A DNA stretch of 64,000 nucleotides, from contig NZ_JAQNDL010000001.1 in NCBI RefSeq assembly GCF_028368995.1, positions 416,001 through 480,000 of the forward strand, in the 5' to 3' direction. Positions 1 through 64,000 of this stretch are shown here, piece by piece (the first letter of the stretch is position 1; each line of letters begins with the position of its first letter). Origin of the DNA: Nannocystis bainbridge. Lineage in GTDB: Bacteria; Myxococcota_A; Polyangia; Nannocystales; Nannocystaceae. The position numbers were made by a program, and so were the translations under genes. The notes beneath the pieces are model-generated. The model was not told where the DNA came from. It searched no databases and saw only the letters and a program-made list of their open reading frames with translations.

Positions 1-1295
1 GCCTTGTCCTTGTTGGTGCGCCAGATGACGAGCTTGCGGACCGCCTGCTGGCCCTTCGCGCTCTTGGCGTAGACCTCGCGGCGGATCACCTCGGAGGCCG
101 GCAGGACCAGGCGCTCGGCCTTCTTGTTGAGGCTGTCGATCTGGACCCGCTCGAGCACCTGGGCCACGCGGATGTCGACCGGGTTGACGGTCTTGTCGCT
201 GCGGATGCGCGAGAACACCGGGTGGAGGATCGACACGCCGGGCATCTCCCGGATCGTGCGCCAGCCGGTCTGCGAGTGCTCGAGCACCATGCGGAGGATC
301 GGGTCGCCGCTCGAGTCCTCGCCCTGGATGTCGGTGACCTTGACCTCGATCACCGTCTCCGGTGGGACGAACCGGTACAGCGCGCCCTTGCTGTTGGCGT
401 AGCGGTAGTTCGACGCCACGGCCTTGCCGGACATCTGCTGGTAGAACGACTTGCGCTGCTCGGTCGGCATGTTGCCGCAGGCGCCGATGACCTGGAACTG
501 GCCGTCGTCGCGCATCATCGCCAGCAGCAGCGAGCCGACCGCCTCGGGCTCGTCCGAGCTGTCGGTGTAGCCGATGATCGCCGCGTCGATGTCGATCGTC
601 GGCTTGAGCTTGAAGACCAGGTTGTCGGCGGTGCGGACCACCAGGCCCTCGCCCTTGCCGCCCTCGACCCACTCGTTCCAGCGCTGCATGATCTGCTCGG
701 CGCCGGTCGCAGCCTCGGTCTTGATCGCCTGCAGCCGCTTGCCGCCGGCCAGCAGCCGCTGGCACAGCGCCAGGCGGTCGACGTACAGCGGCGGCCGCTG
801 CGGCGCCTCGGCGTCGCCGCCGTGCAGCACGTCGAACGCGAAGTACGCCATGCGCTCGACCTGCGCCTGCGCCTCGCCGCCCATCGCCGACCCGAGGTCG
901 CCGACGCGCGGCCGGCCCTGGCCCGGCGCCTTGGCGGCGAACAGCTCGCCCGCCAGCACCGTGCGGCCCTGCTTGCGCCCGAGCGCCGCCTTGGCCTCGA
1001 GCAGCACCGGCACGTCGCCCGAGACCACGCGGCCGGTCGGCGAGCACAGGATCGCCTGCTGCTCGTCGAGCACCAGGAACCACAGCTCGCCGTCGACCTT
1101 CGGCGACACCTGCAGCACGCCCGGCGGGACCGACCCGCGGGCCAGGTCCTCGAAGGGCAGCGCGCGGTAGCTGCCGGCCACGGCGCGCTTGTAGTTGCGG
1201 AACATGGCCGCCAGCTCGGTATCGAGCAGGCTGCCGGCCGGGCTCTGCTTGCCCTTGCCGAGCGGACGGGCGCTGTCGGTGGAGAACAGGCTCAT
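1..1295 (-). CDS. ATP-dependent DNA ligase-like protein (runs off the left window edge)
   Basis: Not in the ORF track; translated by hand from ATG at 1295 (GGAG upstream). Motifs: SPKVDGE (I, KxDG), LAGELF (III), YFAFDVL (IIIa), EGLVVR (IV), FKLKP (V), OB-fold IDAAIIGY and VIEVK, HPVFSRIRSDK (VI), then an additional C-terminal region. Confidence 0.85.
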   Translation of the reverse strand, partial: MSLFSTDSARPLGKGKQSPAGSLLDTELAAMFRNYKRAVAGSYRALPFEDLARGSVPPGVLQVSPKVDGELWFLVLDEQQAILCSPTGRVVSGDVPVLLEAKAALGRKQGRTVLAGELFAAKAPGQGRPRVGDLGSAMGGEAQAQVERMAYFAFDVLHGGDAEAPQRPPLYVDRLALCQRLLAGGKRLQAIKTEAATGAEQIMQRWNEWVEGGKGEGLVVRTADNLVFKLKPTIDIDAAIIGYTDSSDEPEAVGSLLLAMMRDDGQFQVIGACGNMPTEQRKSFYQQMSGKAVASNYRYANSKGALYRFVPPETVIEVKVTDIQGEDSSGDPILRMVLEHSQTGWRTIREMPGVSILHPVFSRIRSDKTVNPVDIRVAQVLERVQIDSLNKKAERLVLPASEVIRREVYAKSAKGQQAVRKLVIWRTNKDK

Positions 1296-1320
1296 GAAAA
1301 TCTCCGGTCTGTCCGAAAGG

Positions 1321-2025
1321 TCAGGTGGCCGGCGCGCCCGGGGCGCGCAGCTCGAGGTTCGAGAGGTGGAGCAGCAGCTTGTACTTCTGGCCGTCGACGC
1401 GGCCCTCGAGGAAGCCGCGGTACGGCGTGCCGTTCTCCTGGAAGATCAGCGGATCGCGGCCCTTGCCGCCGGCGCCGAGCAGCGCCATCTCGCCCTTGTC
1501 GTGCAGCTCCTTCGCCATCTTGAACAGGAAGTCGAACGACAGGCCGTCGACGTGCTTGATCTGGATGGTGCGGCGGAACGCGAACTTGGTGACCACCTCG
1601 GCCTTGGGCAGCCGCCGCGGGGTGAACCGCACCGGCGACTCCTTCTCGTTGGTGTTGGCCGGGATGTCGGCCGCCGGCTTGCGCTCGCGCTCGGCCCCGT
1701 CGGGCCCGAACAGCACGTCGACCAGCCTCGGCGAGGCGTGCAGCACCTCGCCCTTGCTCGACAGGAACACGGTCTGCGTGTCGCCGACGACCTTGCCGAC
1801 CTGCTCGATGTCGATCTCGGGGTCGCCGTCGATGAGCGCCTGCGCCAGGTCGCCCGGCAGCGCGCTGAGCTTGCCGAAAGTGCCGGCCTCGGTGGTCGCC
1901 AGGTAGCGGCGGAACTCGAGCTTCTTGCCGGGCACGCCGGACACCGGCCCGACCTTCTCCTTGACCGACTCGAGCGCGAGCGTGGCGTCGCGCTTCTCCT
2001 CGTTCATCAGCTGGATCTTGCGCAT
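1321..2025 (-). CDS. Hypothetical protein, possibly divergent Ku-like beta-barrel
   Basis: Start MRKIQL at 2025 with GGGAG upstream; globular composition; lies between the ligase and the 2048-2650 gene. The Ku resemblance is weak and inferred. Confidence 0.7.
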   Translation of the reverse strand: MRKIQLMNEEKRDATLALESVKEKVGPVSGVPGKKLEFRRYLATTEAGTFGKLSALPGDLAQALIDGDPEIDIEQVGKVVGDTQTVFLSSKGEVLHASPRLVDVLFGPDGAERERKPAADIPANTNEKESPVRFTPRRLPKAEVVTKFAFRRTIQIKHVDGLSFDFLFKMAKELHDKGEMALLGAGGKGRDPLIFQENGTPYRGFLEGRVDGQKYKLLLHLSNLELRAPGAPAT

Positions 2026-2047
2026 GGCTGTCTCCCTGACCTGTCCC

Positions 2048-2650
2048 TCAGAACATCTCGAAGTCGAGCTCGTCACCGTCGTCGTCGCCGCCCGGATCGT
2101 CGGCCACGGTGGTCTGCAGCTCGCACCACTCGCTCACCGCCGGCGAGCCCACCAGCGCGAAGTAGGCCCCGCCGTTGCACACGAGGTAGGCCAGCTCGGT
2201 GTCGTAGCCGCCGCGGTAGCTGAACACGAAGCGGAACACCTTGCCGCCGCGCAGCTCACCCTCGAGCTTGGGGTCGAGCCCGTTCGGGTCGAGCGTGTAG
2301 ACCGAGCGCACCGCGAGGTCGAGCAGCTCGCCCGGATCGATCGGGCCCTCGAGCTTCTGCGCCTCGCCGAGCGTGCTCGGGATGTGCGGCAGCGGCTTGC
2401 CGTCGCCGTCGAGGCCGACCAGCTTGCCGTTCGGGATCCACGCGTTGCCCTCGTCGAAGTAGCCCTGCGCGGTCATGCCCGAGCGGATCAGCAGCGTGCC
2501 GTCGCGCGACAGCTCGGCCCGCTCGCAGCGCTGCTCGTGAGGGTCGAGGATCTGGCGCTGACGCTTGCCGTACAGCTTGGCGCGGTCGAGCTTCTCGTGA
2601 TCGAAGGTCGACTGCACGCCGCCCCAGTTGACGATGATCGGTTTCGCCAT
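2048..2650 (-). CDS. Ku-like protein with acidic C-terminal tail
   Basis: MAKPII start; IDPGELLDLAVRSVYTLDP and KVFRFVFSYRGG..AYLV resemble Ku core segments (IDPxY..xYYLxP; FVLRG.E.L); ends DDDGDELDFEMF. Confidence 0.65.
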   Translation of the reverse strand: MAKPIIVNWGGVQSTFDHEKLDRAKLYGKRQRQILDPHEQRCERAELSRDGTLLIRSGMTAQGYFDEGNAWIPNGKLVGLDGDGKPLPHIPSTLGEAQKLEGPIDPGELLDLAVRSVYTLDPNGLDPKLEGELRGGKVFRFVFSYRGGYDTELAYLVCNGGAYFALVGSPAVSEWCELQTTVADDPGGDDDGDELDFEMF

Positions 2651-3074
2651 AAGTGCGAGGGCCCAAGCGGCCGCCAAGCCTTATCCGACCGGCCGCGCAG
2701 CCCTGTCAAGCCGAGCGTTCTGCCAGCGCGAACTCGCGCTGCGCACTACTGCCCATCGACATCGCGACAGCGGCCCGCTGCACCGCGGATCCGCATCCTT
2801 GTACGCGCAATCGAGCGAGACCCTGCCAGCGCCGTCACGTTCTGATCTCGAGCAGATCATGAACCGGCCGCGCCGATCTCCTTCGAGCCCCCGGTCGGTC
2901 GACCGCGAAGGCTCCACGGACTCGTCAGCTCGAGCGTGCAATCACCTGTCCCGAGGGACAGCACGACCCTCGGCTCGGATGCCGTCGAAGCCTCGCGAAC
3001 CTTCGACCGTGAGCAGAGCGACCGCGCCCTGGTCGGGGCCCGCGATCGCGCGTAGGGTCGCCGGCAAGAACCTT

Positions 3075-3713
3075 ATGCGTCGATCCCTTCATGCATACCT
3101 GTCCGTGACTCTGACGCTGTTCGCCTGCGGCCCCGCCAAGCAGAGCGACAGCGACACCACCACCGGCCCCACGAGCACCTCCACGACCTCGTCGTCCGGC
3201 ACCGCGAGCACCACCTCCTCCTCCTCGACGTCGCCCACCACGACCGGCGAACCGCTCACCACTTCCTCCTCCGGGACCTCCGACACCGAGGCAGCGACGG
3301 ACAGCGGCACCCCCTCGAGCTCCGAGCCCACCGGCACCGAGGTCACGAGCACCACCGGAGCGCCGGCGGGTGATTGCAGCGATCAAACGAACCTGGATGA
3401 CTGCCACGCCATCCCCGGCCCGGGCGGCCACTCGGACTGCGTGTGGGTCGAGACCGTCGCGCAGTGGAGCCCGGACACCGGCTGCGAAGTCGTCGCCGGG
3501 CCGGCGCACTGCGTCCAGGGCTTCTACGTCGGCGATGGCTGCTTCGGCAGCGGCTGCCCCGATCTCGAGCGCGTGTACGTCCGCGATCAAGGCGACGGCA
3601 ACTTCGACGTCGTGAACCACCCCGGCGGCTCCTGCGGCGTCGAGCCCGACGGCTGGGAGCAATGCAGCACCGAGTTCCCCGAGCTGCCAGAGGCTTGCGG
3701 CTGCGTCTGCTGA
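3075..3713 (+). CDS. Lipoprotein with Thr/Ser stalk and Cys-rich C-terminal domain
   Basis: MRRSLH...LFAC lipobox, low-complexity T/S linker, Cys-rich domain ending CGCVC. Confidence 0.8.
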   Translation: MRRSLHAYLSVTLTLFACGPAKQSDSDTTTGPTSTSTTSSSGTASTTSSSSTSPTTTGEPLTTSSSGTSDTEAATDSGTPSSSEPTGTEVTSTTGAPAGDCSDQTNLDDCHAIPGPGGHSDCVWVETVAQWSPDTGCEVVAGPAHCVQGFYVGDGCFGSGCPDLERVYVRDQGDGNFDVVNHPGGSCGVEPDGWEQCSTEFPELPEACGCVC

Positions 3714-3758
3714 CACTGCCCTGGCGCTCTCGAGGCTCTCTTGCGCTACGCTCGAACC

Positions 3759-4091
3759 ATGCCTGGCGACGCTCCCGACATCCACGTCATCCTCATGACC
3801 TGTCCTCCCGACCAGGCCGAGAAGATCCTCCTCGCGCTGCTCGAGCGGCGCCTCGTCGGCTGCGGCAACATCCTCCCGCAGGTCCGCTCGCGCTACTGGT
3901 GGGACGGCCAGATCTGCAGCGACGACGAGGCCCTCGTCGTCATGGAGACCACCCCCGATCGCCTCGACGCCCTCTACGCCGCGATCCCCGACGTTCACCC
4001 TTACTCCGTCCCCAAGGTCGTCGCGCTCCAGCCGAGCGCCTGCGGCGAGCCTTACCTGCAGTGGCTGCGCGCTGTCACGCGGCCGGGCTGA
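3759..4091 (+). CDS. cutA: Divalent-cation tolerance protein CutA
   Basis: LLERRLVGCGNILPQVRSRYWWDG, HPYSVP and YLQWL are CutA signatures. Confidence 0.92.
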   Translation: MPGDAPDIHVILMTCPPDQAEKILLALLERRLVGCGNILPQVRSRYWWDGQICSDDEALVVMETTPDRLDALYAAIPDVHPYSVPKVVALQPSACGEPYLQWLRAVTRPG

Positions 4092-4095
4092 AGCC

Positions 4096-4527
4096 ATGGT
4101 CGTGCTGTTCACCATCCTCGGCGTCCTCGCCGATCTGCTGATCCAGATGTTCACCCTGCTGGGGACCGGGGCCGTCGTCGCGAGCGTCGTCCGCGGCTTC
4201 TCGGCCGAGGATGGCGTGCTCCTCCTCCTGTTCCTCGCCGCCACCATCGGCGGCCACTGGATCCTCCTCCGGCGGATCCGCGCCGGACGGCGCACCGTCG
4301 CCACCGCGCGGGCCGGCAGCGAGGAGGTCGGCACGCGCACCGCCGGGCACTTCGTCACCGACGCGCTGCTCATCCTCTGCCTCGCGGCGATGCTCCGCAC
4401 CATGCAGGAGCCGCCCTGGGAGACTGCCGAGCGCGCCGGAACGATCGCCATGCTCGTCGCCTGCATCGTGCTCTGCGGCCTGCGCGTCGCCTTCGTGCGT
4501 CGGGACCCGGATCCCGACCTGATGTGA
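4096..4527 (+). CDS. Small membrane protein (about 4 TM)
   Basis: Four hydrophobic stretches; starts 4 nt after the cutA stop. Confidence 0.65.
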   Translation: MVVLFTILGVLADLLIQMFTLLGTGAVVASVVRGFSAEDGVLLLLFLAATIGGHWILLRRIRAGRRTVATARAGSEEVGTRTAGHFVTDALLILCLAAMLRTMQEPPWETAERAGTIAMLVACIVLCGLRVAFVRRDPDPDLM

Positions 4528-4723
4528 GGAGGCAGCAGTTCCAGAGCTTGAGGCCGTTGCTCGCCAGCATTCGGCGCGCGCAGGCAACGAGCCAGCGATC
4601 CACTCATCGCGGGGTCGCCGTTCCGACCCGGCCTTTCGTGTCGCTGCGATGCGACGCGCCGGAGCGCTGACGGTCCGCAGCGCCCGGTCGCTCGCGTGCG
4701 AGGCCGCTACGAGCCCGCCGCTC

Positions 4724-7168
4724 TCACCTGCCCGCGCGCGCCAACTTGCGCGCGCAGGCTACCAGCGCCAGGTAGCAGCCTGCCCCGATCGCCATCGTCG
4801 TCGAGATGCCCCACGTCATGGATGTCCCGAGGGCCAGGCCGCTCGCGCACACTCCGAACGCCCCGTTGATGCCCCACAGCCACGGCGTCACCGCGTGACC
4901 GCCTGCCCTTTCGACCAGGCGCAGCCCCAGCGGGAAGCAGATGCCCATCCCCACCGCGGGCGGCGCGATGAGGGCGATCGACAGCAGCACGCGGATCGTC
5001 GTCTCGGCGCCGGCGAAGTTCTCCGTCACCGGGCCGGTCGCCAGCCGGGCCGCCACCACCATCAGCGCCGGGATCAGCGGGAACAGCCACGCCACGGCCC
5101 CTCCGCGCTCGACCGCCAGCTTGCCGCTGAGCAGGCTACCGATGCCCGCCGACAGGATGATGCCGCCGAGCACCACCGCCAGCGACAGCGTCGGGTGGCC
5201 GACGAACACCCCCACCTGGGACAGCAGCGCGATCTCGACGAACATGAAGCCGAGGCCGATCAGCGCGAAGTAGGCCAGCGCCGCCGCCAGCGTCGCCGGG
5301 GCCAGCCCCGTCGTCGGCTCGCTCGCTCGGCTCACCTCGGTCTGCGCCGGCCGGGCCACCAGCGGCCCGAGCAGCGCCGCCAGCGTCAGCAGCAGGCTCA
5401 CCAGCGTCGCGTACACCAGCGTCTGCGTCGCCTGCAGGTTGCCGAGGAACCCGAGATCGAGCTCGCTGAGCTCCTCCTGGCCTTCGAGCCAGGTGCCCGG
5501 CTTCAGCATGTTGAAGAAGAACGGCCGGTCGTCGGTCGGCGGCGTCAGGTCGAGCGTCTGGCGCTCGGCCCACTGCCACAGCGTCGCCCGGTCTTCGATC
5601 GCCCCCAGCTCCGCCAGCAGCGGCTGGGCTGGCAGGCGACGCGGCGTCAGCACCATGTTGACGCCGATCCGGACCGCCTCGCGCTGCATCAGGTCGAGGT
5701 CGTCCGCGGTGAACGGCGTCGGCGAGACCAGCAGCGTCGCCACGCTCTCGACCTGCAGCAGCAGCAGGTGCGCGCGCGGCTTCTCGACCCCGAGCTGCCA
5801 CAGCGCCTCCATCGCCAGCGCCACCATGCGCGCCGTCTCGCCGGGCGACTCCTTCTTGTACCAGCGCGACACCGTGAACACCCCCGTGGGTGCCAGGCGG
5901 CGCAGGAACACCAGCCAGCCCTCGACCGTGTACAGCCCGTTCTCCGACAGGCTGTACGCGCCGGCGCCGGTCGAGGCCCACGTGTCGATCAGCGACATCG
6001 TGATCACCTCGTACTGCCGGTCGTCGCGCGAGAAGAAGCTGCGCGCCTCGTCGGTGTGCAGCTCGACGCCCGGGCGCGCCGCGATGGTCGAGAAGTCCGC
6101 CATCGACCGCCGGTGCAGGTCGACGATCGCCGCGTTGAGCTCGACCCCGACCACCGGCGCGTGGCCGCTGCGCAGCGCCGCCAGCACGTCGCGACCGCCG
6201 CCGACCCCGATCACCGCCGCTGGCCCGTGCGGGCGCAGGCGGTGGGCGAACGTGCTGAGGTCCCAGTCGAGGTACGCGTGATCCGAACCTGCCCCTTCGG
6301 CCATCAGCGTCGCCGCCGCGCCGTCGATCTTCAGCACTCGCTGCTGGATCGGCGCCCGCGCCTCGAGCGGCATGTTGCGCCCCGGCGCCCACAGGTACGG
6401 CGGCAGCGCGATCTGGGTCCCGACCGTCACCCGCGAGTGCGTGTTCCAGGCCACGTGCATGAACTCGCGCGGGTCCTCGCGCACCCCCTTGACCCACGCC
6501 GGGCGCAGCGGCGGCGCCTCGGCGGCCGCGTTGAAGCCGGCGAACCCCAGCAGCGCCAGCGTCAGCGCGCCACATGTCCCGAGGGACCTGCGCTTTTCGC
6601 CAGGGTCTTCGTCACATGTCGCAAAGGCCAGGGCGCCGAGCGCCGCGATCGCCCCGACCACCAGCACCGCGCTGGCGGCGTCGACCACGTCGAGCAGCGG
6701 GATCACCAGCCCGCAGCCGGCCGCCGCGCCGAGCAGGTCGCAGCCGTAGGCGCGGCCCGGAGGCAGCCCGGCGCGCGTCAGCGCCAGCGTCAGCGCCACC
6801 CCGGCGGCCGCGAACGGGACCGCCAGGGCCGCGCCGAAGCCGAGCAGGGCGAAGAAGCCCATCAGGTCGATGACCGGCAGCAGCGGCCCCGACATCGTCC
6901 ACGCGACCGCCAGCGGGGCCAGCGCGGCGAACAGCGCCGAGCTGCGGGCCAGCCGGCGCATCACCGTCGCCTGGGTGAACCGGGCCGGGCGCATGAACAC
7001 GTAGATCGAGCCCGCGGTCATGCCGAGCATCGCCAGCGCGATGACGAAGAACGACAGGTGGTACCACGCGATCACGCTGGTGATGCGGGTCAGCAAGATC
7101 TCGAGCGCGAGCGTCGAGCCCGCGACCAGGGCGATCCCGGCGTAGAGGAAGAACGAGCGCATCGGCAT
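4724..7168 (-). CDS. Membrane protein with central spermidine-synthase-like SAM-dependent domain
   Basis: True start MPMRSFF at 7168 (TGATG overlap with the acylase stop); multi-TM N- and C-termini; VIGVGGGRDV, VGVELN, DEARSF, LYTVEG and PTDDRPFF motifs. Confidence 0.85.
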   Translation of the reverse strand: MPMRSFFLYAGIALVAGSTLALEILLTRITSVIAWYHLSFFVIALAMLGMTAGSIYVFMRPARFTQATVMRRLARSSALFAALAPLAVAWTMSGPLLPVIDLMGFFALLGFGAALAVPFAAAGVALTLALTRAGLPPGRAYGCDLLGAAAGCGLVIPLLDVVDAASAVLVVGAIAALGALAFATCDEDPGEKRRSLGTCGALTLALLGFAGFNAAAEAPPLRPAWVKGVREDPREFMHVAWNTHSRVTVGTQIALPPYLWAPGRNMPLEARAPIQQRVLKIDGAAATLMAEGAGSDHAYLDWDLSTFAHRLRPHGPAAVIGVGGGRDVLAALRSGHAPVVGVELNAAIVDLHRRSMADFSTIAARPGVELHTDEARSFFSRDDRQYEVITMSLIDTWASTGAGAYSLSENGLYTVEGWLVFLRRLAPTGVFTVSRWYKKESPGETARMVALAMEALWQLGVEKPRAHLLLLQVESVATLLVSPTPFTADDLDLMQREAVRIGVNMVLTPRRLPAQPLLAELGAIEDRATLWQWAERQTLDLTPPTDDRPFFFNMLKPGTWLEGQEELSELDLGFLGNLQATQTLVYATLVSLLLTLAALLGPLVARPAQTEVSRASEPTTGLAPATLAAALAYFALIGLGFMFVEIALLSQVGVFVGHPTLSLAVVLGGIILSAGIGSLLSGKLAVERGGAVAWLFPLIPALMVVAARLATGPVTENFAGAETTIRVLLSIALIAPPAVGMGICFPLGLRLVERAGGHAVTPWLWGINGAFGVCASGLALGTSMTWGISTTMAIGAGCYLALVACARKLARAGR

Positions 7169-9621
7169 CACCTGCCCTCGACCACGGTCTCGTGCAGGTT
7201 GGGGTCGGCGGCGATGTCGGCCTCGCGGAACAGCAGCGGTCGCCATTGCTTCTGCGAGAACAGCTCGGTCTGGTCGCGGAAGTGGGGCGAGCGCGGGTCC
7301 TCCGACTGCGAGTACGTCAAGAACGCCTCGCCGCGCGGCCCGTCGGGCAGCATCTCGACCGCCATCACGAACGACGAGCCGTAGTTGATCACGTAGCCGC
7401 GCTCCGTAAGGCCGGCGGTGCCGTCGATCGCCGGCGGGCGCCCGACCTTCGGCAGCAGCGTCGAGTTGAGGCCGCCGTTGTAGCCGACCACGTTGGCGAT
7501 GCCCTCCTTGGCGAACCCGCCGTGGACCCCGATCTCGACGCTGCCGCGCGGCGCTCGCTGCAGCTGCTTGAGCGGGGCCGACAGCGGCACCCCGGCGGTC
7601 CGCAGGTTGACCACCGCCTCGCCGAGCGCCACCAGGGCCCCGTCGACCTGGCCCGCGGCCGGGGCGATCAGCGTGTGCGGGGTGTGGACCGGGTCGTCGA
7701 CGTCGAACGGCACGTTGAACAGCGAGCCGCGGTCGAGCACCGAGTCGGGGCCATAGGCCGCCAGGTACTCGCGGAACAGCACCGCGCCGACGCTGTCGGG
7801 GTCGAAGCGGCGGTCCCACGCGCCGAGCAGCTGGCAGATCGTGCGCAGGTCGACGACGCTGCCGGCGACCTCGATCACGTGTTGCGCGTCGCAGCGGGCC
7901 AGCAAGGCGTCCAGCACCAGCTCCGCGGTCAGCGAGTGGTTGCCCTGGATCGCCGCCTGGATCTCCGCCAGCGAGAACGTGCCGTCCTCGCCGGCCGCCA
8001 CGAACGGCGCCTCGTTCTGCAGCAGCATCGCGTTGACGCGCGTGCGCGGCGACTGCGGCGCGCGCTCCGCCCCGTGCAGCGGCGAGAAGCCCTCGAGCGG
8101 CGCCGCCGGGTTGGCCAGCCAGTACGAGTCGTTGGCGTTGAGCACGAAGTCGCGGCGGCCCAGCTGCGGCATCGCCGAGAACGGCACCAGCCCCGGCGCG
8201 CGCGCGTCCCCGCTGTCCTGCCACTCGTAGCTGGAGTCGCTGCCGTCGAGCACCACCAGGCCGCCCTGCTGGTACAGCAGCCCGGTGAGGAAATCGCTCT
8301 CGATCGCCGCCTGCCAGCCGGCGATCGCCGCCTCGGTGATCTGCCCGGTCGCCGAGGCGTCGGCGTACCACGCGTCGCCGTGCTTGTCGGCCGCCATCGT
8401 GTTGACCCACGGGATGCCCTGCACCGTCTTGAACACCTGCTTGAACCCGTCGAGGCTGGTCGCGCGGTCCATGCCGAGGAACTGCTCGATGAGCCGCGGG
8501 TTGTCGATGTTGGCGTCGCGGTAGGTCAGCGCGAGGTCGCCGGACCAGCCGATCGGGTCGACGTTGAGCATCGGCCCGTAATGGCTGTACCACATCGTGC
8601 GCGACACCTTGCCCTCGCCTGCGACCTCGGCCTCGAAGGTCTTGGCGGTCATCGGCCGCGAGGCACCGTCGTACAGGTAGGCCGTCGGATCGTCCGGGTC
8701 GAGCGTCAACTTGTAGAACGTGAAGCGCGTGCCCGACGAGAACGTGTGCGTCCACGCGACCTCGTCGTTGAAGCCGATCAGCACCCCGGGCACGCCCATC
8801 AGGCCGACGCCGTAGATGTTGAGCTGCCCCGGCACCGTCACGTGGCTCTCCCACAGCTTGAGCTCGCCGGTCCACGGGAAGTGCGGGTTGGCCACGACCA
8901 TGCCGCCGCCGCTGGTCGTCTTCTCGGCGCCGAGGGCCCAGCCGTTGCTGCCGAAGCCGCCGCTCGTCAGCGTGCCGAGGCCCGCGAGCGGCCCGCCCGG
9001 CAGCTGCAGCGGCGACCCCGGCGGCTGGGCCGTGCCGATGTAGCCCGCCAGCTGATTGCTGCTGCCGAGCAGCCCGAGGTCGACGTAATAACGGGCCAGG
9101 TCGAGCGCGTCGATCTCCTTGACCCACGGCGCCCCGGCGCAGTCGGCCGGCAGCTGCCCCGGCGGCGTATCGCGCAGGTACTGGTTGTAGCCGGCCGCGT
9201 AGCCCTCGATCGCCGTCTTGACCTCGGCAGGCGCCGCGTCCCACATCCGCTGCGCCCGCGGCCCGACCTCGAGCGCGAGGTAGGCGAAGTCGCTGGTCAG
9301 GAACGCGTCGCCGCTGCCGCGCCCGAAGTACTTGGCGCGCTCCGAGCGGACCTTGACGATCTGATCGGCCAGCGTGCACACGTGGTCCTGCGCGAACGCG
9401 TAGGCCTGGCCGAACAGCGCGCTGCCGAGATCGTCGGCCTGGATGTGGGCGATGCCGAAGCTGGTGCGCCGGATCGTCGCTCGATAGGCCGGCTCGCCGG
9501 AGGTCTCGCTCGTGCTCCCGTCACCTGTCGAGCTCGCTCCGTCCGTCTCAGTGTGGGGGGCGTCGGTCGAACCGCAGGCGAACAGCGGGGCGAGCGCGAG
9601 GACGGCGAACTTGCGCAACAT
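7168..9621 (-). CDS. Penicillin acylase family (Ntn hydrolase, PvdQ/QuiP-like AHL acylase) lipoprotein
   Basis: LFAC lipobox; IRRTSFGIAHI, GSNGWALG (catalytic Ser), ANPHFPW, PWVNTMAAD, TYSQS and DQTELFS. Confidence 0.92.
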   Translation of the reverse strand: MLRKFAVLALAPLFACGSTDAPHTETDGASSTGDGSTSETSGEPAYRATIRRTSFGIAHIQADDLGSALFGQAYAFAQDHVCTLADQIVKVRSERAKYFGRGSGDAFLTSDFAYLALEVGPRAQRMWDAAPAEVKTAIEGYAAGYNQYLRDTPPGQLPADCAGAPWVKEIDALDLARYYVDLGLLGSSNQLAGYIGTAQPPGSPLQLPGGPLAGLGTLTSGGFGSNGWALGAEKTTSGGGMVVANPHFPWTGELKLWESHVTVPGQLNIYGVGLMGVPGVLIGFNDEVAWTHTFSSGTRFTFYKLTLDPDDPTAYLYDGASRPMTAKTFEAEVAGEGKVSRTMWYSHYGPMLNVDPIGWSGDLALTYRDANIDNPRLIEQFLGMDRATSLDGFKQVFKTVQGIPWVNTMAADKHGDAWYADASATGQITEAAIAGWQAAIESDFLTGLLYQQGGLVVLDGSDSSYEWQDSGDARAPGLVPFSAMPQLGRRDFVLNANDSYWLANPAAPLEGFSPLHGAERAPQSPRTRVNAMLLQNEAPFVAAGEDGTFSLAEIQAAIQGNHSLTAELVLDALLARCDAQHVIEVAGSVVDLRTICQLLGAWDRRFDPDSVGAVLFREYLAAYGPDSVLDRGSLFNVPFDVDDPVHTPHTLIAPAAGQVDGALVALGEAVVNLRTAGVPLSAPLKQLQRAPRGSVEIGVHGGFAKEGIANVVGYNGGLNSTLLPKVGRPPAIDGTAGLTERGYVINYGSSFVMAVEMLPDGPRGEAFLTYSQSEDPRSPHFRDQTELFSQKQWRPLLFREADIAADPNLHETVVEGR

Positions 9622-9888
9622 CGCCCGTCAGGCTAACGCGTCGCCACGCAGCGGCGCAAGCGCGCCGCCCTCGCCGGAGCGACTGCACGGCCCCTCCGCG
9701 AGCCCGCCCGACGCCGAAAGGCGCGAGGCGCCGGCGGACCCCGCGGGCGATTCCGGGCGGTTTGCCCGCGAGCGGCCGTGCGCGGCCCGTCGTGGCCGCG
9801 CCGATGGCCCGGTTCCTCACGGCGAGATCCAGGGCAGCCGCCGGGCTCCGACGGGGGTGATCCAACCCGCGGCCACGGTCGCCCGAAC

Positions 9889-10066
9889 CGGCCTGGCCAA
9901 TCGGACATGTTCTATCGAGCATGTCGTCAAAGACATTCGCGCGCCGGACCGTGAAGTCACATGCTCCACGGGACATGCCCTTCCGAACATGTCCCACCGA
10001 GCACTCCGCCGCCGCTCGCCTCCGCGCTCACCCTGCCCCATCGAGCATGTCCTCACGGACAGCTCA
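9889..10066. repeat. Array of GGACATGTCC-like decamers, 14-bp period (three sub-arrays)
   Basis: Cores at 9892, 9906, 9920, 9934; 9960, 9974, 9988, 10002; 10032, 10046, 10060. Confidence 0.85.
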
Positions 10067-10765
10067 CGCCTCGGCCGCCGCGAGCGCCGCCGCGAACAGC
10101 TCGGCCAGCGCGGGCTCGTCGGGCAGCTGCTGGGCCAGCGCGGTGCGGATGGCTTCCACGCGCCGGACCAGATGTGCGCGCGGGATGCCGCGGCGGCCCA
10201 GGAACCCCGCCAACCACCGGACATGGTCGGCCAGCACCGCCGGCGAGCCCAGGGCCAGCGCGTCGGCGCAGTACGACACCAGCGTGCCGAGCTCCACCAC
10301 CTGCAGCGGCTCGTCGTCGCCGGCGGCCGCCAGGGCCACCGCGGCGGCCAGGACCAAAGTATCGGCGCGGCGCTGGACCTCGCGCGCGAGCCCGTCCGGG
10401 TACGCCAGCGCGGCCGCCGCGGCGCTCAGCAGGTCGACCGCGGCCTGGCGGTCGGGCCACGGCTCGTCGGCGATCGCGGCCGCCAGACGCTCGAAGTTCT
10501 CGGCCAGGTGCAGCGTGCACATGCCGCGCGCGGTCAGCACTTGCTGCAACCAGCGGGCGTAGTTCTCGAGCACCGCCGGGTCGTCGCCGGCCAGCGCCTG
10601 CTGCAGGTACTGCACGTGGAAGCGACCGTCCTGGCGGCCGTGCCGGTCGGCCCGCTCGCCGAAGCGCTCGCGCCAGAACGGGTCGACGTACATCTCGCCG
10701 AGCACGCGCTCGGTCAGGCGGTCGCTCGCCTCCGCGAGCTGCGCGATCAGGGCCTCGTGGCTCAC
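10064..10765 (-). CDS. Tandem phycobiliprotein-like globin (BBAG/photocobilin bilin-binding-domain-like)
   Basis: GTG at 10765 overlaps the upstream stop (GTGA). RHGRQDGRFHVQYLQQALAGDDPAVLENYARWLQQVLTARG aligns by eye with the phycocyanin-type CxRD..YLRY..YA..AGD..L helix pattern; a second copy reads LVSYCADALALGSPAVLADHVRWLAGFLGRRG. Confidence 0.75.
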   Translation of the reverse strand: MSHEALIAQLAEASDRLTERVLGEMYVDPFWRERFGERADRHGRQDGRFHVQYLQQALAGDDPAVLENYARWLQQVLTARGMCTLHLAENFERLAAAIADEPWPDRQAAVDLLSAAAAALAYPDGLAREVQRRADTLVLAAAVALAAAGDDEPLQVVELGTLVSYCADALALGSPAVLADHVRWLAGFLGRRGIPRAHLVRRVEAIRTALAQQLPDEPALAELFAAALAAAEA

Positions 10766-11415
10766 GCCTCGACCCCCGCCAGCCGCCGCGCCGTCGTCAC
10801 CAGCTCGCCCGCGTCGTCGCCTGCCTGCACCACCCCGAGCTCGCCCGCGAGGCCTGGCGACCAGCGCGTCGCGTGTCCGCCGATGAACACCGGGCGATCG
10901 CTGATCTCGCGCACGCGCGCGACCGCGGCCCGCAGCGCCGGCAAGTTGAAGCTCATCGTCACTGACAGCCCGATCAGGTCCGGCTGCTCCTCGCGCACCA
11001 CCGCCACGAGCTCCTCGGTCGGCACGTTGGCGCCGAGGTAGCGCACTTCGAAGCCCGCGAGCTCGAGCACGTCGGCGACCAGGCGCGCCGGCAGCTCGTG
11101 CAGCTCGCCCTCGACGCACGCCAGCACCACGCGACGATCGAGCGGCGGCTGCGGCGTCGCGCGCTCGAACAGCGCCGCCAGCGACAGGTGCGAGATCGCC
11201 GTCGCCATGTGCTCCTGGGCGATGCTGACGCGGTTGAGCTGCCACAGCCGACCGATCTCGTCCTGCGCCGCGCGGATGACGTGCAACTGCAGCTCGTCGA
11301 CGTGGGCCCCGCCGCCGAGGCCGTCCTCGAGCAGCAGCCGCACCGCCTCGCGTCGATCGCCCGCGAGCTGGGCCCGCAGGTAGCTGTCGCGCAGCTGCGC
11401 CAGCACCGGGGTCAT
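10762..11415 (-). CDS. Stand-alone cobalamin-binding protein, CarH-type photoreceptor module without DNA-binding domain
   Basis: Start MTPVLAQ at 11415 (ATGA overlap). Four-helix cap with W-x9-EH (WQLNRVSIAQEH); Rossmann domain CVEGELHELPARLVADVLELAGFEVRYLGANVP...PDLIGLS...VFIGG. Confidence 0.9.
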   Translation of the reverse strand: MTPVLAQLRDSYLRAQLAGDRREAVRLLLEDGLGGGAHVDELQLHVIRAAQDEIGRLWQLNRVSIAQEHMATAISHLSLAALFERATPQPPLDRRVVLACVEGELHELPARLVADVLELAGFEVRYLGANVPTEELVAVVREEQPDLIGLSVTMSFNLPALRAAVARVREISDRPVFIGGHATRWSPGLAGELGVVQAGDDAGELVTTARRLAGVEA

Positions 11416-12026
11416 GACGCCTCCCGCAACGCCTGCCCGGCCGCTCGCGTGCGCGGGGCCAGCCAGTCGATGAGGCGCGTGAAGGTCGCGCGCGCCGCGA
11501 GCACGGCCTCGGCCTCGGCCTCGGTCGTGCTCACCACCCGCGTGACCACGGCCGCGAAGGCGCGCCAGCGAGCCCCGGTGTCCGGCCCGTAGCCGGCCAG
11601 AAACGCGGTCGCTCGTCCGCGCAGCACGGTCAGCGCCGGCGGCAGCTTGGCGAGGATGTAGCGGCCGCCGAGGGTCGAGCCTTCGAGCACGTAGGCGACC
11701 CCGAGCGCGCTCGCCAGCGAGGCCGTCGAGGGCAGCGCCGCGCATCGGGGCACGGTCGAGGGATCCTCGCCCAGGACGCCCAGATCGGCCACGAGCATGG
11801 GGGATTTGCGCCGTTCGGCGGCCGCGAAGCCGACGGCGAGGAGCCCGGCGTGAGCACCCAGCCGGTCCTCCAGCGGCGCGTGGTAACCGAGCATCGCCGC
11901 CAGGTAGCGGCGGTAGTCGGTCAAGGTCGCGTCGGCGTCGAGGATTCGCACGTGGAGCTCCGCCTCGCGGTGGAGATCTGCAGTGTCGTCCTTGAGCCGG
12001 CGAAGCGGGTCGCGGGCCGCGGTCAC
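11412..12026 (-). CDS. Biliverdin-producing heme oxygenase (BphO/HemO-like)
   Basis: LKDDTADLHREAE (proximal His), YRRYL and YVLEGSTLGG distal helix. Confidence 0.92.
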   Translation of the reverse strand: MTAARDPLRRLKDDTADLHREAELHVRILDADATLTDYRRYLAAMLGYHAPLEDRLGAHAGLLAVGFAAAERRKSPMLVADLGVLGEDPSTVPRCAALPSTASLASALGVAYVLEGSTLGGRYILAKLPPALTVLRGRATAFLAGYGPDTGARWRAFAAVVTRVVSTTEAEAEAVLAARATFTRLIDWLAPRTRAAGQALREAS

Positions 12027-12152
12027 GATCCCACCGTGCTCCGCACGCGCGGCCGGGTCAAGGCGCGGGTGACTTTAATGACAATCTGTCATCGCGGGTC
12101 GACGAGTGCTTGTGTATGAGCCAAACAGGGGAGAGCCTCCGCGCTCAGCCGT

Positions 12153-14147
12153 ATGCAGCCGACCACCTCCTCACTCGAAGCCACGATCGACGCGCTCAGC
12201 CGCGAGCTCGCGCTGATCGTGGCCCCCGACAGCCGGATCGAGTGGGCGGACCCGCGAGCCGAGCGGCACGGCCTGCGCGCCGCGGCCGAGCTGCGCGCGG
12301 CGGTCGTGCCCGGCTGCGAGACCAAGCTCGACGAATTGCTGCGCCAGGCGGCCACCGAGCCGGTGGGCGGCTGGGAGCTCCCGCTCGTGCTCGCGGGCAA
12401 GCCGGTGACGCTGTCGTTCTCGGCGCGCGCGCTCGACGGGCGCATCGCTCTGGTCGGCAATTTCGTCCCGCAGGGCTACGCCGAGGCGATCGGCGAGGCC
12501 GCCCGCGCGGTGCAGGAGATCGTCGACCTCAACCGCCAGCTCGCGCGCCAGAAGACCCGGCTCGAGGAGTCCAACAAGGCCATCCGGGCCCTGCACGCCG
12601 AGCTCGAGCAACACGCCGATCGCCTGCGCTCCTCGGCCGAGGTCAAGAGCCGCCTGGTCGCCGGCGTCAGCCACGAATTCCGCACCCCGCTGCACTCGAT
12701 CCTCGGCCTCTCGCGCCTGCTGCTGGCCGCCTCCGACGGCCCGCTCAACGACGAGCAGCAGACCCAGGTCGCCTTCATCCGCGACTCCGCCGAGGAGCTG
12801 TCGCGCATGATCAACGACATGCTCGACCTCTCGCGGCTCGACGCCGGCAACGCGCCGATCCGGGCCGCTCGCTTCGCCCTGCCCGACTTCTGGGCCGCGC
12901 TGCGCGGGACCATGCGACCGCTGGTGCGCGAGAGCGGCGGGGTCGAGCTGCTGTTCGACCCGGCGCCCGACGTCGGGCTCGAGACCGACCAGGGCAAGCT
13001 GGCCCAGATCCTGCGCAACCTGATCGCCAACGCGCTCAAGTTCACCGAGCGCGGCGCCGTCCGCGTGTCGGCCCGCGTCGACGGCGAGGAGCTGCGCGTG
13101 CTGGTCGAGGACACCGGCATCGGCATCGCCGCCGACGACCAGGCGCGCGTGTTCGAGGAGTTCGTGCAGATCGACGGCGCCCTCCAGCGCGCCGCCACCG
13201 GCACCGGCCTGGGCCTGCCGCTGGCCAAGAAGCTGGCCGAGGCGCTGGGCGGCCGCATCGAGCTCGAGAGCACCCCCGGCGTCGGCTCGACCTTCTGCGT
13301 CACCGTCCCGCTCGAGCACGCCGAGATCGACGCGTTCCGCAAGCTCGAGGTCGCCGCGAGCCAGCCTGACCCGACGCGCGCCCCCGTGCTCGTGGTCGAG
13401 GACGACCGCAGCGCCGTGTTCGTCTACGAGCGCTACCTGTCGATGGCGGGCTTCCAGGTGCTGCCGGCGCGCACCACCGAGGACGCGCGCAAGGTCCTCG
13501 AGCAGGTCCGGCCCTCGGCGATCTTGCTCGACGTCATGCTCGAGCGTGAGGACACCTGGAACTTCCTCGCCGACATCAAGCGCGACCCGGCCACCAACGA
13601 CATCCCGGTGCTGGTGTGCACGGTGATGAACCGCGAGTCGCGGGCGCGGGCGCTCGGCGCCGACGAGTTCTGGCTCAAGCCGGTCGACGAGGACAAGCTG
13701 ATCCGCAAGCTGCAGGTGCTGGCCGCCGGGCGCGGCGCCAAGGTCCTGGTCGTCGACGACGAGCCCGCGGCCCGCTACCTGATCAAGAAATTCCTCGAGG
13801 CGACGCCCTACCAGCTGCTCGAGGCCGCCGACGGCGACACCGGCGTCCAGCTGGCCCTGAGCGAGCGGCCCGACGTCATCTTGCTCGACTTCCTGCTCGA
13901 AAACATGACCGCGTTCGACGTGATCGACCAGCTCAAGGCCGACCCGCGCACGCGACCGATCCCCGTCATCATCGTCACCTCGCATGCGCTCCCCGTAGAG
14001 GACCGACAGCGGCTGGCGGAGAGCACCGAGGCCATCCTTTCCAAGGAGCACCTGTCGCGCGAGCTGGCGATCAATCGCATCCGCGACGCGCTCCGTCACG
14101 CGGGCATCCGTGAGCAGCCGCCCGCCAACGAACGAGGTGGAGCGTGA
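12153..14147 (+). CDS. Hybrid histidine kinase (degenerate PAS-like, coiled coil, HisKA, HATPase, 2 REC)
   Basis: SHEFRTPL H-box, NLIANALKFT, DTGIGI, GTGLGL; two receivers (VVEDD..LLDVML, VVDDE..LLDFLL). Confidence 0.93.
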   Translation: MQPTTSSLEATIDALSRELALIVAPDSRIEWADPRAERHGLRAAAELRAAVVPGCETKLDELLRQAATEPVGGWELPLVLAGKPVTLSFSARALDGRIALVGNFVPQGYAEAIGEAARAVQEIVDLNRQLARQKTRLEESNKAIRALHAELEQHADRLRSSAEVKSRLVAGVSHEFRTPLHSILGLSRLLLAASDGPLNDEQQTQVAFIRDSAEELSRMINDMLDLSRLDAGNAPIRAARFALPDFWAALRGTMRPLVRESGGVELLFDPAPDVGLETDQGKLAQILRNLIANALKFTERGAVRVSARVDGEELRVLVEDTGIGIAADDQARVFEEFVQIDGALQRAATGTGLGLPLAKKLAEALGGRIELESTPGVGSTFCVTVPLEHAEIDAFRKLEVAASQPDPTRAPVLVVEDDRSAVFVYERYLSMAGFQVLPARTTEDARKVLEQVRPSAILLDVMLEREDTWNFLADIKRDPATNDIPVLVCTVMNRESRARALGADEFWLKPVDEDKLIRKLQVLAAGRGAKVLVVDDEPAARYLIKKFLEATPYQLLEAADGDTGVQLALSERPDVILLDFLLENMTAFDVIDQLKADPRTRPIPVIIVTSHALPVEDRQRLAESTEAILSKEHLSRELAINRIRDALRHAGIREQPPANERGGA

Positions 14148-15688
14148 AAGACGCCCGCAAACCTTTGATCCTCAACGTCAACGACCACGTGGCCAACCGC
14201 TACATGGTCTCGAAGATGCTCAAGAACGCCGGCATGCAGGTCATCGAGGCCTCGACCGGCGGCGAGGCGATGGCGCTGGCCCAGGACCCGCAGCAGAAGC
14301 CCGACCTCATCGTCCTCGACATCCGCCTGCCCGACATCGACGGCCTCACGGTGTGCCGCCGGCTCAAGGCCGACCCGCGCACCCGCGACATCAAGATCCT
14401 CCACACCTCCGCCACCTTCGTCACCTCGACCAACCGCGTCGAGGGCGTCGAGGCCGGCGCCGACGGCTACCTCACCCAGCCGTTCGAGCCGCAGGACCTG
14501 ATCGCCACCGTGCGCGCGCTGCTCCGCCTCCACGACGCCGAGGCCGCCCTGGTCGCGCGCAACGGCCTGCTGGTCGAGGCCGACCGGCGCAAGGACGAGT
14601 TCCTGGCCATGCTGGCGCATGAGCTGCGCAACCCGCTGGCCGCGCTGCACATGGGCCTGCCCGTGCTCGACCGCTACCCGCCGCGCGACGAGCTCGAGCA
14701 GCAGACGCGCGACATCATGGGGCGCCAGCTGACCCTCCTCACCCGCCTCGTCGACGACCTGCTCGACGTCTCGCGCGTCACTCGCGGCCGCATCGTCCTC
14801 CACCGCGAGCCGATGGACCTCGCCGCGCTGGTCCGCCGCGTCGTCGAAGTCATGCGCCAGCGGGCCGCGGGGCCGCGCCGGCAGGAGCTCCGCCTCGTGC
14901 TGCCGCCGCAGCCGGTGCCGGTGCTGGCCGACGGCGGGCGCATCGAGCAGGTGCTGACCAACCTGCTCGACAACGCCAGCAAGTACTCGGACGCCGGCAC
15001 CACCATCGAGATCCGCCTCGCGCTCGTCGGCGGCCAGGCCGAGGTCGTCGTGCGCGACCAGGGCATCGGCATCGACGCCGCCACCTTGCCGGCCATCTTC
15101 GACCTGTTCGCCCAGGCCACCCGCTCGCTCGACCGCTCGCACGGCGGGCTCGGCATCGGGCTCACGCTCGCGCGCGGCCTCATCGACCTCCACGGCGGCA
15201 CCATCACCGCCCGCTCCGACGGCCTCGGCCTCGGCACCGAGCTCACGATCCGGCTGCCGCTGCAGGCCGCGCGCGAGCTGGCCCCGGCCCAGCCCAGCGA
15301 GCCCGCCGCCGCCCCCGCCCGCCGCCGGATCCTCGTCGTCGACGACAACGAGGACGGCCGCAAGATGCTGCGCAAGCTGTGCGAGCTGCAGGGCCACGAC
15401 GTCGCCGAGGCGGCCGACGGGCTCGAGGGGGTCCGCTGCGCCCTCGAGGGCCGGCCCGACGTCGCCTTCGTCGACATCGGCCTGCCCGGTATCGACGGCT
15501 ACGAGGTCGCCCGCCGGGTCCGCGCCGGGCTCGACGGCCACTCCCCGGTGCTGATCGCCCTGTCCGGCTACGGCTCGCCCGAGCACCGCGAGCTCGCCCA
15601 CGAGGCCGGCTTCGACGAGCACGTCGTCAAGCCGATCAAGCTCGCCAACCTGCGCCGGATCGTCGGCGCCGCCGCGCCCAAGGCCTGA
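14144..15688 (+). CDS. REC-HisKA-HATPase-REC hybrid histidine kinase
   Basis: GTGA overlap with the upstream kinase; LDIRLPDIDG, AHELRNPL, NLLDNASKY, GGLGIGL, VDIGLPGIDG. Confidence 0.93.
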   Translation: MKDARKPLILNVNDHVANRYMVSKMLKNAGMQVIEASTGGEAMALAQDPQQKPDLIVLDIRLPDIDGLTVCRRLKADPRTRDIKILHTSATFVTSTNRVEGVEAGADGYLTQPFEPQDLIATVRALLRLHDAEAALVARNGLLVEADRRKDEFLAMLAHELRNPLAALHMGLPVLDRYPPRDELEQQTRDIMGRQLTLLTRLVDDLLDVSRVTRGRIVLHREPMDLAALVRRVVEVMRQRAAGPRRQELRLVLPPQPVPVLADGGRIEQVLTNLLDNASKYSDAGTTIEIRLALVGGQAEVVVRDQGIGIDAATLPAIFDLFAQATRSLDRSHGGLGIGLTLARGLIDLHGGTITARSDGLGLGTELTIRLPLQAARELAPAQPSEPAAAPARRRILVVDDNEDGRKMLRKLCELQGHDVAEAADGLEGVRCALEGRPDVAFVDIGLPGIDGYEVARRVRAGLDGHSPVLIALSGYGSPEHRELAHEAGFDEHVVKPIKLANLRRIVGAAAPKA

Positions 15689-15689
15689 A

Positions 15690-15769
15690 CCGCCTGGCCT
15701 CGGGGGCATGTCCCGATGGACATGCCCATGCAGACATGCCCCGGAGAGCATGTCCCGAGGGACCTGTCG
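15690..15769. repeat. GGACATGTCC-like array, 14-bp period, 5-6 units, between convergent genes
   Basis: Cores at 15693, 15707, 15721, 15735, 15749, 15763. Confidence 0.9.
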
Positions 15770-15770
15770 T

Positions 15771-16982
<1,212 letters not shown>

Positions 16983-17197
16983 GCACGGCGCAACCGGCGA
17001 TGGCCGCGACGTCGCGCCGACGCGGCGCCCCGGACACGCGTCCCGACGCGGCGCTCGATCGAGGGATCATGACACTCCAGGATCGCATCCAGGAGCCGCT
17101 GGTGCCGCTGCGGCGACCCCCGCGCGCGGGCGCACTGGCGACGCGGGCGCGGACCTGTGAACGGCGTTGCGTCCCGAGCTACCTTGAGCCCCCGCGT

Positions 17198-18601
17198 ATG
17201 CCCCACACCGTCGCTCCCCCGGTCGAGCTCTCCATGTCGACCGCGAACATCCTGGCCACGGTCTTCACCGGGCTCGCCGAGGCCCGCAACGAGGTCGAGA
17301 TGCTCGGGGCTGCGCTCGTCTACCTGCGCCCGCTCGGCCCGTTCGCCGTCAACCTCCACCTCACCACCGTGTTCGAGGACGGCGTCCCGGTCCTGGCTCG
17401 CCACGTCGCCCAGTGGTTCGAGGCCGCCGGCCTCGCGGCCACCGACGGCGAGATCGACCTCCGCTCGCACCTCTCGATCTCGCAGCTCTGGTACGACCAG
17501 GCCGCGCCGGTGTTCCTCGAGGACATCGCCGCCGACCCGCGCTGCGACGCCGTCTACCGCGAGTTCATCATCAGCCACGGCATCCGCGCCCAGGTGTTCT
17601 TGCCGCTGCACAGCGAGGCCGCCGGCCGGGTCATCGGCGTCGTCGTGGCCCACTTCGGCGCGCCGCGGACGTTCACCAGCGAGGAGCGATATGTCCTCAA
17701 GACCCTGTCCTTCGGGCTAGCCTCGTTCCTCGCCGGCCGCCGCCTGCTGGCCGAGCGCGAGGAGTCGCTGCGCCAGGTCGAGCGCCAGCGGCGGATGTTG
17801 ACCGCCGTGCTCGAGAACCTGCCGGTCGGCGTCTACCTGGCCGAGGCCGGCACCCACAAGCCGCTGCTCGCCAACCAGATCGGCGTCGAGACCATGGGCA
17901 AGCAGCGCGTCGAGGCCGACGGCCGCGTCTACTACGAGGCCTACACGATGTATCAGACCGGCACGCTCGACCCGGTCCCCTTCTCGGAGCTGCCGCTCTA
18001 CCGCACCCTCGCCACCGGTGACCCGCACAGCGGCGTGATCGACGTGCGCAGCCTCGACGAGAGCGTCGGCATCGTCACCCTCGAGCTCTCGGCCGCCCCC
18101 GTGCGCGACGAGAGCGGCGAGATGTTCGCCGCCGTGGTCGTCTACCTCGACGTCACCGGCCGCAACCGCGCCGAGGCCGAGCGCGCCGCGATCCGCGAGG
18201 AGCTGATCCGCACCCAGGCCCAGGCGCTGGCCGAGCGCTCGACCCCGCTGATCCCGCTCGGCGACGACGTCGTCGCCATGCCGATCGTCGGCACCCTCGA
18301 CGGCAGCCGCGCCGACCAGATCATCGAGGTCCTCCTCGAGGGCTGCGCCGCCCGCAAGGCCCGCCACGCGATCCTCGACATCACCGGCGTCCCGCACGCC
18401 GACACCGCCGTCGCCGGCGCCCTCCTGCGCGCCGCCGCGGCCGTCCGCCTCCTCGGCGTCGAACCGATCCTCACCGGCATCCGCCCCGACGTCGCCCGCA
18501 CCCTCGTCGGCCTCGACGTCGACCTGCGCGGCGTCGTCACCCTGCCGACGCTGCAAGAAGGCATCGCCCACGCCGCGCGCAAGGCCCCGCGCCGCCGCTG
18601 A
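17198..18601 (+). CDS. GAF-PAS-STAS (RsbR-like) sensor protein
   Basis: GAF-like PVFLEDIAADP...FTSEE; PAS VLENLPVGV...SAAPVRDESG; STAS STPLIPL..MPIVGTLD..ILDITGV..DT..LTGIRP. Confidence 0.85.
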   Translation: MPHTVAPPVELSMSTANILATVFTGLAEARNEVEMLGAALVYLRPLGPFAVNLHLTTVFEDGVPVLARHVAQWFEAAGLAATDGEIDLRSHLSISQLWYDQAAPVFLEDIAADPRCDAVYREFIISHGIRAQVFLPLHSEAAGRVIGVVVAHFGAPRTFTSEERYVLKTLSFGLASFLAGRRLLAEREESLRQVERQRRMLTAVLENLPVGVYLAEAGTHKPLLANQIGVETMGKQRVEADGRVYYEAYTMYQTGTLDPVPFSELPLYRTLATGDPHSGVIDVRSLDESVGIVTLELSAAPVRDESGEMFAAVVVYLDVTGRNRAEAERAAIREELIRTQAQALAERSTPLIPLGDDVVAMPIVGTLDGSRADQIIEVLLEGCAARKARHAILDITGVPHADTAVAGALLRAAAAVRLLGVEPILTGIRPDVARTLVGLDVDLRGVVTLPTLQEGIAHAARKAPRRR

Positions 18602-18659
18602 CCGGGCGCCGCGAGCCGTCGCGCGCGGTCGCCATCCCCTCGCTCAGGGCGTACGCGCG

Positions 18660-18697
18660 ACGGATGTCTCGGAGGACATGTCTTCCAGGACATGCGC
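18660..18697. repeat. GGACATGTCC-like array, 14-bp period, 3 units
   Basis: Cores at 18663, 18677, 18691; lies between convergent genes. Confidence 0.75.
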
Positions 18698-18832
18698 GAA
18701 GAAACGCCGTGAGGTGGCCTCACAGCCCGTTTCACGTGACTCGATGCGATCCGACGGCCGCCTCATCGGCGAGGCAGGTCGAGGGTGACCTCGAGCTGGC
18801 GCGCGGCGGAGCGAGCCGTCGCGCGCTCGCTG

Positions 18833-19561
18833 TCACTCGCAGGTCGACACCGAGAAGCTGCCCGCGAGGTCGATCCCGGCGGCGGCCAGCTGCGGCGAGT
18901 TGACGTGGCACAGGCGGGCCTCGATCCCGCTCGCGTCGATCGACACGATCTCGAGCGTCGCGTCGAGCATCGTCGCGCTCCAGTCGCACACCCCGTCGCC
19001 CTGGTCCGCGCCGTACACCGACTCGACCCCGCGCACCTCGGGGCCCGTGAGTTGATGAAGGCCCGGCGACTGGTGGCCCGGCGGGATCCAGATCTTCACC
19101 TCCCATTGCCCGCACTCCAGCCCCTGCTCCGTATCGGCGCACGCGTGCGCCTGCCCGGCGAGGTGGACCTCGAGCGTGCCCTCCTCCGGGCCTTCCCAGC
19201 AGCTCGTCGTCTGCACCGCGCACTCGGGCTCGTCGGGGATGACCACCCGGGCCAGCTTGGCGACCTCGAGCGGCACCGCCTCGCCCTCGCACGGCGTCGG
19301 CTCGAGCGGCGGCGGCTGCTCGGTCTCCTCGCCGGTCTCGGTGACGCTGGCCTCGCTCGGCGAGGACTCGCTCCCGGTGGTCGTGGTCTCCGTGGTGGTC
19401 GTCGTCGCCGTCCCGGTCGGCTCCCCGGAGGTCTCGGTCTCGCCCGCCGAAGTCTCGGTCGCATCGCTCGTGGGCGCGGTGGCGGACTCCTCGGGCACGG
19501 CCTTGAGCTCGCACGCCAGAGTCGCCGCAAACAGCAAACAGGTCACGGTAATCGAACGCAT
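18833..19561 (-). CDS. Lipoprotein with Thr/Glu stalk and Cys-containing domain
   Basis: MRSITVTCLLFAATLAC lipobox; T/E-rich linker. Confidence 0.75.
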   Translation of the reverse strand: MRSITVTCLLFAATLACELKAVPEESATAPTSDATETSAGETETSGEPTGTATTTTTETTTTGSESSPSEASVTETGEETEQPPPLEPTPCEGEAVPLEVAKLARVVIPDEPECAVQTTSCWEGPEEGTLEVHLAGQAHACADTEQGLECGQWEVKIWIPPGHQSPGLHQLTGPEVRGVESVYGADQGDGVCDWSATMLDATLEIVSIDASGIEARLCHVNSPQLAAAGIDLAGSFSVSTCE

Positions 19562-19910
19562 AGGCGATCGATGTAGCACGGCGATCGCAGCATCACCATG
19601 GGACCCGGCTGTCCTGCGAATGCAGCCGCGCACGACATCGGCGTCGCACCCCGTGTCGGAAGAGCGGCCACCCGCGCGCACCGGACCCGGGCCCTACGAT
19701 CGACGAAAGAAAAAGCATACCGATCGCGCATTGGTGAAACATTCGCCATTCGCATGATCGATGGCGCATGGTTCGTCGACAATCCGGGTGCTGGTGCCCT
19801 CACGACGCCAGGCGCGGCAGGAGCCGGAGATTCTGCAGGCATGCGGCAGGCGGGCGGCACGGGGATATGGCGGACCCGAACCGTTCGGCGTGTTACTTTG
19901 GCCTCGATCT

Positions 19911-20528
19911 ATGACCCGTTTTTTGCTCTGCCACGCCCTGTTCGTCCTGCCCGTGATCGCAGCCTGTGAGAACCAGGACCCGCTCGATTCCCTGTCGCAG
20001 GGCTCGGCCGTCAGCAACGGCCCCGGCGGCGGCCCCAGCGGCGGCCCCAGCGGCGGCCCCGGCAGCGACACGATGCCGGCGACGGACACGGACCCCACTG
20101 GCACGAGCACCGACGCGCCCACGACCACCGACGCGACCACGGGCGACCTCCCGACGGGTGGCGAGACCGGGCCGACCGAACCCGGGACCACCGGCGAAGG
20201 GCTGAGCCACGCTGCCGACATTCAGCCGATCTGGGACGCCAATTGCGTCACGGACTGTCACACGCCGGGTGGCGCCGCGTCGGGGTGGTTCGTCCTCTCC
20301 GGAGATCCCTACGACACGCTCATCAGCCAGGCCTCGTTCGAGATCAACGACATGCAGCTCATCGTCCCCGGCGTCCCGGAGCAGAGCTATCTATGGCACA
20401 AGATCAACGGCACCCACCTCGCAATCGGCGGCAACGGCAACATGATGCCGCCGCCGCCCGCGCCCGCGCTGTCGCAGGCGGCGATCGACACCATCGGTCA
20501 GTGGATCCTCGAGGGCTGCTCGCTGTGA
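19911..20528 (+). CDS. Lipoprotein with c-type cytochrome-like domain (CxxxCH)
   Basis: IAAC lipobox, G/T stalk, IQPIWDANCVTDCH, PGVPEQSYLWHKI, MMPP, IGQWILEG. Confidence 0.75.
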   Translation: MTRFLLCHALFVLPVIAACENQDPLDSLSQGSAVSNGPGGGPSGGPSGGPGSDTMPATDTDPTGTSTDAPTTTDATTGDLPTGGETGPTEPGTTGEGLSHAADIQPIWDANCVTDCHTPGGAASGWFVLSGDPYDTLISQASFEINDMQLIVPGVPEQSYLWHKINGTHLAIGGNGNMMPPPPAPALSQAAIDTIGQWILEGCSL

Positions 20529-20646
20529 AGCGACGCCCGACAGCGCGCGCTGTCCTCGAACCATGAGAGCCCGGGCGGTCGGACGCGGCGATCCCGCTGC
20601 ACGGGCACCTTTACGTGCCCCGGGCGGCGCGCGAAGCTCGGGCCGC

Positions 20647-21417
20647 ATGCGCGTCTCCACCGTCGACCTCGAAACCGCCGCGGGCACTGACCACACCCAA
20701 CTCGTCACACCCGACGGCGCCGGGCCCTGGCCCGCGATCATCCTCTGCACGGACGCCGGCGGCCAGCGCCCGGCCATGCTCGAGATCGCCGGGCGGCTCG
20801 CCGACCTCGGCTACCTGGTCGCCATCCCCGACCTCTATTTCCGCGTGGGCCAGCTTCAGGACCTGCTGCCCGAGGGCGAGAAAGATCGGCCGATCATCAC
20901 GGCGATCTTCGGCGACGCGGCTGTGCGCCAGCGGTGGTTTCAGCGCTTCTACCTGTCCGCCACCGCCGACGAGACCGTGCGCATCGGCGTCGGCGCGGTG
21001 CTCGACCACCTCGCCGCCCGGCCCGACGTGACCGGCAAGGTCGGCACCACCGGCTATTGCATGGGCGGCAACATCTCCCTGCGGATCGCCACGATCTTCG
21101 GCGACCGGATCGCCGCGACGGCCTCGTTCCACGGCGGCGGCCTCGCCACCGCGGCGCCCGACAGCCCGCACCTGCGCGCCGCGGCCGTGCGCTCGCGCGT
21201 CTACGTCGCGGGCGCGATCGAGGACGCAACCTTCACCGACGAGGCCCGGAGCACCCTCGAGGCCGCCCTCACCGAGGCCGGCGTCGAGCACACGATCGAG
21301 GTCTACCCGGGCCGGCACGGCTTCGCCGTGACCGACAACCCGACGTACGACGCGGCCTGCGAGGCGCGGCATTTCGCCGCCCTCGAGGCCCTCTTCGCCG
21401 CGACCCTGCGCGCGTAG
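20647..21417 (+). CDS. Dienelactone hydrolase family protein
   Basis: PDLYFR, GYCMGG nucleophile elbow, SFHGG, YPGRHGFAV. Confidence 0.9.
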   Translation: MRVSTVDLETAAGTDHTQLVTPDGAGPWPAIILCTDAGGQRPAMLEIAGRLADLGYLVAIPDLYFRVGQLQDLLPEGEKDRPIITAIFGDAAVRQRWFQRFYLSATADETVRIGVGAVLDHLAARPDVTGKVGTTGYCMGGNISLRIATIFGDRIAATASFHGGGLATAAPDSPHLRAAAVRSRVYVAGAIEDATFTDEARSTLEAALTEAGVEHTIEVYPGRHGFAVTDNPTYDAACEARHFAALEALFAATLRA

Positions 21418-21659
21418 ACAGCGGTGCAGCGACCCGCGTCTCGCAGCATTGCGAGGCGCGGCGCCGTTCGATGCACCGCGATGCACTCCACCGATTCTCG
21501 GCTCGCGCGAAAATCGACTGCGGCTTCACGACCTCGGCGTCCGCACACGCGCTGAGGGATTCGCCGACACACGCTCTCCGGCCCACCGACGCGCGCGGAG
21601 CGACGAATGGCGCCGCCGGACGTCCACGGGCGACAGCGCCGGCGTTTTGTGGTCCATTC

Positions 21660-23315
21660 ATGTCCATGCGACGTACAGCATGGCTTTGGGGCGCACCGGT
21701 ATTCTGCATGCTCGCCTGCACCGGCGGCGGCGGCGACACCGACACCACCGGTGGCACTGGTTCCCCCGGGACGATGCCCGGCGCGACCGAGGGCGGCACC
21801 CCGGGCACCACCACCGACGACCCGCCGACCACGGGCGGCCCGACCGCGCCGACCGGCACCGACGGCACCACCGCCGCGAGCGACACCACGCCCCCGGCCA
21901 CCACCACCGACGGCACCACCGGCGATCCGCCCGACCCGAACGAGCTCGGCGGCTTCTTCCGCCGCGGCATCAACATCGGCGTGCGCAACCCCAACTTCCC
22001 CGATCCGGACGGCGCCTGGCTCGCGGGACAGGTCGGCTGCAACAGCATCCGCGTCTCGCTGCCCGAGCGGCACCTCGTCACCTGGGGTTACGACATCGAG
22101 GTCTCCGACGTCGACGCCTACGCCGGCATGGGCCTCGATCGTCACATCGCCTTCTTGACCTCGCCGATCGCCGAGCACTCCTCGGCGCCGGACGGCACCC
22201 CGGAGTGGGAGCTCGCGCATTACATCCCGGCCAACCTCTACGAGCCGGCGATCGTCGATGGCGCCATCAACCCGGACAACTACTGGGCCGAATACGTGTA
22301 CAAGACCGTCAGCACGTACAAGGACCACGTCGATATGTGGGAGATCTGGAACGAGCCCGACTGGGTCGCCGACTGGAATTATACCGAGACGTGGGACACC
22401 GATCCGCCGACCAAGGAGCAATTGGTGCGCTTCGGCGGCTCGATCTTCGACTACGTGCGCATGCTACGGGTCAGCAAAGAGGCCGCCCTGCTCGCCGATC
22501 CCGACGCCAAGATCGCCCTCGGCGGCATCGGCTACCCCAACTTCCTCGACGCCCTGCTGCGCTACACCGACAACCCCGACGGCGGCGCCGTCACGGGCGA
22601 GTTCCCCGAGACCGGCGCGGCCTACTTCGACGTCCTCAACTACCATTATTACCCGCTGTGGACCCCCGGCAATTCCGACGCCGGCGCCGACGGTTTCTTC
22701 GCCACGCGCGACGCCTTCGCCGCCAAGATGGCGGCCGCCGGCGTGCCCGAGCGGCCCTACAACGTCACCGAGGTCGGCGCGCCCAAGACCGCCCTGAACG
22801 GCCAGCCCGGCGGCCTCGAGTACGCGCGCAACTTCTACGTCAAGGTGTTCGCGCGCGCCCAGGCCGAGAAGTTCGTCGGCGCCGACTGGTTCATCCTCAG
22901 CGACGGCGACCCGGGCGAGTCGTTCGGCGAGATGGGCCTCTATCAGGACATCAAGGATCTCGGCAAAAAGGAAGACGCGACGCCCTCGGTCACCGGCGTC
23001 GCCGCGAAGACGCTCAACACCCTGCTCGCCGACTCGCGCGCCGACCCGGTCGCCGCCGCCGCCCTGGCCGCGCCCGCCGACGTGCGCGCCTACGCGTTCC
23101 GCCTGCCCGACGACCGCCAGGCGATCGTCGCCTGGGCCTACGCGCCCGGCACCGACGAATCGGCGCAGGCCCAATTCGACCTGCCGACCGACAAGAGCTT
23201 CGACGTGCACGCCTGGGACTTCAGCCAGACCGGCACCGCCACCCCGGTGAGCCCGGAAGGCGGCCTCCTCGGCCTCGACCTCACCGCCTCGCCGATCATC
23301 CTCGTCGAGCAGTGA
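21660..23315 (+). CDS. Lipoprotein glycoside hydrolase (clan GH-A like)
   Basis: MLAC lipobox, T/G/P stalk, WEIWNEPD (acid/base), [14 protein letters not shown] (nucleophile). Confidence 0.82.
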
Positions 23316-23327
23316 GCCTCGGCCGCG

Positions 23328-23393
23328 CGGCATGGCCTTCAAGACATGTACTTTTGTACATTTTCTGAAGGACATGCCTCGACGGCCATGTCG
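23328..23393. repeat. GGACATGTCC-like array, 14-bp period, 5 units
   Basis: Cores at 23331, 23345, 23359, 23373, 23387. Confidence 0.85.
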
Positions 23394-23531
23394 TCGCTGA
23401 AGCTCACCGGCCTCGCCCACCTCTCACAGCCCATCCCCCGCGGTTCCGATATCCTTGCGCGAGCGGGCTCGGCCGCGCGGCTTTGCCTCGTTTGATAATC
23501 GTGGTAGTGGGCCGATGAAGCCCCCTTCCCC

Positions 23532-24191
23532 ATGCCCGACCTGACGCTGCACGCCCATCCTTTGTCTTCCTATTGCTGGAAGGTCCTGATCGCCCTCTAC
23601 GAGGCCGGGACCGCGTTCACCTTCCAGCACCTCGATCTCGCCGACCCGTCCGCGCGGGCCGAGTTTTACGCCCTGTGGCCGATCGGCAAGATGCCTGTGC
23701 TCGTCGACGCCACGGCGGGGCGGACCGTCGCCGAGACCAGCGTCATCATCGAGTACCTCGAGCGCTACGCCCCGGCCGCGCGCCGCATGCTGCCCACCGA
23801 GCCCGAGGAGGCGCTCACGGCTCGCTTCTGGGACCGCTTCTGCGACCTCTACCTCTCGACGCCGATGCAGAAGGTCGTCGGCGACCGCATCCGCCCGGAG
23901 GGCAGCCGCGATCCGTTCGGCGTCGACGAGGCGCGGCGCACTCTGGACGCCGCGTTCGGCGTGCTCGAGGCCCACATGCAGGGGCGCGAGTGGGCGGCCG
24001 GTTCGTCGTTCGGCCTGGCCGACTGCGCCGCCTCGCCGGCCCTCTTCTACGCCGACCAGATCGCATCGCTGCGCGAGCGCCCGGTCCTCGCCGCCTACCT
24101 CGCGCGGCTCGCAGCGCGCCCGTCGTTCGCGCGCGTGCTCGACGAGGCCGGGCCGTGGATGCACAACTTCCCGCGCGAGAACCGGCCCTGA
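23532..24191 (+). CDS. Glutathione S-transferase family protein
   Basis: HPLSSYCWKVLIALYE, PIGKMPVL, ETSVIIEYL, FGLADC. Confidence 0.92.
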   Translation: MPDLTLHAHPLSSYCWKVLIALYEAGTAFTFQHLDLADPSARAEFYALWPIGKMPVLVDATAGRTVAETSVIIEYLERYAPAARRMLPTEPEEALTARFWDRFCDLYLSTPMQKVVGDRIRPEGSRDPFGVDEARRTLDAAFGVLEAHMQGREWAAGSSFGLADCAASPALFYADQIASLRERPVLAAYLARLAARPSFARVLDEAGPWMHNFPRENRP

Positions 24192-24283
24192 GCCTCGGGC
24201 CGGCCGCGACGCGAGGCCGACGCGGATGGCGCCGGAAGTGAAGCCGCGCCAATCCATGGGCGCGCCGGCTCGAGGCGTGCGCG

Positions 24284-24340
24284 CGGAATGTCCGAAGGGA
24301 CATGTCCGAAAGTTTCGGACATGTCCCCTCGGACACACGC
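24284..24340. repeat. Long palindrome built from two GGACATGTCC pairs
   Basis: tgtccgaagggacatgtccgaaa-g-tttcggacatgtcccctcggaca (24289-24335): 23-bp arms with one mismatch, between convergent genes. Confidence 0.9.
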
Positions 24341-24353
24341 CGGCGCGGCCCGG

Positions 24354-25997
24354 TCAGGCCGCCGGGTCGGGGCGCAGCCGCTCGAGGTACTTCAGGTCGA
24401 AGTCGAACCAGCGGTTCATCGGCCACTTCGCCTCGGTCTTGCCCCACTCGATCATCTGCCTCAGCTTCTCGGGCAGCACGTCGGCGTGGTGGGCGGCAGG
24501 GTCGCCCCACGGGTGGATCGGCGGCAGGGGGGCGCGCCCGAGCACCTCGAACACCAGGGTGGCGGCCTGGTCCGCGTCGATCTCGCCGGCCTCCCAGCGG
24601 TCGAACGTCGCGTCGGTGAAGCGGCGCATGTCCTCCAGCGGATCCTCGCCGGGCGCGGGCTCCAGCGGCAGCGGGTCGGCGTCGAGCTTGGCGAACTCGG
24701 CCTTGTCGCCGGTCTCGAGGTACTTGAGACAGACCCGGAACATGCGCAGGTCGCCGAACAGGATGTTGACGAGCCACACCCGCAGGAACGCGTTCCAGGT
24801 CTCGAAATTGGCGAACGAGCGGAACGAGTTGTGGACCATGCGGTCGTTGTCGAGCAGCATCGCGTCCTGCAGCCGCTTCGGGTACTCGAAGCGCTCCACC
24901 GCGAAATCGTCGTCCTTCAGGGCCTGGATCAGCCGCGGCGCGAACGCGTGGATCGTCTCGAACGTGTTGATCATGCCGCGCGAGTACAGGGCGTCGATGA
25001 AGCCGTGGGCGTGCGACATCAGGAAGAACCGCTTGCCGACGCTGTCGGTCGCGGTGAACTGCAGGCGGCTGGTGCCGACCCACGGCCGCGTGATCTCGGC
25101 GCCCTGCAGGTGGCGGACGATGCTGGGGTAGCGATTGACGACGTCCCAGAACTCCTGCTCCGGCGTGATATCGGTGCGCTGCGGGTATTTGCGCATGTCG
25201 AGGGTCAGGCCGACGCTCGTCAGGTCGCTCTCCGAGCCGGGCACGTTGTCGAAGCGGATCACCCAGAACCACCCGCCGTCGATCACGTGGTGCAGCGTGC
25301 CCTCGTAGTAGCCGCGCGACAGGCCGGGCCGCTCGTGCGGGGCGATGGTGTCGTCGTAGCGCTGGAAACCGCGCATGTGGGTGAAGATCGTGCGCGACTG
25401 GGTGCGCAGCGGCGGCACCTCCGGGCGCAGGCCCAGCTTCTCGGCCACCAGCGACTTGTGGCCGGTGGCGTCGACCAGGTAGCGGGCGTGGAACTCCTCG
25501 CCGGAGGCGGCCCGCAGGACCACGCCGTCGTCCTCGAGCGAGAAGTCGACCACGTCGGTGCGGTCGCGGTAGGTCGCGCCGTAGCGAACCGCCGCCTTCA
25601 CCACGTAGTGATCGATGTCGGCGCGGAACAGGTGGCTCTCGGACGCCAGCGGCGTCGGCGGCGGGACCAACAGGTGCCCCTTGTTCGGGTCCTGCCACTG
25701 GCCCTCGTCGTGGTAGAGGAACCCGAAGGTCTTCTTCACGCCGCAGTTGCGGGTCACGTGCCGCAAGATCTTCTGCGTGCAGCTCAGGTTTTGGATCTCC
25801 GGCACGTCGAACCGCTCGCCGAGGATCCACAGCAGCATCGAGCTCTGCGGCTGCATCGCCTCGCCGACGGCGAAGCGCGGGTGTGTGCCCTTCTCGAGCA
25901 GCAGCACGCGGAACCCCTGGCGGCCGAGGATCGCGGCCAGCACGGCGCCCGCGATCCCCGAGCCGAGAATCGCTACATCGTATTTTTCGTGATTCAC
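24354..25997 (-). CDS. Flavin-dependent halogenase, PrnC-like
   Basis: GSGIAG FAD motif, HPRFAVGE, GVKKTFGF (catalytic Lys region), EGTLHH, GWFWVIRF (WxWxI), HAHGFIDALYSRG, DDDFAVERFEY. Confidence 0.88.
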   Translation of the reverse strand: MNHEKYDVAILGSGIAGAVLAAILGRQGFRVLLLEKGTHPRFAVGEAMQPQSSMLLWILGERFDVPEIQNLSCTQKILRHVTRNCGVKKTFGFLYHDEGQWQDPNKGHLLVPPPTPLASESHLFRADIDHYVVKAAVRYGATYRDRTDVVDFSLEDDGVVLRAASGEEFHARYLVDATGHKSLVAEKLGLRPEVPPLRTQSRTIFTHMRGFQRYDDTIAPHERPGLSRGYYEGTLHHVIDGGWFWVIRFDNVPGSESDLTSVGLTLDMRKYPQRTDITPEQEFWDVVNRYPSIVRHLQGAEITRPWVGTSRLQFTATDSVGKRFFLMSHAHGFIDALYSRGMINTFETIHAFAPRLIQALKDDDFAVERFEYPKRLQDAMLLDNDRMVHNSFRSFANFETWNAFLRVWLVNILFGDLRMFRVCLKYLETGDKAEFAKLDADPLPLEPAPGEDPLEDMRRFTDATFDRWEAGEIDADQAATLVFEVLGRAPLPPIHPWGDPAAHHADVLPEKLRQMIEWGKTEAKWPMNRWFDFDLKYLERLRPDPAA

Positions 25998-26292
25998 GAG
26001 ATTCTCTCCAAGGTGCGCGAATCAGCGAATCGTGGCATCGGCTCGTCTCCGCGCTCGAATCGCCTCATCGGGTCATGTCGAACGCGAAATCTTCGTGGAG
26101 CCGACGCGCCCCGTCAATGCCACGCGGCCTCGGCGCGAGCGGGCGATTCGGCGACATCGCCGAAATCTCGGAGCCGCCCGCCGGGCATCGTCCGATGGCC
26201 GTCGCACCCACATCGGAGGCGAAGGGGGCTTCCGCGTTCGTCGCGGGTTTCGACACTCTTCGCATTCGCCGCGCCGGCCCGGCGCCGGTGAA

Positions 26293-28197
26293 TCATTCGA
26301 CCTGAAGATCTGGAGCTACCGCCCGCAGCTCGCTCAGGGTCGGTTCGAATTGGTCCTCTGCGCAGCGCGACCCGGTGACCAGTCGCTGCAGCGAGTTCAG
26401 CCATGGCGCGCCGACCAGGGGGCGCAGCCGCTCGCCGTCGAGCTCCCGGCTGCTCAAATGGAGGCGTGTCAGCCGGCGGAGGTGGGACGCCCCCCCGAGC
26501 GCGGCGACCCCCGCGATCCCGATCGCGCTGCCGCTGAACCACAGCTCCGTCAGCGCGGCCAGCGGTCCGCTTACGAGCGCGGCGAATCCGTCGTCGCCGA
26601 TCTCGCGGTTGCCCGCCAGATCGAGGCCCGCGAGCCCGGCCAGCAGCGGCGCGTCCGCCAGCGTGCGCGCCCCCTCGTCGCCGATCGCCGCGTTGGCGAG
26701 CACGAGCAGCCGCAGCCGCGGCCAGGGCGCCGACGCCAGCGCCGCGACGCCCTCGTCGCCGACGTGGTTCCTGTCGAGCAGCAGCTCGCGCACGCTGGCG
26801 AGGTGGGCCGCCGACGCCAGCGCACGCGCCCCCTTCGGCCCGAAGCCGGTGTGCCGCAGGCTCAGTCGCCTCAGCCGCGTGATGTGGGGCGCCTCCGCGA
26901 GCGCCCGCGCGGCGGTGTTGCCGAGCGGGTTGTCGTCGAGCAGCAGGCACTCGAGGCGCGCGAGCCACGGCTCCTCGATCAGGTCGCGCGCGCCCGCGGG
27001 GCCGATGTCGTTGTCGCGCAGGTCGAGCTGCGTCAGCCCGGTCAGTTGATCGGCGATCGCCAGCGTCGCGGCGCCGTCGTCGTCGAGCTTGTTGTAGGCC
27101 AGCCGGAGCTCGCGCAGGCCCGCGAGCGAGTCGGCGTAGGCGATGGCCTCCACGCCGGCGATGCCGATGTGGTTGTGGCTCAGGTCGAGCGTCCGCAGCC
27201 GCTGCATCCGCCCGACGATCGCCCGCACGCCCGCGGGCCCGAGCTCGTTGTCGTAGAGGTCGAGCAGGGTCAGGTTCGGCAAGCCCTCGGCCAGGGCCCT
27301 GGCGCCGGCGGGGCCGAGGTAGCTGGCGCCCAGCCACAGCTCGCGCAGGCCGCTCAGGTTGGGCGTCGCGGCCAGCGCCCGCGCGCCCACGTGGGTGAGG
27401 CGGCTCCACTGCAGGTCGAGGGTGACGAGCTGCCGCAGGTGACGCGCCGACGCCAGCGCGAGCGCTCCCTCGTCGCCGCACGGGTCGCCCGCGCCGTCGA
27501 AGAACGAGCCGCCGAGCCACAGCTCGCGCAGCTCGGCGAGGTGCGACGCGGCTGCCAGCGCGCGCACGCCCTCGGGACCGATCCGGCAGCTCTGCAGGTC
27601 GAGCCGGGTCAGGCCCGCGAGGTGCTTCGCGCCGGCCAGCGCCAGCCCGCCGGCCTCGAAGATCCGGTTGGCGCGCAGTTTCAACGCGCGCAGCTGGGAC
27701 ATGTGGGTCGCCTCCGCCAGCGCCCGCGCCCCGTCCTCGCCGATGTCGTTGCGCTCGGCCGCGAGATCGAGGCTGGTGACGACCGCGAGCAGCGGCGTAC
27801 ACAGCGTCGCCTTCAGCGCCTCGAGATCGTCCTCGATCCCGCGCAGGTGCAGCCCCTGGACCGGCGCATCGCGGACCAGCCGCTCGCCGATCGCCGCGAC
27901 CCGACCCGGCGTCAGCGACACCGTGTCGACGAAGCCGCGGGTCCAGGTCGCCTCGCCGACGCGCAGCCCGAGCTCGTGGTGCCAGGCCTCGTCGTGAAGG
28001 GCGAGCAGCGCCTCGGCGCGGATCACCAGCTCGCCCTGCGCGTCGTCGTCCTCGCTCCGGGCCGCCGCGCACTGCAGCTCGATGAACTCGCCGCGCGGGT
28101 CGCCGCGCTGACGCAGCTGCCGGGCCAGCGCCAGCCGCGGCCCGTCGTCGTCGGGGCGGGCGCGGATCGCCGCCAGCGCGTCGTCGGAGGATGACAT
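26293..28197 (-). CDS. TIGR02996-type N-terminal domain plus leucine-rich repeats
   Basis: AIRARPDDDGPRLALA...GDPRGEFIELQC, followed by many LxxLxLxxNxIGxxGAxALA repeats. Confidence 0.88.
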   Translation of the reverse strand: MSSSDDALAAIRARPDDDGPRLALARQLRQRGDPRGEFIELQCAAARSEDDDAQGELVIRAEALLALHDEAWHHELGLRVGEATWTRGFVDTVSLTPGRVAAIGERLVRDAPVQGLHLRGIEDDLEALKATLCTPLLAVVTSLDLAAERNDIGEDGARALAEATHMSQLRALKLRANRIFEAGGLALAGAKHLAGLTRLDLQSCRIGPEGVRALAAASHLAELRELWLGGSFFDGAGDPCGDEGALALASARHLRQLVTLDLQWSRLTHVGARALAATPNLSGLRELWLGASYLGPAGARALAEGLPNLTLLDLYDNELGPAGVRAIVGRMQRLRTLDLSHNHIGIAGVEAIAYADSLAGLRELRLAYNKLDDDGAATLAIADQLTGLTQLDLRDNDIGPAGARDLIEEPWLARLECLLLDDNPLGNTAARALAEAPHITRLRRLSLRHTGFGPKGARALASAAHLASVRELLLDRNHVGDEGVAALASAPWPRLRLLVLANAAIGDEGARTLADAPLLAGLAGLDLAGNREIGDDGFAALVSGPLAALTELWFSGSAIGIAGVAALGGASHLRRLTRLHLSSRELDGERLRPLVGAPWLNSLQRLVTGSRCAEDQFEPTLSELRAVAPDLQVE

Positions 28198-28307
28198 CGG
28201 CCTCGCGCAGTCTAGGCGCCGACGGCCGCGCCGCGTCAAGGCCGAGCGCGGGCCCGTTCCCGCGCGTCGGCGTGGTGGTGCATCGCGGACGCCCCGACGC
28301 GCCCGCG

Positions 28308-28811
28308 TCAGCCGGCCGCGGCCTGGCGCAGCGCGTCGATGTCGAGCTTCTTCATCTGCATCATCGCCGCGGTGGCCCGCTTGGCCCGCGCCGGATCGGG
28401 GTCGCCGAGCACCTCGAACAGCGCGTCGGGCACGACCTGCCACGACACGCCGAACTTGTCCTTGAGCCAGCCGCACTGCTGCGCCCGCGGGTCGCCGCCC
28501 TCGCTCAGGCGCTCCCAGTAGTGATCGACCTCGGCCTGGGTCTGGCAGTGAACCACCAGCGAGATGGCCTCGGTGAACTTGAACATCGGCCCGCCGTTGA
28601 TGGCGCCGAACTCGATGCCGTCGAGGATGAAGCCCACGGTCATGACCGAGCCCGGCTTGTGCCCGCCCGGCCCGGCGCTCTCGGCGGAGTAGCGCGTGGT
28701 CTTGGTGATCCGCGAGTCGGGGAAGATCGCGGTGTAGAAGTTCGCCGCCTCCTCGGCCTGATCGTCGAACCAGAGGAAGGTGGAGATCCGCTGCTTGATC
28801 GTGGCTGCCAT
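28308..28811 (-). CDS. VOC family protein (PhnB / 3-demethylubiquinone-9 methyltransferase-like)
   Basis: FLWFDDQAEEAANFY, NGGPMFKFTEAISL, CGWLKDKFGVSWQV. Confidence 0.92.
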   Translation of the reverse strand: MAATIKQRISTFLWFDDQAEEAANFYTAIFPDSRITKTTRYSAESAGPGGHKPGSVMTVGFILDGIEFGAINGGPMFKFTEAISLVVHCQTQAEVDHYWERLSEGGDPRAQQCGWLKDKFGVSWQVVPDALFEVLGDPDPARAKRATAAMMQMKKLDIDALRQAAAG

Positions 28812-29146
28812 GGTGAATCCTTCGTGATGTGCCGTGTTGACGTTGGGGGTGACCCGGCCCTGCCTGGGCGGCTCCGCGGCCGTGCTCACGAGAGATGTCG
28901 TTTTCGCGGGGCCGCTTTCGACACGCCCGACCCACCTCGACGAAAAAAATCTCGCGGCGGCCGCCGAGCGGCAGAGCCCGCCGAGCGCATGGCGCGCGAG
29001 AACCCATCGTCACGGAGCCGTGCGAGGCACTCGTCGCCGACTCCGACGCGGCGACACGCACGCGACCTCGCGCGTCACCGGCGAGGCCACGCCGGGCGAA
29101 ACCTCTGCGCGCCGCCCGGGCGTGGCGAAGACGCTAGGCTCTCCGC

Positions 29147-31081
29147 ATGCGACCTGCGCCGACGTTCCTCGCCTCGCTCGACGACGCCGTCGAGGTCTTG
29201 CTCGCGCGCGTGCCCGGCCCGCTGCACGTCGGCGCCCCGCTCGGCCTCGGCAAGCCGCATCGCCTGCTCAACGCCCTGTATCACCGCGTGGCCGCCGACC
29301 CCACGCGGCCCCTGCACCTCTACACCGCGCTCTCGCTCGATCCGCCCGAGCCCGGCGAGGGCCTGCAGGCCCGCTTCCTCGCCCCGTTCGTGCGCCGCCA
29401 CTTCGGCGACGAGTTCCCGCGCCTGGCCTACGTCGAAGCGCTGCGTCGCGACGCCCTGCCGGCGCACGTCGAGGTCGAGGAGTTCTATCTGCAGTCCGGC
29501 GCGCTGCTCGGCTCCCCGGCGGCGCAGCGGCGCTACACCAGCCTCAACTACACCCACGTGGCCCGCGCGCTGGCCGAGCGCGGGCTCAACGCGATCGTGC
29601 AGAAGGTCGCGCGCGAGCCCGGCGACGCGCCGCCGACCCGGCTGTCGCTGTCGTGCAACACCGACGTCACCCTCGACGCGCTCGACGCCGTGGCCGCGCG
29701 CGGGCTGCCGCGCCCGCTGCTGATCGCCGAGATCGATCCGTCGCTGCCGTGGCTCGGCGGCAGCGCGGCGGTGCCGACCGAGCTGTTCGACGTCGTCGTC
29801 GAGCCTCCGGGCCCGCATCCGCAGCTGTTCGGGCTGCCGCGCCAGCCCGTGGCCGACGCCGACTACGCGATCGGCTTTCACGCCAGCACCCTGGTGCGCG
29901 ACGGTGGCACGCTGCAGATCGGCATCGGCGCGCTGGCCGACGCGCTGAGCCACGCGCTCGTCCTGCGGCACACCGACAATGCGACCTACCGCGCCGTCCT
30001 GCGCGCGCTCGGCTCGCCGCGCGCCGACGACCCCGCGCTCGCGCCGTTCGCCGTCGGCCTCTACGGCTGCAGCGAGATGATCAACGAGGGCTTCCGCCGG
30101 CTCGTGCAAGTCGGCGTGGTCGGGCGCAAGGTCGTCGACGACCTCGCGGTGATGCAGCGCGTCGAGGGCGGCTCGGCCGACGCCGACGACCTGGCCCGGC
30201 TCGCGCGCGACGGCGAGTACCTGCACGGCGCGTTCTACCTCGGCTCGCCCGAGCTCTACGCCTGGCTGCGCGCCCTGCCGGACGCCGAGCGGCGCGCGAT
30301 CGGCATGCGCCGCGTCAGCGCCATCAACGACCTCGACGGCCCCGAGGAGCCGCTCAAGCGGCTGCAGCGCCGCGAGGCCCGCTTCTTCAACACCTGCATG
30401 ATGGCGACCGCGCTCGGGGCCGCGACCTCCGACGCGCTCGACGGCGGCCGCGTCGTCTCCGGCGTCGGCGGGCAGTACAACTTCGTCGCCATGGCCCACG
30501 CGATGCCCGACGCGCGCTCGATCCTGCTGCTGCGCGCCATTCGTGACAGCGGCGGCCGCACGTCCTCCAATGTCGTGTGGAGCTATGGTCATACCACCAT
30601 CCCCCGCCATTTGCGCGACGTCTACGTCAGCGAATACGGGATCGCCGACGTGCGCGGCAAGGCCGACGAGGATTGCGTAATCGCCATGGCGGCGATCGCC
30701 GACGCCCGCTTTCAGGCCGGCCTTTTGGCGGCCGCCGAGGCCAACCTCAAGCTGCGGCGCGGCTTCACGGCGCCGGGGCGCTGGGCCGACAACACGCCCG
30801 AGGCGCTGCGCGAGCGGCTGGCCCCGCACCGGGCCGCCGGGGCGCTGCCCGACTACCCGCTCGGCAGCGACTTCACCCCGGTCGAGCAGCGGCTGGCCCG
30901 CGCGCTCGGCTGGCTCAAGGCCCACGCCGATCACAAGCTCCACATCGCCGTGCGCGCCATGACCGGCGCCGCCACCGACGACTTCGAGGCGCTGCAGCGA
31001 ATGCAGCTCGATCGCCCGCAGGGCGCCCAGGAGTGGCTGCAGTCGCGGCTCCTCGGCCTGGCGCTGCGCATGACCGCGTGA
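29147..31081 (+). CDS. Acetyl-CoA hydrolase/transferase family protein
   Basis: PLGLGKP, GGTLQIGIG, CSEM, VSGVGGQYNFV, TIPRHLRD, EYGIADVRG. Confidence 0.9.
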   Translation: MRPAPTFLASLDDAVEVLLARVPGPLHVGAPLGLGKPHRLLNALYHRVAADPTRPLHLYTALSLDPPEPGEGLQARFLAPFVRRHFGDEFPRLAYVEALRRDALPAHVEVEEFYLQSGALLGSPAAQRRYTSLNYTHVARALAERGLNAIVQKVAREPGDAPPTRLSLSCNTDVTLDALDAVAARGLPRPLLIAEIDPSLPWLGGSAAVPTELFDVVVEPPGPHPQLFGLPRQPVADADYAIGFHASTLVRDGGTLQIGIGALADALSHALVLRHTDNATYRAVLRALGSPRADDPALAPFAVGLYGCSEMINEGFRRLVQVGVVGRKVVDDLAVMQRVEGGSADADDLARLARDGEYLHGAFYLGSPELYAWLRALPDAERRAIGMRRVSAINDLDGPEEPLKRLQRREARFFNTCMMATALGAATSDALDGGRVVSGVGGQYNFVAMAHAMPDARSILLLRAIRDSGGRTSSNVVWSYGHTTIPRHLRDVYVSEYGIADVRGKADEDCVIAMAAIADARFQAGLLAAAEANLKLRRGFTAPGRWADNTPEALRERLAPHRAAGALPDYPLGSDFTPVEQRLARALGWLKAHADHKLHIAVRAMTGAATDDFEALQRMQLDRPQGAQEWLQSRLLGLALRMTA

Positions 31082-31131
31082 GCGGGCGCCGGCCGGCGCC
31101 TCGCCGGCGCGCGGCGAGGCACCCGCTCGAT

Positions 31132-34100
31132 TCACGGGGTGAGCCGCGCGACCTGGGCGCGTAGCCACGCCTGCAATTCGGCCGGGCTCCGCGGCACCAG
31201 GCCGAGGGCGAAGCGATGGACTTCGCCGTCCTCGCGGGCCACCAGCTCGCCGTCCGGGCCGAGCTGCAGCAGCCGCGCGAAGCCCTTGGTGGTCCACATC
31301 GGCGTGGCCGTCATGCTCTCGAGCTCCCAGACCTGCATCGTGTCGCCGACGGCGCCGAACAGGAGCTCGCCGCCCGGGTCGAATTGCATCGACCAGATGT
31401 TGCCGCCCGCGTCGATCGATCGCACCGCCGCGGTCGCGGCGTCGACGAGGAACAGCCGCTCTCCGTCGCTGACGGCGATCCGCTGGCCGTCGTGGGAGAC
31501 CCGCAGTCCGAAGTAACCCTCGGCGCGCAGGCCCAGGGCGACGTCGAGGGGGCGGGTGGTGCGAGCCACCAGGTCGTGCACGACCAGCCTCCCGCTGCCG
31601 AGCTCGAGCGCCACCAGCCAGCGTCCGTCGCCGGACATGTCCATGTTCAGGTTCACCTTCGGGCTCACGGGCGCCATCACCTGCGTGAGGGCGCCGTCAG
31701 CGAAGACTTGCACGCCGCCGGTCGACGACAGCGACGCCAGCCGCGCGCCGCCGGGGTCGTACATGAGGGTCCGCCACCCGCCGTCCCCGCCCTCGAAGCT
31801 GCGCGGGCTGGTGTCCGGATCGGACCACGCGTACACCGTGCCGTCGACGGCGATGGCCGCGAAGCCGCGACCGTCGGGGGCGAGGAAGACCCGCAGCACC
31901 GGCTCGACCACCCCCGCGATCGCGCGCGGCTGATCGCTGCCGGCGGCGTACAGATCGAGCTTGCCGCCGTGCGACACGAGCGCGCGGCCGGTCTCGTCGA
32001 CGACGATCGACACCCCGCCCTCGCCCGCCGTCAGGCACGGCGCCAGCGGCTGGCTCGTGCCGGCTCGCGTGTCGATCCGCGTCAGCGCGCCGGTCGGCTT
32101 GTGGTGGCGGATCAGGAACTTCGCCGCCGGCGAGTGCAGGGTCGAGGTGTTCGCCAGCCCGCGGCGCAGATCCACGATCGTGTGCGCAGCGTCCCGCGGC
32201 TCCCACACGTCGATCGCCGGGCCGCGGCGGGCGAGGTAGCGCCCCGCGTGATCGAGCTGGCCATAATCGTAGTCGGCGGGGGCATGAAAGCGGCGCAGCA
32301 CGGCGCCGGTCGCCAGCTCGCCGAGATCGAGCGGGCGGCGAACCTGCTGCTGGGCCGCGCTCTCCACCGCGTAGCCCTCGCCGCCGACCAGCACGCGATC
32401 GTCGCCCTGGACCAGCGGCCGCCGCCACGCGCACTCCGCCGCGAGCGGCTGCGTGGCGCACAGGACCAGCCCATCGCTGCTGCGCTGGACCAGCCCGACG
32501 AGCGACCCGAGGCCGCGGATCATGCCGACGTCGCCGCGCCACTCGTGCGCCGTCGCGCGGGCGAGGTCCCACGCGATCGCCCGCGCCTCGCCGTCGCGCG
32601 TGCTGGTCCCGTACAGAAACTGGCCGTCGGACGAGACCCCGAGGAAATGGTCGAGGCCGCCGTGAGCCGTGACCGTGCGGGCCTCACCAGTCGTGCGGTC
32701 CCAGATGCTGACGGTGTCGGCCCCGAATTTTCCGCGGGCGAGGAAGCGGGCGTCCGGGGTCACCAGCGCGCGGTTCTGCGGGTCGCTGGCCGGCGCCGGC
32801 GGGAACGCGTCGGCGATCTCGCGGCCGGTGCGGAGATCCCAGGCGGTGGCCGGCAAGGGGCGGACCAGCCACGCCTCGTCGGTGGTGATCATCAGGCGAT
32901 CGATCGCCGACGCCCGGCGGTCGTCGTGCCACGCCGTCCGCCACTGCTGCCATTCGCCCGCGAACGCGTGGGCGCCGATCAGCGCGTCGGCGTGCGCGGC
33001 GACCCAGGCCTGCCCGCTCGGCGCGACCACCAGCGGGGCAGCCGGCGCGCCGAGGCGGGCGATCCGCTGGCCCTGGTCGCGCTCGTCGCCCCAGCGCCAC
33101 ATATCGCCGGCGCCGTCCTGGGCGAAGATCCACGGGCTCTGCGCCGCCGGCAGGACCGTGAGCACCTCGGCCTCCGGGCCGCGCAGCACCCGGTCCGGCA
33201 GGCCGCGCGACAGCGCCGCGAGGGCCAGCGTGCGCGCCTCGAGGGCCTCGCGTGGGTCGAGCGCTTCGAGCTCGGCGAGGGCCTGCAGCGTCGCCAGGGG
33301 CGCCTCGGCCAGCGATCCACGGGCGTGGGCCAGCGCGCTCGCGTGCGCCTGCCGGGTCGCCTCGGCGCGGGCGATCGCCACCTCGCGGTCGAGCTCCGCG
33401 CGCTCCTCGGCGTCGGCGCGACGCACCTGCTCGCCGGCCCACCACGCCCCTCCGGTGAGCAGGCCCGCGGCCACCATGCTCACGCTGGTCCAGCGCCGGC
33501 GGGTCCGCCACCGGGCCGCCGGGTCGCCGGCGAGCGCGGCCAGCAGCGCGTTCATGGTCGGCCAGCGGCGCTCGGGGTCGGACTGCAGCCCGCGGAGCAG
33601 CGCCGCGTGGACCCACGCCGGCACCGCGGCCGACTTCGGCGGCGGCGACACGCGCCCGGAGCTGACCGCGTCGGTGAGCTCCGCGAGGGTCTCGCCCGCG
33701 AACGGTCGGTGGCCGTAGAGCGCCTCGTAGAGGGCGATACAGAAGCTGAACTGGTCGGTGCGCGCGTCGCCCCGCTTGGCCGCGAATTGCTCGGGGGCCA
33801 TGTACGCCGGCGTGCCGAGCACCGCGCCGGTGCTGGTCAGACTGCGCGATGGCTCGCGTCCGCCCGCCGGCTCGGTCGATTCACCGGCCTCCTCGGAGCC
33901 CTCGAATTGGGCCAGGCCGAAATCGAGGACGCGGACCCGGCCGTCGGCCCCGAAGATCGCGTTGTGCGGCTTGAAGTCGCGATGGACCACGCCCTGCGCG
34001 TGGGCGGCGGCCAGGCCCTCGCCCGCCTGGCGAAACACCGCGAGGACCTGCGGCCACGGGCGCCGCTCGCCGTCCAGCCAGGCCCGCAGCGTCGGCCCGG

Positions 34101-34563
34101 CCAGGAACTCCATGGCCACGAAGATCCGCTGGTCGGCCAGCTCGCCGACCTCGTACACGTGGACCACGTGGGGGTGAGACAGCCGCGCCAGCGCCCGCGC
34201 CTCCCGCAGGATGCGCGAGGCCCCGCTGGCGCTGCCGTGGAGCTTCGGGCGGATCAACTTGAGCGCCAACTTGCGGTCGAGGCGATCGTCGTACGCCGCG
34301 TAGACGATGCCCATGCCGCCGGCGCCGACGCGGTTCAGCAGGCGATAGCGCCCGAGCTGCACCGCCTCCGGTTCGGCCCCGAAGATGGCGGCCGCCACGG
34401 CCCGCTTGGCGTGCAGGTGCTCCGGCGCGGCCAGCACGTCCGGTCGTATGCCCGGGGACAGCAGGGTCTCGTGCGTCAGCGACGCCGCGGCTGTGGAGCC
34501 GCTGGGGTGCGTGGCGTCGACGTCTTCGATCTTGATCACGTGTTCGGCGAGAGAGTGGGTCAT
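31132..34563 (-). CDS. Ser/Thr protein kinase with TM segment and WD40/beta-propeller C-terminus
   Basis: GAGGMGIVY, LALK, HRDFKPHN, DFGLA, GTPAYMAPEQ; beta-strand-rich repeats downstream. Confidence 0.92.
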   Translation of the reverse strand: MTHSLAEHVIKIEDVDATHPSGSTAAASLTHETLLSPGIRPDVLAAPEHLHAKRAVAAAIFGAEPEAVQLGRYRLLNRVGAGGMGIVYAAYDDRLDRKLALKLIRPKLHGSASGASRILREARALARLSHPHVVHVYEVGELADQRIFVAMEFLAGPTLRAWLDGERRPWPQVLAVFRQAGEGLAAAHAQGVVHRDFKPHNAIFGADGRVRVLDFGLAQFEGSEEAGESTEPAGGREPSRSLTSTGAVLGTPAYMAPEQFAAKRGDARTDQFSFCIALYEALYGHRPFAGETLAELTDAVSSGRVSPPPKSAAVPAWVHAALLRGLQSDPERRWPTMNALLAALAGDPAARWRTRRRWTSVSMVAAGLLTGGAWWAGEQVRRADAEERAELDREVAIARAEATRQAHASALAHARGSLAEAPLATLQALAELEALDPREALEARTLALAALSRGLPDRVLRGPEAEVLTVLPAAQSPWIFAQDGAGDMWRWGDERDQGQRIARLGAPAAPLVVAPSGQAWVAAHADALIGAHAFAGEWQQWRTAWHDDRRASAIDRLMITTDEAWLVRPLPATAWDLRTGREIADAFPPAPASDPQNRALVTPDARFLARGKFGADTVSIWDRTTGEARTVTAHGGLDHFLGVSSDGQFLYGTSTRDGEARAIAWDLARATAHEWRGDVGMIRGLGSLVGLVQRSSDGLVLCATQPLAAECAWRRPLVQGDDRVLVGGEGYAVESAAQQQVRRPLDLGELATGAVLRRFHAPADYDYGQLDHAGRYLARRGPAIDVWEPRDAAHTIVDLRRGLANTSTLHSPAAKFLIRHHKPTGALTRIDTRAGTSQPLAPCLTAGEGGVSIVVDETGRALVSHGGKLDLYAAGSDQPRAIAGVVEPVLRVFLAPDGRGFAAIAVDGTVYAWSDPDTSPRSFEGGDGGWRTLMYDPGGARLASLSSTGGVQVFADGALTQVMAPVSPKVNLNMDMSGDGRWLVALELGSGRLVVHDLVARTTRPLDVALGLRAEGYFGLRVSHDGQRIAVSDGERLFLVDAATAAVRSIDAGGNIWSMQFDPGGELLFGAVGDTMQVWELESMTATPMWTTKGFARLLQLGPDGELVAREDGEVHRFALGLVPRSPAELQAWLRAQVARLTP

Positions 34564-34606
34564 GCCCGCGTGGTTCGTCGCGGGTCGATCCGGATCACGG
34601 AAAAAT

Positions 34607-35233
34607 TCACGGACGATCGCGCTCTGCGCGGACCCGCACGCCCTCGGCCCAGCTCTCGAGCCCGCGGAAGGTGCTGAGCGCGAGCTCGGGGGTGGCGGCC
34701 AGGCGCTCGATGACCTCGCGCAGCTGCTCGCGTCCGCGACGAAGCCGCGACTTCACCGTGCCCTGGGGGATGTCGAGCGCCGCGGCGATCTCGGCGACCG
34801 TGCATTGCTCCCAATAATGAAGCTCGAGCACGACCTGCAGCTCGAGGGCGATCGATCGCAGCCCGGCGAGCAAGAGCCGCTGCTCCTCGCGCTCGACGAG
34901 GATCCCCGCGACGGAAGGATCGAGCCCGGCGACCGACTCGCTGGCGAGGTCGACCGGGGCCTGCGCCCGCGTCTTGTAGTGCAGGCACAGCTGGCGATAG
35001 GCGATGGCGAACAGGTAGCTGCGAAAGCTGCCGTCGCCGCGAAAGCGCGTGATGCCCTCCACGCAGGCGAGGAAGGTCCGCTGGATCAGCTCGGTCCCGG
35101 CCTCGCCGACCTTGTTGACGAAGAACCGCGCCACCGCCTCGTAGTAACGCTCGAACAACTGCTGCCCGGCGGCCCGCTCGCCTCGCCGCCACGCCGCCAG
35201 CAAGACCTCGTCCTCGTCGCTCTCGGTGGACAC
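34607..35233 (-). CDS. ECF sigma-70 factor
   Basis: LLAAWRRGE, ELIQRTFLAC, SFRSYLFAIA (region 2); EIAAALDIPQGTVKSRLRRGR (region 4). Confidence 0.92.
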   Translation of the reverse strand: MSTESDEDEVLLAAWRRGERAAGQQLFERYYEAVARFFVNKVGEAGTELIQRTFLACVEGITRFRGDGSFRSYLFAIAYRQLCLHYKTRAQAPVDLASESVAGLDPSVAGILVEREEQRLLLAGLRSIALELQVVLELHYWEQCTVAEIAAALDIPQGTVKSRLRRGREQLREVIERLAATPELALSTFRGLESWAEGVRVRAERDRP

Positions 35234-35299
35234 GATCGTTCCATCCTAGCCGACTCCGGCCCGCCGAGCCGCCGATGTCCCGTGAGCCGTCCGCGACCC

Positions 35300-35824
35300 T
35301 CAGGCGGCCGCATCACCGCCGAGCCCCTGCCCGCGCAGGGCCGCCGCGCAGTCGTCGACCGAGTCGCCGAACGGGCTGCCGCGGGCGATGATGCAGGACC
35401 CCTGCGGCCAGCGCAGCGCCAGCGCCCGCGCCGACGATGCGGCCTGGAACACGCGCTCGACGCGAACCGCGGCCAGCGGCGCCAGCACGCGGCGGGCCGG
35501 GTCGAGCAGTCGCCCGCCTGCCACGTCGACGATCAGCAGCGGTCGCGGCTCCGCGGCGGCCCGGCGCCGACCGAACCGCACGACCCTCACGACCAGCCAC
35601 GCCGACGCGCCGCCGAGCGCCGTCAGGATCGCCGCCGCGATCGCGTGGTCCGAGCCGCCGCGGATCGCGAACACCGCCTGGACCGCGGCGTTGATCAGCG
35701 AGATGACCGCCACCAGGGCCAGCACGAACACCGCGGTGCGCGGCGGCGCGGGCCGCTCGACGATCCACAGCTCACCGTCCCGGCGATCGATCTCGGTCCC
35801 GTTGCAGCGCGCGACGACGGCCAC
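35300..35824 (-). CDS. Hypothetical 2-TM membrane protein
   Basis: C-terminal part of track ORF 35300..36463; GTG at 35824; two hydrophobic helices followed by a soluble domain. Confidence 0.55.
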   Translation of the reverse strand: MAVVARCNGTEIDRRDGELWIVERPAPPRTAVFVLALVAVISLINAAVQAVFAIRGGSDHAIAAAILTALGGASAWLVVRVVRFGRRRAAAEPRPLLIVDVAGGRLLDPARRVLAPLAAVRVERVFQAASSARALALRWPQGSCIIARGSPFGDSVDDCAAALRGQGLGGDAAA

Positions 35825-35919
35825 GGCCCGAGCGTACCGCACCGCGCGACTGAAGGTCGCGCGGATCGCCGGGAGCACGCCCGCGCTCGCGGCCGCGCAC
35901 GCCCCGGCCCACGCGCGCC

Positions 35920-37677
<1,758 letters not shown>

Positions 37678-37849
37678 GGACCACGATTTCCCATCCGCCG
37701 GGCCCGATCAAGCCCTCGCTCGCGGGGCGATGCCGCCCGACCCGCAGCGAGCCCGGCGCGCCCGAACGGCGCTCCGCGGGCCCGTGAGCCCCGGCCCGTC
37801 GAGCATGACACGAGCTTGACCGCCGGCGCGGCGCGGCCGAAGGTCGGCC

Positions 37850-38368
37850 ATGCTCGAGCGCGTGACGCTGACGGAGATCCGCACCATGGCCGACTATCCG
37901 CCGGGCCTGATCGGGGCAGTCTCGGGGCTGTTCGGCCGCAGCATGAGCGCCAGCCACGGCACGGACTGGCGCGTCGACGCGTTCGTCGCCGAGGGCCAGA
38001 GCGAGTTCTTCCGCCGCTTCGATCCGTCGCGCGATCGCGTATGGGTCGCGCTGCGCGACGGCGTCCCCTGCGGCGCCCTCACGATCGACGGGCCGCGCCT
38101 CGAGGCCGGCCGCGAGGCGGCGCGGCTGCGCTTCTTCATCCTCGACCCCGCCACCCGCGGGCTCGGGCTCGGCCGCCGCATGCTCGCCAGCGCGATGGAT
38201 TTCTGCCGCGAGCGCGGCTATTCGCGGGTGTACCTGACGACCCTGCCCGGCCTCGACGCCGCGCGCCGCCTCTACGAAGATCGCGGCTTTCGCCTGATCG
38301 GCCAGGACGACCCGCCGTTCTGCGGCGGTGACCACGGCGAGCAGACGTTCGAATGGCGCGCGCCGTGA
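37850..38368 (+). CDS. GNAT family N-acetyltransferase
   Basis: LRFFILDPATRGLGLGRRML (motif A), AARRLYEDRGF. Confidence 0.9.
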   Translation: MLERVTLTEIRTMADYPPGLIGAVSGLFGRSMSASHGTDWRVDAFVAEGQSEFFRRFDPSRDRVWVALRDGVPCGALTIDGPRLEAGREAARLRFFILDPATRGLGLGRRMLASAMDFCRERGYSRVYLTTLPGLDAARRLYEDRGFRLIGQDDPPFCGGDHGEQTFEWRAP

Positions 38369-38413
38369 AGGCCCGCGCCATTGGGAACCCCGCGAATGCG
38401 CCGACCGCCGCGA

Positions 38414-39007
38414 TCAGGGCGCCGGCAGATCGGGGCAGTCCATGGCGGCGTTCGTCGACCAGTCGCAAGTCACGGCCACGAACGTCCCGGCCGGCGCCTC
38501 GCCGCCGCGGAGCAGCTCGATCTCGAGGTTGCTGCCGCCGTCGACGCAGGCCTGGCTCATGTTGTCGATCTCGGACGGCGTCTCGTTGCCGCCGTCGATG
38601 CGGGCGGCGAAGCACGCCTCCTGACCGGCAGGGATCGCCCAGCCGCCCATGACTTGCTCGCAAGCCACGATCGCGGCGCACACGTGCTGGACGGGATCGT
38701 AGTCGCAGACCTCGCAGTTGACCTCGACGAGCGAGGTCGACGGATCGACGTCCTCCACGCATTGCGAGAGGCACCCCGACGGATCGAGCTGAACCGGCTG
38801 ATCGCCGCCGCTGCCGGTCGGCGCGCCGGTCTCGGTCCCGGTCTCGGTCCCGGTCTCGGTCCCGGTGCCGGCGTCGGTGGTGGTGCCGGTCGGCGCGTCG
38901 GTGTCGGTGCCGGTGCCGGTGCCGGTCTCGGTGTCGCTGTCGCCGGACTTGCTGTCGCCGCAACCGGGCAGCATCAGCGCAAAAAGTAAGATCGAACGCT
39001 TGATCAT
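38414..39007 (-). CDS. Lipoprotein with Thr/Gly stalk and Cys-rich domain
   Basis: MIKRSILLFALMLPGC lipobox; TETG repeats; multiple Cys. Confidence 0.78.
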   Translation of the reverse strand: MIKRSILLFALMLPGCGDSKSGDSDTETGTGTGTDTDAPTGTTTDAGTGTETGTETGTETGAPTGSGGDQPVQLDPSGCLSQCVEDVDPSTSLVEVNCEVCDYDPVQHVCAAIVACEQVMGGWAIPAGQEACFAARIDGGNETPSEIDNMSQACVDGGSNLEIELLRGGEAPAGTFVAVTCDWSTNAAMDCPDLPAP

Positions 39008-39455
39008 GATGGCGCGGACGCTATCAGAAGCCGCTCGCGGCGGCACGAAATCGACGATAGGCCGACCGCGGTGAATTTGCGGCGAGTCGACGGCCAAGGC
39101 GGCTCGCTGCAGGCGACTCCCCCCATTCTGGCGCGCCGCGACAATCGCATGAGTACCGCCCCATGCATGAGAGCGGGGATTGGGTCCCGTCGGGCGAGGG
39201 GATCCACGCGAGCATGGGGCGCACGATGCTGCCGCTCGCGTGACCTCCGGGGCGAGCATGAAGACCCTTCGTCCCGATGACGAGGTCCGTCCCGTGAAGC
39301 CCGGGCGACCGCGACTCAACGCCGGCGCTGCGCCGACGTCTCCCACGCGCGACGGCCGAGGTCGCCCGGCGCTCCGCAAAGCGCGCCGACTTGCGCCGCT
39401 CCCGGCCTGCGGCTATGGTGCCCCTCGTCGAACCCCCACGGAGTTGGCCCGCCCT

Positions 39456-39539
39456 TGAAGCTGCACGCCTGAATCCCGCTGTCCCCCAGCCGCCCGCAAC
39501 GCGCCGTATTGGCCGCGGGCGAGATTCAGGAGCATCTTC

Positions 39540-39540
<1 letters not shown>
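39456..39540 (+). promoter_or_regulatory. Putative RBS-sequestering hairpin (translational attenuator) upstream of the ABC-F gene
   Basis: cctgaatc (39468-75) pairs with gattcagg (39523-30); tgaag with cttca; inner cgcccgc with gcgggcg. The stem covers AGGAG and the A of the ATG. Confidence 0.55.
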
Positions 39541-41042
<1,502 letters not shown>

Positions 41043-41065
41043 ACCTCCGCGCGGCCCGCCGCCGC

Positions 41066-41542
41066 TCACTCGGCCGCGTCTTCCTGGGCGGTCCGCTCGA
41101 GATCCTGGACGAAGGAGTCGCGCTCGCGCTCGTACTCCTCGGCCAGCTTCTCGGCCTCGCGGTCGCTCACGACCTGGCGCGCCAGCGGGAACATCTCGCC
41201 CTCCTCCTCGTCGACGTGGTGCCCGACCATGTCGGCGAGCACCTTGATCTTCGGCGTCCAGGCCTCGTGGTCGGGGCCGATCGCGTCGATCTCGGCGATC
41301 AGGTGATCGACCTGCTTGTGCTCCTCGATGCCTTCTCGGGTCTCGTCCTCGGTGTTGGACTCGTCGAGCAGCCGCGGATAGAGGACGGCCTCCTCCGCCC
41401 GCGCGTGCGGCACCAGCTTGATCTTGAGCCGGGTGAACAGCTCCAGAGCTTTGGCGCCCTTGGCCTCCTCGAGCTCGTGGAACAGCTCGCTGACCTCTTC
41501 GTGCTCGCGATGCAAGATGTCGTAGATCTGGGGCTTTGGCAT
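41066..41542 (-). CDS. Hemerythrin (HHE) domain protein
   Basis: LHREH, HARAEEAVLYP, EEH, HHVDEEEGEMFP; AGGAGG RBS. Confidence 0.9.
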   Translation of the reverse strand: MPKPQIYDILHREHEEVSELFHELEEAKGAKALELFTRLKIKLVPHARAEEAVLYPRLLDESNTEDETREGIEEHKQVDHLIAEIDAIGPDHEAWTPKIKVLADMVGHHVDEEEGEMFPLARQVVSDREAEKLAEEYERERDSFVQDLERTAQEDAAE

Positions 41543-41794
41543 GACGCATTCCTCCTGGCGCGGGGACCCGCCGGGGCGGGCCAGCGACCGTGAAAGATGT
41601 GGCGCGAAAACGAGGTGCGGCAAATCGGCCGACGCCGTCGGCCGCCGGCCGGGCGCCAATGCTGGCAAGAGCGGCAGGACAGGCGATTCTGCGTACAGAG
41701 CGCCGCGGCCCCGGGCTGCCAGCCTGAGCCGTGGGCTCGTGCTCGATGAGATCTGTCCCCACCCTCGCCGCGCGGCTCGGGGCGCCTTTTGTCA

Positions 41795-41818
41795 TGACAT
41801 GTCCCCGAGGACATGTGG
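41795..41818. repeat. GGACATGTCC-like pair, 14-bp period
   Basis: CATG cores at 41798 and 41812. Confidence 0.65.
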
Positions 41819-42116
41819 ACATCGACCACCGGACCCACATCACCCTCCCGGCCGCCCCGCCGGGGCTGCGTTCACCCGCGCGTCGGCGCGCCCTCGTCCG
41901 CGGCGTATCGTCGGCGCCGCTGTGTGCACCATCGAGATCGGCGCCGGGAATGGCCACATGACCCGACCTCGACTTCGCTGTGCGACCGTGCGCGGGCCCC
42001 ATCAACCCGAGCGGAACACGGTTCAACATCGGGGCTCGCGCGCGCCGACCTGCGCCTGCAGGGCGGCCCGGGCCCGCGGGCCTCGTGTTAGTCTCGGAGG
42101 CTCGCTCGGGGTGCTG

Positions 42117-43619
42117 ATGGACAGCTTCGAAGCCAGGGCGTCCGCCGACCTCGGACCCCATGTCCCCCAGGACATGTCCGTCGGGACATTGATCGCCGGC
42201 CGCTACCGGATCCTCGCCGGCCTCGGCGAGGGCGGCATGGGTGCGGTGTACCTGGCCGAGCACCTCGAGGTCGGCCATCGCGTCGCGGTCAAGGTGCTGC
42301 ACGCCGAGCCGAGCGCGCGGGCCTCGATCGCCCGCCGCTTCCGCGTCGACGCCTGCAGGGCCGGCTCGCTCGGGGACCCGCACATCGTCGAGGTGTTCGA
42401 CGCCGGCGTGCTGCTGGACGGGCGCCTGTTCCTGGTGATGGCCTACCTCGAGGGCCGCGACCTGGCGCAGGAGCTCGAGGAGGTGCTGGTCTTCGACGCC
42501 GAGCGCGCGTGCTCGCTGATGCGGCAGGTCACGCTGGGCCTGGCGACCGCCCACGCGGCGGGCATCGTGCACTGCGCGCTCAAGCCGAGCAGCGTGATGC
42601 TGGCGGCGCTGCCCGAGGGCGAGGTCGTCAAGCTGCTCGACTTCGGGCTCGCGGCCAAGGTGGTGCTGCACGCCGGCGCGGGCGAGCACCCGTCGCACGA
42701 GGCCGGCGCCCACTCGAGCTCGGCCGATTACATGGCGCCCGAGCAGGCCGCGAGCGTCGCGGCGACCCCGGCCGTGGATGTCTACGCCGTCGGGGTGATG
42801 CTCTACGAGCTGCTGTCAGGCTCGCTGCCGTTCACCGCCCGCCACGCGTTCGAGCTGCTGAATTTCAAGCTGCTGCACGCGGCGCCGTCGATCGACGCCC
42901 GCCGCCCCGGCCTGCCGCCGCGGCTCGTGCGGCTGATCGCCGACTGCCTCAGCATCGACCCCGCGGCCCGCCCCGCCGACGGCGCGGCGCTGGTGCCCCG
43001 CCTCGACGCGGTGCTCGCCGACCTGCGGAACCCGGCGCCGCGGCCCGCCGAGGGCGCGACCGCGCCGCAGCCCGCGGTCCGGCGCCGGCGATGGCCGCTC
43101 GCGCTGGCGGCCGGCCTGTTGCTGACGGCCGGCGTGGCGTCGGTGGAGCTCGCGCCGGAGCCCGCGGCCGCGATCGAGCCGCCGCCACCCGCGCCGACGC
43201 CCGCAGCGCCGGCGCCGACGATCGAGCCGCCGCCGCCCGCCCTGCCCGCGCCGACGGTCGTCCCGCTCGCGCCCCCGCAGCCCGCCCTCGAGCTGCCGCG
43301 AACCGAGCCGGGCCCGAAGGTCGCCCGCCGGCCCGCGCCCACGACCGACACCGACGCCGACGAGACGCACCTGAGCCCTCGCTGTCAGCGCATCCGGGCC
43401 AAGGCGACCGAGGCGCGCCGGACCCAGCGCTGGGGCGTGCTGCGCGACCAGAGCCGCCACCACGAGTGCTGGGCCTCCGAGCCCGAGGTCCGCAAGCTGC
43501 AGGCCAAGGCGGCGATGGAGCTGGGCGACTTCTCCGGCTGCGTGACCTTCGGCGCCGGCCTGCGCGACCCGGAGGTCGAGCAGTGGCTCAAGCTGTGCCG
43601 CCTGCGCGCGGAGGATTGA
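42117..43619 (+). CDS. Ser/Thr pseudokinase with TM helix and Pro-rich/Cys extracellular region
   Basis: GEGGMGAVY, VAVK, DFG and YMAPEQ retained, but the catalytic loop reads HCALKPSS instead of HRDLKPxN. Confidence 0.85.
   Translation: MDSFEARASADLGPHVPQDMSVGTLIAGRYRILAGLGEGGMGAVYLAEHLEVGHRVAVKVLHAEPSARASIARRFRVDACRAGSLGDPHIVEVFDAGVLLDGRLFLVMAYLEGRDLAQELEEVLVFDAERACSLMRQVTLGLATAHAAGIVHCALKPSSVMLAALPEGEVVKLLDFGLAAKVVLHAGAGEHPSHEAGAHSSSADYMAPEQAASVAATPAVDVYAVGVMLYELLSGSLPFTARHAFELLNFKLLHAAPSIDARRPGLPPRLVRLIADCLSIDPAARPADGAALVPRLDAVLADLRNPAPRPAEGATAPQPAVRRRRWPLALAAGLLLTAGVASVELAPEPAAAIEPPPPAPTPAAPAPTIEPPPPALPAPTVVPLAPPQPALELPRTEPGPKVARRPAPTTDTDADETHLSPRCQRIRAKATEARRTQRWGVLRDQSRHHECWASEPEVRKLQAKAAMELGDFSGCVTFGAGLRDPEVEQWLKLCRLRAED
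42156..42193. repeat. GGACATGTCC-like array, 3 units, at the 5' end of the pseudokinase gene
   Basis: Cores at 42159, 42173, 42187. Confidence 0.75.
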
Positions 43620-43672
43620 ACCTCCGGGCTCTCGGGACAGCCTCGTCCGCGGGCGCTCACCCGCGGACTGCG

Positions 43673-43696
43673 GTGAATGACCCCGAGGACATGTCC
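43673..43696. repeat. GGACATGTCC-like pair between convergent genes
   Basis: Cores at 43676 and 43690; the second is a perfect decamer. Confidence 0.6.
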
Positions 43697-43719
43697 TCAA
43701 AGCCAGAAAATCAGCGCCG

Positions 43720-44832
43720 TCAGACCTTCGCGCGGGCCCGCAGCTTGCCGAGGCAGTACACCAGCGCGTCGCGCAGCTTGGCGAACACGGCCACGTGCGT
43801 CAGGTCGATGCCGAGCCCCACGATCGTCTGGGCGATCGTCGGGTGGATGCCGGTGAGGATGCCTTCGGCGCCGAGCAGGCGGATCGACTGGATCATCCGG
43901 ATCAGGTGGCTGGCGGTGCCGGTGTCGACCACCTCGACCCCCGTCAGGTCGAGGATGGCGAAGCGGGCTCGCGTGCGCGTGACCGCCTGCAGCAGGTTGT
44001 CCATGATCTCCGCCGTGCGCACGGTGTCGACCAGGCCGATGATCGGCAGCGACAGCACGCCGTCCCACACCTCGATGATCGGCGTCGAGAGCTGGCGGAT
44101 GACGTCCTGCTGGCGCTCGATCAGCTCGAGCTTGGCCCGCAGCTCGAGCTCGGTGCGCTTGCTGGCGGTGACGTCGAGCGCGATCGAGATCAGCGACAGC
44201 TCCGCGTCGCTCGGCGTCGGCAGGTTCCAGCCGAGCCAGTGGATCCCGTAGACCTCGGCTGGCAGCGCATGCGTGGCCTCGCCGGCGATCGCCCGCCGGA
44301 TGTCTTCGACGTTCTCGAGGTCGCCGTACACGTCGAAGTAGTTCTGGCCGGCGAAATGATCGGGGCGGAGGCCGGCGGTCTGCAGCGCCTTGCCCCGCTG
44401 CAGCACGAAATTGGCCTGCTTGTCGATCGCCCACACCGCGAGGTCGAGGTTCTCGAGCAGCGCCGCGAGCAGCCGCGAATCGACCCCGAGGCGCCGGGCC
44501 TCGCGCTGGCGCGCGGTCACGTCGTGGCCGCACAGCGTCGCCCCGACGACCCGGCCGTCGCCGTCTCGTATCACCTGCGACCAGGCCTCGAAGTGCAGCG
44601 GGCCCTCGGGGCGCTCGAGCACGCGGATCTGCGGCTCCTCGACGTCGCTCAGCGCCCCGCTCCAGGCCGCAGGATCGCCGGCCACCGGCAGCACCTCGGC
44701 GATCGGGCGCCCGATCGCCAGGGCTGCGTCGATCCCGAACACTCGCGCGGCGCGGCGGTTCCAGCCGGTGATGCGAAGAGCTGCGTCCACCTCGACGGTG
44801 ACGAGGGGCCCGGCGTCGCTGCGATCATCCAC
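43720..44832 (-). CDS. PAS-PAS-STAS (RsbR-like) protein
   Basis: ITGWNRRAARVFG...AIGRPI PAS; STAS LSTPIIEVWDGVLSLPIIGLVDTVRT..ILDLTGVEVVDT..LTGIHP. GTG start at 44832 inferred. Confidence 0.87.
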   Translation of the reverse strand: MDDRSDAGPLVTVEVDAALRITGWNRRAARVFGIDAALAIGRPIAEVLPVAGDPAAWSGALSDVEEPQIRVLERPEGPLHFEAWSQVIRDGDGRVVGATLCGHDVTARQREARRLGVDSRLLAALLENLDLAVWAIDKQANFVLQRGKALQTAGLRPDHFAGQNYFDVYGDLENVEDIRRAIAGEATHALPAEVYGIHWLGWNLPTPSDAELSLISIALDVTASKRTELELRAKLELIERQQDVIRQLSTPIIEVWDGVLSLPIIGLVDTVRTAEIMDNLLQAVTRTRARFAILDLTGVEVVDTGTASHLIRMIQSIRLLGAEGILTGIHPTIAQTIVGLGIDLTHVAVFAKLRDALVYCLGKLRARAKV

Positions 44833-44884
44833 GGCGCCAGGGTAACGCCGTGGGAACGGGGTTTCCAAGGACTTCTCGAGCGCG

Positions 44885-44960
44885 GGACATGTCGCCGGTG
44901 TGCGTGCGGGTCGGCGCACATGGGACGGCCGCGCTCGAACATGTCCTTTGGGACATCCAC
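44885..44960. repeat. GGACATGTCC-like units in divergent intergenic region
   Basis: Core at 44888 and a 14-bp pair at 44940/44954. Confidence 0.65.
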
Positions 44961-45174
44961 GATCCATCGCGCGCATCACCGCCGCCGGCATGGCCGATCG
45001 GACAGGTTTACCCATCCCTCTGACCCGGGCCCCGGCGACCTGCCCTCATTTCGGCCGCTCGGCCCGAGCCCGGCGTGTTCGCGCGCGCGCCCGGGCTCCG
45101 CATCTGCGGACCCGCATTTTCTCTGCGATCTTCGCTGCGACCTGGGCCCGAAGGTGTCGTCCTTCCTCCGCGAG

Positions 45175-46266
45175 ATGAACTTCGCATCGCGCCCCCTCTC
45201 GTCCCTGTCGCTCGTCCTCGCGCTCGCCGCCTGCGGCGACGGCGAGAACCCCCTCACTGCCACCACCACCGCCACCGCCACCGACACCGGCCCGACCAGC
45301 GACACCGCGCCGCAGACCACCACCGGCGACGACGGCACCACCACCGGCGACGACGACGACACCACCACCGGCACGCCCGACGATCCCACCACCACGACCA
45401 CCACCATGGGCGTCGATCCGTGCGACGCCTGCGGCGACGGGGCCAGCTGTCGCGGCGACACCTGCGTGTGCGACGAGGGCTTCGAGGGCGACGGCCAGAC
45501 CTGCACCGACCTCGACGAGTGCGCCGGCAAGAACGATTGTGCCGTCGACGCCACCTGCAACAACACCCCGGGCGGCTACGACTGCGCCTGCAACGACGGC
45601 TACAAGGGCAACGGCTTCACCTGCAGCGACATCGACGAGTGCACCGAAGACCGTGACATGTGCAGCCCGAACGCCGCCTGCGCCAACCAGGACGGCGGCT
45701 ACAAGTGCACTTGCAACGACGGCTTCACCGGCGACGGCTTCACCTGCAACGGCAGCAAGCAATTCGGCGAGAGCTGCGTGGCCGGTGAAGAGTGTGCGAC
45801 CGGCCTGTGCCTCGCCGGCGAGTTCGACATGTGCACCGTCACCTGCACCCAGGAAGTCGCCAACGACTGCGGCGCCCAGGGCGTGACCGGTCTGTGCGTC
45901 GAGGTCGGCAACGCCCAATACGCCTGCGCCGGCGACCTCACCTTCGGCGCCGACAAGGACGACGTGGTCCTGCAGGCCGGCGACAAGGTCGCGCGCGTGT
46001 TCCAGACCAAGACCGACGCCGACGTGTTCCTGGTCAACATCGTCATCGCCGGCGACTACGCCGTCTACGCCACCCCCGACCCGGACGACGACATCCAGCT
46101 CGACTTCTATCAGGCCGACGCCTCCGAGTTCGGCACCGCCAACATGTTCGGCATCGGCCAGGTCGAGTCCGCGGTGGTCACCACCCAGCCCGGCGTGTTC
46201 TTCGTGGTCGCCCGCAACATCGGCGCCAGCAACGGCGGCTACTCGATCGAGGTCGTCAAGCAATAG
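45175..46266 (+). CDS. Lipoprotein with calcium-binding EGF repeats
   Basis: LAAC lipobox, Thr stalk, DLDEC..C...ATCNNTPGGYDCAC and DIDEC..C..NAACANQDGGYKCTC, then a C-terminal beta-sandwich (PPC-like). Confidence 0.88.
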   Translation: MNFASRPLSSLSLVLALAACGDGENPLTATTTATATDTGPTSDTAPQTTTGDDGTTTGDDDDTTTGTPDDPTTTTTTMGVDPCDACGDGASCRGDTCVCDEGFEGDGQTCTDLDECAGKNDCAVDATCNNTPGGYDCACNDGYKGNGFTCSDIDECTEDRDMCSPNAACANQDGGYKCTCNDGFTGDGFTCNGSKQFGESCVAGEECATGLCLAGEFDMCTVTCTQEVANDCGAQGVTGLCVEVGNAQYACAGDLTFGADKDDVVLQAGDKVARVFQTKTDADVFLVNIVIAGDYAVYATPDPDDDIQLDFYQADASEFGTANMFGIGQVESAVVTTQPGVFFVVARNIGASNGGYSIEVVKQ

Positions 46267-46459
46267 CCCGACGCGCAGCTCGGGCGGATCCCCGCGCCAC
46301 GCGGCCGGGGAGGTCCGGCGTCGGCGAGGCGCTCGCGTCGGCGACCTTCACGTCCCGCTCGAGCGCGAGCTTCGTCGACGCGGCCCGTCACCCGGGCAGC
46401 GCGGGCCTCGCCCCGGCGCTCCCCTGGACGCGGACTTGTGGCAGGATGCCGCTCGCGCC

Positions 46460-47323
46460 GTGTCCACGCCCCCGTCCAGTCCGCCGGAGCCAGCCGGCGC
46501 GCGCGACCTCGCGGCCGCCCTCGACCGCGCCGTGATCCGCGGCGCGGCGGCCTGGCCCGGCCTCGAAGTCACGCCGGCGCTGTTCCGCGACTACCTCGCC
46601 GCGCGCGTGCCCGAGGTCGACCCGGCCGCGGCCCTCGAGGCGATGGCGCTCGAGGACCTCTACCTCGCCTGCGCCTGCGTCCTCGGCGACCGGCGGGCCA
46701 TCGCCGCCTTTACCGAGCGGTTCGTCAAGGTCAGCGTCGCCGCGGCCTCGCGCGCGCGCCGGGGCGGGCCGGCGGCCGACGACATGGTCCAGCTCGTGCT
46801 CGAGAAGCTGCTCGCCCCGCGCGGCGAGCAGCCGCCGCGGCTGGCCGAATTCGGCGGCCAGGGCGGCCTGCGGGCGTGGGTCCGCGTCACCGTCGTGCGC
46901 GCGGGCATCGACCTCGAGCGGACCCAGGCGCGCCGGATCGTCGCCGAGCCGGCCGAGCCGACCGCCGAGCTCGAGGCGCTGGCGACCACCACCGACCCCG
47001 AGCTCGACTACCTCAAGCAGCACTACCGCGACGCCTTCCGCGACGCCTTCGCGGCCGCCCTGGCCGAGCTCGACCCGCGCGCGCGCAACGCCCTGCGCCA
47101 CCACCTGGTCGATCAGCTCAGCATCGACCAGATCGGCGCCCTCCACGGCGTGCACCGGGCCACCGCCGCCCGCTGGATCGCCCGCAGCCGCGAGGCCCTG
47201 CTGGCCGGCACCCGCGACCAACTGCGCGCGCGCCTGCGGCTGAGCGAGGGCGAGTACGCCAGCATCATGCGCCTCATCGACAGCATGCTCGAGGTCAGCG
47301 TCCAGCGGCTGCTGTCGGGCTGA
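46460..47323 (+). CDS. Myxobacterial-type sigma-70 family factor
   Basis: EDLYLACAC..GD..AIAAF, LAEFGGQGGLRAWVRV, DPELDYLKQHY, LSIDQIGALHGVHRATAARW. Start uncertain (46436 or 46460). Confidence 0.88.
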   Translation: MSTPPSSPPEPAGARDLAAALDRAVIRGAAAWPGLEVTPALFRDYLAARVPEVDPAAALEAMALEDLYLACACVLGDRRAIAAFTERFVKVSVAAASRARRGGPAADDMVQLVLEKLLAPRGEQPPRLAEFGGQGGLRAWVRVTVVRAGIDLERTQARRIVAEPAEPTAELEALATTTDPELDYLKQHYRDAFRDAFAAALAELDPRARNALRHHLVDQLSIDQIGALHGVHRATAARWIARSREALLAGTRDQLRARLRLSEGEYASIMRLIDSMLEVSVQRLLSG

Positions 47324-47326
47324 GCC

Positions 47327-47424
47327 GGACAGGTCCTCGAGGACATGTCCTCGCGGACCGGTCCTCGAAGACATGCCCCGAGGGTCATGTCCCTCGAAGC
47401 ATGCCCCTCGGGACATGCCCGTCG
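47327..47424. repeat. GGACATGTCC-like array, 7 contiguous units of 14 bp
   Basis: ggacaggtcctcga ggacatgtcctcgc ggaccggtcctcga agacatgccccgag ggtcatgtccctcg aagcatgcccctcg ggacatgcccgtcg. Confidence 0.95.
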
Positions 47425-47484
47425 AAGCCCTCTCTCCTTCGCGGCTTCGGGCTCGCGGACGCGCGAGAGCCTCACGACGCCGCT

Positions 47485-50541
<3,057 letters not shown>

Positions 50542-50799
50542 CCGCGCCGGAGGATAGTGCACGCCCGCCGCCGCCGTCGAGGCCGGCGATCCCCGTCTCG
50601 CCCGACCCCGCGCGCCACCTCGCTCCCTGCCGGGCCCCCCGGCGCGCGAATCGAGCGATCGCCACGCTGCGACGAATCCCCTGTCGGCGAATGACAGCGC
50701 CCTCTCTCCTCCATGCATTCGCCACGCCTCTCATTGTCACCACCCTGCGCGACGATGTCGCCCTTGCCACGACCTCCGTCGCCGCCTGACCGGGCGAAG

Positions 50800-51601
50800 G
50801 CCCCATGGCTCGCCTTCGGCATGCTCCGCGAGGGCGCGCGCACCATCAGCGAGACCGAGATCCAGGGCGCCCTGCGCTTCAGCCTCGACAGGCCGCGGCT
50901 GGACACCGCCTTCAACAAGATCGACCTCGAGCTCAATTCCCGCGACCTGCCGCCCTCGGGCGAGGTCGACGGCGACGACTCGGTCCAGTTGTCATCGGTC
51001 CAGCAGATGTTCGGCCGCCTCGAGGTCCAATGGCTCGCCGAATTCCTCGACGTCCTCGCGGTCCATTACGGCAGCGGCCTGCGCCTGCTCGACATCGGCG
51101 GCGACCCCGAAGGCGCGCGCCTCGCCATCAATCAATGGGTCGCGGGCGAGACCCATGAAAAGATCCTCGAGCTCCTGCCGCCGATGTCGATCTACCCCAC
51201 GGTCACCGGCGTCCTGATCAACGCGATGTACCTCAAGGCGCCGTGGAAGTTCGCGTTCGACGAGGTCCAGGAGGGCGTGCCGTTCACCCGCGCCGACGGC
51301 GTCGCGGTCGACGTGGCGATGATGCGCGTCGCCACCGAGGACGCCTGGTACCACAAGGGCGCCGGCTTCGAGGCCCTCGAGCTGCCCCTGCGCGGCGAAT
51401 CGCTGTCGATGGCCTTCATCCTCCCCGACGCCGGCACCTTCGACGCCTACGTCGAAGCCCTCGACGGTCGAGGACTCCGACGGCGGCGTCTGGCCCGAGG
51501 CGACCTTCACCGCCGACCGGCCGTTCCTGTTCGCCGTCCGCGACCGCAAGACCGACAGCCTGCTGTTCTTCGGCCGCGTGCTCGACCCGACCGCGCTCTG
51601 A
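50800..51601 (+). pseudogene. Serpin remnant (internal deletion with frameshift)
   Basis: AFGMLREGA..EIQGALRF, AINQWVAGETHEKI, LINAMYLKAPW..F, ALELP, SMAFILPD in one frame; after about 51466 a different frame gives FTADRPFLFAVRD..LLFFGRVLDP*. Confidence 0.8.
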
Positions 51602-51944
51602 GCCTCGCGGCCCGCCAGCGGGGGCGCGTCGCGGTCACGGCGATGCGTCCCTCGCTCGCGTCCGCGCGGCCGACGACGCGTGGATGAATCGATCGTTCTT
51701 GCTGCCGGAATTATCGTCGCCCCGCGCCTGCAGGCCAGCGCCCACCTCACCCACGGCCGCGGAACGTGGGGCATTTCCCGCCTCGGCACGTGAGGATCCC
51801 GGTTCGCTTGCCAGCGCGATGCCCGCGAACGCATGCCGCCACGCGGGACGTCCGCTCACTGTCGAGGACGTGCAGCGTGACGAAGAACCGGGGTTGCTCG
51901 CGTTGCCGAACGCATCATACAGCGAGTACCACCCGCTTGGTCGT

Positions 51945-53455
51945 ATGAGCCGAACCGTCCCCACAGCCTTCTCGCAGCCGCGCGCGCCGACCGGGATCTC
52001 CGGCCTCGACGACATCCTCGGCGGGGGTCTCCCGCGGGATCACCTGTACCTCTTCGAGGGGGCGCCGGGCTCGGGAAAGACCACTTTCGGCCTGCAGTTC
52101 CTGCTCGAAGGCCGGGACCGCGGCGAGGTCGGGCTCTACATCACCCTGTCCGAGACACGCAGCGAGCTCGAGATCGTCGCCGCCTCGCATGGCTGGTCGC
52201 TCGACGGCATCCGCGTGTTCGAGCTGCTCTCGCCCGACCATCTGAGCCCCGACGCGGCGCAGACGATCCTCCACCCGTCCGAGGTCGAGCTCGGGGAGAC
52301 CGTCGACGGCGTGCTCCGGGCGATCGAGCGGGAGCAGCCGACGCGGGTCGTGTTCGACAGCCTGTCCGAGATGCGGATGCTGGCCCAAGATCCGCTGCGC
52401 TATCGCCGGCAGATCCTCGCGCTCAAGCACATCTTCGCCCGCAAGCAGTGCACCGTCATCATGCTCGACGACCGGACCAGCGCGCAGCAGGACTTGCAGC
52501 TGCACAGCATCGCCCACGGCGTCCTCGGCCTCGAGCAGCACACCCACCAGTACGGGCCCGAGCGCCGCTGCCTGCGGGTGAGCAAGCTGCGGGGCCTCAA
52601 GTATCGCGGCGGCGATCACGACTACGAGATCCGCACCGGCGGCATCGAGGTCTACCCGCGGCTCGTGGCCTCGGAGCACCGCGCCGGCGTCGAGCACACC
52701 ATGGTCTCGAGCGGCAACCGGGGTCTCGACAGCCTCCTCGGCGGCGGCCTCAGCCGCGGGACGAGCGTCCTGTTCAGCGGGCCGGCCGGCGCCGGCAAGA
52801 CCACCACCGCGCTCGCCTGCGTCCAGGCGGCCCTCGAGCGCGGCGAGCGGTGCGCCTTCTATCTCTTCGACGAGAGCCTGTCGATCATGCTGAAGCGGGC
52901 GACGGCGCTGGGCATCGAAGTCGGCAAGTACATCGAGTCCGGGACGCTCGAGCTGGTCCAGCTCGACCCGGCGGAGATGTCGGCCGGGGAGTTCGCCCAC
53001 CGGGTGCGCGAGGCCGTCGAGGCCGGCGCGCAGACGGTGGTCATCGACAGCCTCAACGCTTACTTGCACGCCATGCCGGGCAGCCGCTTCCTGGTGTTGC
53101 AGATGCACGAGCTGCTCGCCTACCTCAACCAGAAGGGGGTCATCACGCTCCTCATCCTGGGCCAGCACGGCGTGCTCGGCGAGGGCCGCACGGACGTCGA
53201 CCTCAGTTATCTCAGCGATTCGATGCTGCTGTTCCGCTACTTCGAGGCGCGCGGGCGGCTGCTCAAGGCGATGTCTGTCACCAAGAGCCGCACCAACCCC
53301 CACGAGTCGACGATCCGCGAGTTCCGGCTGACGGCCCGCGGCATCGAGATCGGCGACATCTTGCTCGACTTCCAGGGCGTGCTCGGCGGCGTCCCCCACT
53401 ACGACGGCGTGCGTCCGCTGCTGGCCGACCGCGACGGCAAGGGCGCGGCCAAGGG

Positions 53456-53459
<4 letters not shown>
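51945..53459 (+). CDS. KaiC-like tandem RecA-superfamily ATPase
   Basis: TGISGLDDILGGGLP, GAPGSGKT, VVFDSL, KLRG; second domain SSGNRGLDSLLGGG, GPAGAGKT, FDES, VIDSL, KSR..H..TIREF. Confidence 0.92.
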
Positions 53460-55132
<1,673 letters not shown>

Positions 55133-55175
55133 ACGCCGCGGCGTGAGGCGCCGGCGCTCGCGCGATTGTCCGAGA

Positions 55176-55385
55176 CGCGACTCCGAGGCACGGACCGGCG
55201 CGCGCGACCGTCAATGCCGCGACTCCACGGCACGGACCGGCGCGCGCGACCATCAATGCCGCGACTCCGCAACACAAACAATCGCGCGCGCGGCCGTCAA
55301 TGCCGCGACTCCGCGGCCCGGACAGTCGCGCGCGCCACTGTCAGTGCCGCGACTCCGCGGCGGTGACCGGCGCGCGCGGCCGCGT
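55176..55385. repeat. Degenerate tandem repeat, 42-44 bp unit, about 5 copies
   Basis: cgcgactcc at 55176, 55218, 55260, 55304, 55348; unit approximately tgccgcgactccgcggcacggaccggcgcgcgcgaccgtcaa. Confidence 0.88.
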
Positions 55386-55970
55386 CGACCGGCGCGTGTA
55401 CTCGGCGATGTGCTCGATGCCCGCCACCGCGGCCCGGAACGCTCGCGCCAGCGGCCGGTGCGTCGCCGCCTCGAGCGCCCGCTCCGGATGCGCCGCGAAC
55501 CACTCGAGCGCGTGCTCGGCCTCGACCACCAGCGCCTGCCGCCGCTCGAGCCAGGCGACGCACCAGTCGGCGAGTTCGACCGCGCCGTCGCGGCGGGCCA
55601 CCTGCTCGAACAGCGTCACCAGATCGATCCCGTGGCGCACGCCCAGCAGCGTGCCGCGATACGAGCGCTCGAGGCTGAGGAACAGGTCCGCGACCTGATT
55701 GCGGACCACCGAGAACGCCGAGCCCACCGCGCGGCCGCCCGTGCTGACCGGCAGCTCGTGGCGCTCGATCAGCCCCGGCAGCTCCGCCAGCGCCGACTCG
55801 GCGTGCGCGGCGATCGCTCGGAAGATCCGCGCCGGCGGGACATCGCCCAGGCGCTCCGCTTCGATGATGGGGTGACGCTGCGCCGATTGCTCGGTCTGGA
55901 ACAGCTCACGCGAAAGATTGCCCAGCCAGGCGCGAACGTCCGTCGCCTGCTCCTCGGAAACCTGGTTCAT
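55341..55970 (-). CDS. Hypothetical helical protein (possibly ferritin-like)
   Basis: MNQVSE start; ELFQTEQSAQRH, AHAE, RHGIDLV give E/H spacing typical of four-helix bundles. Confidence 0.65.
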   Translation of the reverse strand: MNQVSEEQATDVRAWLGNLSRELFQTEQSAQRHPIIEAERLGDVPPARIFRAIAAHAESALAELPGLIERHELPVSTGGRAVGSAFSVVRNQVADLFLSLERSYRGTLLGVRHGIDLVTLFEQVARRDGAVELADWCVAWLERRQALVVEAEHALEWFAAHPERALEAATHRPLARAFRAAVAGIEHIAEYTRRSTRPRAPVTAAESRH

Positions 55971-56201
55971 GCGCCGAACTGTGGCGGGTATGTACGGACT
56001 GGCAATCGCCCGCCCCGCCGACGACCCCCGTGGGGCCCGCGGCGGGGGAATTTGCCGTTCCATTCGCGGCTCGCCGCAGGTATGCGCCGATAGCGCTATC
56101 CCGATCCGAATCCATTGGGTTTCCAGCCGGGCTCGCTCGCCCCGCGGTCCTGTCCATGACCTGGCATTCTCTCGCGCAGTCATTGCCCACAGCGCCGGCG
56201 G

Positions 56202-57389
56202 TCAGCCGGCCCCGCTCGCCGTCGGCATCGTGAACGTGAAGCAGGTCGACTCCTCGTCCGAGTGCACGTCGAGCCGCCCCCCGTGCGACCGCGCGATCTC
56301 GGCGGCGATGTAGAGCCCGAGCCCGAGGCCCTCTCCCGGCCGCTTGCGGGCCCCGCGACGGAACGGCTGAAACAGCCGCACCTGCTCGTCGTCCGGGATC
56401 GCCGGCCCGCGATTGGTCACCGACAGCACGAACCTCGCCTCGTCGGCGAACGCCAGCACATCGACCGGTTGGTCGGGGGCCCCGTGGACCAGCGCGTTCT
56501 TCAGCAGGTTCGCCAGCAGCTGGGCCAGGCGCCGGCTGTCACACATCACCGGCACGGGCACCTCGATGCGGGCCTGGACCGACCGCTCGGCGTGCGCGCT
56601 CTGCAGCTCGGCGATGACCTGGTACAGCTCGGCTCGCAGCTGCCCGCTCGCGCGGCGCTCGACCGCCATCTCGCCGCCCATGCGCCCGCGGGTGAAGTCG
56701 AGGACATCGTCGATCCGCGCCGCGACCTGCCCGGCGCTGCGGCCGATCCGCTCGACCACCTGCATCGACTCCGGGGCCAGCGCCATCCGCCGCAGCAGCT
56801 CGGCGCCCGTCACGATCGACGCCAGCGGCGTGCGAACGTCGTGGCCGAGCACCGCGATGAATTGCTCGCGCAGCTCGGCGGTCTCGCGCTCGTGCTGCAC
56901 CGGCGTGCGGGCCCCGGCGTGCCGCTTCTCGCCGTCGATCTGCAGCGAGATGAGCTGGGCGAACATCGACATGGTTCGCAGGATCGCCGGATCCGACACC
57001 GTGCGGGGCAGCGGATCGATGGCGCACAGGCTGCCGAAATAGCTGCCGTCGGCCCGGTAGAGCGGGAACGACAGGTAGCTCTCGATGTTGTAAAGCTTCG
57101 GTGTCGGGTGATCGCAATATTCAGGGTCGAGGGAGGCGTGATTGATGACCACCGGCGCCTGCTGGGTCCGTACCTTGCGACACAGCGTCGTCGTCACGTC
57201 GAGCGGGTCGCCGGGCTTGATGCCGACTTTGATGCGATCGAGCACCGCGCAGGCGGCCCACGAGTCCTCGGTCACGCGCGCGACGCAGACGAAGCGCATC
57301 CCCGTGACGTCGGCGATGACGCGCAAGATCGGCGCCACCATGGGGATGGCCGCCACGGCGGCGATATCCGCCGCCAGCGTGGCGTCCAT
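56202..57389 (-). CDS. GAF-domain sensor histidine kinase
   Basis: TGMRFVCVARV..YNIESY..FGSLCAID GAF; GHDVRTPL, NLLKNALVHG, GLGLGLYI. Confidence 0.92.
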   Translation of the reverse strand: MDATLAADIAAVAAIPMVAPILRVIADVTGMRFVCVARVTEDSWAACAVLDRIKVGIKPGDPLDVTTTLCRKVRTQQAPVVINHASLDPEYCDHPTPKLYNIESYLSFPLYRADGSYFGSLCAIDPLPRTVSDPAILRTMSMFAQLISLQIDGEKRHAGARTPVQHERETAELREQFIAVLGHDVRTPLASIVTGAELLRRMALAPESMQVVERIGRSAGQVAARIDDVLDFTRGRMGGEMAVERRASGQLRAELYQVIAELQSAHAERSVQARIEVPVPVMCDSRRLAQLLANLLKNALVHGAPDQPVDVLAFADEARFVLSVTNRGPAIPDDEQVRLFQPFRRGARKRPGEGLGLGLYIAAEIARSHGGRLDVHSDEESTCFTFTMPTASGAG

Positions 57390-57725
57390 GCTGTCGCTAC
57401 GAGGGGACTCGAATGGAGCGTTCACCAGTCGAGAACACTAACAGAGGCCGCGCAAGCCCGCGCTGCGGCGCCTCGGCCGCACCAGCGCACAGCCCGCCGT
57501 ACGCGCCCCGGGAGCCCGCGCCGGTCCATCGACGAACATCGTTTCGACCGGCGTCGACGCTGTCATCGTCCCGCCGACAGCCATCATTCTCGCGCACACC
57601 CGGGTCGAGCCCGCGGCGACGTGATCTCGAGCGCAGCCGATCGCGTCGGTCCCCGGACCGCGGTGACTGCCACCCGCTCCGCGCCCCCCTGCGGCGACCC
57701 CGAGTCAGTCACTGGCGCAATGACT

Positions 57726-59177
57726 TCACCGCGCGGGAGCCTTGCGGATCGCCAGGCTCAGCGGCACTGCCACCAGCGCCACGATCGTCGCCACCAGGTA
57801 CACATCGTTGATGCCGGCCACCAGCGACAGCTCGGCGATCCTCCCGGGCTCCGTCACCCCTTGCCCCGCCAGCGACTCGGCCGCCCGGGCCGAGAACAGC
57901 GCCAGCAGCGACGTGAAGATGGCGATCGAGAACGCCCCGAACACGTTGCGCAGCCAGTTGCTGATCGACGACGCGTGGCCGCTGAGCTCGCGCGGGATCT
58001 CCTCCATCCCCGCGTTGCTGGCCGGCATCATCGCCAGCGAGATGCCCACGTTGCGCACCAGCATCCACAGCAGCACGTAGGTCTGCGACACCTCGGGCGT
58101 CAGGCGGCTCAGGGCGAACGTGCCGCCCGCGATCATCAGCACCCCGGCCGTCATCAGCGCGCGCGGACCGATCCGGCCGTACACGCGCCCGACCACCGGC
58201 ATCAGCAGCGCCATCGCCAGCGACGCCGGCAGCAGGATCAGCCCGGTCGCCAGCGGCGTCACCCCCTGCACCGTCTGCAGGAACACCGGCACCAGGAACG
58301 CGCCCGAGTACAGGCTGATCGTGATGATGGACGCCACGATCAGCGTCACCAGATAGCGGCGATTCGTCAGCACCCGCAGGTCGAGCAGCGGGTGGCGCGT
58401 GCGCAGCTCGCGGACCACGAACCCCACCAGCGACAGCGTCCCGAGCAGCAGCAGCCCCACGGTGCTGCCATTCGTCCAGCCCCACTCGCGCCCCTGGCTC
58501 AGCGCGATCAGCAGCGCCAGCGTGCCCGTGATCACCGTGACGAGCCCCGGCAGGTCGAACGCCTGCGGCGCCTGCAGGCGGTAGTACGGGATGGTCCGGT
58601 TGGCCAGCGCCACCGCGAGCACGCCGAGCGGCACATTGATGAAGAACAGCCAGCGCCAGTCGGCCAGCGTGATCAGCCAGCCGGCGAACGTCGGCCCGAA
58701 CGCCGGCGCCAGGCTGGCCGAAAGGCTCCACAGGCTGGCCGCCAGCGCCTGCCGTTCGCGCGGCAAAAGCTGGTAGATGAGCGTCATCGTCACCGGCATG
58801 ATGGCGCCGCAGAACGCCCCCTGGACGAAGCGAAACGCCACCAGCGAGCGCGTGTCCCAGGCCATCCCGCACAGCACCGAAGTCAGCGTGAAGCCGACCA
58901 GGCTCGCCACGTACAGCCGCTTGAAGCTGAAGCGCCCGCCGAGGTAGCCGGTCAGCGGCGCGCTGGTCCCCATCGCCAGCATGAAGCCGGTCAGCGTCCA
59001 CTGCAGCAGCGACAGCTCGGCGCCGAAGTAGCGCTGCAGCTCGGGGATGGCGATCGTGATCGTGCTCGAGCTGAGCACCGACATGAACGACCCGACGAAC
59101 AGGGCGAACATGAACGGCCAGAAGCGGGTCACGCGCGGCTCTTCGGGCGGCGGCTGCATCGGGCGGGCCGTCCCCAT
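57726..59177 (-). CDS. DHA2 (EmrB/QacA) MFS efflux transporter
   Basis: About 14 TM; LAPAFGPTFAGWL..WRWLFFINVPLG, PLLDLRV. Confidence 0.92.
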   Translation of the reverse strand: MGTARPMQPPPEEPRVTRFWPFMFALFVGSFMSVLSSSTITIAIPELQRYFGAELSLLQWTLTGFMLAMGTSAPLTGYLGGRFSFKRLYVASLVGFTLTSVLCGMAWDTRSLVAFRFVQGAFCGAIMPVTMTLIYQLLPRERQALAASLWSLSASLAPAFGPTFAGWLITLADWRWLFFINVPLGVLAVALANRTIPYYRLQAPQAFDLPGLVTVITGTLALLIALSQGREWGWTNGSTVGLLLLGTLSLVGFVVRELRTRHPLLDLRVLTNRRYLVTLIVASIITISLYSGAFLVPVFLQTVQGVTPLATGLILLPASLAMALLMPVVGRVYGRIGPRALMTAGVLMIAGGTFALSRLTPEVSQTYVLLWMLVRNVGISLAMMPASNAGMEEIPRELSGHASSISNWLRNVFGAFSIAIFTSLLALFSARAAESLAGQGVTEPGRIAELSLVAGINDVYLVATIVALVAVPLSLAIRKAPAR

Positions 59178-59347
59178 ACCAGCACAGCCGCCCCGCCGTC
59201 ACGCGCCCGCGTCGTGCGTCACGCGCACGCGCAGTCACGCCCGCGGGCCTCGTCCGCGTGAGGCCCGCCGCACGCCTCACGGTCGCGCAGCCCGAGAGGC
59301 CGCACGCTGCGCTCGCGCCCGCTCGTGCGGACCGGCCGCGGCTCACC

Positions 59348-60022
59348 TCAGAACTGGCACAGCGTCTCGGCTTCGTCGGACATGTCCGCGCAATCCGCCT
59401 CGCCGTCGCAGATGAACGTCCCCGGCACGACATCGCCGGATTCGCAGGTGAAGGGCGGCGAGTCCTCGCATTGCCCCTCGATCGCTACCGTGGCGGCCGG
59501 GAACTGCTTGCCGCAGGCACTGTACGCGCCGGAGAACGCGCCGGAGCAGTCCCACTCGGGCTGGGTGTCGTATTGCTCGCACGTGACGGGCGCCATGCAC
59601 TCGTGATAGGCGAGCTCGGCGGCCGTCCGGCAATCCACGTACGCCGCGTGCATCGGCTCCGCCGCCTCGAGCTCGCACAGGCAGGCGACATACCCGTCAC
59701 TGTCGGGGTCGCGCCCTTCCTCGCAGGTCGCCACGTCGGGGTCGAACCCGAACTCGACGGCGCACGGACAGTATTGCTCGACGCCAGCGCGCGCGGCCGC
59801 AGCGTAGCGATCACAGGCCCGCGCCATCGCCCCGCCGGTGGTGCTCGTGGAGCCGTCGGTGGTCGGCGCGTCGGCGGTGGTGCCGTCGCTGCCGCCCGCG
59901 CTCGTCGTCGTCGTCGAATCGCCCGGGCCCTCCGTGGTGGGCTCCTGCTTCGTCGAACCGGGACAGGCCGCGACGCCCAGGCATGTCGCCACAGCGCAAA
60001 TCAATCCATACGACCGGGTCAT
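59348..60022 (-). CDS. Cys-rich lipoprotein with C-terminal LDL-receptor class A module
   Basis: VAAC lipobox; FTCESGDVVPGTFICDGEADCADMSDE. Confidence 0.8.
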   Translation of the reverse strand: MTRSYGLICAVATCLGVAACPGSTKQEPTTEGPGDSTTTTSAGGSDGTTADAPTTDGSTSTTGGAMARACDRYAAAARAGVEQYCPCAVEFGFDPDVATCEEGRDPDSDGYVACLCELEAAEPMHAAYVDCRTAAELAYHECMAPVTCEQYDTQPEWDCSGAFSGAYSACGKQFPAATVAIEGQCEDSPPFTCESGDVVPGTFICDGEADCADMSDEAETLCQF

Positions 60023-60059
60023 GGCGCCATCGTAGCTCGAGGCTCGCGGCCCCGGCACG

Positions 60060-60623
60060 CTAGCGCTCCGCGACGGTCGGCGTGATGACCAGCCGATCGA
60101 GGCTCCCCGCGATCGTCTCGATCGGCAGCGGCTCCGGCTGGCGCAACCACCAGCCGATGATCTCGATCGTCGCCGAGGTCGCGAACGTGACCCGCAGATC
60201 GATCGGGCTGTCGCCCGTCGCCGGCGCCCCGAAATCCGCCGCCAGGGCGCGCGCCTGGCCCACGAACTGCTCGCGCAGCCGCGGCGCCGCCCCGCCCGTC
60301 AGCAGCGCCCGCCACAGCGCCCGCCGCCGCGACACGAACTCGAACAGCGCGACGCAGGCGCGGCCCGTGTTCTCGGCCGAAAACAGCGGCATCGCGGCCC
60401 CCAGCAGCCCGGCGATCTCGTCGGCCGCGAGGTCGTCGAGCAGCGCCTCCTTGTCCGGGTAGTGGCGGAAGAAGGTCGCGTAGCCGACCCCCGCCTCGGC
60501 CGCCAGCGCGCGCACCGTGATGGCCTCGAACGGCTCGCGTTCGAGCAGCGCGAGCATCGCGCGCAGCAGCTTGGCGCGGGTGCGCACCTGCCGGGCATCG
60601 GTTGCTGAGGCGTCGGAGACCAT
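60060..60623 (-). CDS. TetR/AcrR family regulator
   Basis: ITVRALAAEAGVGYATFFRHYPDKEALL helix-turn-helix. Confidence 0.93.
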   Translation of the reverse strand: MVSDASATDARQVRTRAKLLRAMLALLEREPFEAITVRALAAEAGVGYATFFRHYPDKEALLDDLAADEIAGLLGAAMPLFSAENTGRACVALFEFVSRRRALWRALLTGGAAPRLREQFVGQARALAADFGAPATGDSPIDLRVTFATSATIEIIGWWLRQPEPLPIETIAGSLDRLVITPTVAER

Positions 60624-60646
60624 TTATGATACAGTGTGTCTCATAA
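60624..60646. promoter_or_regulatory. Probable TetR operator (imperfect palindrome)
   Basis: ttatgatacagtgtgtctcataa, an AT-rich dyad in the 47-bp gap between divergent tetR and P450 genes. Confidence 0.75.
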
Positions 60647-60670
60647 CCCGAGACGGGGAGCTGGCTGGCG

Positions 60671-61846
60671 ATGAGCGTGGATTCTGCTGCGAAATGTCCC
60701 TTCAATTCCACCCGCAACGACAGCAAGAGCGCGGCCGTCGTCACCCGGCGGATGAAGATCGAGAGCGGCGCCGAGCATATCCGCGCCTTTGAGCGGGCGC
60801 GCGAGGTCCTGCTCGACCGCGACCTGCTGCAGGGCGGCGCCGGCGCGGAGTTCGTCGACACCAGCGACCCGGACAAGGCCCCGGTGTTCTTCCTCGACGG
60901 CGCGCCGCACCGGGACAAGCGCACCAGCATCGCCCGCTTCTTCACGCCCAAGGCGATCACCAGCCGCTACCACGCGATCATCGAGCGCGAGACGGCGCGG
61001 CTGCTCGGGCAGCTCCGGCGCGACGGCCGGGCCCAGCTCGACGTCATCAGCTTCGAGCTCACGGTCGCGGTCGCGGCCAACATCGTCGGGCTCACCGACA
61101 GCGACATGCCGAAGATGGCGCGCCGGCTCTCGATGATGCTGTCCGCCGGCTGGCACCACCGCATCAACCTGCTCGGCAGGGTCGCCGCCGGCCTGCGCAA
61201 GGGCCGGGCCATGCTCGGCTTCTACGTCCACGACATCACCCCTGCCCTGCGGTCCCGTCGCAAGGCGCCAAAGGACGACCTCCTCTCCGAGCTGCTGGCC
61301 CGGGGCGCCACGCAGCGGGCCATCCTCACCGAGTGCATGACCTACGCCGCCGCCGGCATGGTGACCACGCGCGAGTTCATCGTCATGTGCGCCTGGCACC
61401 TGTTCGATCGGCCGGAGCTGCGCGCCGACTTCCTCGCCGGCGACGAGGCGCGTCAGTTCGCCATCCTCAACGAGATCCTCCGCCTCGAGCCGATCGCCTC
61501 GCTGCTCTACCGCCGCGACGGCGACGCCGCCGGCGCGGACAGGCACAAGTATGCGCTCGACCTGCGGGCGATCCACGAGGACGAGGCCGCCGTTGGCCCA
61601 TGCCCGCGCACCCTCGATCCCGACCGGGCCCAGCGCATGAAGACCAACGGCGCCTACCTCAGCTTCGGCGCCGGCGCCCACCACTGCCCCGGCAAGCAGG
61701 TCGCGCTCCACGAGACCCGCATGTTCCTCGACGCCCTGCTGCGCGTCCCCGGCGTCCGCCTCGCCCGCGCCCCGGACGTCGGCTGGTCAGAGATGCTGCT
61801 CAGCTACGAGCTGCGCGACGCGGTCGTGACCTGCGACCCGGCGTGA
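60671..61846 (+). CDS. Cytochrome P450
   Basis: FFLDGAPH..R, AAAGMVTT (I helix), EILR (ExxR), FGAGAHHCPG (heme Cys). Confidence 0.93.
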   Translation: MSVDSAAKCPFNSTRNDSKSAAVVTRRMKIESGAEHIRAFERAREVLLDRDLLQGGAGAEFVDTSDPDKAPVFFLDGAPHRDKRTSIARFFTPKAITSRYHAIIERETARLLGQLRRDGRAQLDVISFELTVAVAANIVGLTDSDMPKMARRLSMMLSAGWHHRINLLGRVAAGLRKGRAMLGFYVHDITPALRSRRKAPKDDLLSELLARGATQRAILTECMTYAAAGMVTTREFIVMCAWHLFDRPELRADFLAGDEARQFAILNEILRLEPIASLLYRRDGDAAGADRHKYALDLRAIHEDEAAVGPCPRTLDPDRAQRMKTNGAYLSFGAGAHHCPGKQVALHETRMFLDALLRVPGVRLARAPDVGWSEMLLSYELRDAVVTCDPA

Positions 61847-61854
61847 GCCGGGCG

Positions 61855-62029
61855 TGTCATGTCCCCCGGGACATGTCGATCGCGCATCATCCTTCGGAGA
61901 GCGACTCGCGTGTCTCGGGCTTTACATGTCCCTCGGGACATGTCGAGGACGACGTCCTTCGAAATTCGACCCTCGCTACCCGAAATTAACCAGTCTCTCG
62001 AGACATGGCCTGTCGCTTCGGACAGGTCG
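61855..62029. repeat. GGACATGTCC-like pairs, 14-bp period, between convergent genes
   Basis: Cores at 61858/61872, 61925/61939 and 62009/62023. Confidence 0.8.
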
Positions 62030-62041
62030 GTCCGCGCCCCC

Positions 62042-63082
62042 TCAATAGAGATTCTTCTCGTAGTCGTGGGCGAGCGCCGCGTTCATCACCCACGGCGACG
62101 CCAGCTTGCGCAGCAGCTTCGCCGCCAGCCCGCGCTCCTTGTTGCGCTTGACGTGCTCGACGAACACCCGGCTCATCTCGGGCAGCGCCGCCCGGTCCGC
62201 GTGGCGCGAGCGGTCCCACAGCCCCGACGCCACGATCGCTGGGCTCTCGGCCAGGCGGACCGCCGTCACCGCGAGCACCAGCGCCAGCTTCGGCGTCTTG
62301 CCGGCGACGCGCATGCTCGTCAGCAGCGGTGGATCGGCGGTGAGCCAGGCCGACCCGCTCGCCTCGAGCACGCGGCCGTCGCCCGGCACCAATGCCAGCA
62401 AGGCCACCCGCGACTGCTCGATCACGTTGTGAAACGTATCGGTGCGGCGATTGCCCGGGCGCTCGGGGACCGCCAGGCCGCTGTCGCCGACGATCCGGAG
62501 AAAGCCCGCGGGGTCGCCCTTGGGGCTCACGTCGGCCGCCCCAGCGGCGTCCCACGAGCTCAGCGTCACCAGCGGTGCGCGGGCCAGGAACGCCAGCACC
62601 TCCGCGTCCGCCAGCGGCCCGCGCTGCGCCTCGCCGAGCGGGCCGCCATCGTCGCCCGCCGCGGCCTCGCCCCACAGCGACGAGCGCAGCAGCGCCTTGG
62701 CGCAATGGGCGAACGCCTCCTCGACCTCCAGCAGCAGCGCGTCTCCGTCGCGCCGGCCGACCCCGTTGACCCGCAAGGTCTCGCCGAGGCCGGGGATGAG
62801 CAGCAGCAGCCCGCAGCCGACCTGCGAGCTCGGCGCGATCGGCTCGTGCAGCGGCAGACGCAGCCGCCCGGCGTCCAGCACCTCGACGAAGCCCGCAGGT
62901 CCGCCGAGCGCCGTCGTGCGCGGCCGGCCCTCGTCGTCGACGAAGCCGACGACCACGAAGGTGCACGCGGCGATCAGCCGCACGCAGTTGTCGTCGAGCG
63001 CGTCGATCGACTTCATCAGCGAACCGAGCGGACGCGAACCGACGACGCGCTCGAGGCCTTCGACCGAGGTGATCCGCTCCAT
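62042..63082 (-). CDS. Tandem pyridoxamine 5'-phosphate oxidase-like FMN-binding protein
   Basis: GGPAGFVEV..LIPGLGETLRVNG..EEAFAHCAKALLRS; second copy DVSPKGDPAGF..PERPGNRRTD. Confidence 0.87.
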   Translation of the reverse strand: MERITSVEGLERVVGSRPLGSLMKSIDALDDNCVRLIAACTFVVVGFVDDEGRPRTTALGGPAGFVEVLDAGRLRLPLHEPIAPSSQVGCGLLLLIPGLGETLRVNGVGRRDGDALLLEVEEAFAHCAKALLRSSLWGEAAAGDDGGPLGEAQRGPLADAEVLAFLARAPLVTLSSWDAAGAADVSPKGDPAGFLRIVGDSGLAVPERPGNRRTDTFHNVIEQSRVALLALVPGDGRVLEASGSAWLTADPPLLTSMRVAGKTPKLALVLAVTAVRLAESPAIVASGLWDRSRHADRAALPEMSRVFVEHVKRNKERGLAAKLLRKLASPWVMNAALAHDYEKNLY

Positions 63083-63196
63083 GCACCCCCGAGTGTGCGC
63101 CGGGCGAGCGCGCCGAGCAACGCGCGCTCGCCCGCGCGTCGAGCCGCATGGGCCTCGACGGCCTCAGCGACGCCGCCCAGTCCTGGGCTCGCGCGG

Positions 63197-64000
63197 TCAT
63201 GGGCCGCGATGAAACGGGTTGGCGCGTCCCGAGGTATCGCTGTCGGCCTGCCAGCGCGGCGTCCACCGGACGATGCACCGCGCCGCGTGTTCGCCGGGGA
63301 ACAGCGCCTCGAAGCGCTCGCGGTAGACGTACGCCTCCGCGGTGGCGGGCGTGGCGTACGGGAACCGCTCCGCGGCTCGCGCCAGCTCGCTCGGGGTCAC
63401 CACGCGCTCGGCGTGCGTCCGCAACGCGTCGACCCAGCCGTAGCCGACGCCGTCGGAGAACTGCTCCTTCTGTCGCCACAGCACCGACGCGGGGAGCAGC
63501 GGATCGGCCTCGTCGGCGAAAGCCTGGCGCAGCAGCCACTTCTCGACCCGCCCCTCGACGCCGGGGCTCGCGCTCCGCGGCTGCTTGAGCTCGGGCGACA
63601 GCGACATCGCCAGGTCGAGGAAGGAGAGGTCGAGGAACGGGACCCGCGCCTCCACCCCGTGCGCCATCGTGCTCTTGTCGGCGCGCAGGACGTCGCTGAG
63701 GTGGAGGTTGGCGACGCGCGCGATCGTCTCGCGGCGCAGCTCCTCCGGATCTTCGGCGTAATAGAAATAGAGATAGCCGCCGAAGATCTCGTCGGAGCCC
63801 TCGCCTGATAGCACGACCTTCACGCCCTGGTCGCGGATATAGCGGCTCAGGAAATACATCGGGATGCTGGCCCGAATCGTGGGGATGTCATACGATTCGA
63901 CGTGGCGGATGATGTCGTCGAGCGCGGCGATCCCATCCTCCACGCGGAACAACACCTCGTGGTGCGTGGTGCCGAGGAATTGGGCGACCTGCCGGGCCGC
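63197..64000 (-). CDS. asnB: Asparagine synthase B (glutamine-hydrolysing), C-terminal part
   Basis: ESYDIPTIRASIPMY, VLSGEGSDEIFGGYLYF, EARVPFLD, WRQKEQFSDGVGYGW; the 5' part lies beyond the window. Confidence 0.93.
   Translation of the reverse strand, partial: AARQVAQFLGTTHHEVLFRVEDGIAALDDIIRHVESYDIPTIRASIPMYFLSRYIRDQGVKVVLSGEGSDEIFGGYLYFYYAEDPEELRRETIARVANLHLSDVLRADKSTMAHGVEARVPFLDLSFLDLAMSLSPELKQPRSASPGVEGRVEKWLLRQAFADEADPLLPASVLWRQKEQFSDGVGYGWVDALRTHAERVVTPSELARAAERFPYATPATAEAYVYRERFEALFPGEHAARCIVRWTPRWQADSDTSGRANPFHRGP

Follow-up and report, generated by a model that had tools for sequence, protein, structure and literature searches.

A candidate non-canonical end-joining operon in Nannocystis with two putative Ku-like proteins and an ATP-dependent DNA ligase

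As usually taught, bacterial NHEJ has two components, a Ku homodimer and LigD, and it is by profiles for these two proteins that surveys of genomes score a species as NHEJ-proficient or not. A group of three genes at one edge of a 64,000-nt stretch of Nannocystis bainbridge DNA (the window, meaning the whole stretch analysed) raises the question of whether end joining can also be encoded in a form that such profiles pass over. The original prediction regarded two of the gene products as dissimilar Ku-core-like subunits of a heterodimeric ring and the third as a dedicated ligase, serving either repair or anti-phage activity. We estimate a probability of about 60% that the trio constitutes a self-contained, non-canonical heterodimeric Ku and ligase DNA end-joining operon, and of the two proposed uses, repair is favoured.

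Gene layout and conservation of the locus

The three genes are co-oriented on the minus strand and tightly packed, as first described. Gene A (2048..2650) extends from an ATG at 2650 to a stop codon at 2050–2048 and encodes a predicted Ku-like subunit of 200 aa with an acidic C-terminal tail; gene B (1321..2025; ATG at 2025, stop at 1323–1321) encodes the second putative Ku-like subunit, of 234 aa. The ATP-dependent DNA ligase gene (gene C, 1..1295) starts with an ATG at 1295 and is cut by the window edge, with 431 of about 487 residues visible; the full-length ligase in Nannocystis relatives has 487 aa. Gaps of 22 nt between A and B and 25 nt between B and the ligase gene agree with the 22–25 bp originally given, and the ribosome-binding sites noted for the second and third genes can be read from the sequence as GGGAGA (2031..2036, minus strand) and GGAGA (1301..1305, minus strand), each placed 5 nt before the ATG. 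No obvious Shine-Dalgarno sequence precedes gene A, the start of which (M1-A2) was set by homologue alignment; the same alignment ruled out an upstream TTG at 2677 as start codon. The operon promoter would be expected in the upstream non-coding region (2651..2950, minus strand). Within positions 1–3800, no sigma-70-like promoter site was detected, and the two terminator-like hairpins found there are no more numerous than in shuffled sequences.

In GC-rich DNA, open reading frames can arise by chance, and this explanation is ruled out for the trio by conservation across 80 related loci. Because all three proteins are kept at 40–98% amino-acid identity in these loci, at GC contents from 34.5 to 74%, we regard them as products of real genes. 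The loci span Myxococcota, Gammaproteobacteria, Planctomycetota, and Acidobacteriota, and the co-occurrence that the original prediction depended on is borne out: the genes follow one another as A-B-ligase in 74 of the 80; A immediately precedes B in 74, and the ligase gene immediately follows B in 79. Gap lengths have medians of 14 nt and −1 nt, and 4-nt overlaps are common. A scan of 185,579 genomes counted 315 species-level host genomes. Carriers include marine Gammaproteobacteria, for example a Candidatus Thioglobus genome. When 3,238 ORFs of the 80 loci were clustered all against all, no fourth conserved gene emerged; only the trio and its antisense shadow ORFs were present in more than 14 loci.

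The surroundings of the trio bear on its use. Flanking genes vary between lineages, and in the window and 10 loci examined the neighbours are mostly ordinary metabolic or regulatory genes. Neighbours related to double-strand breaks would fit a role in end joining but are sporadic; AddAB occurs in 1 of 80 loci (L046, with AddB and AddA directly upstream of the trio), and a second ligase in 2 of 80, among them a BRCT-ligase-WGR protein directly upstream of the trio in L058. The variable flanks could fit a defence or conflict system, in which a Ku-like ring would sense the free ends of invading linear DNA from phages or plasmids, and the ligase or, in some variants, an attached effector would act on them. 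An integrase fragment upstream of the trio in L064 and the long N-terminal extensions on some relatives of A can be read in the same way, and a TIR domain inserted between motifs I and III of the ligase (TIR_2 about 1e-15; ThsB_TIR about 1e-6) likewise points to conflict systems. Among the 120 ligase relatives listed, however, this insertion is confined to three (P0425, P0432, and P0434), and the predominantly metabolic and regulatory neighbourhood speaks against a defence locus. Furthermore, none of the three proteins matched a PADLOC-DB 2.0 family at E≤1, and a tblastn search with B gave no match in 50,697 phage and 72,556 plasmid records. The chromosomal position is syntenic in five Nannocystis genomes, and the GC content of the trio is adapted to its hosts across the range of 34.5–74%. 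From the shared position, the GC range, and the lack of phage or plasmid matches, we conclude that the trio is chromosomal and old, and we consider a defence function unlikely.

A ligase with a minimal architecture

On the basis of its sequence, the third gene product is assigned to the ATP-dependent DNA ligase superfamily. The Pfam model for the DNA-ligase OB domain, DNA_ligase_A_C, matches at 2.2e-9 with 38.1 bits (cutoff 27.5), while DNA_ligase_A_M (1.1e-5, 25.6 bits) falls just under its cutoff of 26.2. Nucleotidyltransferase motifs I, III, IIIa, IV, and V and the OB-domain motif VI are conserved in 35 orthologues. Lys66 is located in the sequence SPK(I/V)DGE, and K66, E117, F151/D155, E216-G217, K229/K231, and R363/R365/D367/K368 are invariant or nearly so among the 35 sequences; the pairing of these residues with the numbered motifs is our own reading.

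The alignment of the 35 sequences resolves the ligase into an N-terminal peptide, the adenylation domain, the OB domain, and a C-terminal domain of 92 aa only, and the length in relatives is 471–537 aa, mostly 480–495 aa. No polymerase/primase or phosphoesterase domain was found by Pfam (E≤5) in four full-length orthologues. The original description of a ligase with all nucleotidyltransferase motifs and an OB fold, and with neither of these additional modules in its visible part, thus extends to full-length relatives. The C-terminal domain, which starts in the window at positions 1..110 (minus strand; residues ~396–431 visible) and continues to the left of it, is basic, conserved in the 35 orthologues, and ends with IKKGW. 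It has no Pfam match (E≤5) and no meaningful match among PDB sequences, and an Atlas search with it retrieved unnamed clusters only. We also considered whether it could be a WGR domain, but found no support for this assignment; Pfam WGR is not matched at E≤5, and comparison by hhalign with the WGR domain of the protein beside the trio in L058 yields a probability of 2.4%, with only the last helix aligned. Matches of the domain profile to designer PPR proteins in the PDB score about 1.6 bits per domain and reflect repeat artefacts.

The relationship of this enzyme to other ligases is relevant to the type of reaction that it may perform. In a search of the PDB, the ligase family profile matches archaeal and eukaryotic Lig1-type ligases at 1.8e-11 to 1e-5 (best 3rr5, 1.8e-11) and Lig4 at about 1e-2, and no LigD-type chain is present among the 31 matches at E≤0.1. 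A LigD-type ligase domain was rejected also by the NCBIfam model for NHEJ ligases, TIGR02779, which gives 4.5e-12 and 45.8 bits, far under the cutoff of 227.75. The proximity to Lig1 and the lack of an end-processing domain in the operon would be compatible with a ring that acts as a DNA clamp or lesion platform for nick sealing or completion of excision repair, in the style of PCNA and Lig1, and with no joining of double-strand ends. The folds matched by A and B (see below) are nevertheless those of Ku, a ring that loads on DNA ends, rather than sliding clamps, and the NHEJ ligase model is itself among the weak NCBIfam matches, albeit far below its cutoff. We therefore hold the clamp interpretation to be quite unlikely, and retain end joining as the preferred function.

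Predicted Ku fold and pairing of proteins A and B

Neither A nor B matches any Pfam, NCBIfam, or PADLOC family at E≤1, which excludes an assignment to Ku (PF02735) by sequence profile. Searching 177,635 PDB sequences (E≤10) with family profiles built from 50 A and 30 B sequences did not retrieve any Ku, and neither phmmer nor profile hmmsearch against PDB sequences offered a route from A or B to Ku. Both families are large. For A, at least 822 clusters at 50% identity were collected (E≤1e-3), some members of which carry long N-terminal extensions. For B, there are 1255 homologues (E≤1e-3; clusters at 90%), none with a Pfam domain and all ‘hypothetical’ where named. The best score in an ESM Atlas named-cluster search with B was 0.77, to the unrelated DUF2278 and below the useful threshold.

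Structure prediction points to a common fold. All five PDB matches of the AF2 model of A at E≤1e-3 in Foldseek are bacterial Ku, with Bacillus subtilis Ku (9vnq_A, 9.9e-5) and Mycobacterium tuberculosis Ku (9i91/9ig8) at the top, and in the viral structure library BFVD just two matches fall below E 0.01, both of them Ku, the next being noise at E 0.27. The model of B gives 38 matches at E≤1e-3, all of them Ku chains among the matches listed, and the best is 8v53_B (4.5e-5). The TM-scores are modest (0.37–0.45) and the rmsd values large (6–15 Å). We predict from these models that A and B share a Ku-type β-barrel fold, consistent with the earlier proposal that the two small proteins are Ku-core-like. 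That they are dissimilar is also borne out; at the sequence level A and B appear unrelated (hhalign probability 1.4%). The case for Ku had been regarded as stronger for gene A, which is in line with model confidence (pLDDT 81.2 for A, from an alignment of 50 sequences, versus 63.5 for B), but not with the Foldseek E-values, which are as good for B. In the monomer model of B, residues ~26–108 are poorly defined, and 78 residues are below pLDDT 50.

A complex prediction supports the assembly of A and B into an intertwined heterodimer. The A:B score is 0.73 (runs 0.75, 0.73, and 0.73), compared with 0.00 for the best of three controls, and 116 of 157 solved complexes and 2 of 215 mismatched pairs attain a mark of 0.73, counts that hold only roughly because the prediction was fed with our own alignments. 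Agreement in contacts between runs is at least 83%, partner pLDDT at least 68, and the number of contacts about 300–350. The heterodimer that was originally proposed thus passes the controls at the level of a model, although, with Ku dimers among the solved structures, resemblance to them could account for this outcome in place of true binding. Seven of the nine invariant residues of A outside the tail (R23, Y27, R32, G58, M59, Q62, and W175) are positioned in the predicted interface, where the best-defined contacts are between A W175 and B Y215, and between A Y64/F65 and B F38. One could alternatively envisage that A and B are both Ku-like and unpaired, each building a homodimeric ring for a different task, as canonical bacterial Ku is a homodimer and one locus (L024) has no gene A within 8 kb of those for B and the ligase. 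Against such a separation, the two genes adjoin in 74 of 80 loci, often with translational coupling, the predicted contact surface is very extensive and involves invariant residues of the two partners, and the middle third of B, poorly modelled alone, is modelled better in the complex. Separate homodimers are therefore judged very unlikely, and the A:B heterodimer remains the preferred assembly.

The tail of A (residues ~185–200; 2051..2098, minus strand) ends with LDFEMF. This exact C-terminus is present in 61 of 72 A orthologues read at the loci, the D-F core is kept in the remaining 11, and D196 and F197 do not vary among 50 sequences. In the AF2 model the tail is of low confidence or disordered, and it is placed outside the predicted A:B interface. 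We propose that this conserved acidic segment serves as a recruitment or autoregulatory peptide.

Longer relatives of B provide a hint of DNA binding, in that their tails are of a DNA-binding style: 39 of 42 have a lysine-rich linker followed by a SAM domain, and one has a histone-H1-like tail of AAKKP repeats. No Rosetta-stone fusion of B with the ligase or of A with B occurs among these 42. RNA can also be a ligand of SAM domains, and in eukaryotes Ku associates with telomerase RNA, which brings up the possibility of a Ku-like RNA-binding pair with an RNA-repair ligase. The ligase does have a weak match to Pfam RNA_ligase (4.9e-4, 20.7 bits), below the 27-bit cutoff, but it is the DNA-ligase OB model that scores above cutoff (38.1 versus 27.5 bits), motif VI is kept, and kinase/phosphatase or Hen1 partners of RNA repair are absent nearby. 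Action on RNA is accordingly most improbable, and DNA is taken as the substrate in what follows.

Proposed mechanism and comparison with known end-joining systems

In the mechanism that we envisage, A and B, as highly diverged Ku-fold proteins, would together form a single asymmetric ring, a heterodimer, into which the ends of double-strand DNA are threaded. The product of the adjoining downstream ligase gene would be brought to the ring-bound ends, possibly by means of the acidic LDFEMF tail of A and the basic C-terminal domain of the ligase, and would seal them. The absence of a polymerase or nuclease module from the ligase implies that the system would join ends that are already clean or compatible, or would use end-processing enzymes of the host. 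Its role would probably be in the repair of chromosomal breaks.

Like the NHEJ systems of Mycobacterium and Bacillus subtilis, the trio pairs a predicted Ku-fold end-binding protein of ~200–270 aa with an ATP-dependent ligase encoded beside it, and it is bacterial Ku that A and B match best in structure (9vnq, 9i91, and 8v53). Where these systems have one Ku, the trio has two subunits that look unrelated and are not found by the Ku profile, and its ligase lacks Pol and PE domains and scores far below the LigD-ligase cutoff. The recruiting tail proposed for A is acidic, whereas that of bacterial Ku is basic. The C-terminal arm of bacterial Ku is reported to recruit the ligase (PMC9638933, PMC4889933).

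Two different ku genes in one operon are also seen in Sinorhizobium meliloti, where a eukaryote-like Ku3-Ku4 heterodimer with asymmetric C-termini has been proposed from genetics; in that study Ku3 and Ku4 are treated as Ku orthologues working with LigD enzymes (PMC6379672). A and B differ from the Ku3-Ku4/LigD4 system as a separate, unannotated pair that has its own minimal ligase and is distributed over several phyla rather than in alpha-proteobacteria.

A further parallel is offered by Ku70/Ku80 with DNA ligase IV. Ku70/Ku80 is an obligate heterodimer of diverged paralogues, as proposed for A:B, and the Foldseek searches place Ku80 chains near the top of their matches. Ku80 carries an acidic recruitment peptide at its C-terminus, on one subunit only, to which the tail of A can be likened, and Ku70 ends with a linker and a SAP domain, comparable to the basic linker and small helical domain in some B relatives. 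The appended domain in these relatives is however SAM, not SAP, and A and B are one third the size of the eukaryotic subunits, with neither the vWA domain nor the helical Ku-C arm. Partners corresponding to DNA-PKcs, XRCC4, and XLF are absent from the trio, and its ligase matches Lig1-type enzymes better than Lig4 (1e-11 versus 1e-2).

In the literature searched, we found no description of an A-B-ligase trio. It is conceivable, though on balance doubtful, that the trio represents a third self-sufficient bacterial end-joining machine, built on an obligate heterodimer ring with subunits unrecognisable as Ku by sequence; its design would mirror Ku70/80 with a Lig1-like partner, and would have arisen independently or before eukaryotes. 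If the trio works as proposed, NHEJ may be present in hundreds of lineages in which surveys count it as missing, and the heterodimeric ring would no longer be a hallmark of eukaryotes. The trio would also offer a compact, polymerase-free end-joining module of three proteins for mechanistic study and genome engineering. A testable function is also provided for three large ‘hypothetical protein’ families.

With regard to viruses, the trio differs from phage Ku in being absent from the 50,697 phage records, but phage Ku homologues, for example Ku of Mycobacterium phage Dylan, constitute the only viral structural matches to A.

Gene layout and conservation of the trio

Genes A and B, which encode the two Ku-like candidates, and gene C, which encodes the ATP-dependent ligase, follow one another in tandem on the minus strand, at the left end of the window, where the first 10 kb are ~92–96% identical in DNA to the chromosomes of named Nannocystis species (GC of the window 70–75%). 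A extends from an ATG at 2650 to a stop at 2048 (200 aa), B from an ATG at 2025 to a stop at 1321 (234 aa), and C from an ATG at 1295 past the window edge (431 aa visible), with spacers of 22 nt between A and B and 25 nt between B and C. The ATG of B is preceded at 5 nt by GGGAGA and that of C, likewise at 5 nt, by GGAGA; no obvious Shine-Dalgarno sequence precedes A. The start of A is assigned to 2650 and not to the upstream TTG at 2677, the Met-Ala start being invariant across 50 orthologues. Gene coordinates, spacers and ribosome-binding sites read from the sequence agree in every detail with the layout described in the original prediction. A terminator-like hairpin at 1302–1318 (minus strand) overlaps the ribosome-binding site of the ligase and could modulate its translation; the region holds two such hairpins against a shuffle mean of 1.2, and this one is probably due to chance.

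Because long open reading frames are cheap at 72% GC, conservation serves as the test of gene reality. Of 2769 candidates, 1255 are related to B at E≤1e-3; the 120 listed show 53–85% identity, each source-given name is “hypothetical protein”, and no precomputed Pfam domain accompanies B relatives among the matches listed. The A profile, searched against 1.84 billion representatives, retrieves 822, 545 and 174 clusters at 50% identity (E≤1e-3, 1e-10 and 1e-30, respectively), and at least 809 relatives of the ligase reach E≤1e-10. Neither the 50,697 phage records nor the 72,556 plasmid records searched contain a match to B. When 185,579 species were scanned, each represented by one genome, 421 stretches matched; 315 of them encode a B relative, and the best 80 of these 315, given L numbers below, were retrieved with 8-kb flanks. 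A, B and C were located in these 80 loci by tblastn, and the gaps were measured.

The three genes, treated as one operon in the original prediction, do co-occur elsewhere: in 79 of the 80 loci the ligase follows B immediately and in the same orientation, the sole exception being L073 (~7 kb off, other strand), and A is directly upstream of B, within 339 nt, in 74. Three of the six loci without an adjoining A (L023, L062 and L067) are cut by a contig end, and A is displaced in two others, in L075 by 2.5 kb with its strand unchanged and in L040 by ~4 kb with an inversion. In L024, a profile search in all six frames finds no A within 8 kb; B forms the end of a 962-codon open frame (5832–8717), the ligase C-terminus is aberrant and frameshift-like, and the locus could represent a fusion, an assembly error or decay. 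The median gap is 14 nt for A–B and −1 nt for B–C, with many 4-nt overlaps, which is the signature of a co-translated operon.

Locus GC ranges from 34.5 to 74%, and the trio proteins are 40–60% identical across lineage labels that include Myxococcota, Gammaproteobacteria, Planctomycetota, Acidobacteriota/Thermoanaerobaculia, Acidimicrobiia and Nitrosospira, mostly from MAGs, so that single labels need care. L023, a 2.7-kb contig of 38.6% GC that carries B and the ligase, is binned as a Methanobacteriota archaeon; its copies resemble those of gammaproteobacterial L022, and mis-binning seems likelier than an archaeal occurrence.

Predicted fold and pairing of A and B

Neither A nor B has a Pfam, NCBIfam or PADLOC match at E≤1, or a match among PDB sequences, whether single sequences or family profiles are used, and the language-model atlas gave no useful lead for B. 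As judged by sequence, the two proteins are not alike (hhalign probability 1.4%), in keeping with their proposed nature as dissimilar subunits. Their Ku-like character, also proposed earlier, is supported by Foldseek searches with the predicted models. For A (AlphaFold2, 50-sequence alignment, pLDDT 81.2), the top PDB matches are B. subtilis Ku (9vnq_A, 9.9e-5) and M. tuberculosis Ku (9i91 and 9ig8), and Ku80 chains and the Ku-like INTS13/14 occupy the next ranks. In a viral library, only an uncultured-phage “Ku-homolog” (2.3e-4) and the Ku of Mycobacterium phage Dylan (1.5e-3) fall below E 0.01, and the third match is already at E 0.27, a steep drop that serves well as a control for specificity. 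The B model, built from 30 sequences with a pLDDT of 63.5 and residues ~26–108 poorly defined, gives 38 PDB matches at E≤1e-3; among the matches listed all are Ku chains, with 8v53_B as the best (4.5e-5). TM-scores for both proteins are only 0.37–0.45, with large rmsd, which may reflect misplacement of the long arms of a Ku ring in the monomer models and would equally fit a partial resemblance. On these models, A and B very probably adopt a Ku fold.

The segments disordered in the monomers (A 21–87 and B 17–110) form the interface when A and B are predicted as a complex. This prediction scores 0.73 (runs 0.75, 0.73 and 0.73) against 0.00 for the best of three controls, with contact agreement between runs of at least 83% and partner pLDDT of at least 68. 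The mark for the score was reached in calibration by 116 of the 157 solved complexes and by 2 of the 215 mismatched pairs, counts that are only rough for A and B because custom alignments were used. Since Ku dimers are among the solved structures, the pass may reflect likeness to these dimers and not binding of A with B. The predicted interface is very large (~300–350 contacts), its make-up resembles that of an intertwined ring, and it includes seven of the nine invariant A positions outside the tail; the tightest predicted contacts are between A Trp175 and B Tyr215, and between A Tyr64/Phe65 and B Phe38. That A and B instead form separate homodimers is improbable. The modelling favours the A:B heterodimer of the original prediction, which we consider likely.

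Longer relatives extend both subunits. Of 42 longer B relatives (P0274–P0315, 411–2000 aa), 39 have a SAM domain at the C-terminus together with a linker rich in lysine. In P0274, a long run rich in proline leads into AAKKP repeats, which match the histone-H1-like HC2 model; two relatives are without an extra Pfam domain, and none of the 42 is a B–ligase or A–B fusion. Ku70 is laid out likewise, with a Ku core, a basic linker and a small helical domain, which is SAP in Ku70 and SAM in the B relatives. Two A relatives, P0239 and P0257, have an extra N-terminal region of ~150–190 aa before the A domain, which has no Pfam match and by eye is a putative integrase core-binding (SAM-like) helix bundle; their C-termini differ from the LDFEMF described below.

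The ligase and its possible recruitment

The ligase was proposed to be a dedicated enzyme without polymerase or phosphoesterase domains, and a Pfam scan finds neither, in full-length relatives as well. The OB domain matches Pfam DNA_ligase_A_C above cutoff (2.2e-9), and the adenylation domain lies at the Pfam cutoff of 26.2 bits (25.6 in the window copy, 34 in L050). Across 35 aligned full-length orthologues, the residues read as nucleotidyltransferase motifs I–VI are invariant or nearly so, with Lys66 in SPK(I/V)DGE as the presumed active-site lysine and Arg363, Arg365, Asp367 and Lys368 in motif VI. Four parts make up the full-length protein (~487 aa): an N-terminal peptide of ~55 aa, which is conserved, the adenylation and OB domains, and a likewise conserved, lysine/arginine-rich C-terminal domain of ~92 aa that ends in IKKGW. 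A WGR-like identity of this last domain found no support (no Pfam match; hhalign 2.4% against the genuine WGR of a neighbouring gene). In the PDB, the ligase profile matches archaeal and eukaryotic Lig1-type enzymes, from 3rr5 (1.8e-11) down to human LIG1 (~1e-5), and Lig4 weakly (~1e-2); scores against the NCBIfam LigC-like and NHEJ-ligase models are far under their cutoffs. A role of the system in RNA repair is very improbable. A clamp for nick sealing would suit a Lig1-type enzyme beside a predicted ring, and is rather improbable next to subunits whose closest structural matches are Ku.

In three of the 120 listed ligase relatives (P0425, P0432 and P0434), a TIR domain of ~120–135 aa is inserted in the adenylation domain, between the motif I region and motif III (TIR_2 about 1e-15, ThsB_TIR about 1e-6), with flanks 45–52% identical to the Nannocystis ligase. 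Of all observations, only this insertion hints at a role in conflict. A defence system that senses DNA ends is unlikely.

Past the barrel, A continues with an acidic run and a terminal peptide, LDFEMF in 61 of 72 orthologues, with the D-F core kept in the remaining 11; Asp196 and Phe197 do not vary among the 50 aligned sequences. In the model this tail is disordered, and it is located outside the predicted A:B interface. SSB, phage T7 gp2.5 and eukaryotic Ku80 capture their partners with C-terminal peptides that are acidic, conserved and end in an aromatic residue. In canonical bacterial NHEJ, LigD is recruited by the Ku C-terminus (PMC9638933, PMC4889933). By analogy, the A tail might dock on the ligase, for which the basic C-terminal domain is the most plausible site, or else it may fill the DNA channel of the ring until an end arrives; of all steps in the mechanism, this one has the least support.

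With docking as the preferred role of the tail, co-translated A and B would fold into one asymmetric Ku-type ring that loads on a double-strand end, and the ligase, brought in by the acidic LDFEMF tail and adenylated on Lys66, would seal the break. Lacking a polymerase or nuclease module, such a system would either handle clean or cohesive ends or depend on host enzymes. We assign this mechanism as a whole a probability of roughly 0.6; fold, complex and synteny tests, all computational, favour the proposed combination of a Ku-like heterodimer and a ligase.

Known systems and genomic surroundings

The trio resembles bacterial NHEJ in its presumed working, yet falls outside both Ku and LigD: A and B have the predicted fold and lack the Ku sequence signature, and the ligase differs from LigD by model score and architecture. 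The nearest bacterial precedent for two Ku subunits is the operon-encoded Ku3–Ku4 of Sinorhizobium meliloti, for which a heterodimer was proposed from genetics; both proteins are treated in that account as Ku orthologues that use LigD enzymes (PMC6379672). In the parts that bear on the question, a 2025 survey of Ku evolution covers recognised Ku proteins (PMC11936186), and a 2024 structure-based survey names INTS14 and M1AP as new human Ku paralogues and nothing bacterial (PMC11377751). A full-text search of openly accessible articles found no description of the trio, which appears to be a widespread, so far unannotated operon for a putative Ku-like heterodimer and a minimal ligase, present across phyla.

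No further gene is common to more than 14 of the 80 loci by ORF clustering. Among 43 ORFs scanned in ten lower-GC loci, those that immediately precede A in the same orientation in L046 (842–7329) encode AddB-like and AddA-like helicase-nucleases, and a BRCT + ATP-ligase + OB_2 + WGR protein is directly upstream of A in L058 (5613–7319), placing two different ATP-dependent ligases side by side. RmuC is three genes away in L022, an integrase fragment is upstream in L064, and the remaining scanned neighbours are unrelated. Such associations are infrequent: of the 80 loci, one has AddAB and two have a second ligase.

In five Nannocystis genomes the trio is found at one and the same chromosomal position, and an indel of 1–4 kb lies between it and cutA (window 2651–4100 compared with L001–L005); L001 has an FG-GAP repeat gene in this interval, and the window a Ser/Thr-rich ORF with a lipoprotein-like LFAC motif (2628–3713, plus strand). 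This putative lipoprotein, CutA1, a large membrane protein and a penicillin amidase are the neighbours of the trio, and canonical Ku, LigD, integrase and transposase genes are absent from the window. Two-component systems, Ser/Thr kinases and a KaiC-like ATPase follow further along. The last is a 738-aa double-domain protein (51243–53456, plus strand), near Ser/Thr kinases at 31135–34563, 41541–43616 and 47488–50718 and hybrid histidine kinases; this content is typical myxobacterial signalling and bears no relation to the trio.

Follow-up and report, generated by a model that had tools for sequence, protein, structure and literature searches.

A symmetric 14-base element tiled in phase near gene ends of Nannocystis: a candidate protein-binding site that may also act as a 3′-end hairpin

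The window, the whole 64,000-nucleotide stretch of the Nannocystis bainbridge genome analyzed here (contig NZ_JAQNDL010000001.1, positions 416,001 to 480,000), carries dispersed copies of a short palindromic element both between and within genes, listed below by position in the window. The elements are given without strand; gene contexts come from our own codon-model calls, which cover ~81% of the genome, and some of these labels are therefore wrong.

2947–2960: single exact unit TGTCC-N4-GGACA, divergent gap
6570–6621: weak phased array within the gene at 4724–7168 (minus strand)
9894–10061: two phased arrays (9903–9940 and 9957–9994) and a unit (10048–10061), up to 170 bp past the stop of the gene at 10064–10765 (minus strand), tandem gap
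15704–15769: array of five decamers, equal to four units, convergent gap
18660–18697: two abutting units, convergent gap
23328–23393: array of five decamers, tandem gap, 12 bp past a stop
24284–24335: two exact units, mutually out of phase, convergent gap
39731–39754: unit within an ABC-type ATPase gene at 39540–41042 (plus strand)
40650–40673: exact unit within the same ABC-type ATPase gene
41795–41818: exact unit, divergent gap
42156–42193: two abutting exact units, divergent gap, with a Ser/Thr kinase gene (42174, plus strand) predicted to start at a codon that their junction supplies
43673–43696: unit, convergent gap
44937–45004: exact unit (44942–44955) and one-mismatch unit (44991–45004), divergent gap
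47327–47420: array of seven decamers, equal to six units, convergent gap, 3 bp past a stop
61855–62024: units at 61860, 61927 and 62011, convergent gap

An earlier, sequence-only reading had described dispersed arrays of phased, RRRCATGYYY-like palindromic decamers, and every locus that it listed is present. Our gene calls place six of them between convergent genes, as it had stated (15690, 18660, 24284, 43673, 47327 and 61855), with 9889 and 23328 in tandem gaps just past a stop and 2942, 41795, 42156 and 44885 in divergent gaps. Three details of its list change: 2942 is one unit, the two units at 24284 do not share a phase, and at 44885 the in-phase unit is that at 44942–44955. The in-gene sites at 6570, 39731 and 40650 had been overlooked. 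Four relatives carry the 15704–15769 array at the corresponding site but with other spacers. The array at 23328–23393 folds into a single long hairpin with its outer spacers paired, and that at 47327–47420 folds with a z score of −5.6 against shuffles. Spacers of 4 bp and zero Rfam matches in the window speak against a known RNA family and agree with the earlier dismissal of CRISPR.

The repeating unit in the Nannocystis genome is the two-fold-symmetric 14-base word TGTCC-N4-GGACA, and the decamer that had been taken for the unit is the junction between two abutting copies, so that the dyad had been misplaced: its center is the four variable bases, not CATG. As many as 888 of the 1,987 exact units genome-wide have neither a flanking CA nor a flanking TG, whereas just 33 of the 956 exact decamers differ from a half-site at three or more positions on both sides. 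The same arms with 12 other spacer lengths (0 to 12) occur 0–16 times. Position 2 of the unit and its mirror are nearly invariant, and position 3 tolerates any base. CATG pairs 14 bp apart number 19 in the window (mean 0.63, maximum 3 in 100 approximate dinucleotide shuffles), and TGTYC-N4-GRACA units number 13 (mean 0.03, maximum 1), so the 14-bp enrichment holds over shuffled controls. Genome-wide, CATG spacing peaks at 14, 28 and 42 bp as the sequence-only reading had predicted (3736, 2073 and 1586 pairs, with 751 at 56 bp), compared with 72–83 pairs at the off-phase distances of 13, 16 and 17 bp; GATC, GTAC, TGCA, TCGA and CTAG have no comparable 14-bp peak genome-wide. By arithmetic alone, this period would rotate successive sites by ~120 degrees around the helix.

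Some 3,000 phased arrays (3,027 in the array comparison) are present, and the element makes up ~1% of the 11-Mb genome. The variable spacers had been taken as an argument against slippage: phase is indeed kept while spacers vary, but neighboring spacers are more alike than chance, so slippage contributes to the arrays. Spacer sequence is free and evolves approximately neutrally (57% identity). We rejected hypermutated or enzyme-randomized spacers, as 57% identity fits neutral drift at ~52% A+T. Even spacing and gap filling were likewise rejected, as cluster spacing is irregular (CV 1.15) and coding sites do not fill the stretches between intergenic ones. The segregation factor offered earlier is unlikely, as every one of the five contigs carries sites and a parS-like cluster exists apart from them.

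Up to 75 bp past a stop, site density is ~4 per kb; farther out it is 0.5–1. This drop, 4- to 8-fold within ~150 bp of the stop, also holds in long gaps, and the centers of divergent gaps stay poor in sites. Among convergent gaps of 50–199 bp, 305 of 457 contain sites, compared with 5 of 291 divergent gaps below 200 bp. In 200 kb of short divergent gaps there are 35 exact units, a strong enrichment, and sites are depleted near starts in the Nannocystis genome. Within genes, 661 units are found where synonymous resampling predicts 6–13. These units are under selection, even against codon preference: in the genome G007, 27 of the 36 coding sites have not changed, and four-fold A/T positions are kept there in 24 of 28 cases inside sites compared with 745 of 1,972 elsewhere. 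A weak codon-based proxy revealed no link to expression.

The motif is enriched in three genera, corresponding to 23 of the 73 genomes of the order (50 are negative), which answers the earlier call to examine related genera; copy number differs widely within the clade. Searches for Rho found it in none of the 73 genomes, and hairpin plus U-tract terminators follow 222 of 4,127 gene ends (~5%). In the available part of a published survey, Haliangium is the only Rho-less member among 12 Myxococcota (PMC11347177). Fourteen Rho-less genera do not carry the motif, and no equivalent gene-end palindrome was seen in four of them, sampled at 200 kb each, so the motif is not required for Rho-less life. 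Convergent ends with sites have U-tract terminators no more rarely than those without (53 of 940 vs. 39 of 762). For rho, HU, SMC, ParB and competence genes, regular-expression matching was unreliable and served as a lead only. The element had no match among viral contigs or in a phage collection, and we found no description of TGTCC-N4-GGACA in the published literature.

At gene ends the two arms covary as paired RNA would, with a modest excess (1.7–1.9×): compensatory double changes reach 1.86× expectation in convergent and 1.68× in tandem gaps vs. 0.83× in genes. Sequences flanking sites behind genes are complementary (odds ratio 7.4 convergent, 2.0 tandem), and spacer i tends to be reverse-complementary to spacer i+2 in convergent gaps only (1.30 vs. 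1.08 ± 0.03; tandem 1.11). Arrays form stable folds (z −2.6 to −5.9), with a small gain of 1.2–1.7 kcal/mol over chimeric arrays, and wobble-compatible variants are ~1.6× commoner on the sense strand once replication strand is averaged out. These features, together with the failure to find Rho, could be explained if the element were an RNA structure, that is, a sequence-conserved stem-loop terminator or 3′-end protector read by an RNA-binding factor. The precedent is TRIT, a mycobacterial Rho-independent terminator motif described, in the available part of its source, as palindromic, bidirectional and near stops, with 147 copies centered near −8 of the stop and a definition as RNA structure (PMC3152330). 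By description, the two share a genus-level, sequence-conserved, bidirectional palindrome by stop codons without a known reader, whereas the Nannocystis element is present in thousands of copies, mainly 0–75 bp downstream, tiles in phase, occurs deep within genes and resides in a Rho-less host. We consider the RNA explanation unlikely: loop length is fixed at 4 although loop sequence drifts freely, no pairing signal is seen in genes or in short divergent gaps despite strong site enrichment in both, the G/T asymmetry mostly follows the replication strand with a smaller sense-strand effect remaining, and no T run or U-tract was seen after arrays.

Over-represented genome-wide words are familiar from DNA uptake sequences and HIP1, which occur in coding and non-coding DNA, are scarce in foreign-looking islands and can form gene-end hairpins. 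The Nannocystis element differs from them in being an interrupted palindrome with exact 14-bp tiling. If it were nonetheless a chromosome-wide self mark or nucleoid-organizing site of this type, accumulating where constraint is low and used secondarily as a hairpin, one could account for its presence on all five contigs, for its entry into genes (with a slight preference for P/S/T/E-rich stretches), for the lower GC and foreign look of site-poor 20-kb windows (Spearman 0.45) and for the conservation of position between species (of 74 orthologous gaps with a unit, 55 have it in both genomes). The steep fall in density past stops and the poor centers of divergent gaps would not be expected from low constraint alone, and the failure of coding sites to fill the stretches between intergenic ones and the irregular cluster spacing also count against a self mark, which we regard as improbable. 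Far less credible is a selfish repeat of the REP, BIME or MITE type, mobilized by a transposase and without host function. REP, BIME and REPIN elements with their RAYT are abundant palindromes that lie past stops and between convergent genes, are clustered and sometimes fall within genes (PMC3733652, a text that mentions none of Myxococc-, Plesiocystis, Sorangium, Haliangium and Deltaproteobacteria), and that placement, along with the wide copy-number differences within the clade, is shared here. The Nannocystis element, by contrast, has a fixed 4-bp spacer of free sequence, arises by substitution, and has neither a GTAG/CGTC tag nor a RAYT or master copy. At the ends of 2,214 non-coding arrays GTAG occurs in 1.4% (background 1.7%) and CGTC in 5.9% (background 11.6%), in keeping with the reading's remark that the classical REP form is absent. 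PF01797 (Y1_Tnp/RAYT) has no match in the Nannocystis genome, which is 90% complete (the control matched in 6 of 14 genomes). Copies are also unique: the 5,367 adjacent-unit 24-mers comprise 5,253 distinct sequences, and a match to another array (≥45 bp, ≥85%) exists for only 148 of the 3,027 arrays, the largest group having six members from repeated contig ends. We conclude that the element is not a REP or MITE, and because coding copies entered genes as in-frame substitutions under selection, the new miniature repeat proposed earlier is unsupported as well. Known LexA boxes (CTGT-N8-ACAG in E. coli, TGTTC-N4-GAACA in Verrucomicrobia) have the same TGT-N8-ACA geometry. We rejected an SOS box, as the sole Nannocystis LexA has no upstream unit and sampled sites of genera g2 and g4 are not at SOS genes. 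The retron msDNA repeats of N. exedens, compared by description, were rejected on copy number, only a few copies being reported in the available part of a review.

The closest operator likeness is to PadR, whose sites consist of inverted ATGT/ACAT halves ~8–10 nt apart (PMC3506622). The B. subtilis PadR code is C-N-T-G-N-A-N6-T-N-C-A-N-G, and its crystal holds four dimers on two stacked 28-bp duplexes (PMC5728393). The operators of B. subtilis PadR and LmrR resemble the Nannocystis arrays in their inverted ATGT/ACAT halves, in CATG repeating at 14 bp, in a tolerant base after TG and in dimers able to occupy adjoining sites (PMC5728393, PMC3506622). The structurally similar RTP places two dimers on two half-sites of Ter, according to the available part of its source (PMC10331603). 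Unlike either system, the Nannocystis sites number in the thousands and lie mostly behind genes, not at one promoter, and position 6 of the 18-mer is C, not A: the exact B. subtilis 18-mer is not enriched (65 vs. 94–245 at control spacings), while the C-at-position-6 version occurs 4,076 times. The likeness comes partly from tiling, as the outer C is present in only 50% of isolated units (background ~36%). An ordinary PadR-fold repressor whose regulon began in promoters and then expanded would suit this operator geometry, two Kribbella records with the same phased array ahead of a PadR gene and, in genera g2 and g4, several sites no more than 150 bp from a start. This origin is quite improbable, given that PF03551 (PadR) has no match in the Nannocystis genome or in the single-contig genome G001, that Nannocystis sites avoid starts, and that even in g4 sampled sites favor the region after stops (17 of 33 follow a stop, 6 of 33 only precede a start). 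PF03551 exceeds the cut-off in 20 of the 73 genomes, irrespective of the motif, and AphA_like and RTP matched only spurious frames; no supported gene for a canonical PadR, AphA_like or RTP reader was found, and a LexA paralogue is unsupported. Candidates present regardless of the motif were also set aside, namely BlaI/MecI (68 of 73 genomes), a MerR-like single-copy gene (67 of 73) and a winged-helix nucleoid-protein-like family (71 of 73). One family of stand-alone Fis-like proteins has grown in the three motif genera (3–15 matches vs. 0–4); it was rejected because motif-negative genera have an identical recognition helix and a different palindrome lies upstream, and a single-sequence structure model of it added nothing. 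None of 204 helix-turn-helix genes, an incomplete set iterated from seeds in the Nannocystis genome, was clearly self-regulated.

We favor, at about even confidence, a lineage-specific double-stranded DNA site for a putative dimer tiling at 14 bp that is also used as a 3′-end hairpin in termination. The unit would be bound by a dimer, probably of the winged-helix type, and neighboring footprints would share CATG; the PadR-like geometry and the Kribbella arrays speak for such a site. The dimeric-protein lattice of the sequence-only reading thus survives in part: it fits a spacer held strictly to 4 bp, an exact period of 14 bp and selection within genes and promoter gaps, while it misplaced the dyad and missed the pairing signal at gene ends. 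Sites may be created through base substitutions and short tandem duplications and then kept by selection, and just past stops, where they are densest, transcripts also appear to be selected to form hairpins. The likeliest job of the element would be to help end or delimit transcripts, by roadblock or pause plus 3′ hairpin, chiefly between convergent genes in a Rho-less family. Several observations weigh against this account: our searches found no reader gene, hundreds of in-gene sites speak against a hard roadblock, the motif is dispensable without Rho, no expression link appeared, U-tract terminators are no rarer at sites, and the hairpin effect is small. A bolder version, which we hold to be doubtful, is that a clade of Rho-less Nannocystaceae possesses genome-wide DNA-encoded termination, in which a putative PadR/RTP-fold dimer would polymerize on the 14-bp tiles behind genes and, with the 3′ hairpin as an aid, stop or slow RNA polymerase arriving from either direction; if true, bacteria would have a general termination route besides Rho and U-tract terminators. 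An apparently Rho-less family with few U-tract terminators puts the mode of transcript ending in question, and the Nannocystis genome devotes ~1% of its length to a single protein-site-like word. The element also offers a handle, with a defined bait for pull-down, a presence/absence pattern of 23 vs. 50 genomes and cultured strains for 3′-end mapping. Its carriers are soil and sludge myxobacteria.

Every locus listed in the sequence-only reading was present in the window, where 19 pairs of CATG lie 14 bp apart and TGTYC-N4-GRACA units number 13; approximate dinucleotide shuffles gave 0.63 and 0.03, respectively. Its expectation of CATG spacing peaks held across the whole assembly (11.05 Mb, five contigs), with 3736, 2073, 1586, and 751 pairs at 14, 28, 42, and 56 bp vs. 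72-83 at 13, 16, and 17 bp, and a peak of this type was absent from five other 4-mers. The CATG decamer proposed there as the repeat is present but is not the unit; it is the junction of two abutting TGTCC-N4-GGACA units, since the flanking CA and TG are both missing in 888 of 1,987 exact units and just 33 of 956 exact decamers carry at least three mismatches to the half-site on both sides. The 1,987 copies with a four-base spacer compare with 0-16 at each of 12 other spacer lengths between 0 and 12. A weight-matrix scan of the assembly returned 3,027 arrays (124 kb in total). Adjacent strong matches number 5,311 when the period is 14, against 19-92 for each of the six other periods between 11 and 17. 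Single-base variants indicate that G2 and its mirror position are nearly fixed and that T3 and C5 are tolerant. The A+T content of spacers is 47-55%, and genome GC is ~71%. An Rfam search of the window gave no matches. Near-identical segments of 3.5-12 kb, probably assembly overlaps, are common to contig ends (the ends of C1 and C2; the start of C2 and the end of C5) and duplicate a few arrays.

By our own gene calls, from which all context labels (convergent, tandem, divergent, genic) derive, unit density is highest in convergent gaps (1,832 per Mb), followed by tandem gaps (705), divergent gaps (217), and genes (88); for control patterns whose spacer is 3, 5, or 7 bases long it is 0-13 per Mb. 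Among convergent gaps 50-199 bp long, 305 of 457 hold a site, as do 205 of the 1,192 tandem gaps between 25 and 199 bp and 5 of the 291 divergent ones shorter than 200 bp. Long tandem gaps carry ~4 per kb over the 75 bp past the stop, falling to 0.5-1 once 125 bp is passed. Site occurrence showed no link with expression, for which the proxy was weak. At 42156-42193 of the window, the predicted start codon of a Ser/Thr kinase gene lies in the junction of two units, and 65 of the 148 kinase genes in the genome contain at least one site. Nine units lie within a 1,061-aa frame with a ScpA-like N-terminus (C3:1270033-1273218).

The element is real and selected. In a comparison with G007, a genome of another species, 55 of the 74 unit-bearing orthologous gaps hold one in both genomes, although their bases turn over: identity is 96.6% for CATG, 77.8% for the arms, and 56.8% for the spacers. 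In this alignment spacer divergence looks neutral when set against four-fold codon sites, which are 84.1% identical overall and only 38% identical where A/T. Inside genes, 661 units were counted vs. 6-13 under synonymous resampling; G007 has 27 of 36 coding units unchanged and keeps 24 of the 28 four-fold A/T positions that they contain. Adjacent spacers resemble each other beyond chance (1.30 vs. 1.09 of 4 bases), so short duplications help array growth.

Recognition of the unit on DNA is indicated by its fixed spacer, its selection inside genes, and 35 exact units in short divergent gaps totalling 200 kb. An RNA terminator is an unlikely alternative. The arms also show a pairing signal, restricted to 3′ ends: compensatory double changes exceed expectation 1.86-fold in convergent and 1.68-fold in tandem gaps (non-compensatory, 1.03- and 1.15-fold), and stand at 0.83-fold in genes and 0.63-fold in short divergent gaps, where sites are few. 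Reverse complementarity between a spacer and the next but one is confined to convergent gaps. The odds ratio for flank complementarity in these gaps is partly confounded by array membership. Compared with chimeras, real arrays gain 1.2-1.7 kcal/mol in folding. G/T asymmetry largely tracks the replication strand (sense minus antisense folding, -4.3 kcal/mol for leading genes and +2.0 for lagging); the ~1.6-fold remainder for the sense strand could be explained by transcription-linked mutation too. No U-tract was found 3′ of arrays, and of 4,127 gene ends, 222 were positive in a simple hairpin plus U-tract test, in equal measure whether or not a site was present.

Rho (PF07497) was found in none of 73 genomes of the order, with the control positive in 9 of 14, and TIGR00767 passed its threshold in 29 of the 61 genomes searched in the class, none among the 8 from Nannocystaceae. 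In several further families within the class, matches were limited to weak ATPase ones. U-tract terminators are few in these high-GC genomes. As apparent Rho loss extends beyond the motif-bearing genera, and 200 kb from each of four motif-negative genera held no equivalent gene-end motif, we regard this loss as the setting of the element and not as proof of its role. No paper that joins Nannocyst- with Rho and transcription termination turned up in a literature search; of the 12 Myxococcota in a published survey, Haliangium is the only one listed as Rho-less (PMC11347177).

We consider most likely, at about an even chance, that the unit is a double-stranded DNA site bound by a putative tiling dimer, with a secondary role as a 3′ hairpin, and that it would act at transcript ends. 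TRIT is its closest functional analogue (PMC3152330) and REPs are closest in placement (PMC3733652). A self mark or nucleoid site seems slightly less probable than an RNA terminator. For it, windows poor in sites have lower GC and a foreign look; against it, neither even spacing of sites nor gap filling by them was found. We find an expanded repressor regulon improbable. A selfish repeat is the least credible reading and a very improbable one: arrays are nearly all unique across the assembly, and neither a Y1 transposase in the genome nor a REP tag at array ends was found.

As to the protein that would read the site, two Kribbella records (L058:270-400 and L083:270-400) have the same phased array in a divergent promoter, where it reaches the start of a PadR gene; this array, with ~five half-site pairs in 14-bp phase between short-chain dehydrogenase-like and PadR genes, is possibly a cooperative PadR operator. 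PadR operators have ATGT/ACAT halves ~8-10 nt apart (PMC3506622), and B. subtilis PadR recognises an 18-mer in which CATG recurs after 14 bp, a spacing common to our arrays, its crystal containing two stacked 28-bp duplexes covered by four dimers (PMC5728393). Against a PadR-type reader, no PadR gene was found in this genome and searches for AphA-like and RTP genes found none, the exact PadR 18-mer was not enriched, and isolated units have a weak outer C. PadR and the replication terminator RTP have a common fold with no sequence likeness, so a divergent family of this fold could escape searches. LexA, BlaI, MerR-like, Fis-like, and winged-helix nucleoid candidates were considered, and none accounts for the motif pattern.

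A protein family (L127:1327-1875; C3:1107326) found in 71 of 73 genomes, at 1-17 matches each, and with weak Pfam matches only, combines an N-terminal helical part, a basic linker, and a C-terminal winged helix, an architecture that we take to resemble H-NS/Rok-type silencers. A stand-alone Fis-like gene (L128:957-1172; C1:1913456) is single-copy in five motif-negative genomes that were inspected, the motif-bearing genera having several copies, and many such genes have a palindrome like TGRTCY-N5-RGAYCA ~25 bp upstream. A 65-aa protein at C1:1377114-1377311 resembles, by eye, a bacterial histone, and six parS-like palindromes clustered at C1:4343336-4345333 likely mark the origin region.

The element belongs to three genera of Nannocystaceae and is apparently undescribed, with no description found in a literature search whose coverage excluded most subscription journals. 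The single unit is enriched in every genome of these genera, with counts of 140-2,415 in genus g1 (11 of 11 genomes), 133-260 in g2 (5 of 5), and 94-731 in g4 (7 of 7), with 0-20 for reversed-pattern controls; the remaining 50 genomes of the order (14 genera) hold 1-41 each, and 300 further genomes of the phylum a maximum of 56. Sampled g2 and g4 sites lie 3′ of genes, within genes, and close to starts. Abundant double decamers are limited to part of the genus Nannocystis, and 39 of 43 records with a double unit are titled as Nannocystis or Nannocystaceae. Viral contigs held no units. Most of 67 metagenome loci are high-GC with homologues in N. bainbridge, and none has a PadR match nearby. Nine metagenome contigs of 43-57% GC (L309, L331, L340, L346, L347, L357, L362, L365, and L370), with little or no homology to this genome, carry this pattern as 14-bp tandem repeats with nearly identical copies, probably unrelated simple repeats. 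In the motif-negative genome G076, GGAGG-N12-CCTCC is repeated in intergenic DNA (L233-L242), with 6 copies in the sampled gene-end DNA.
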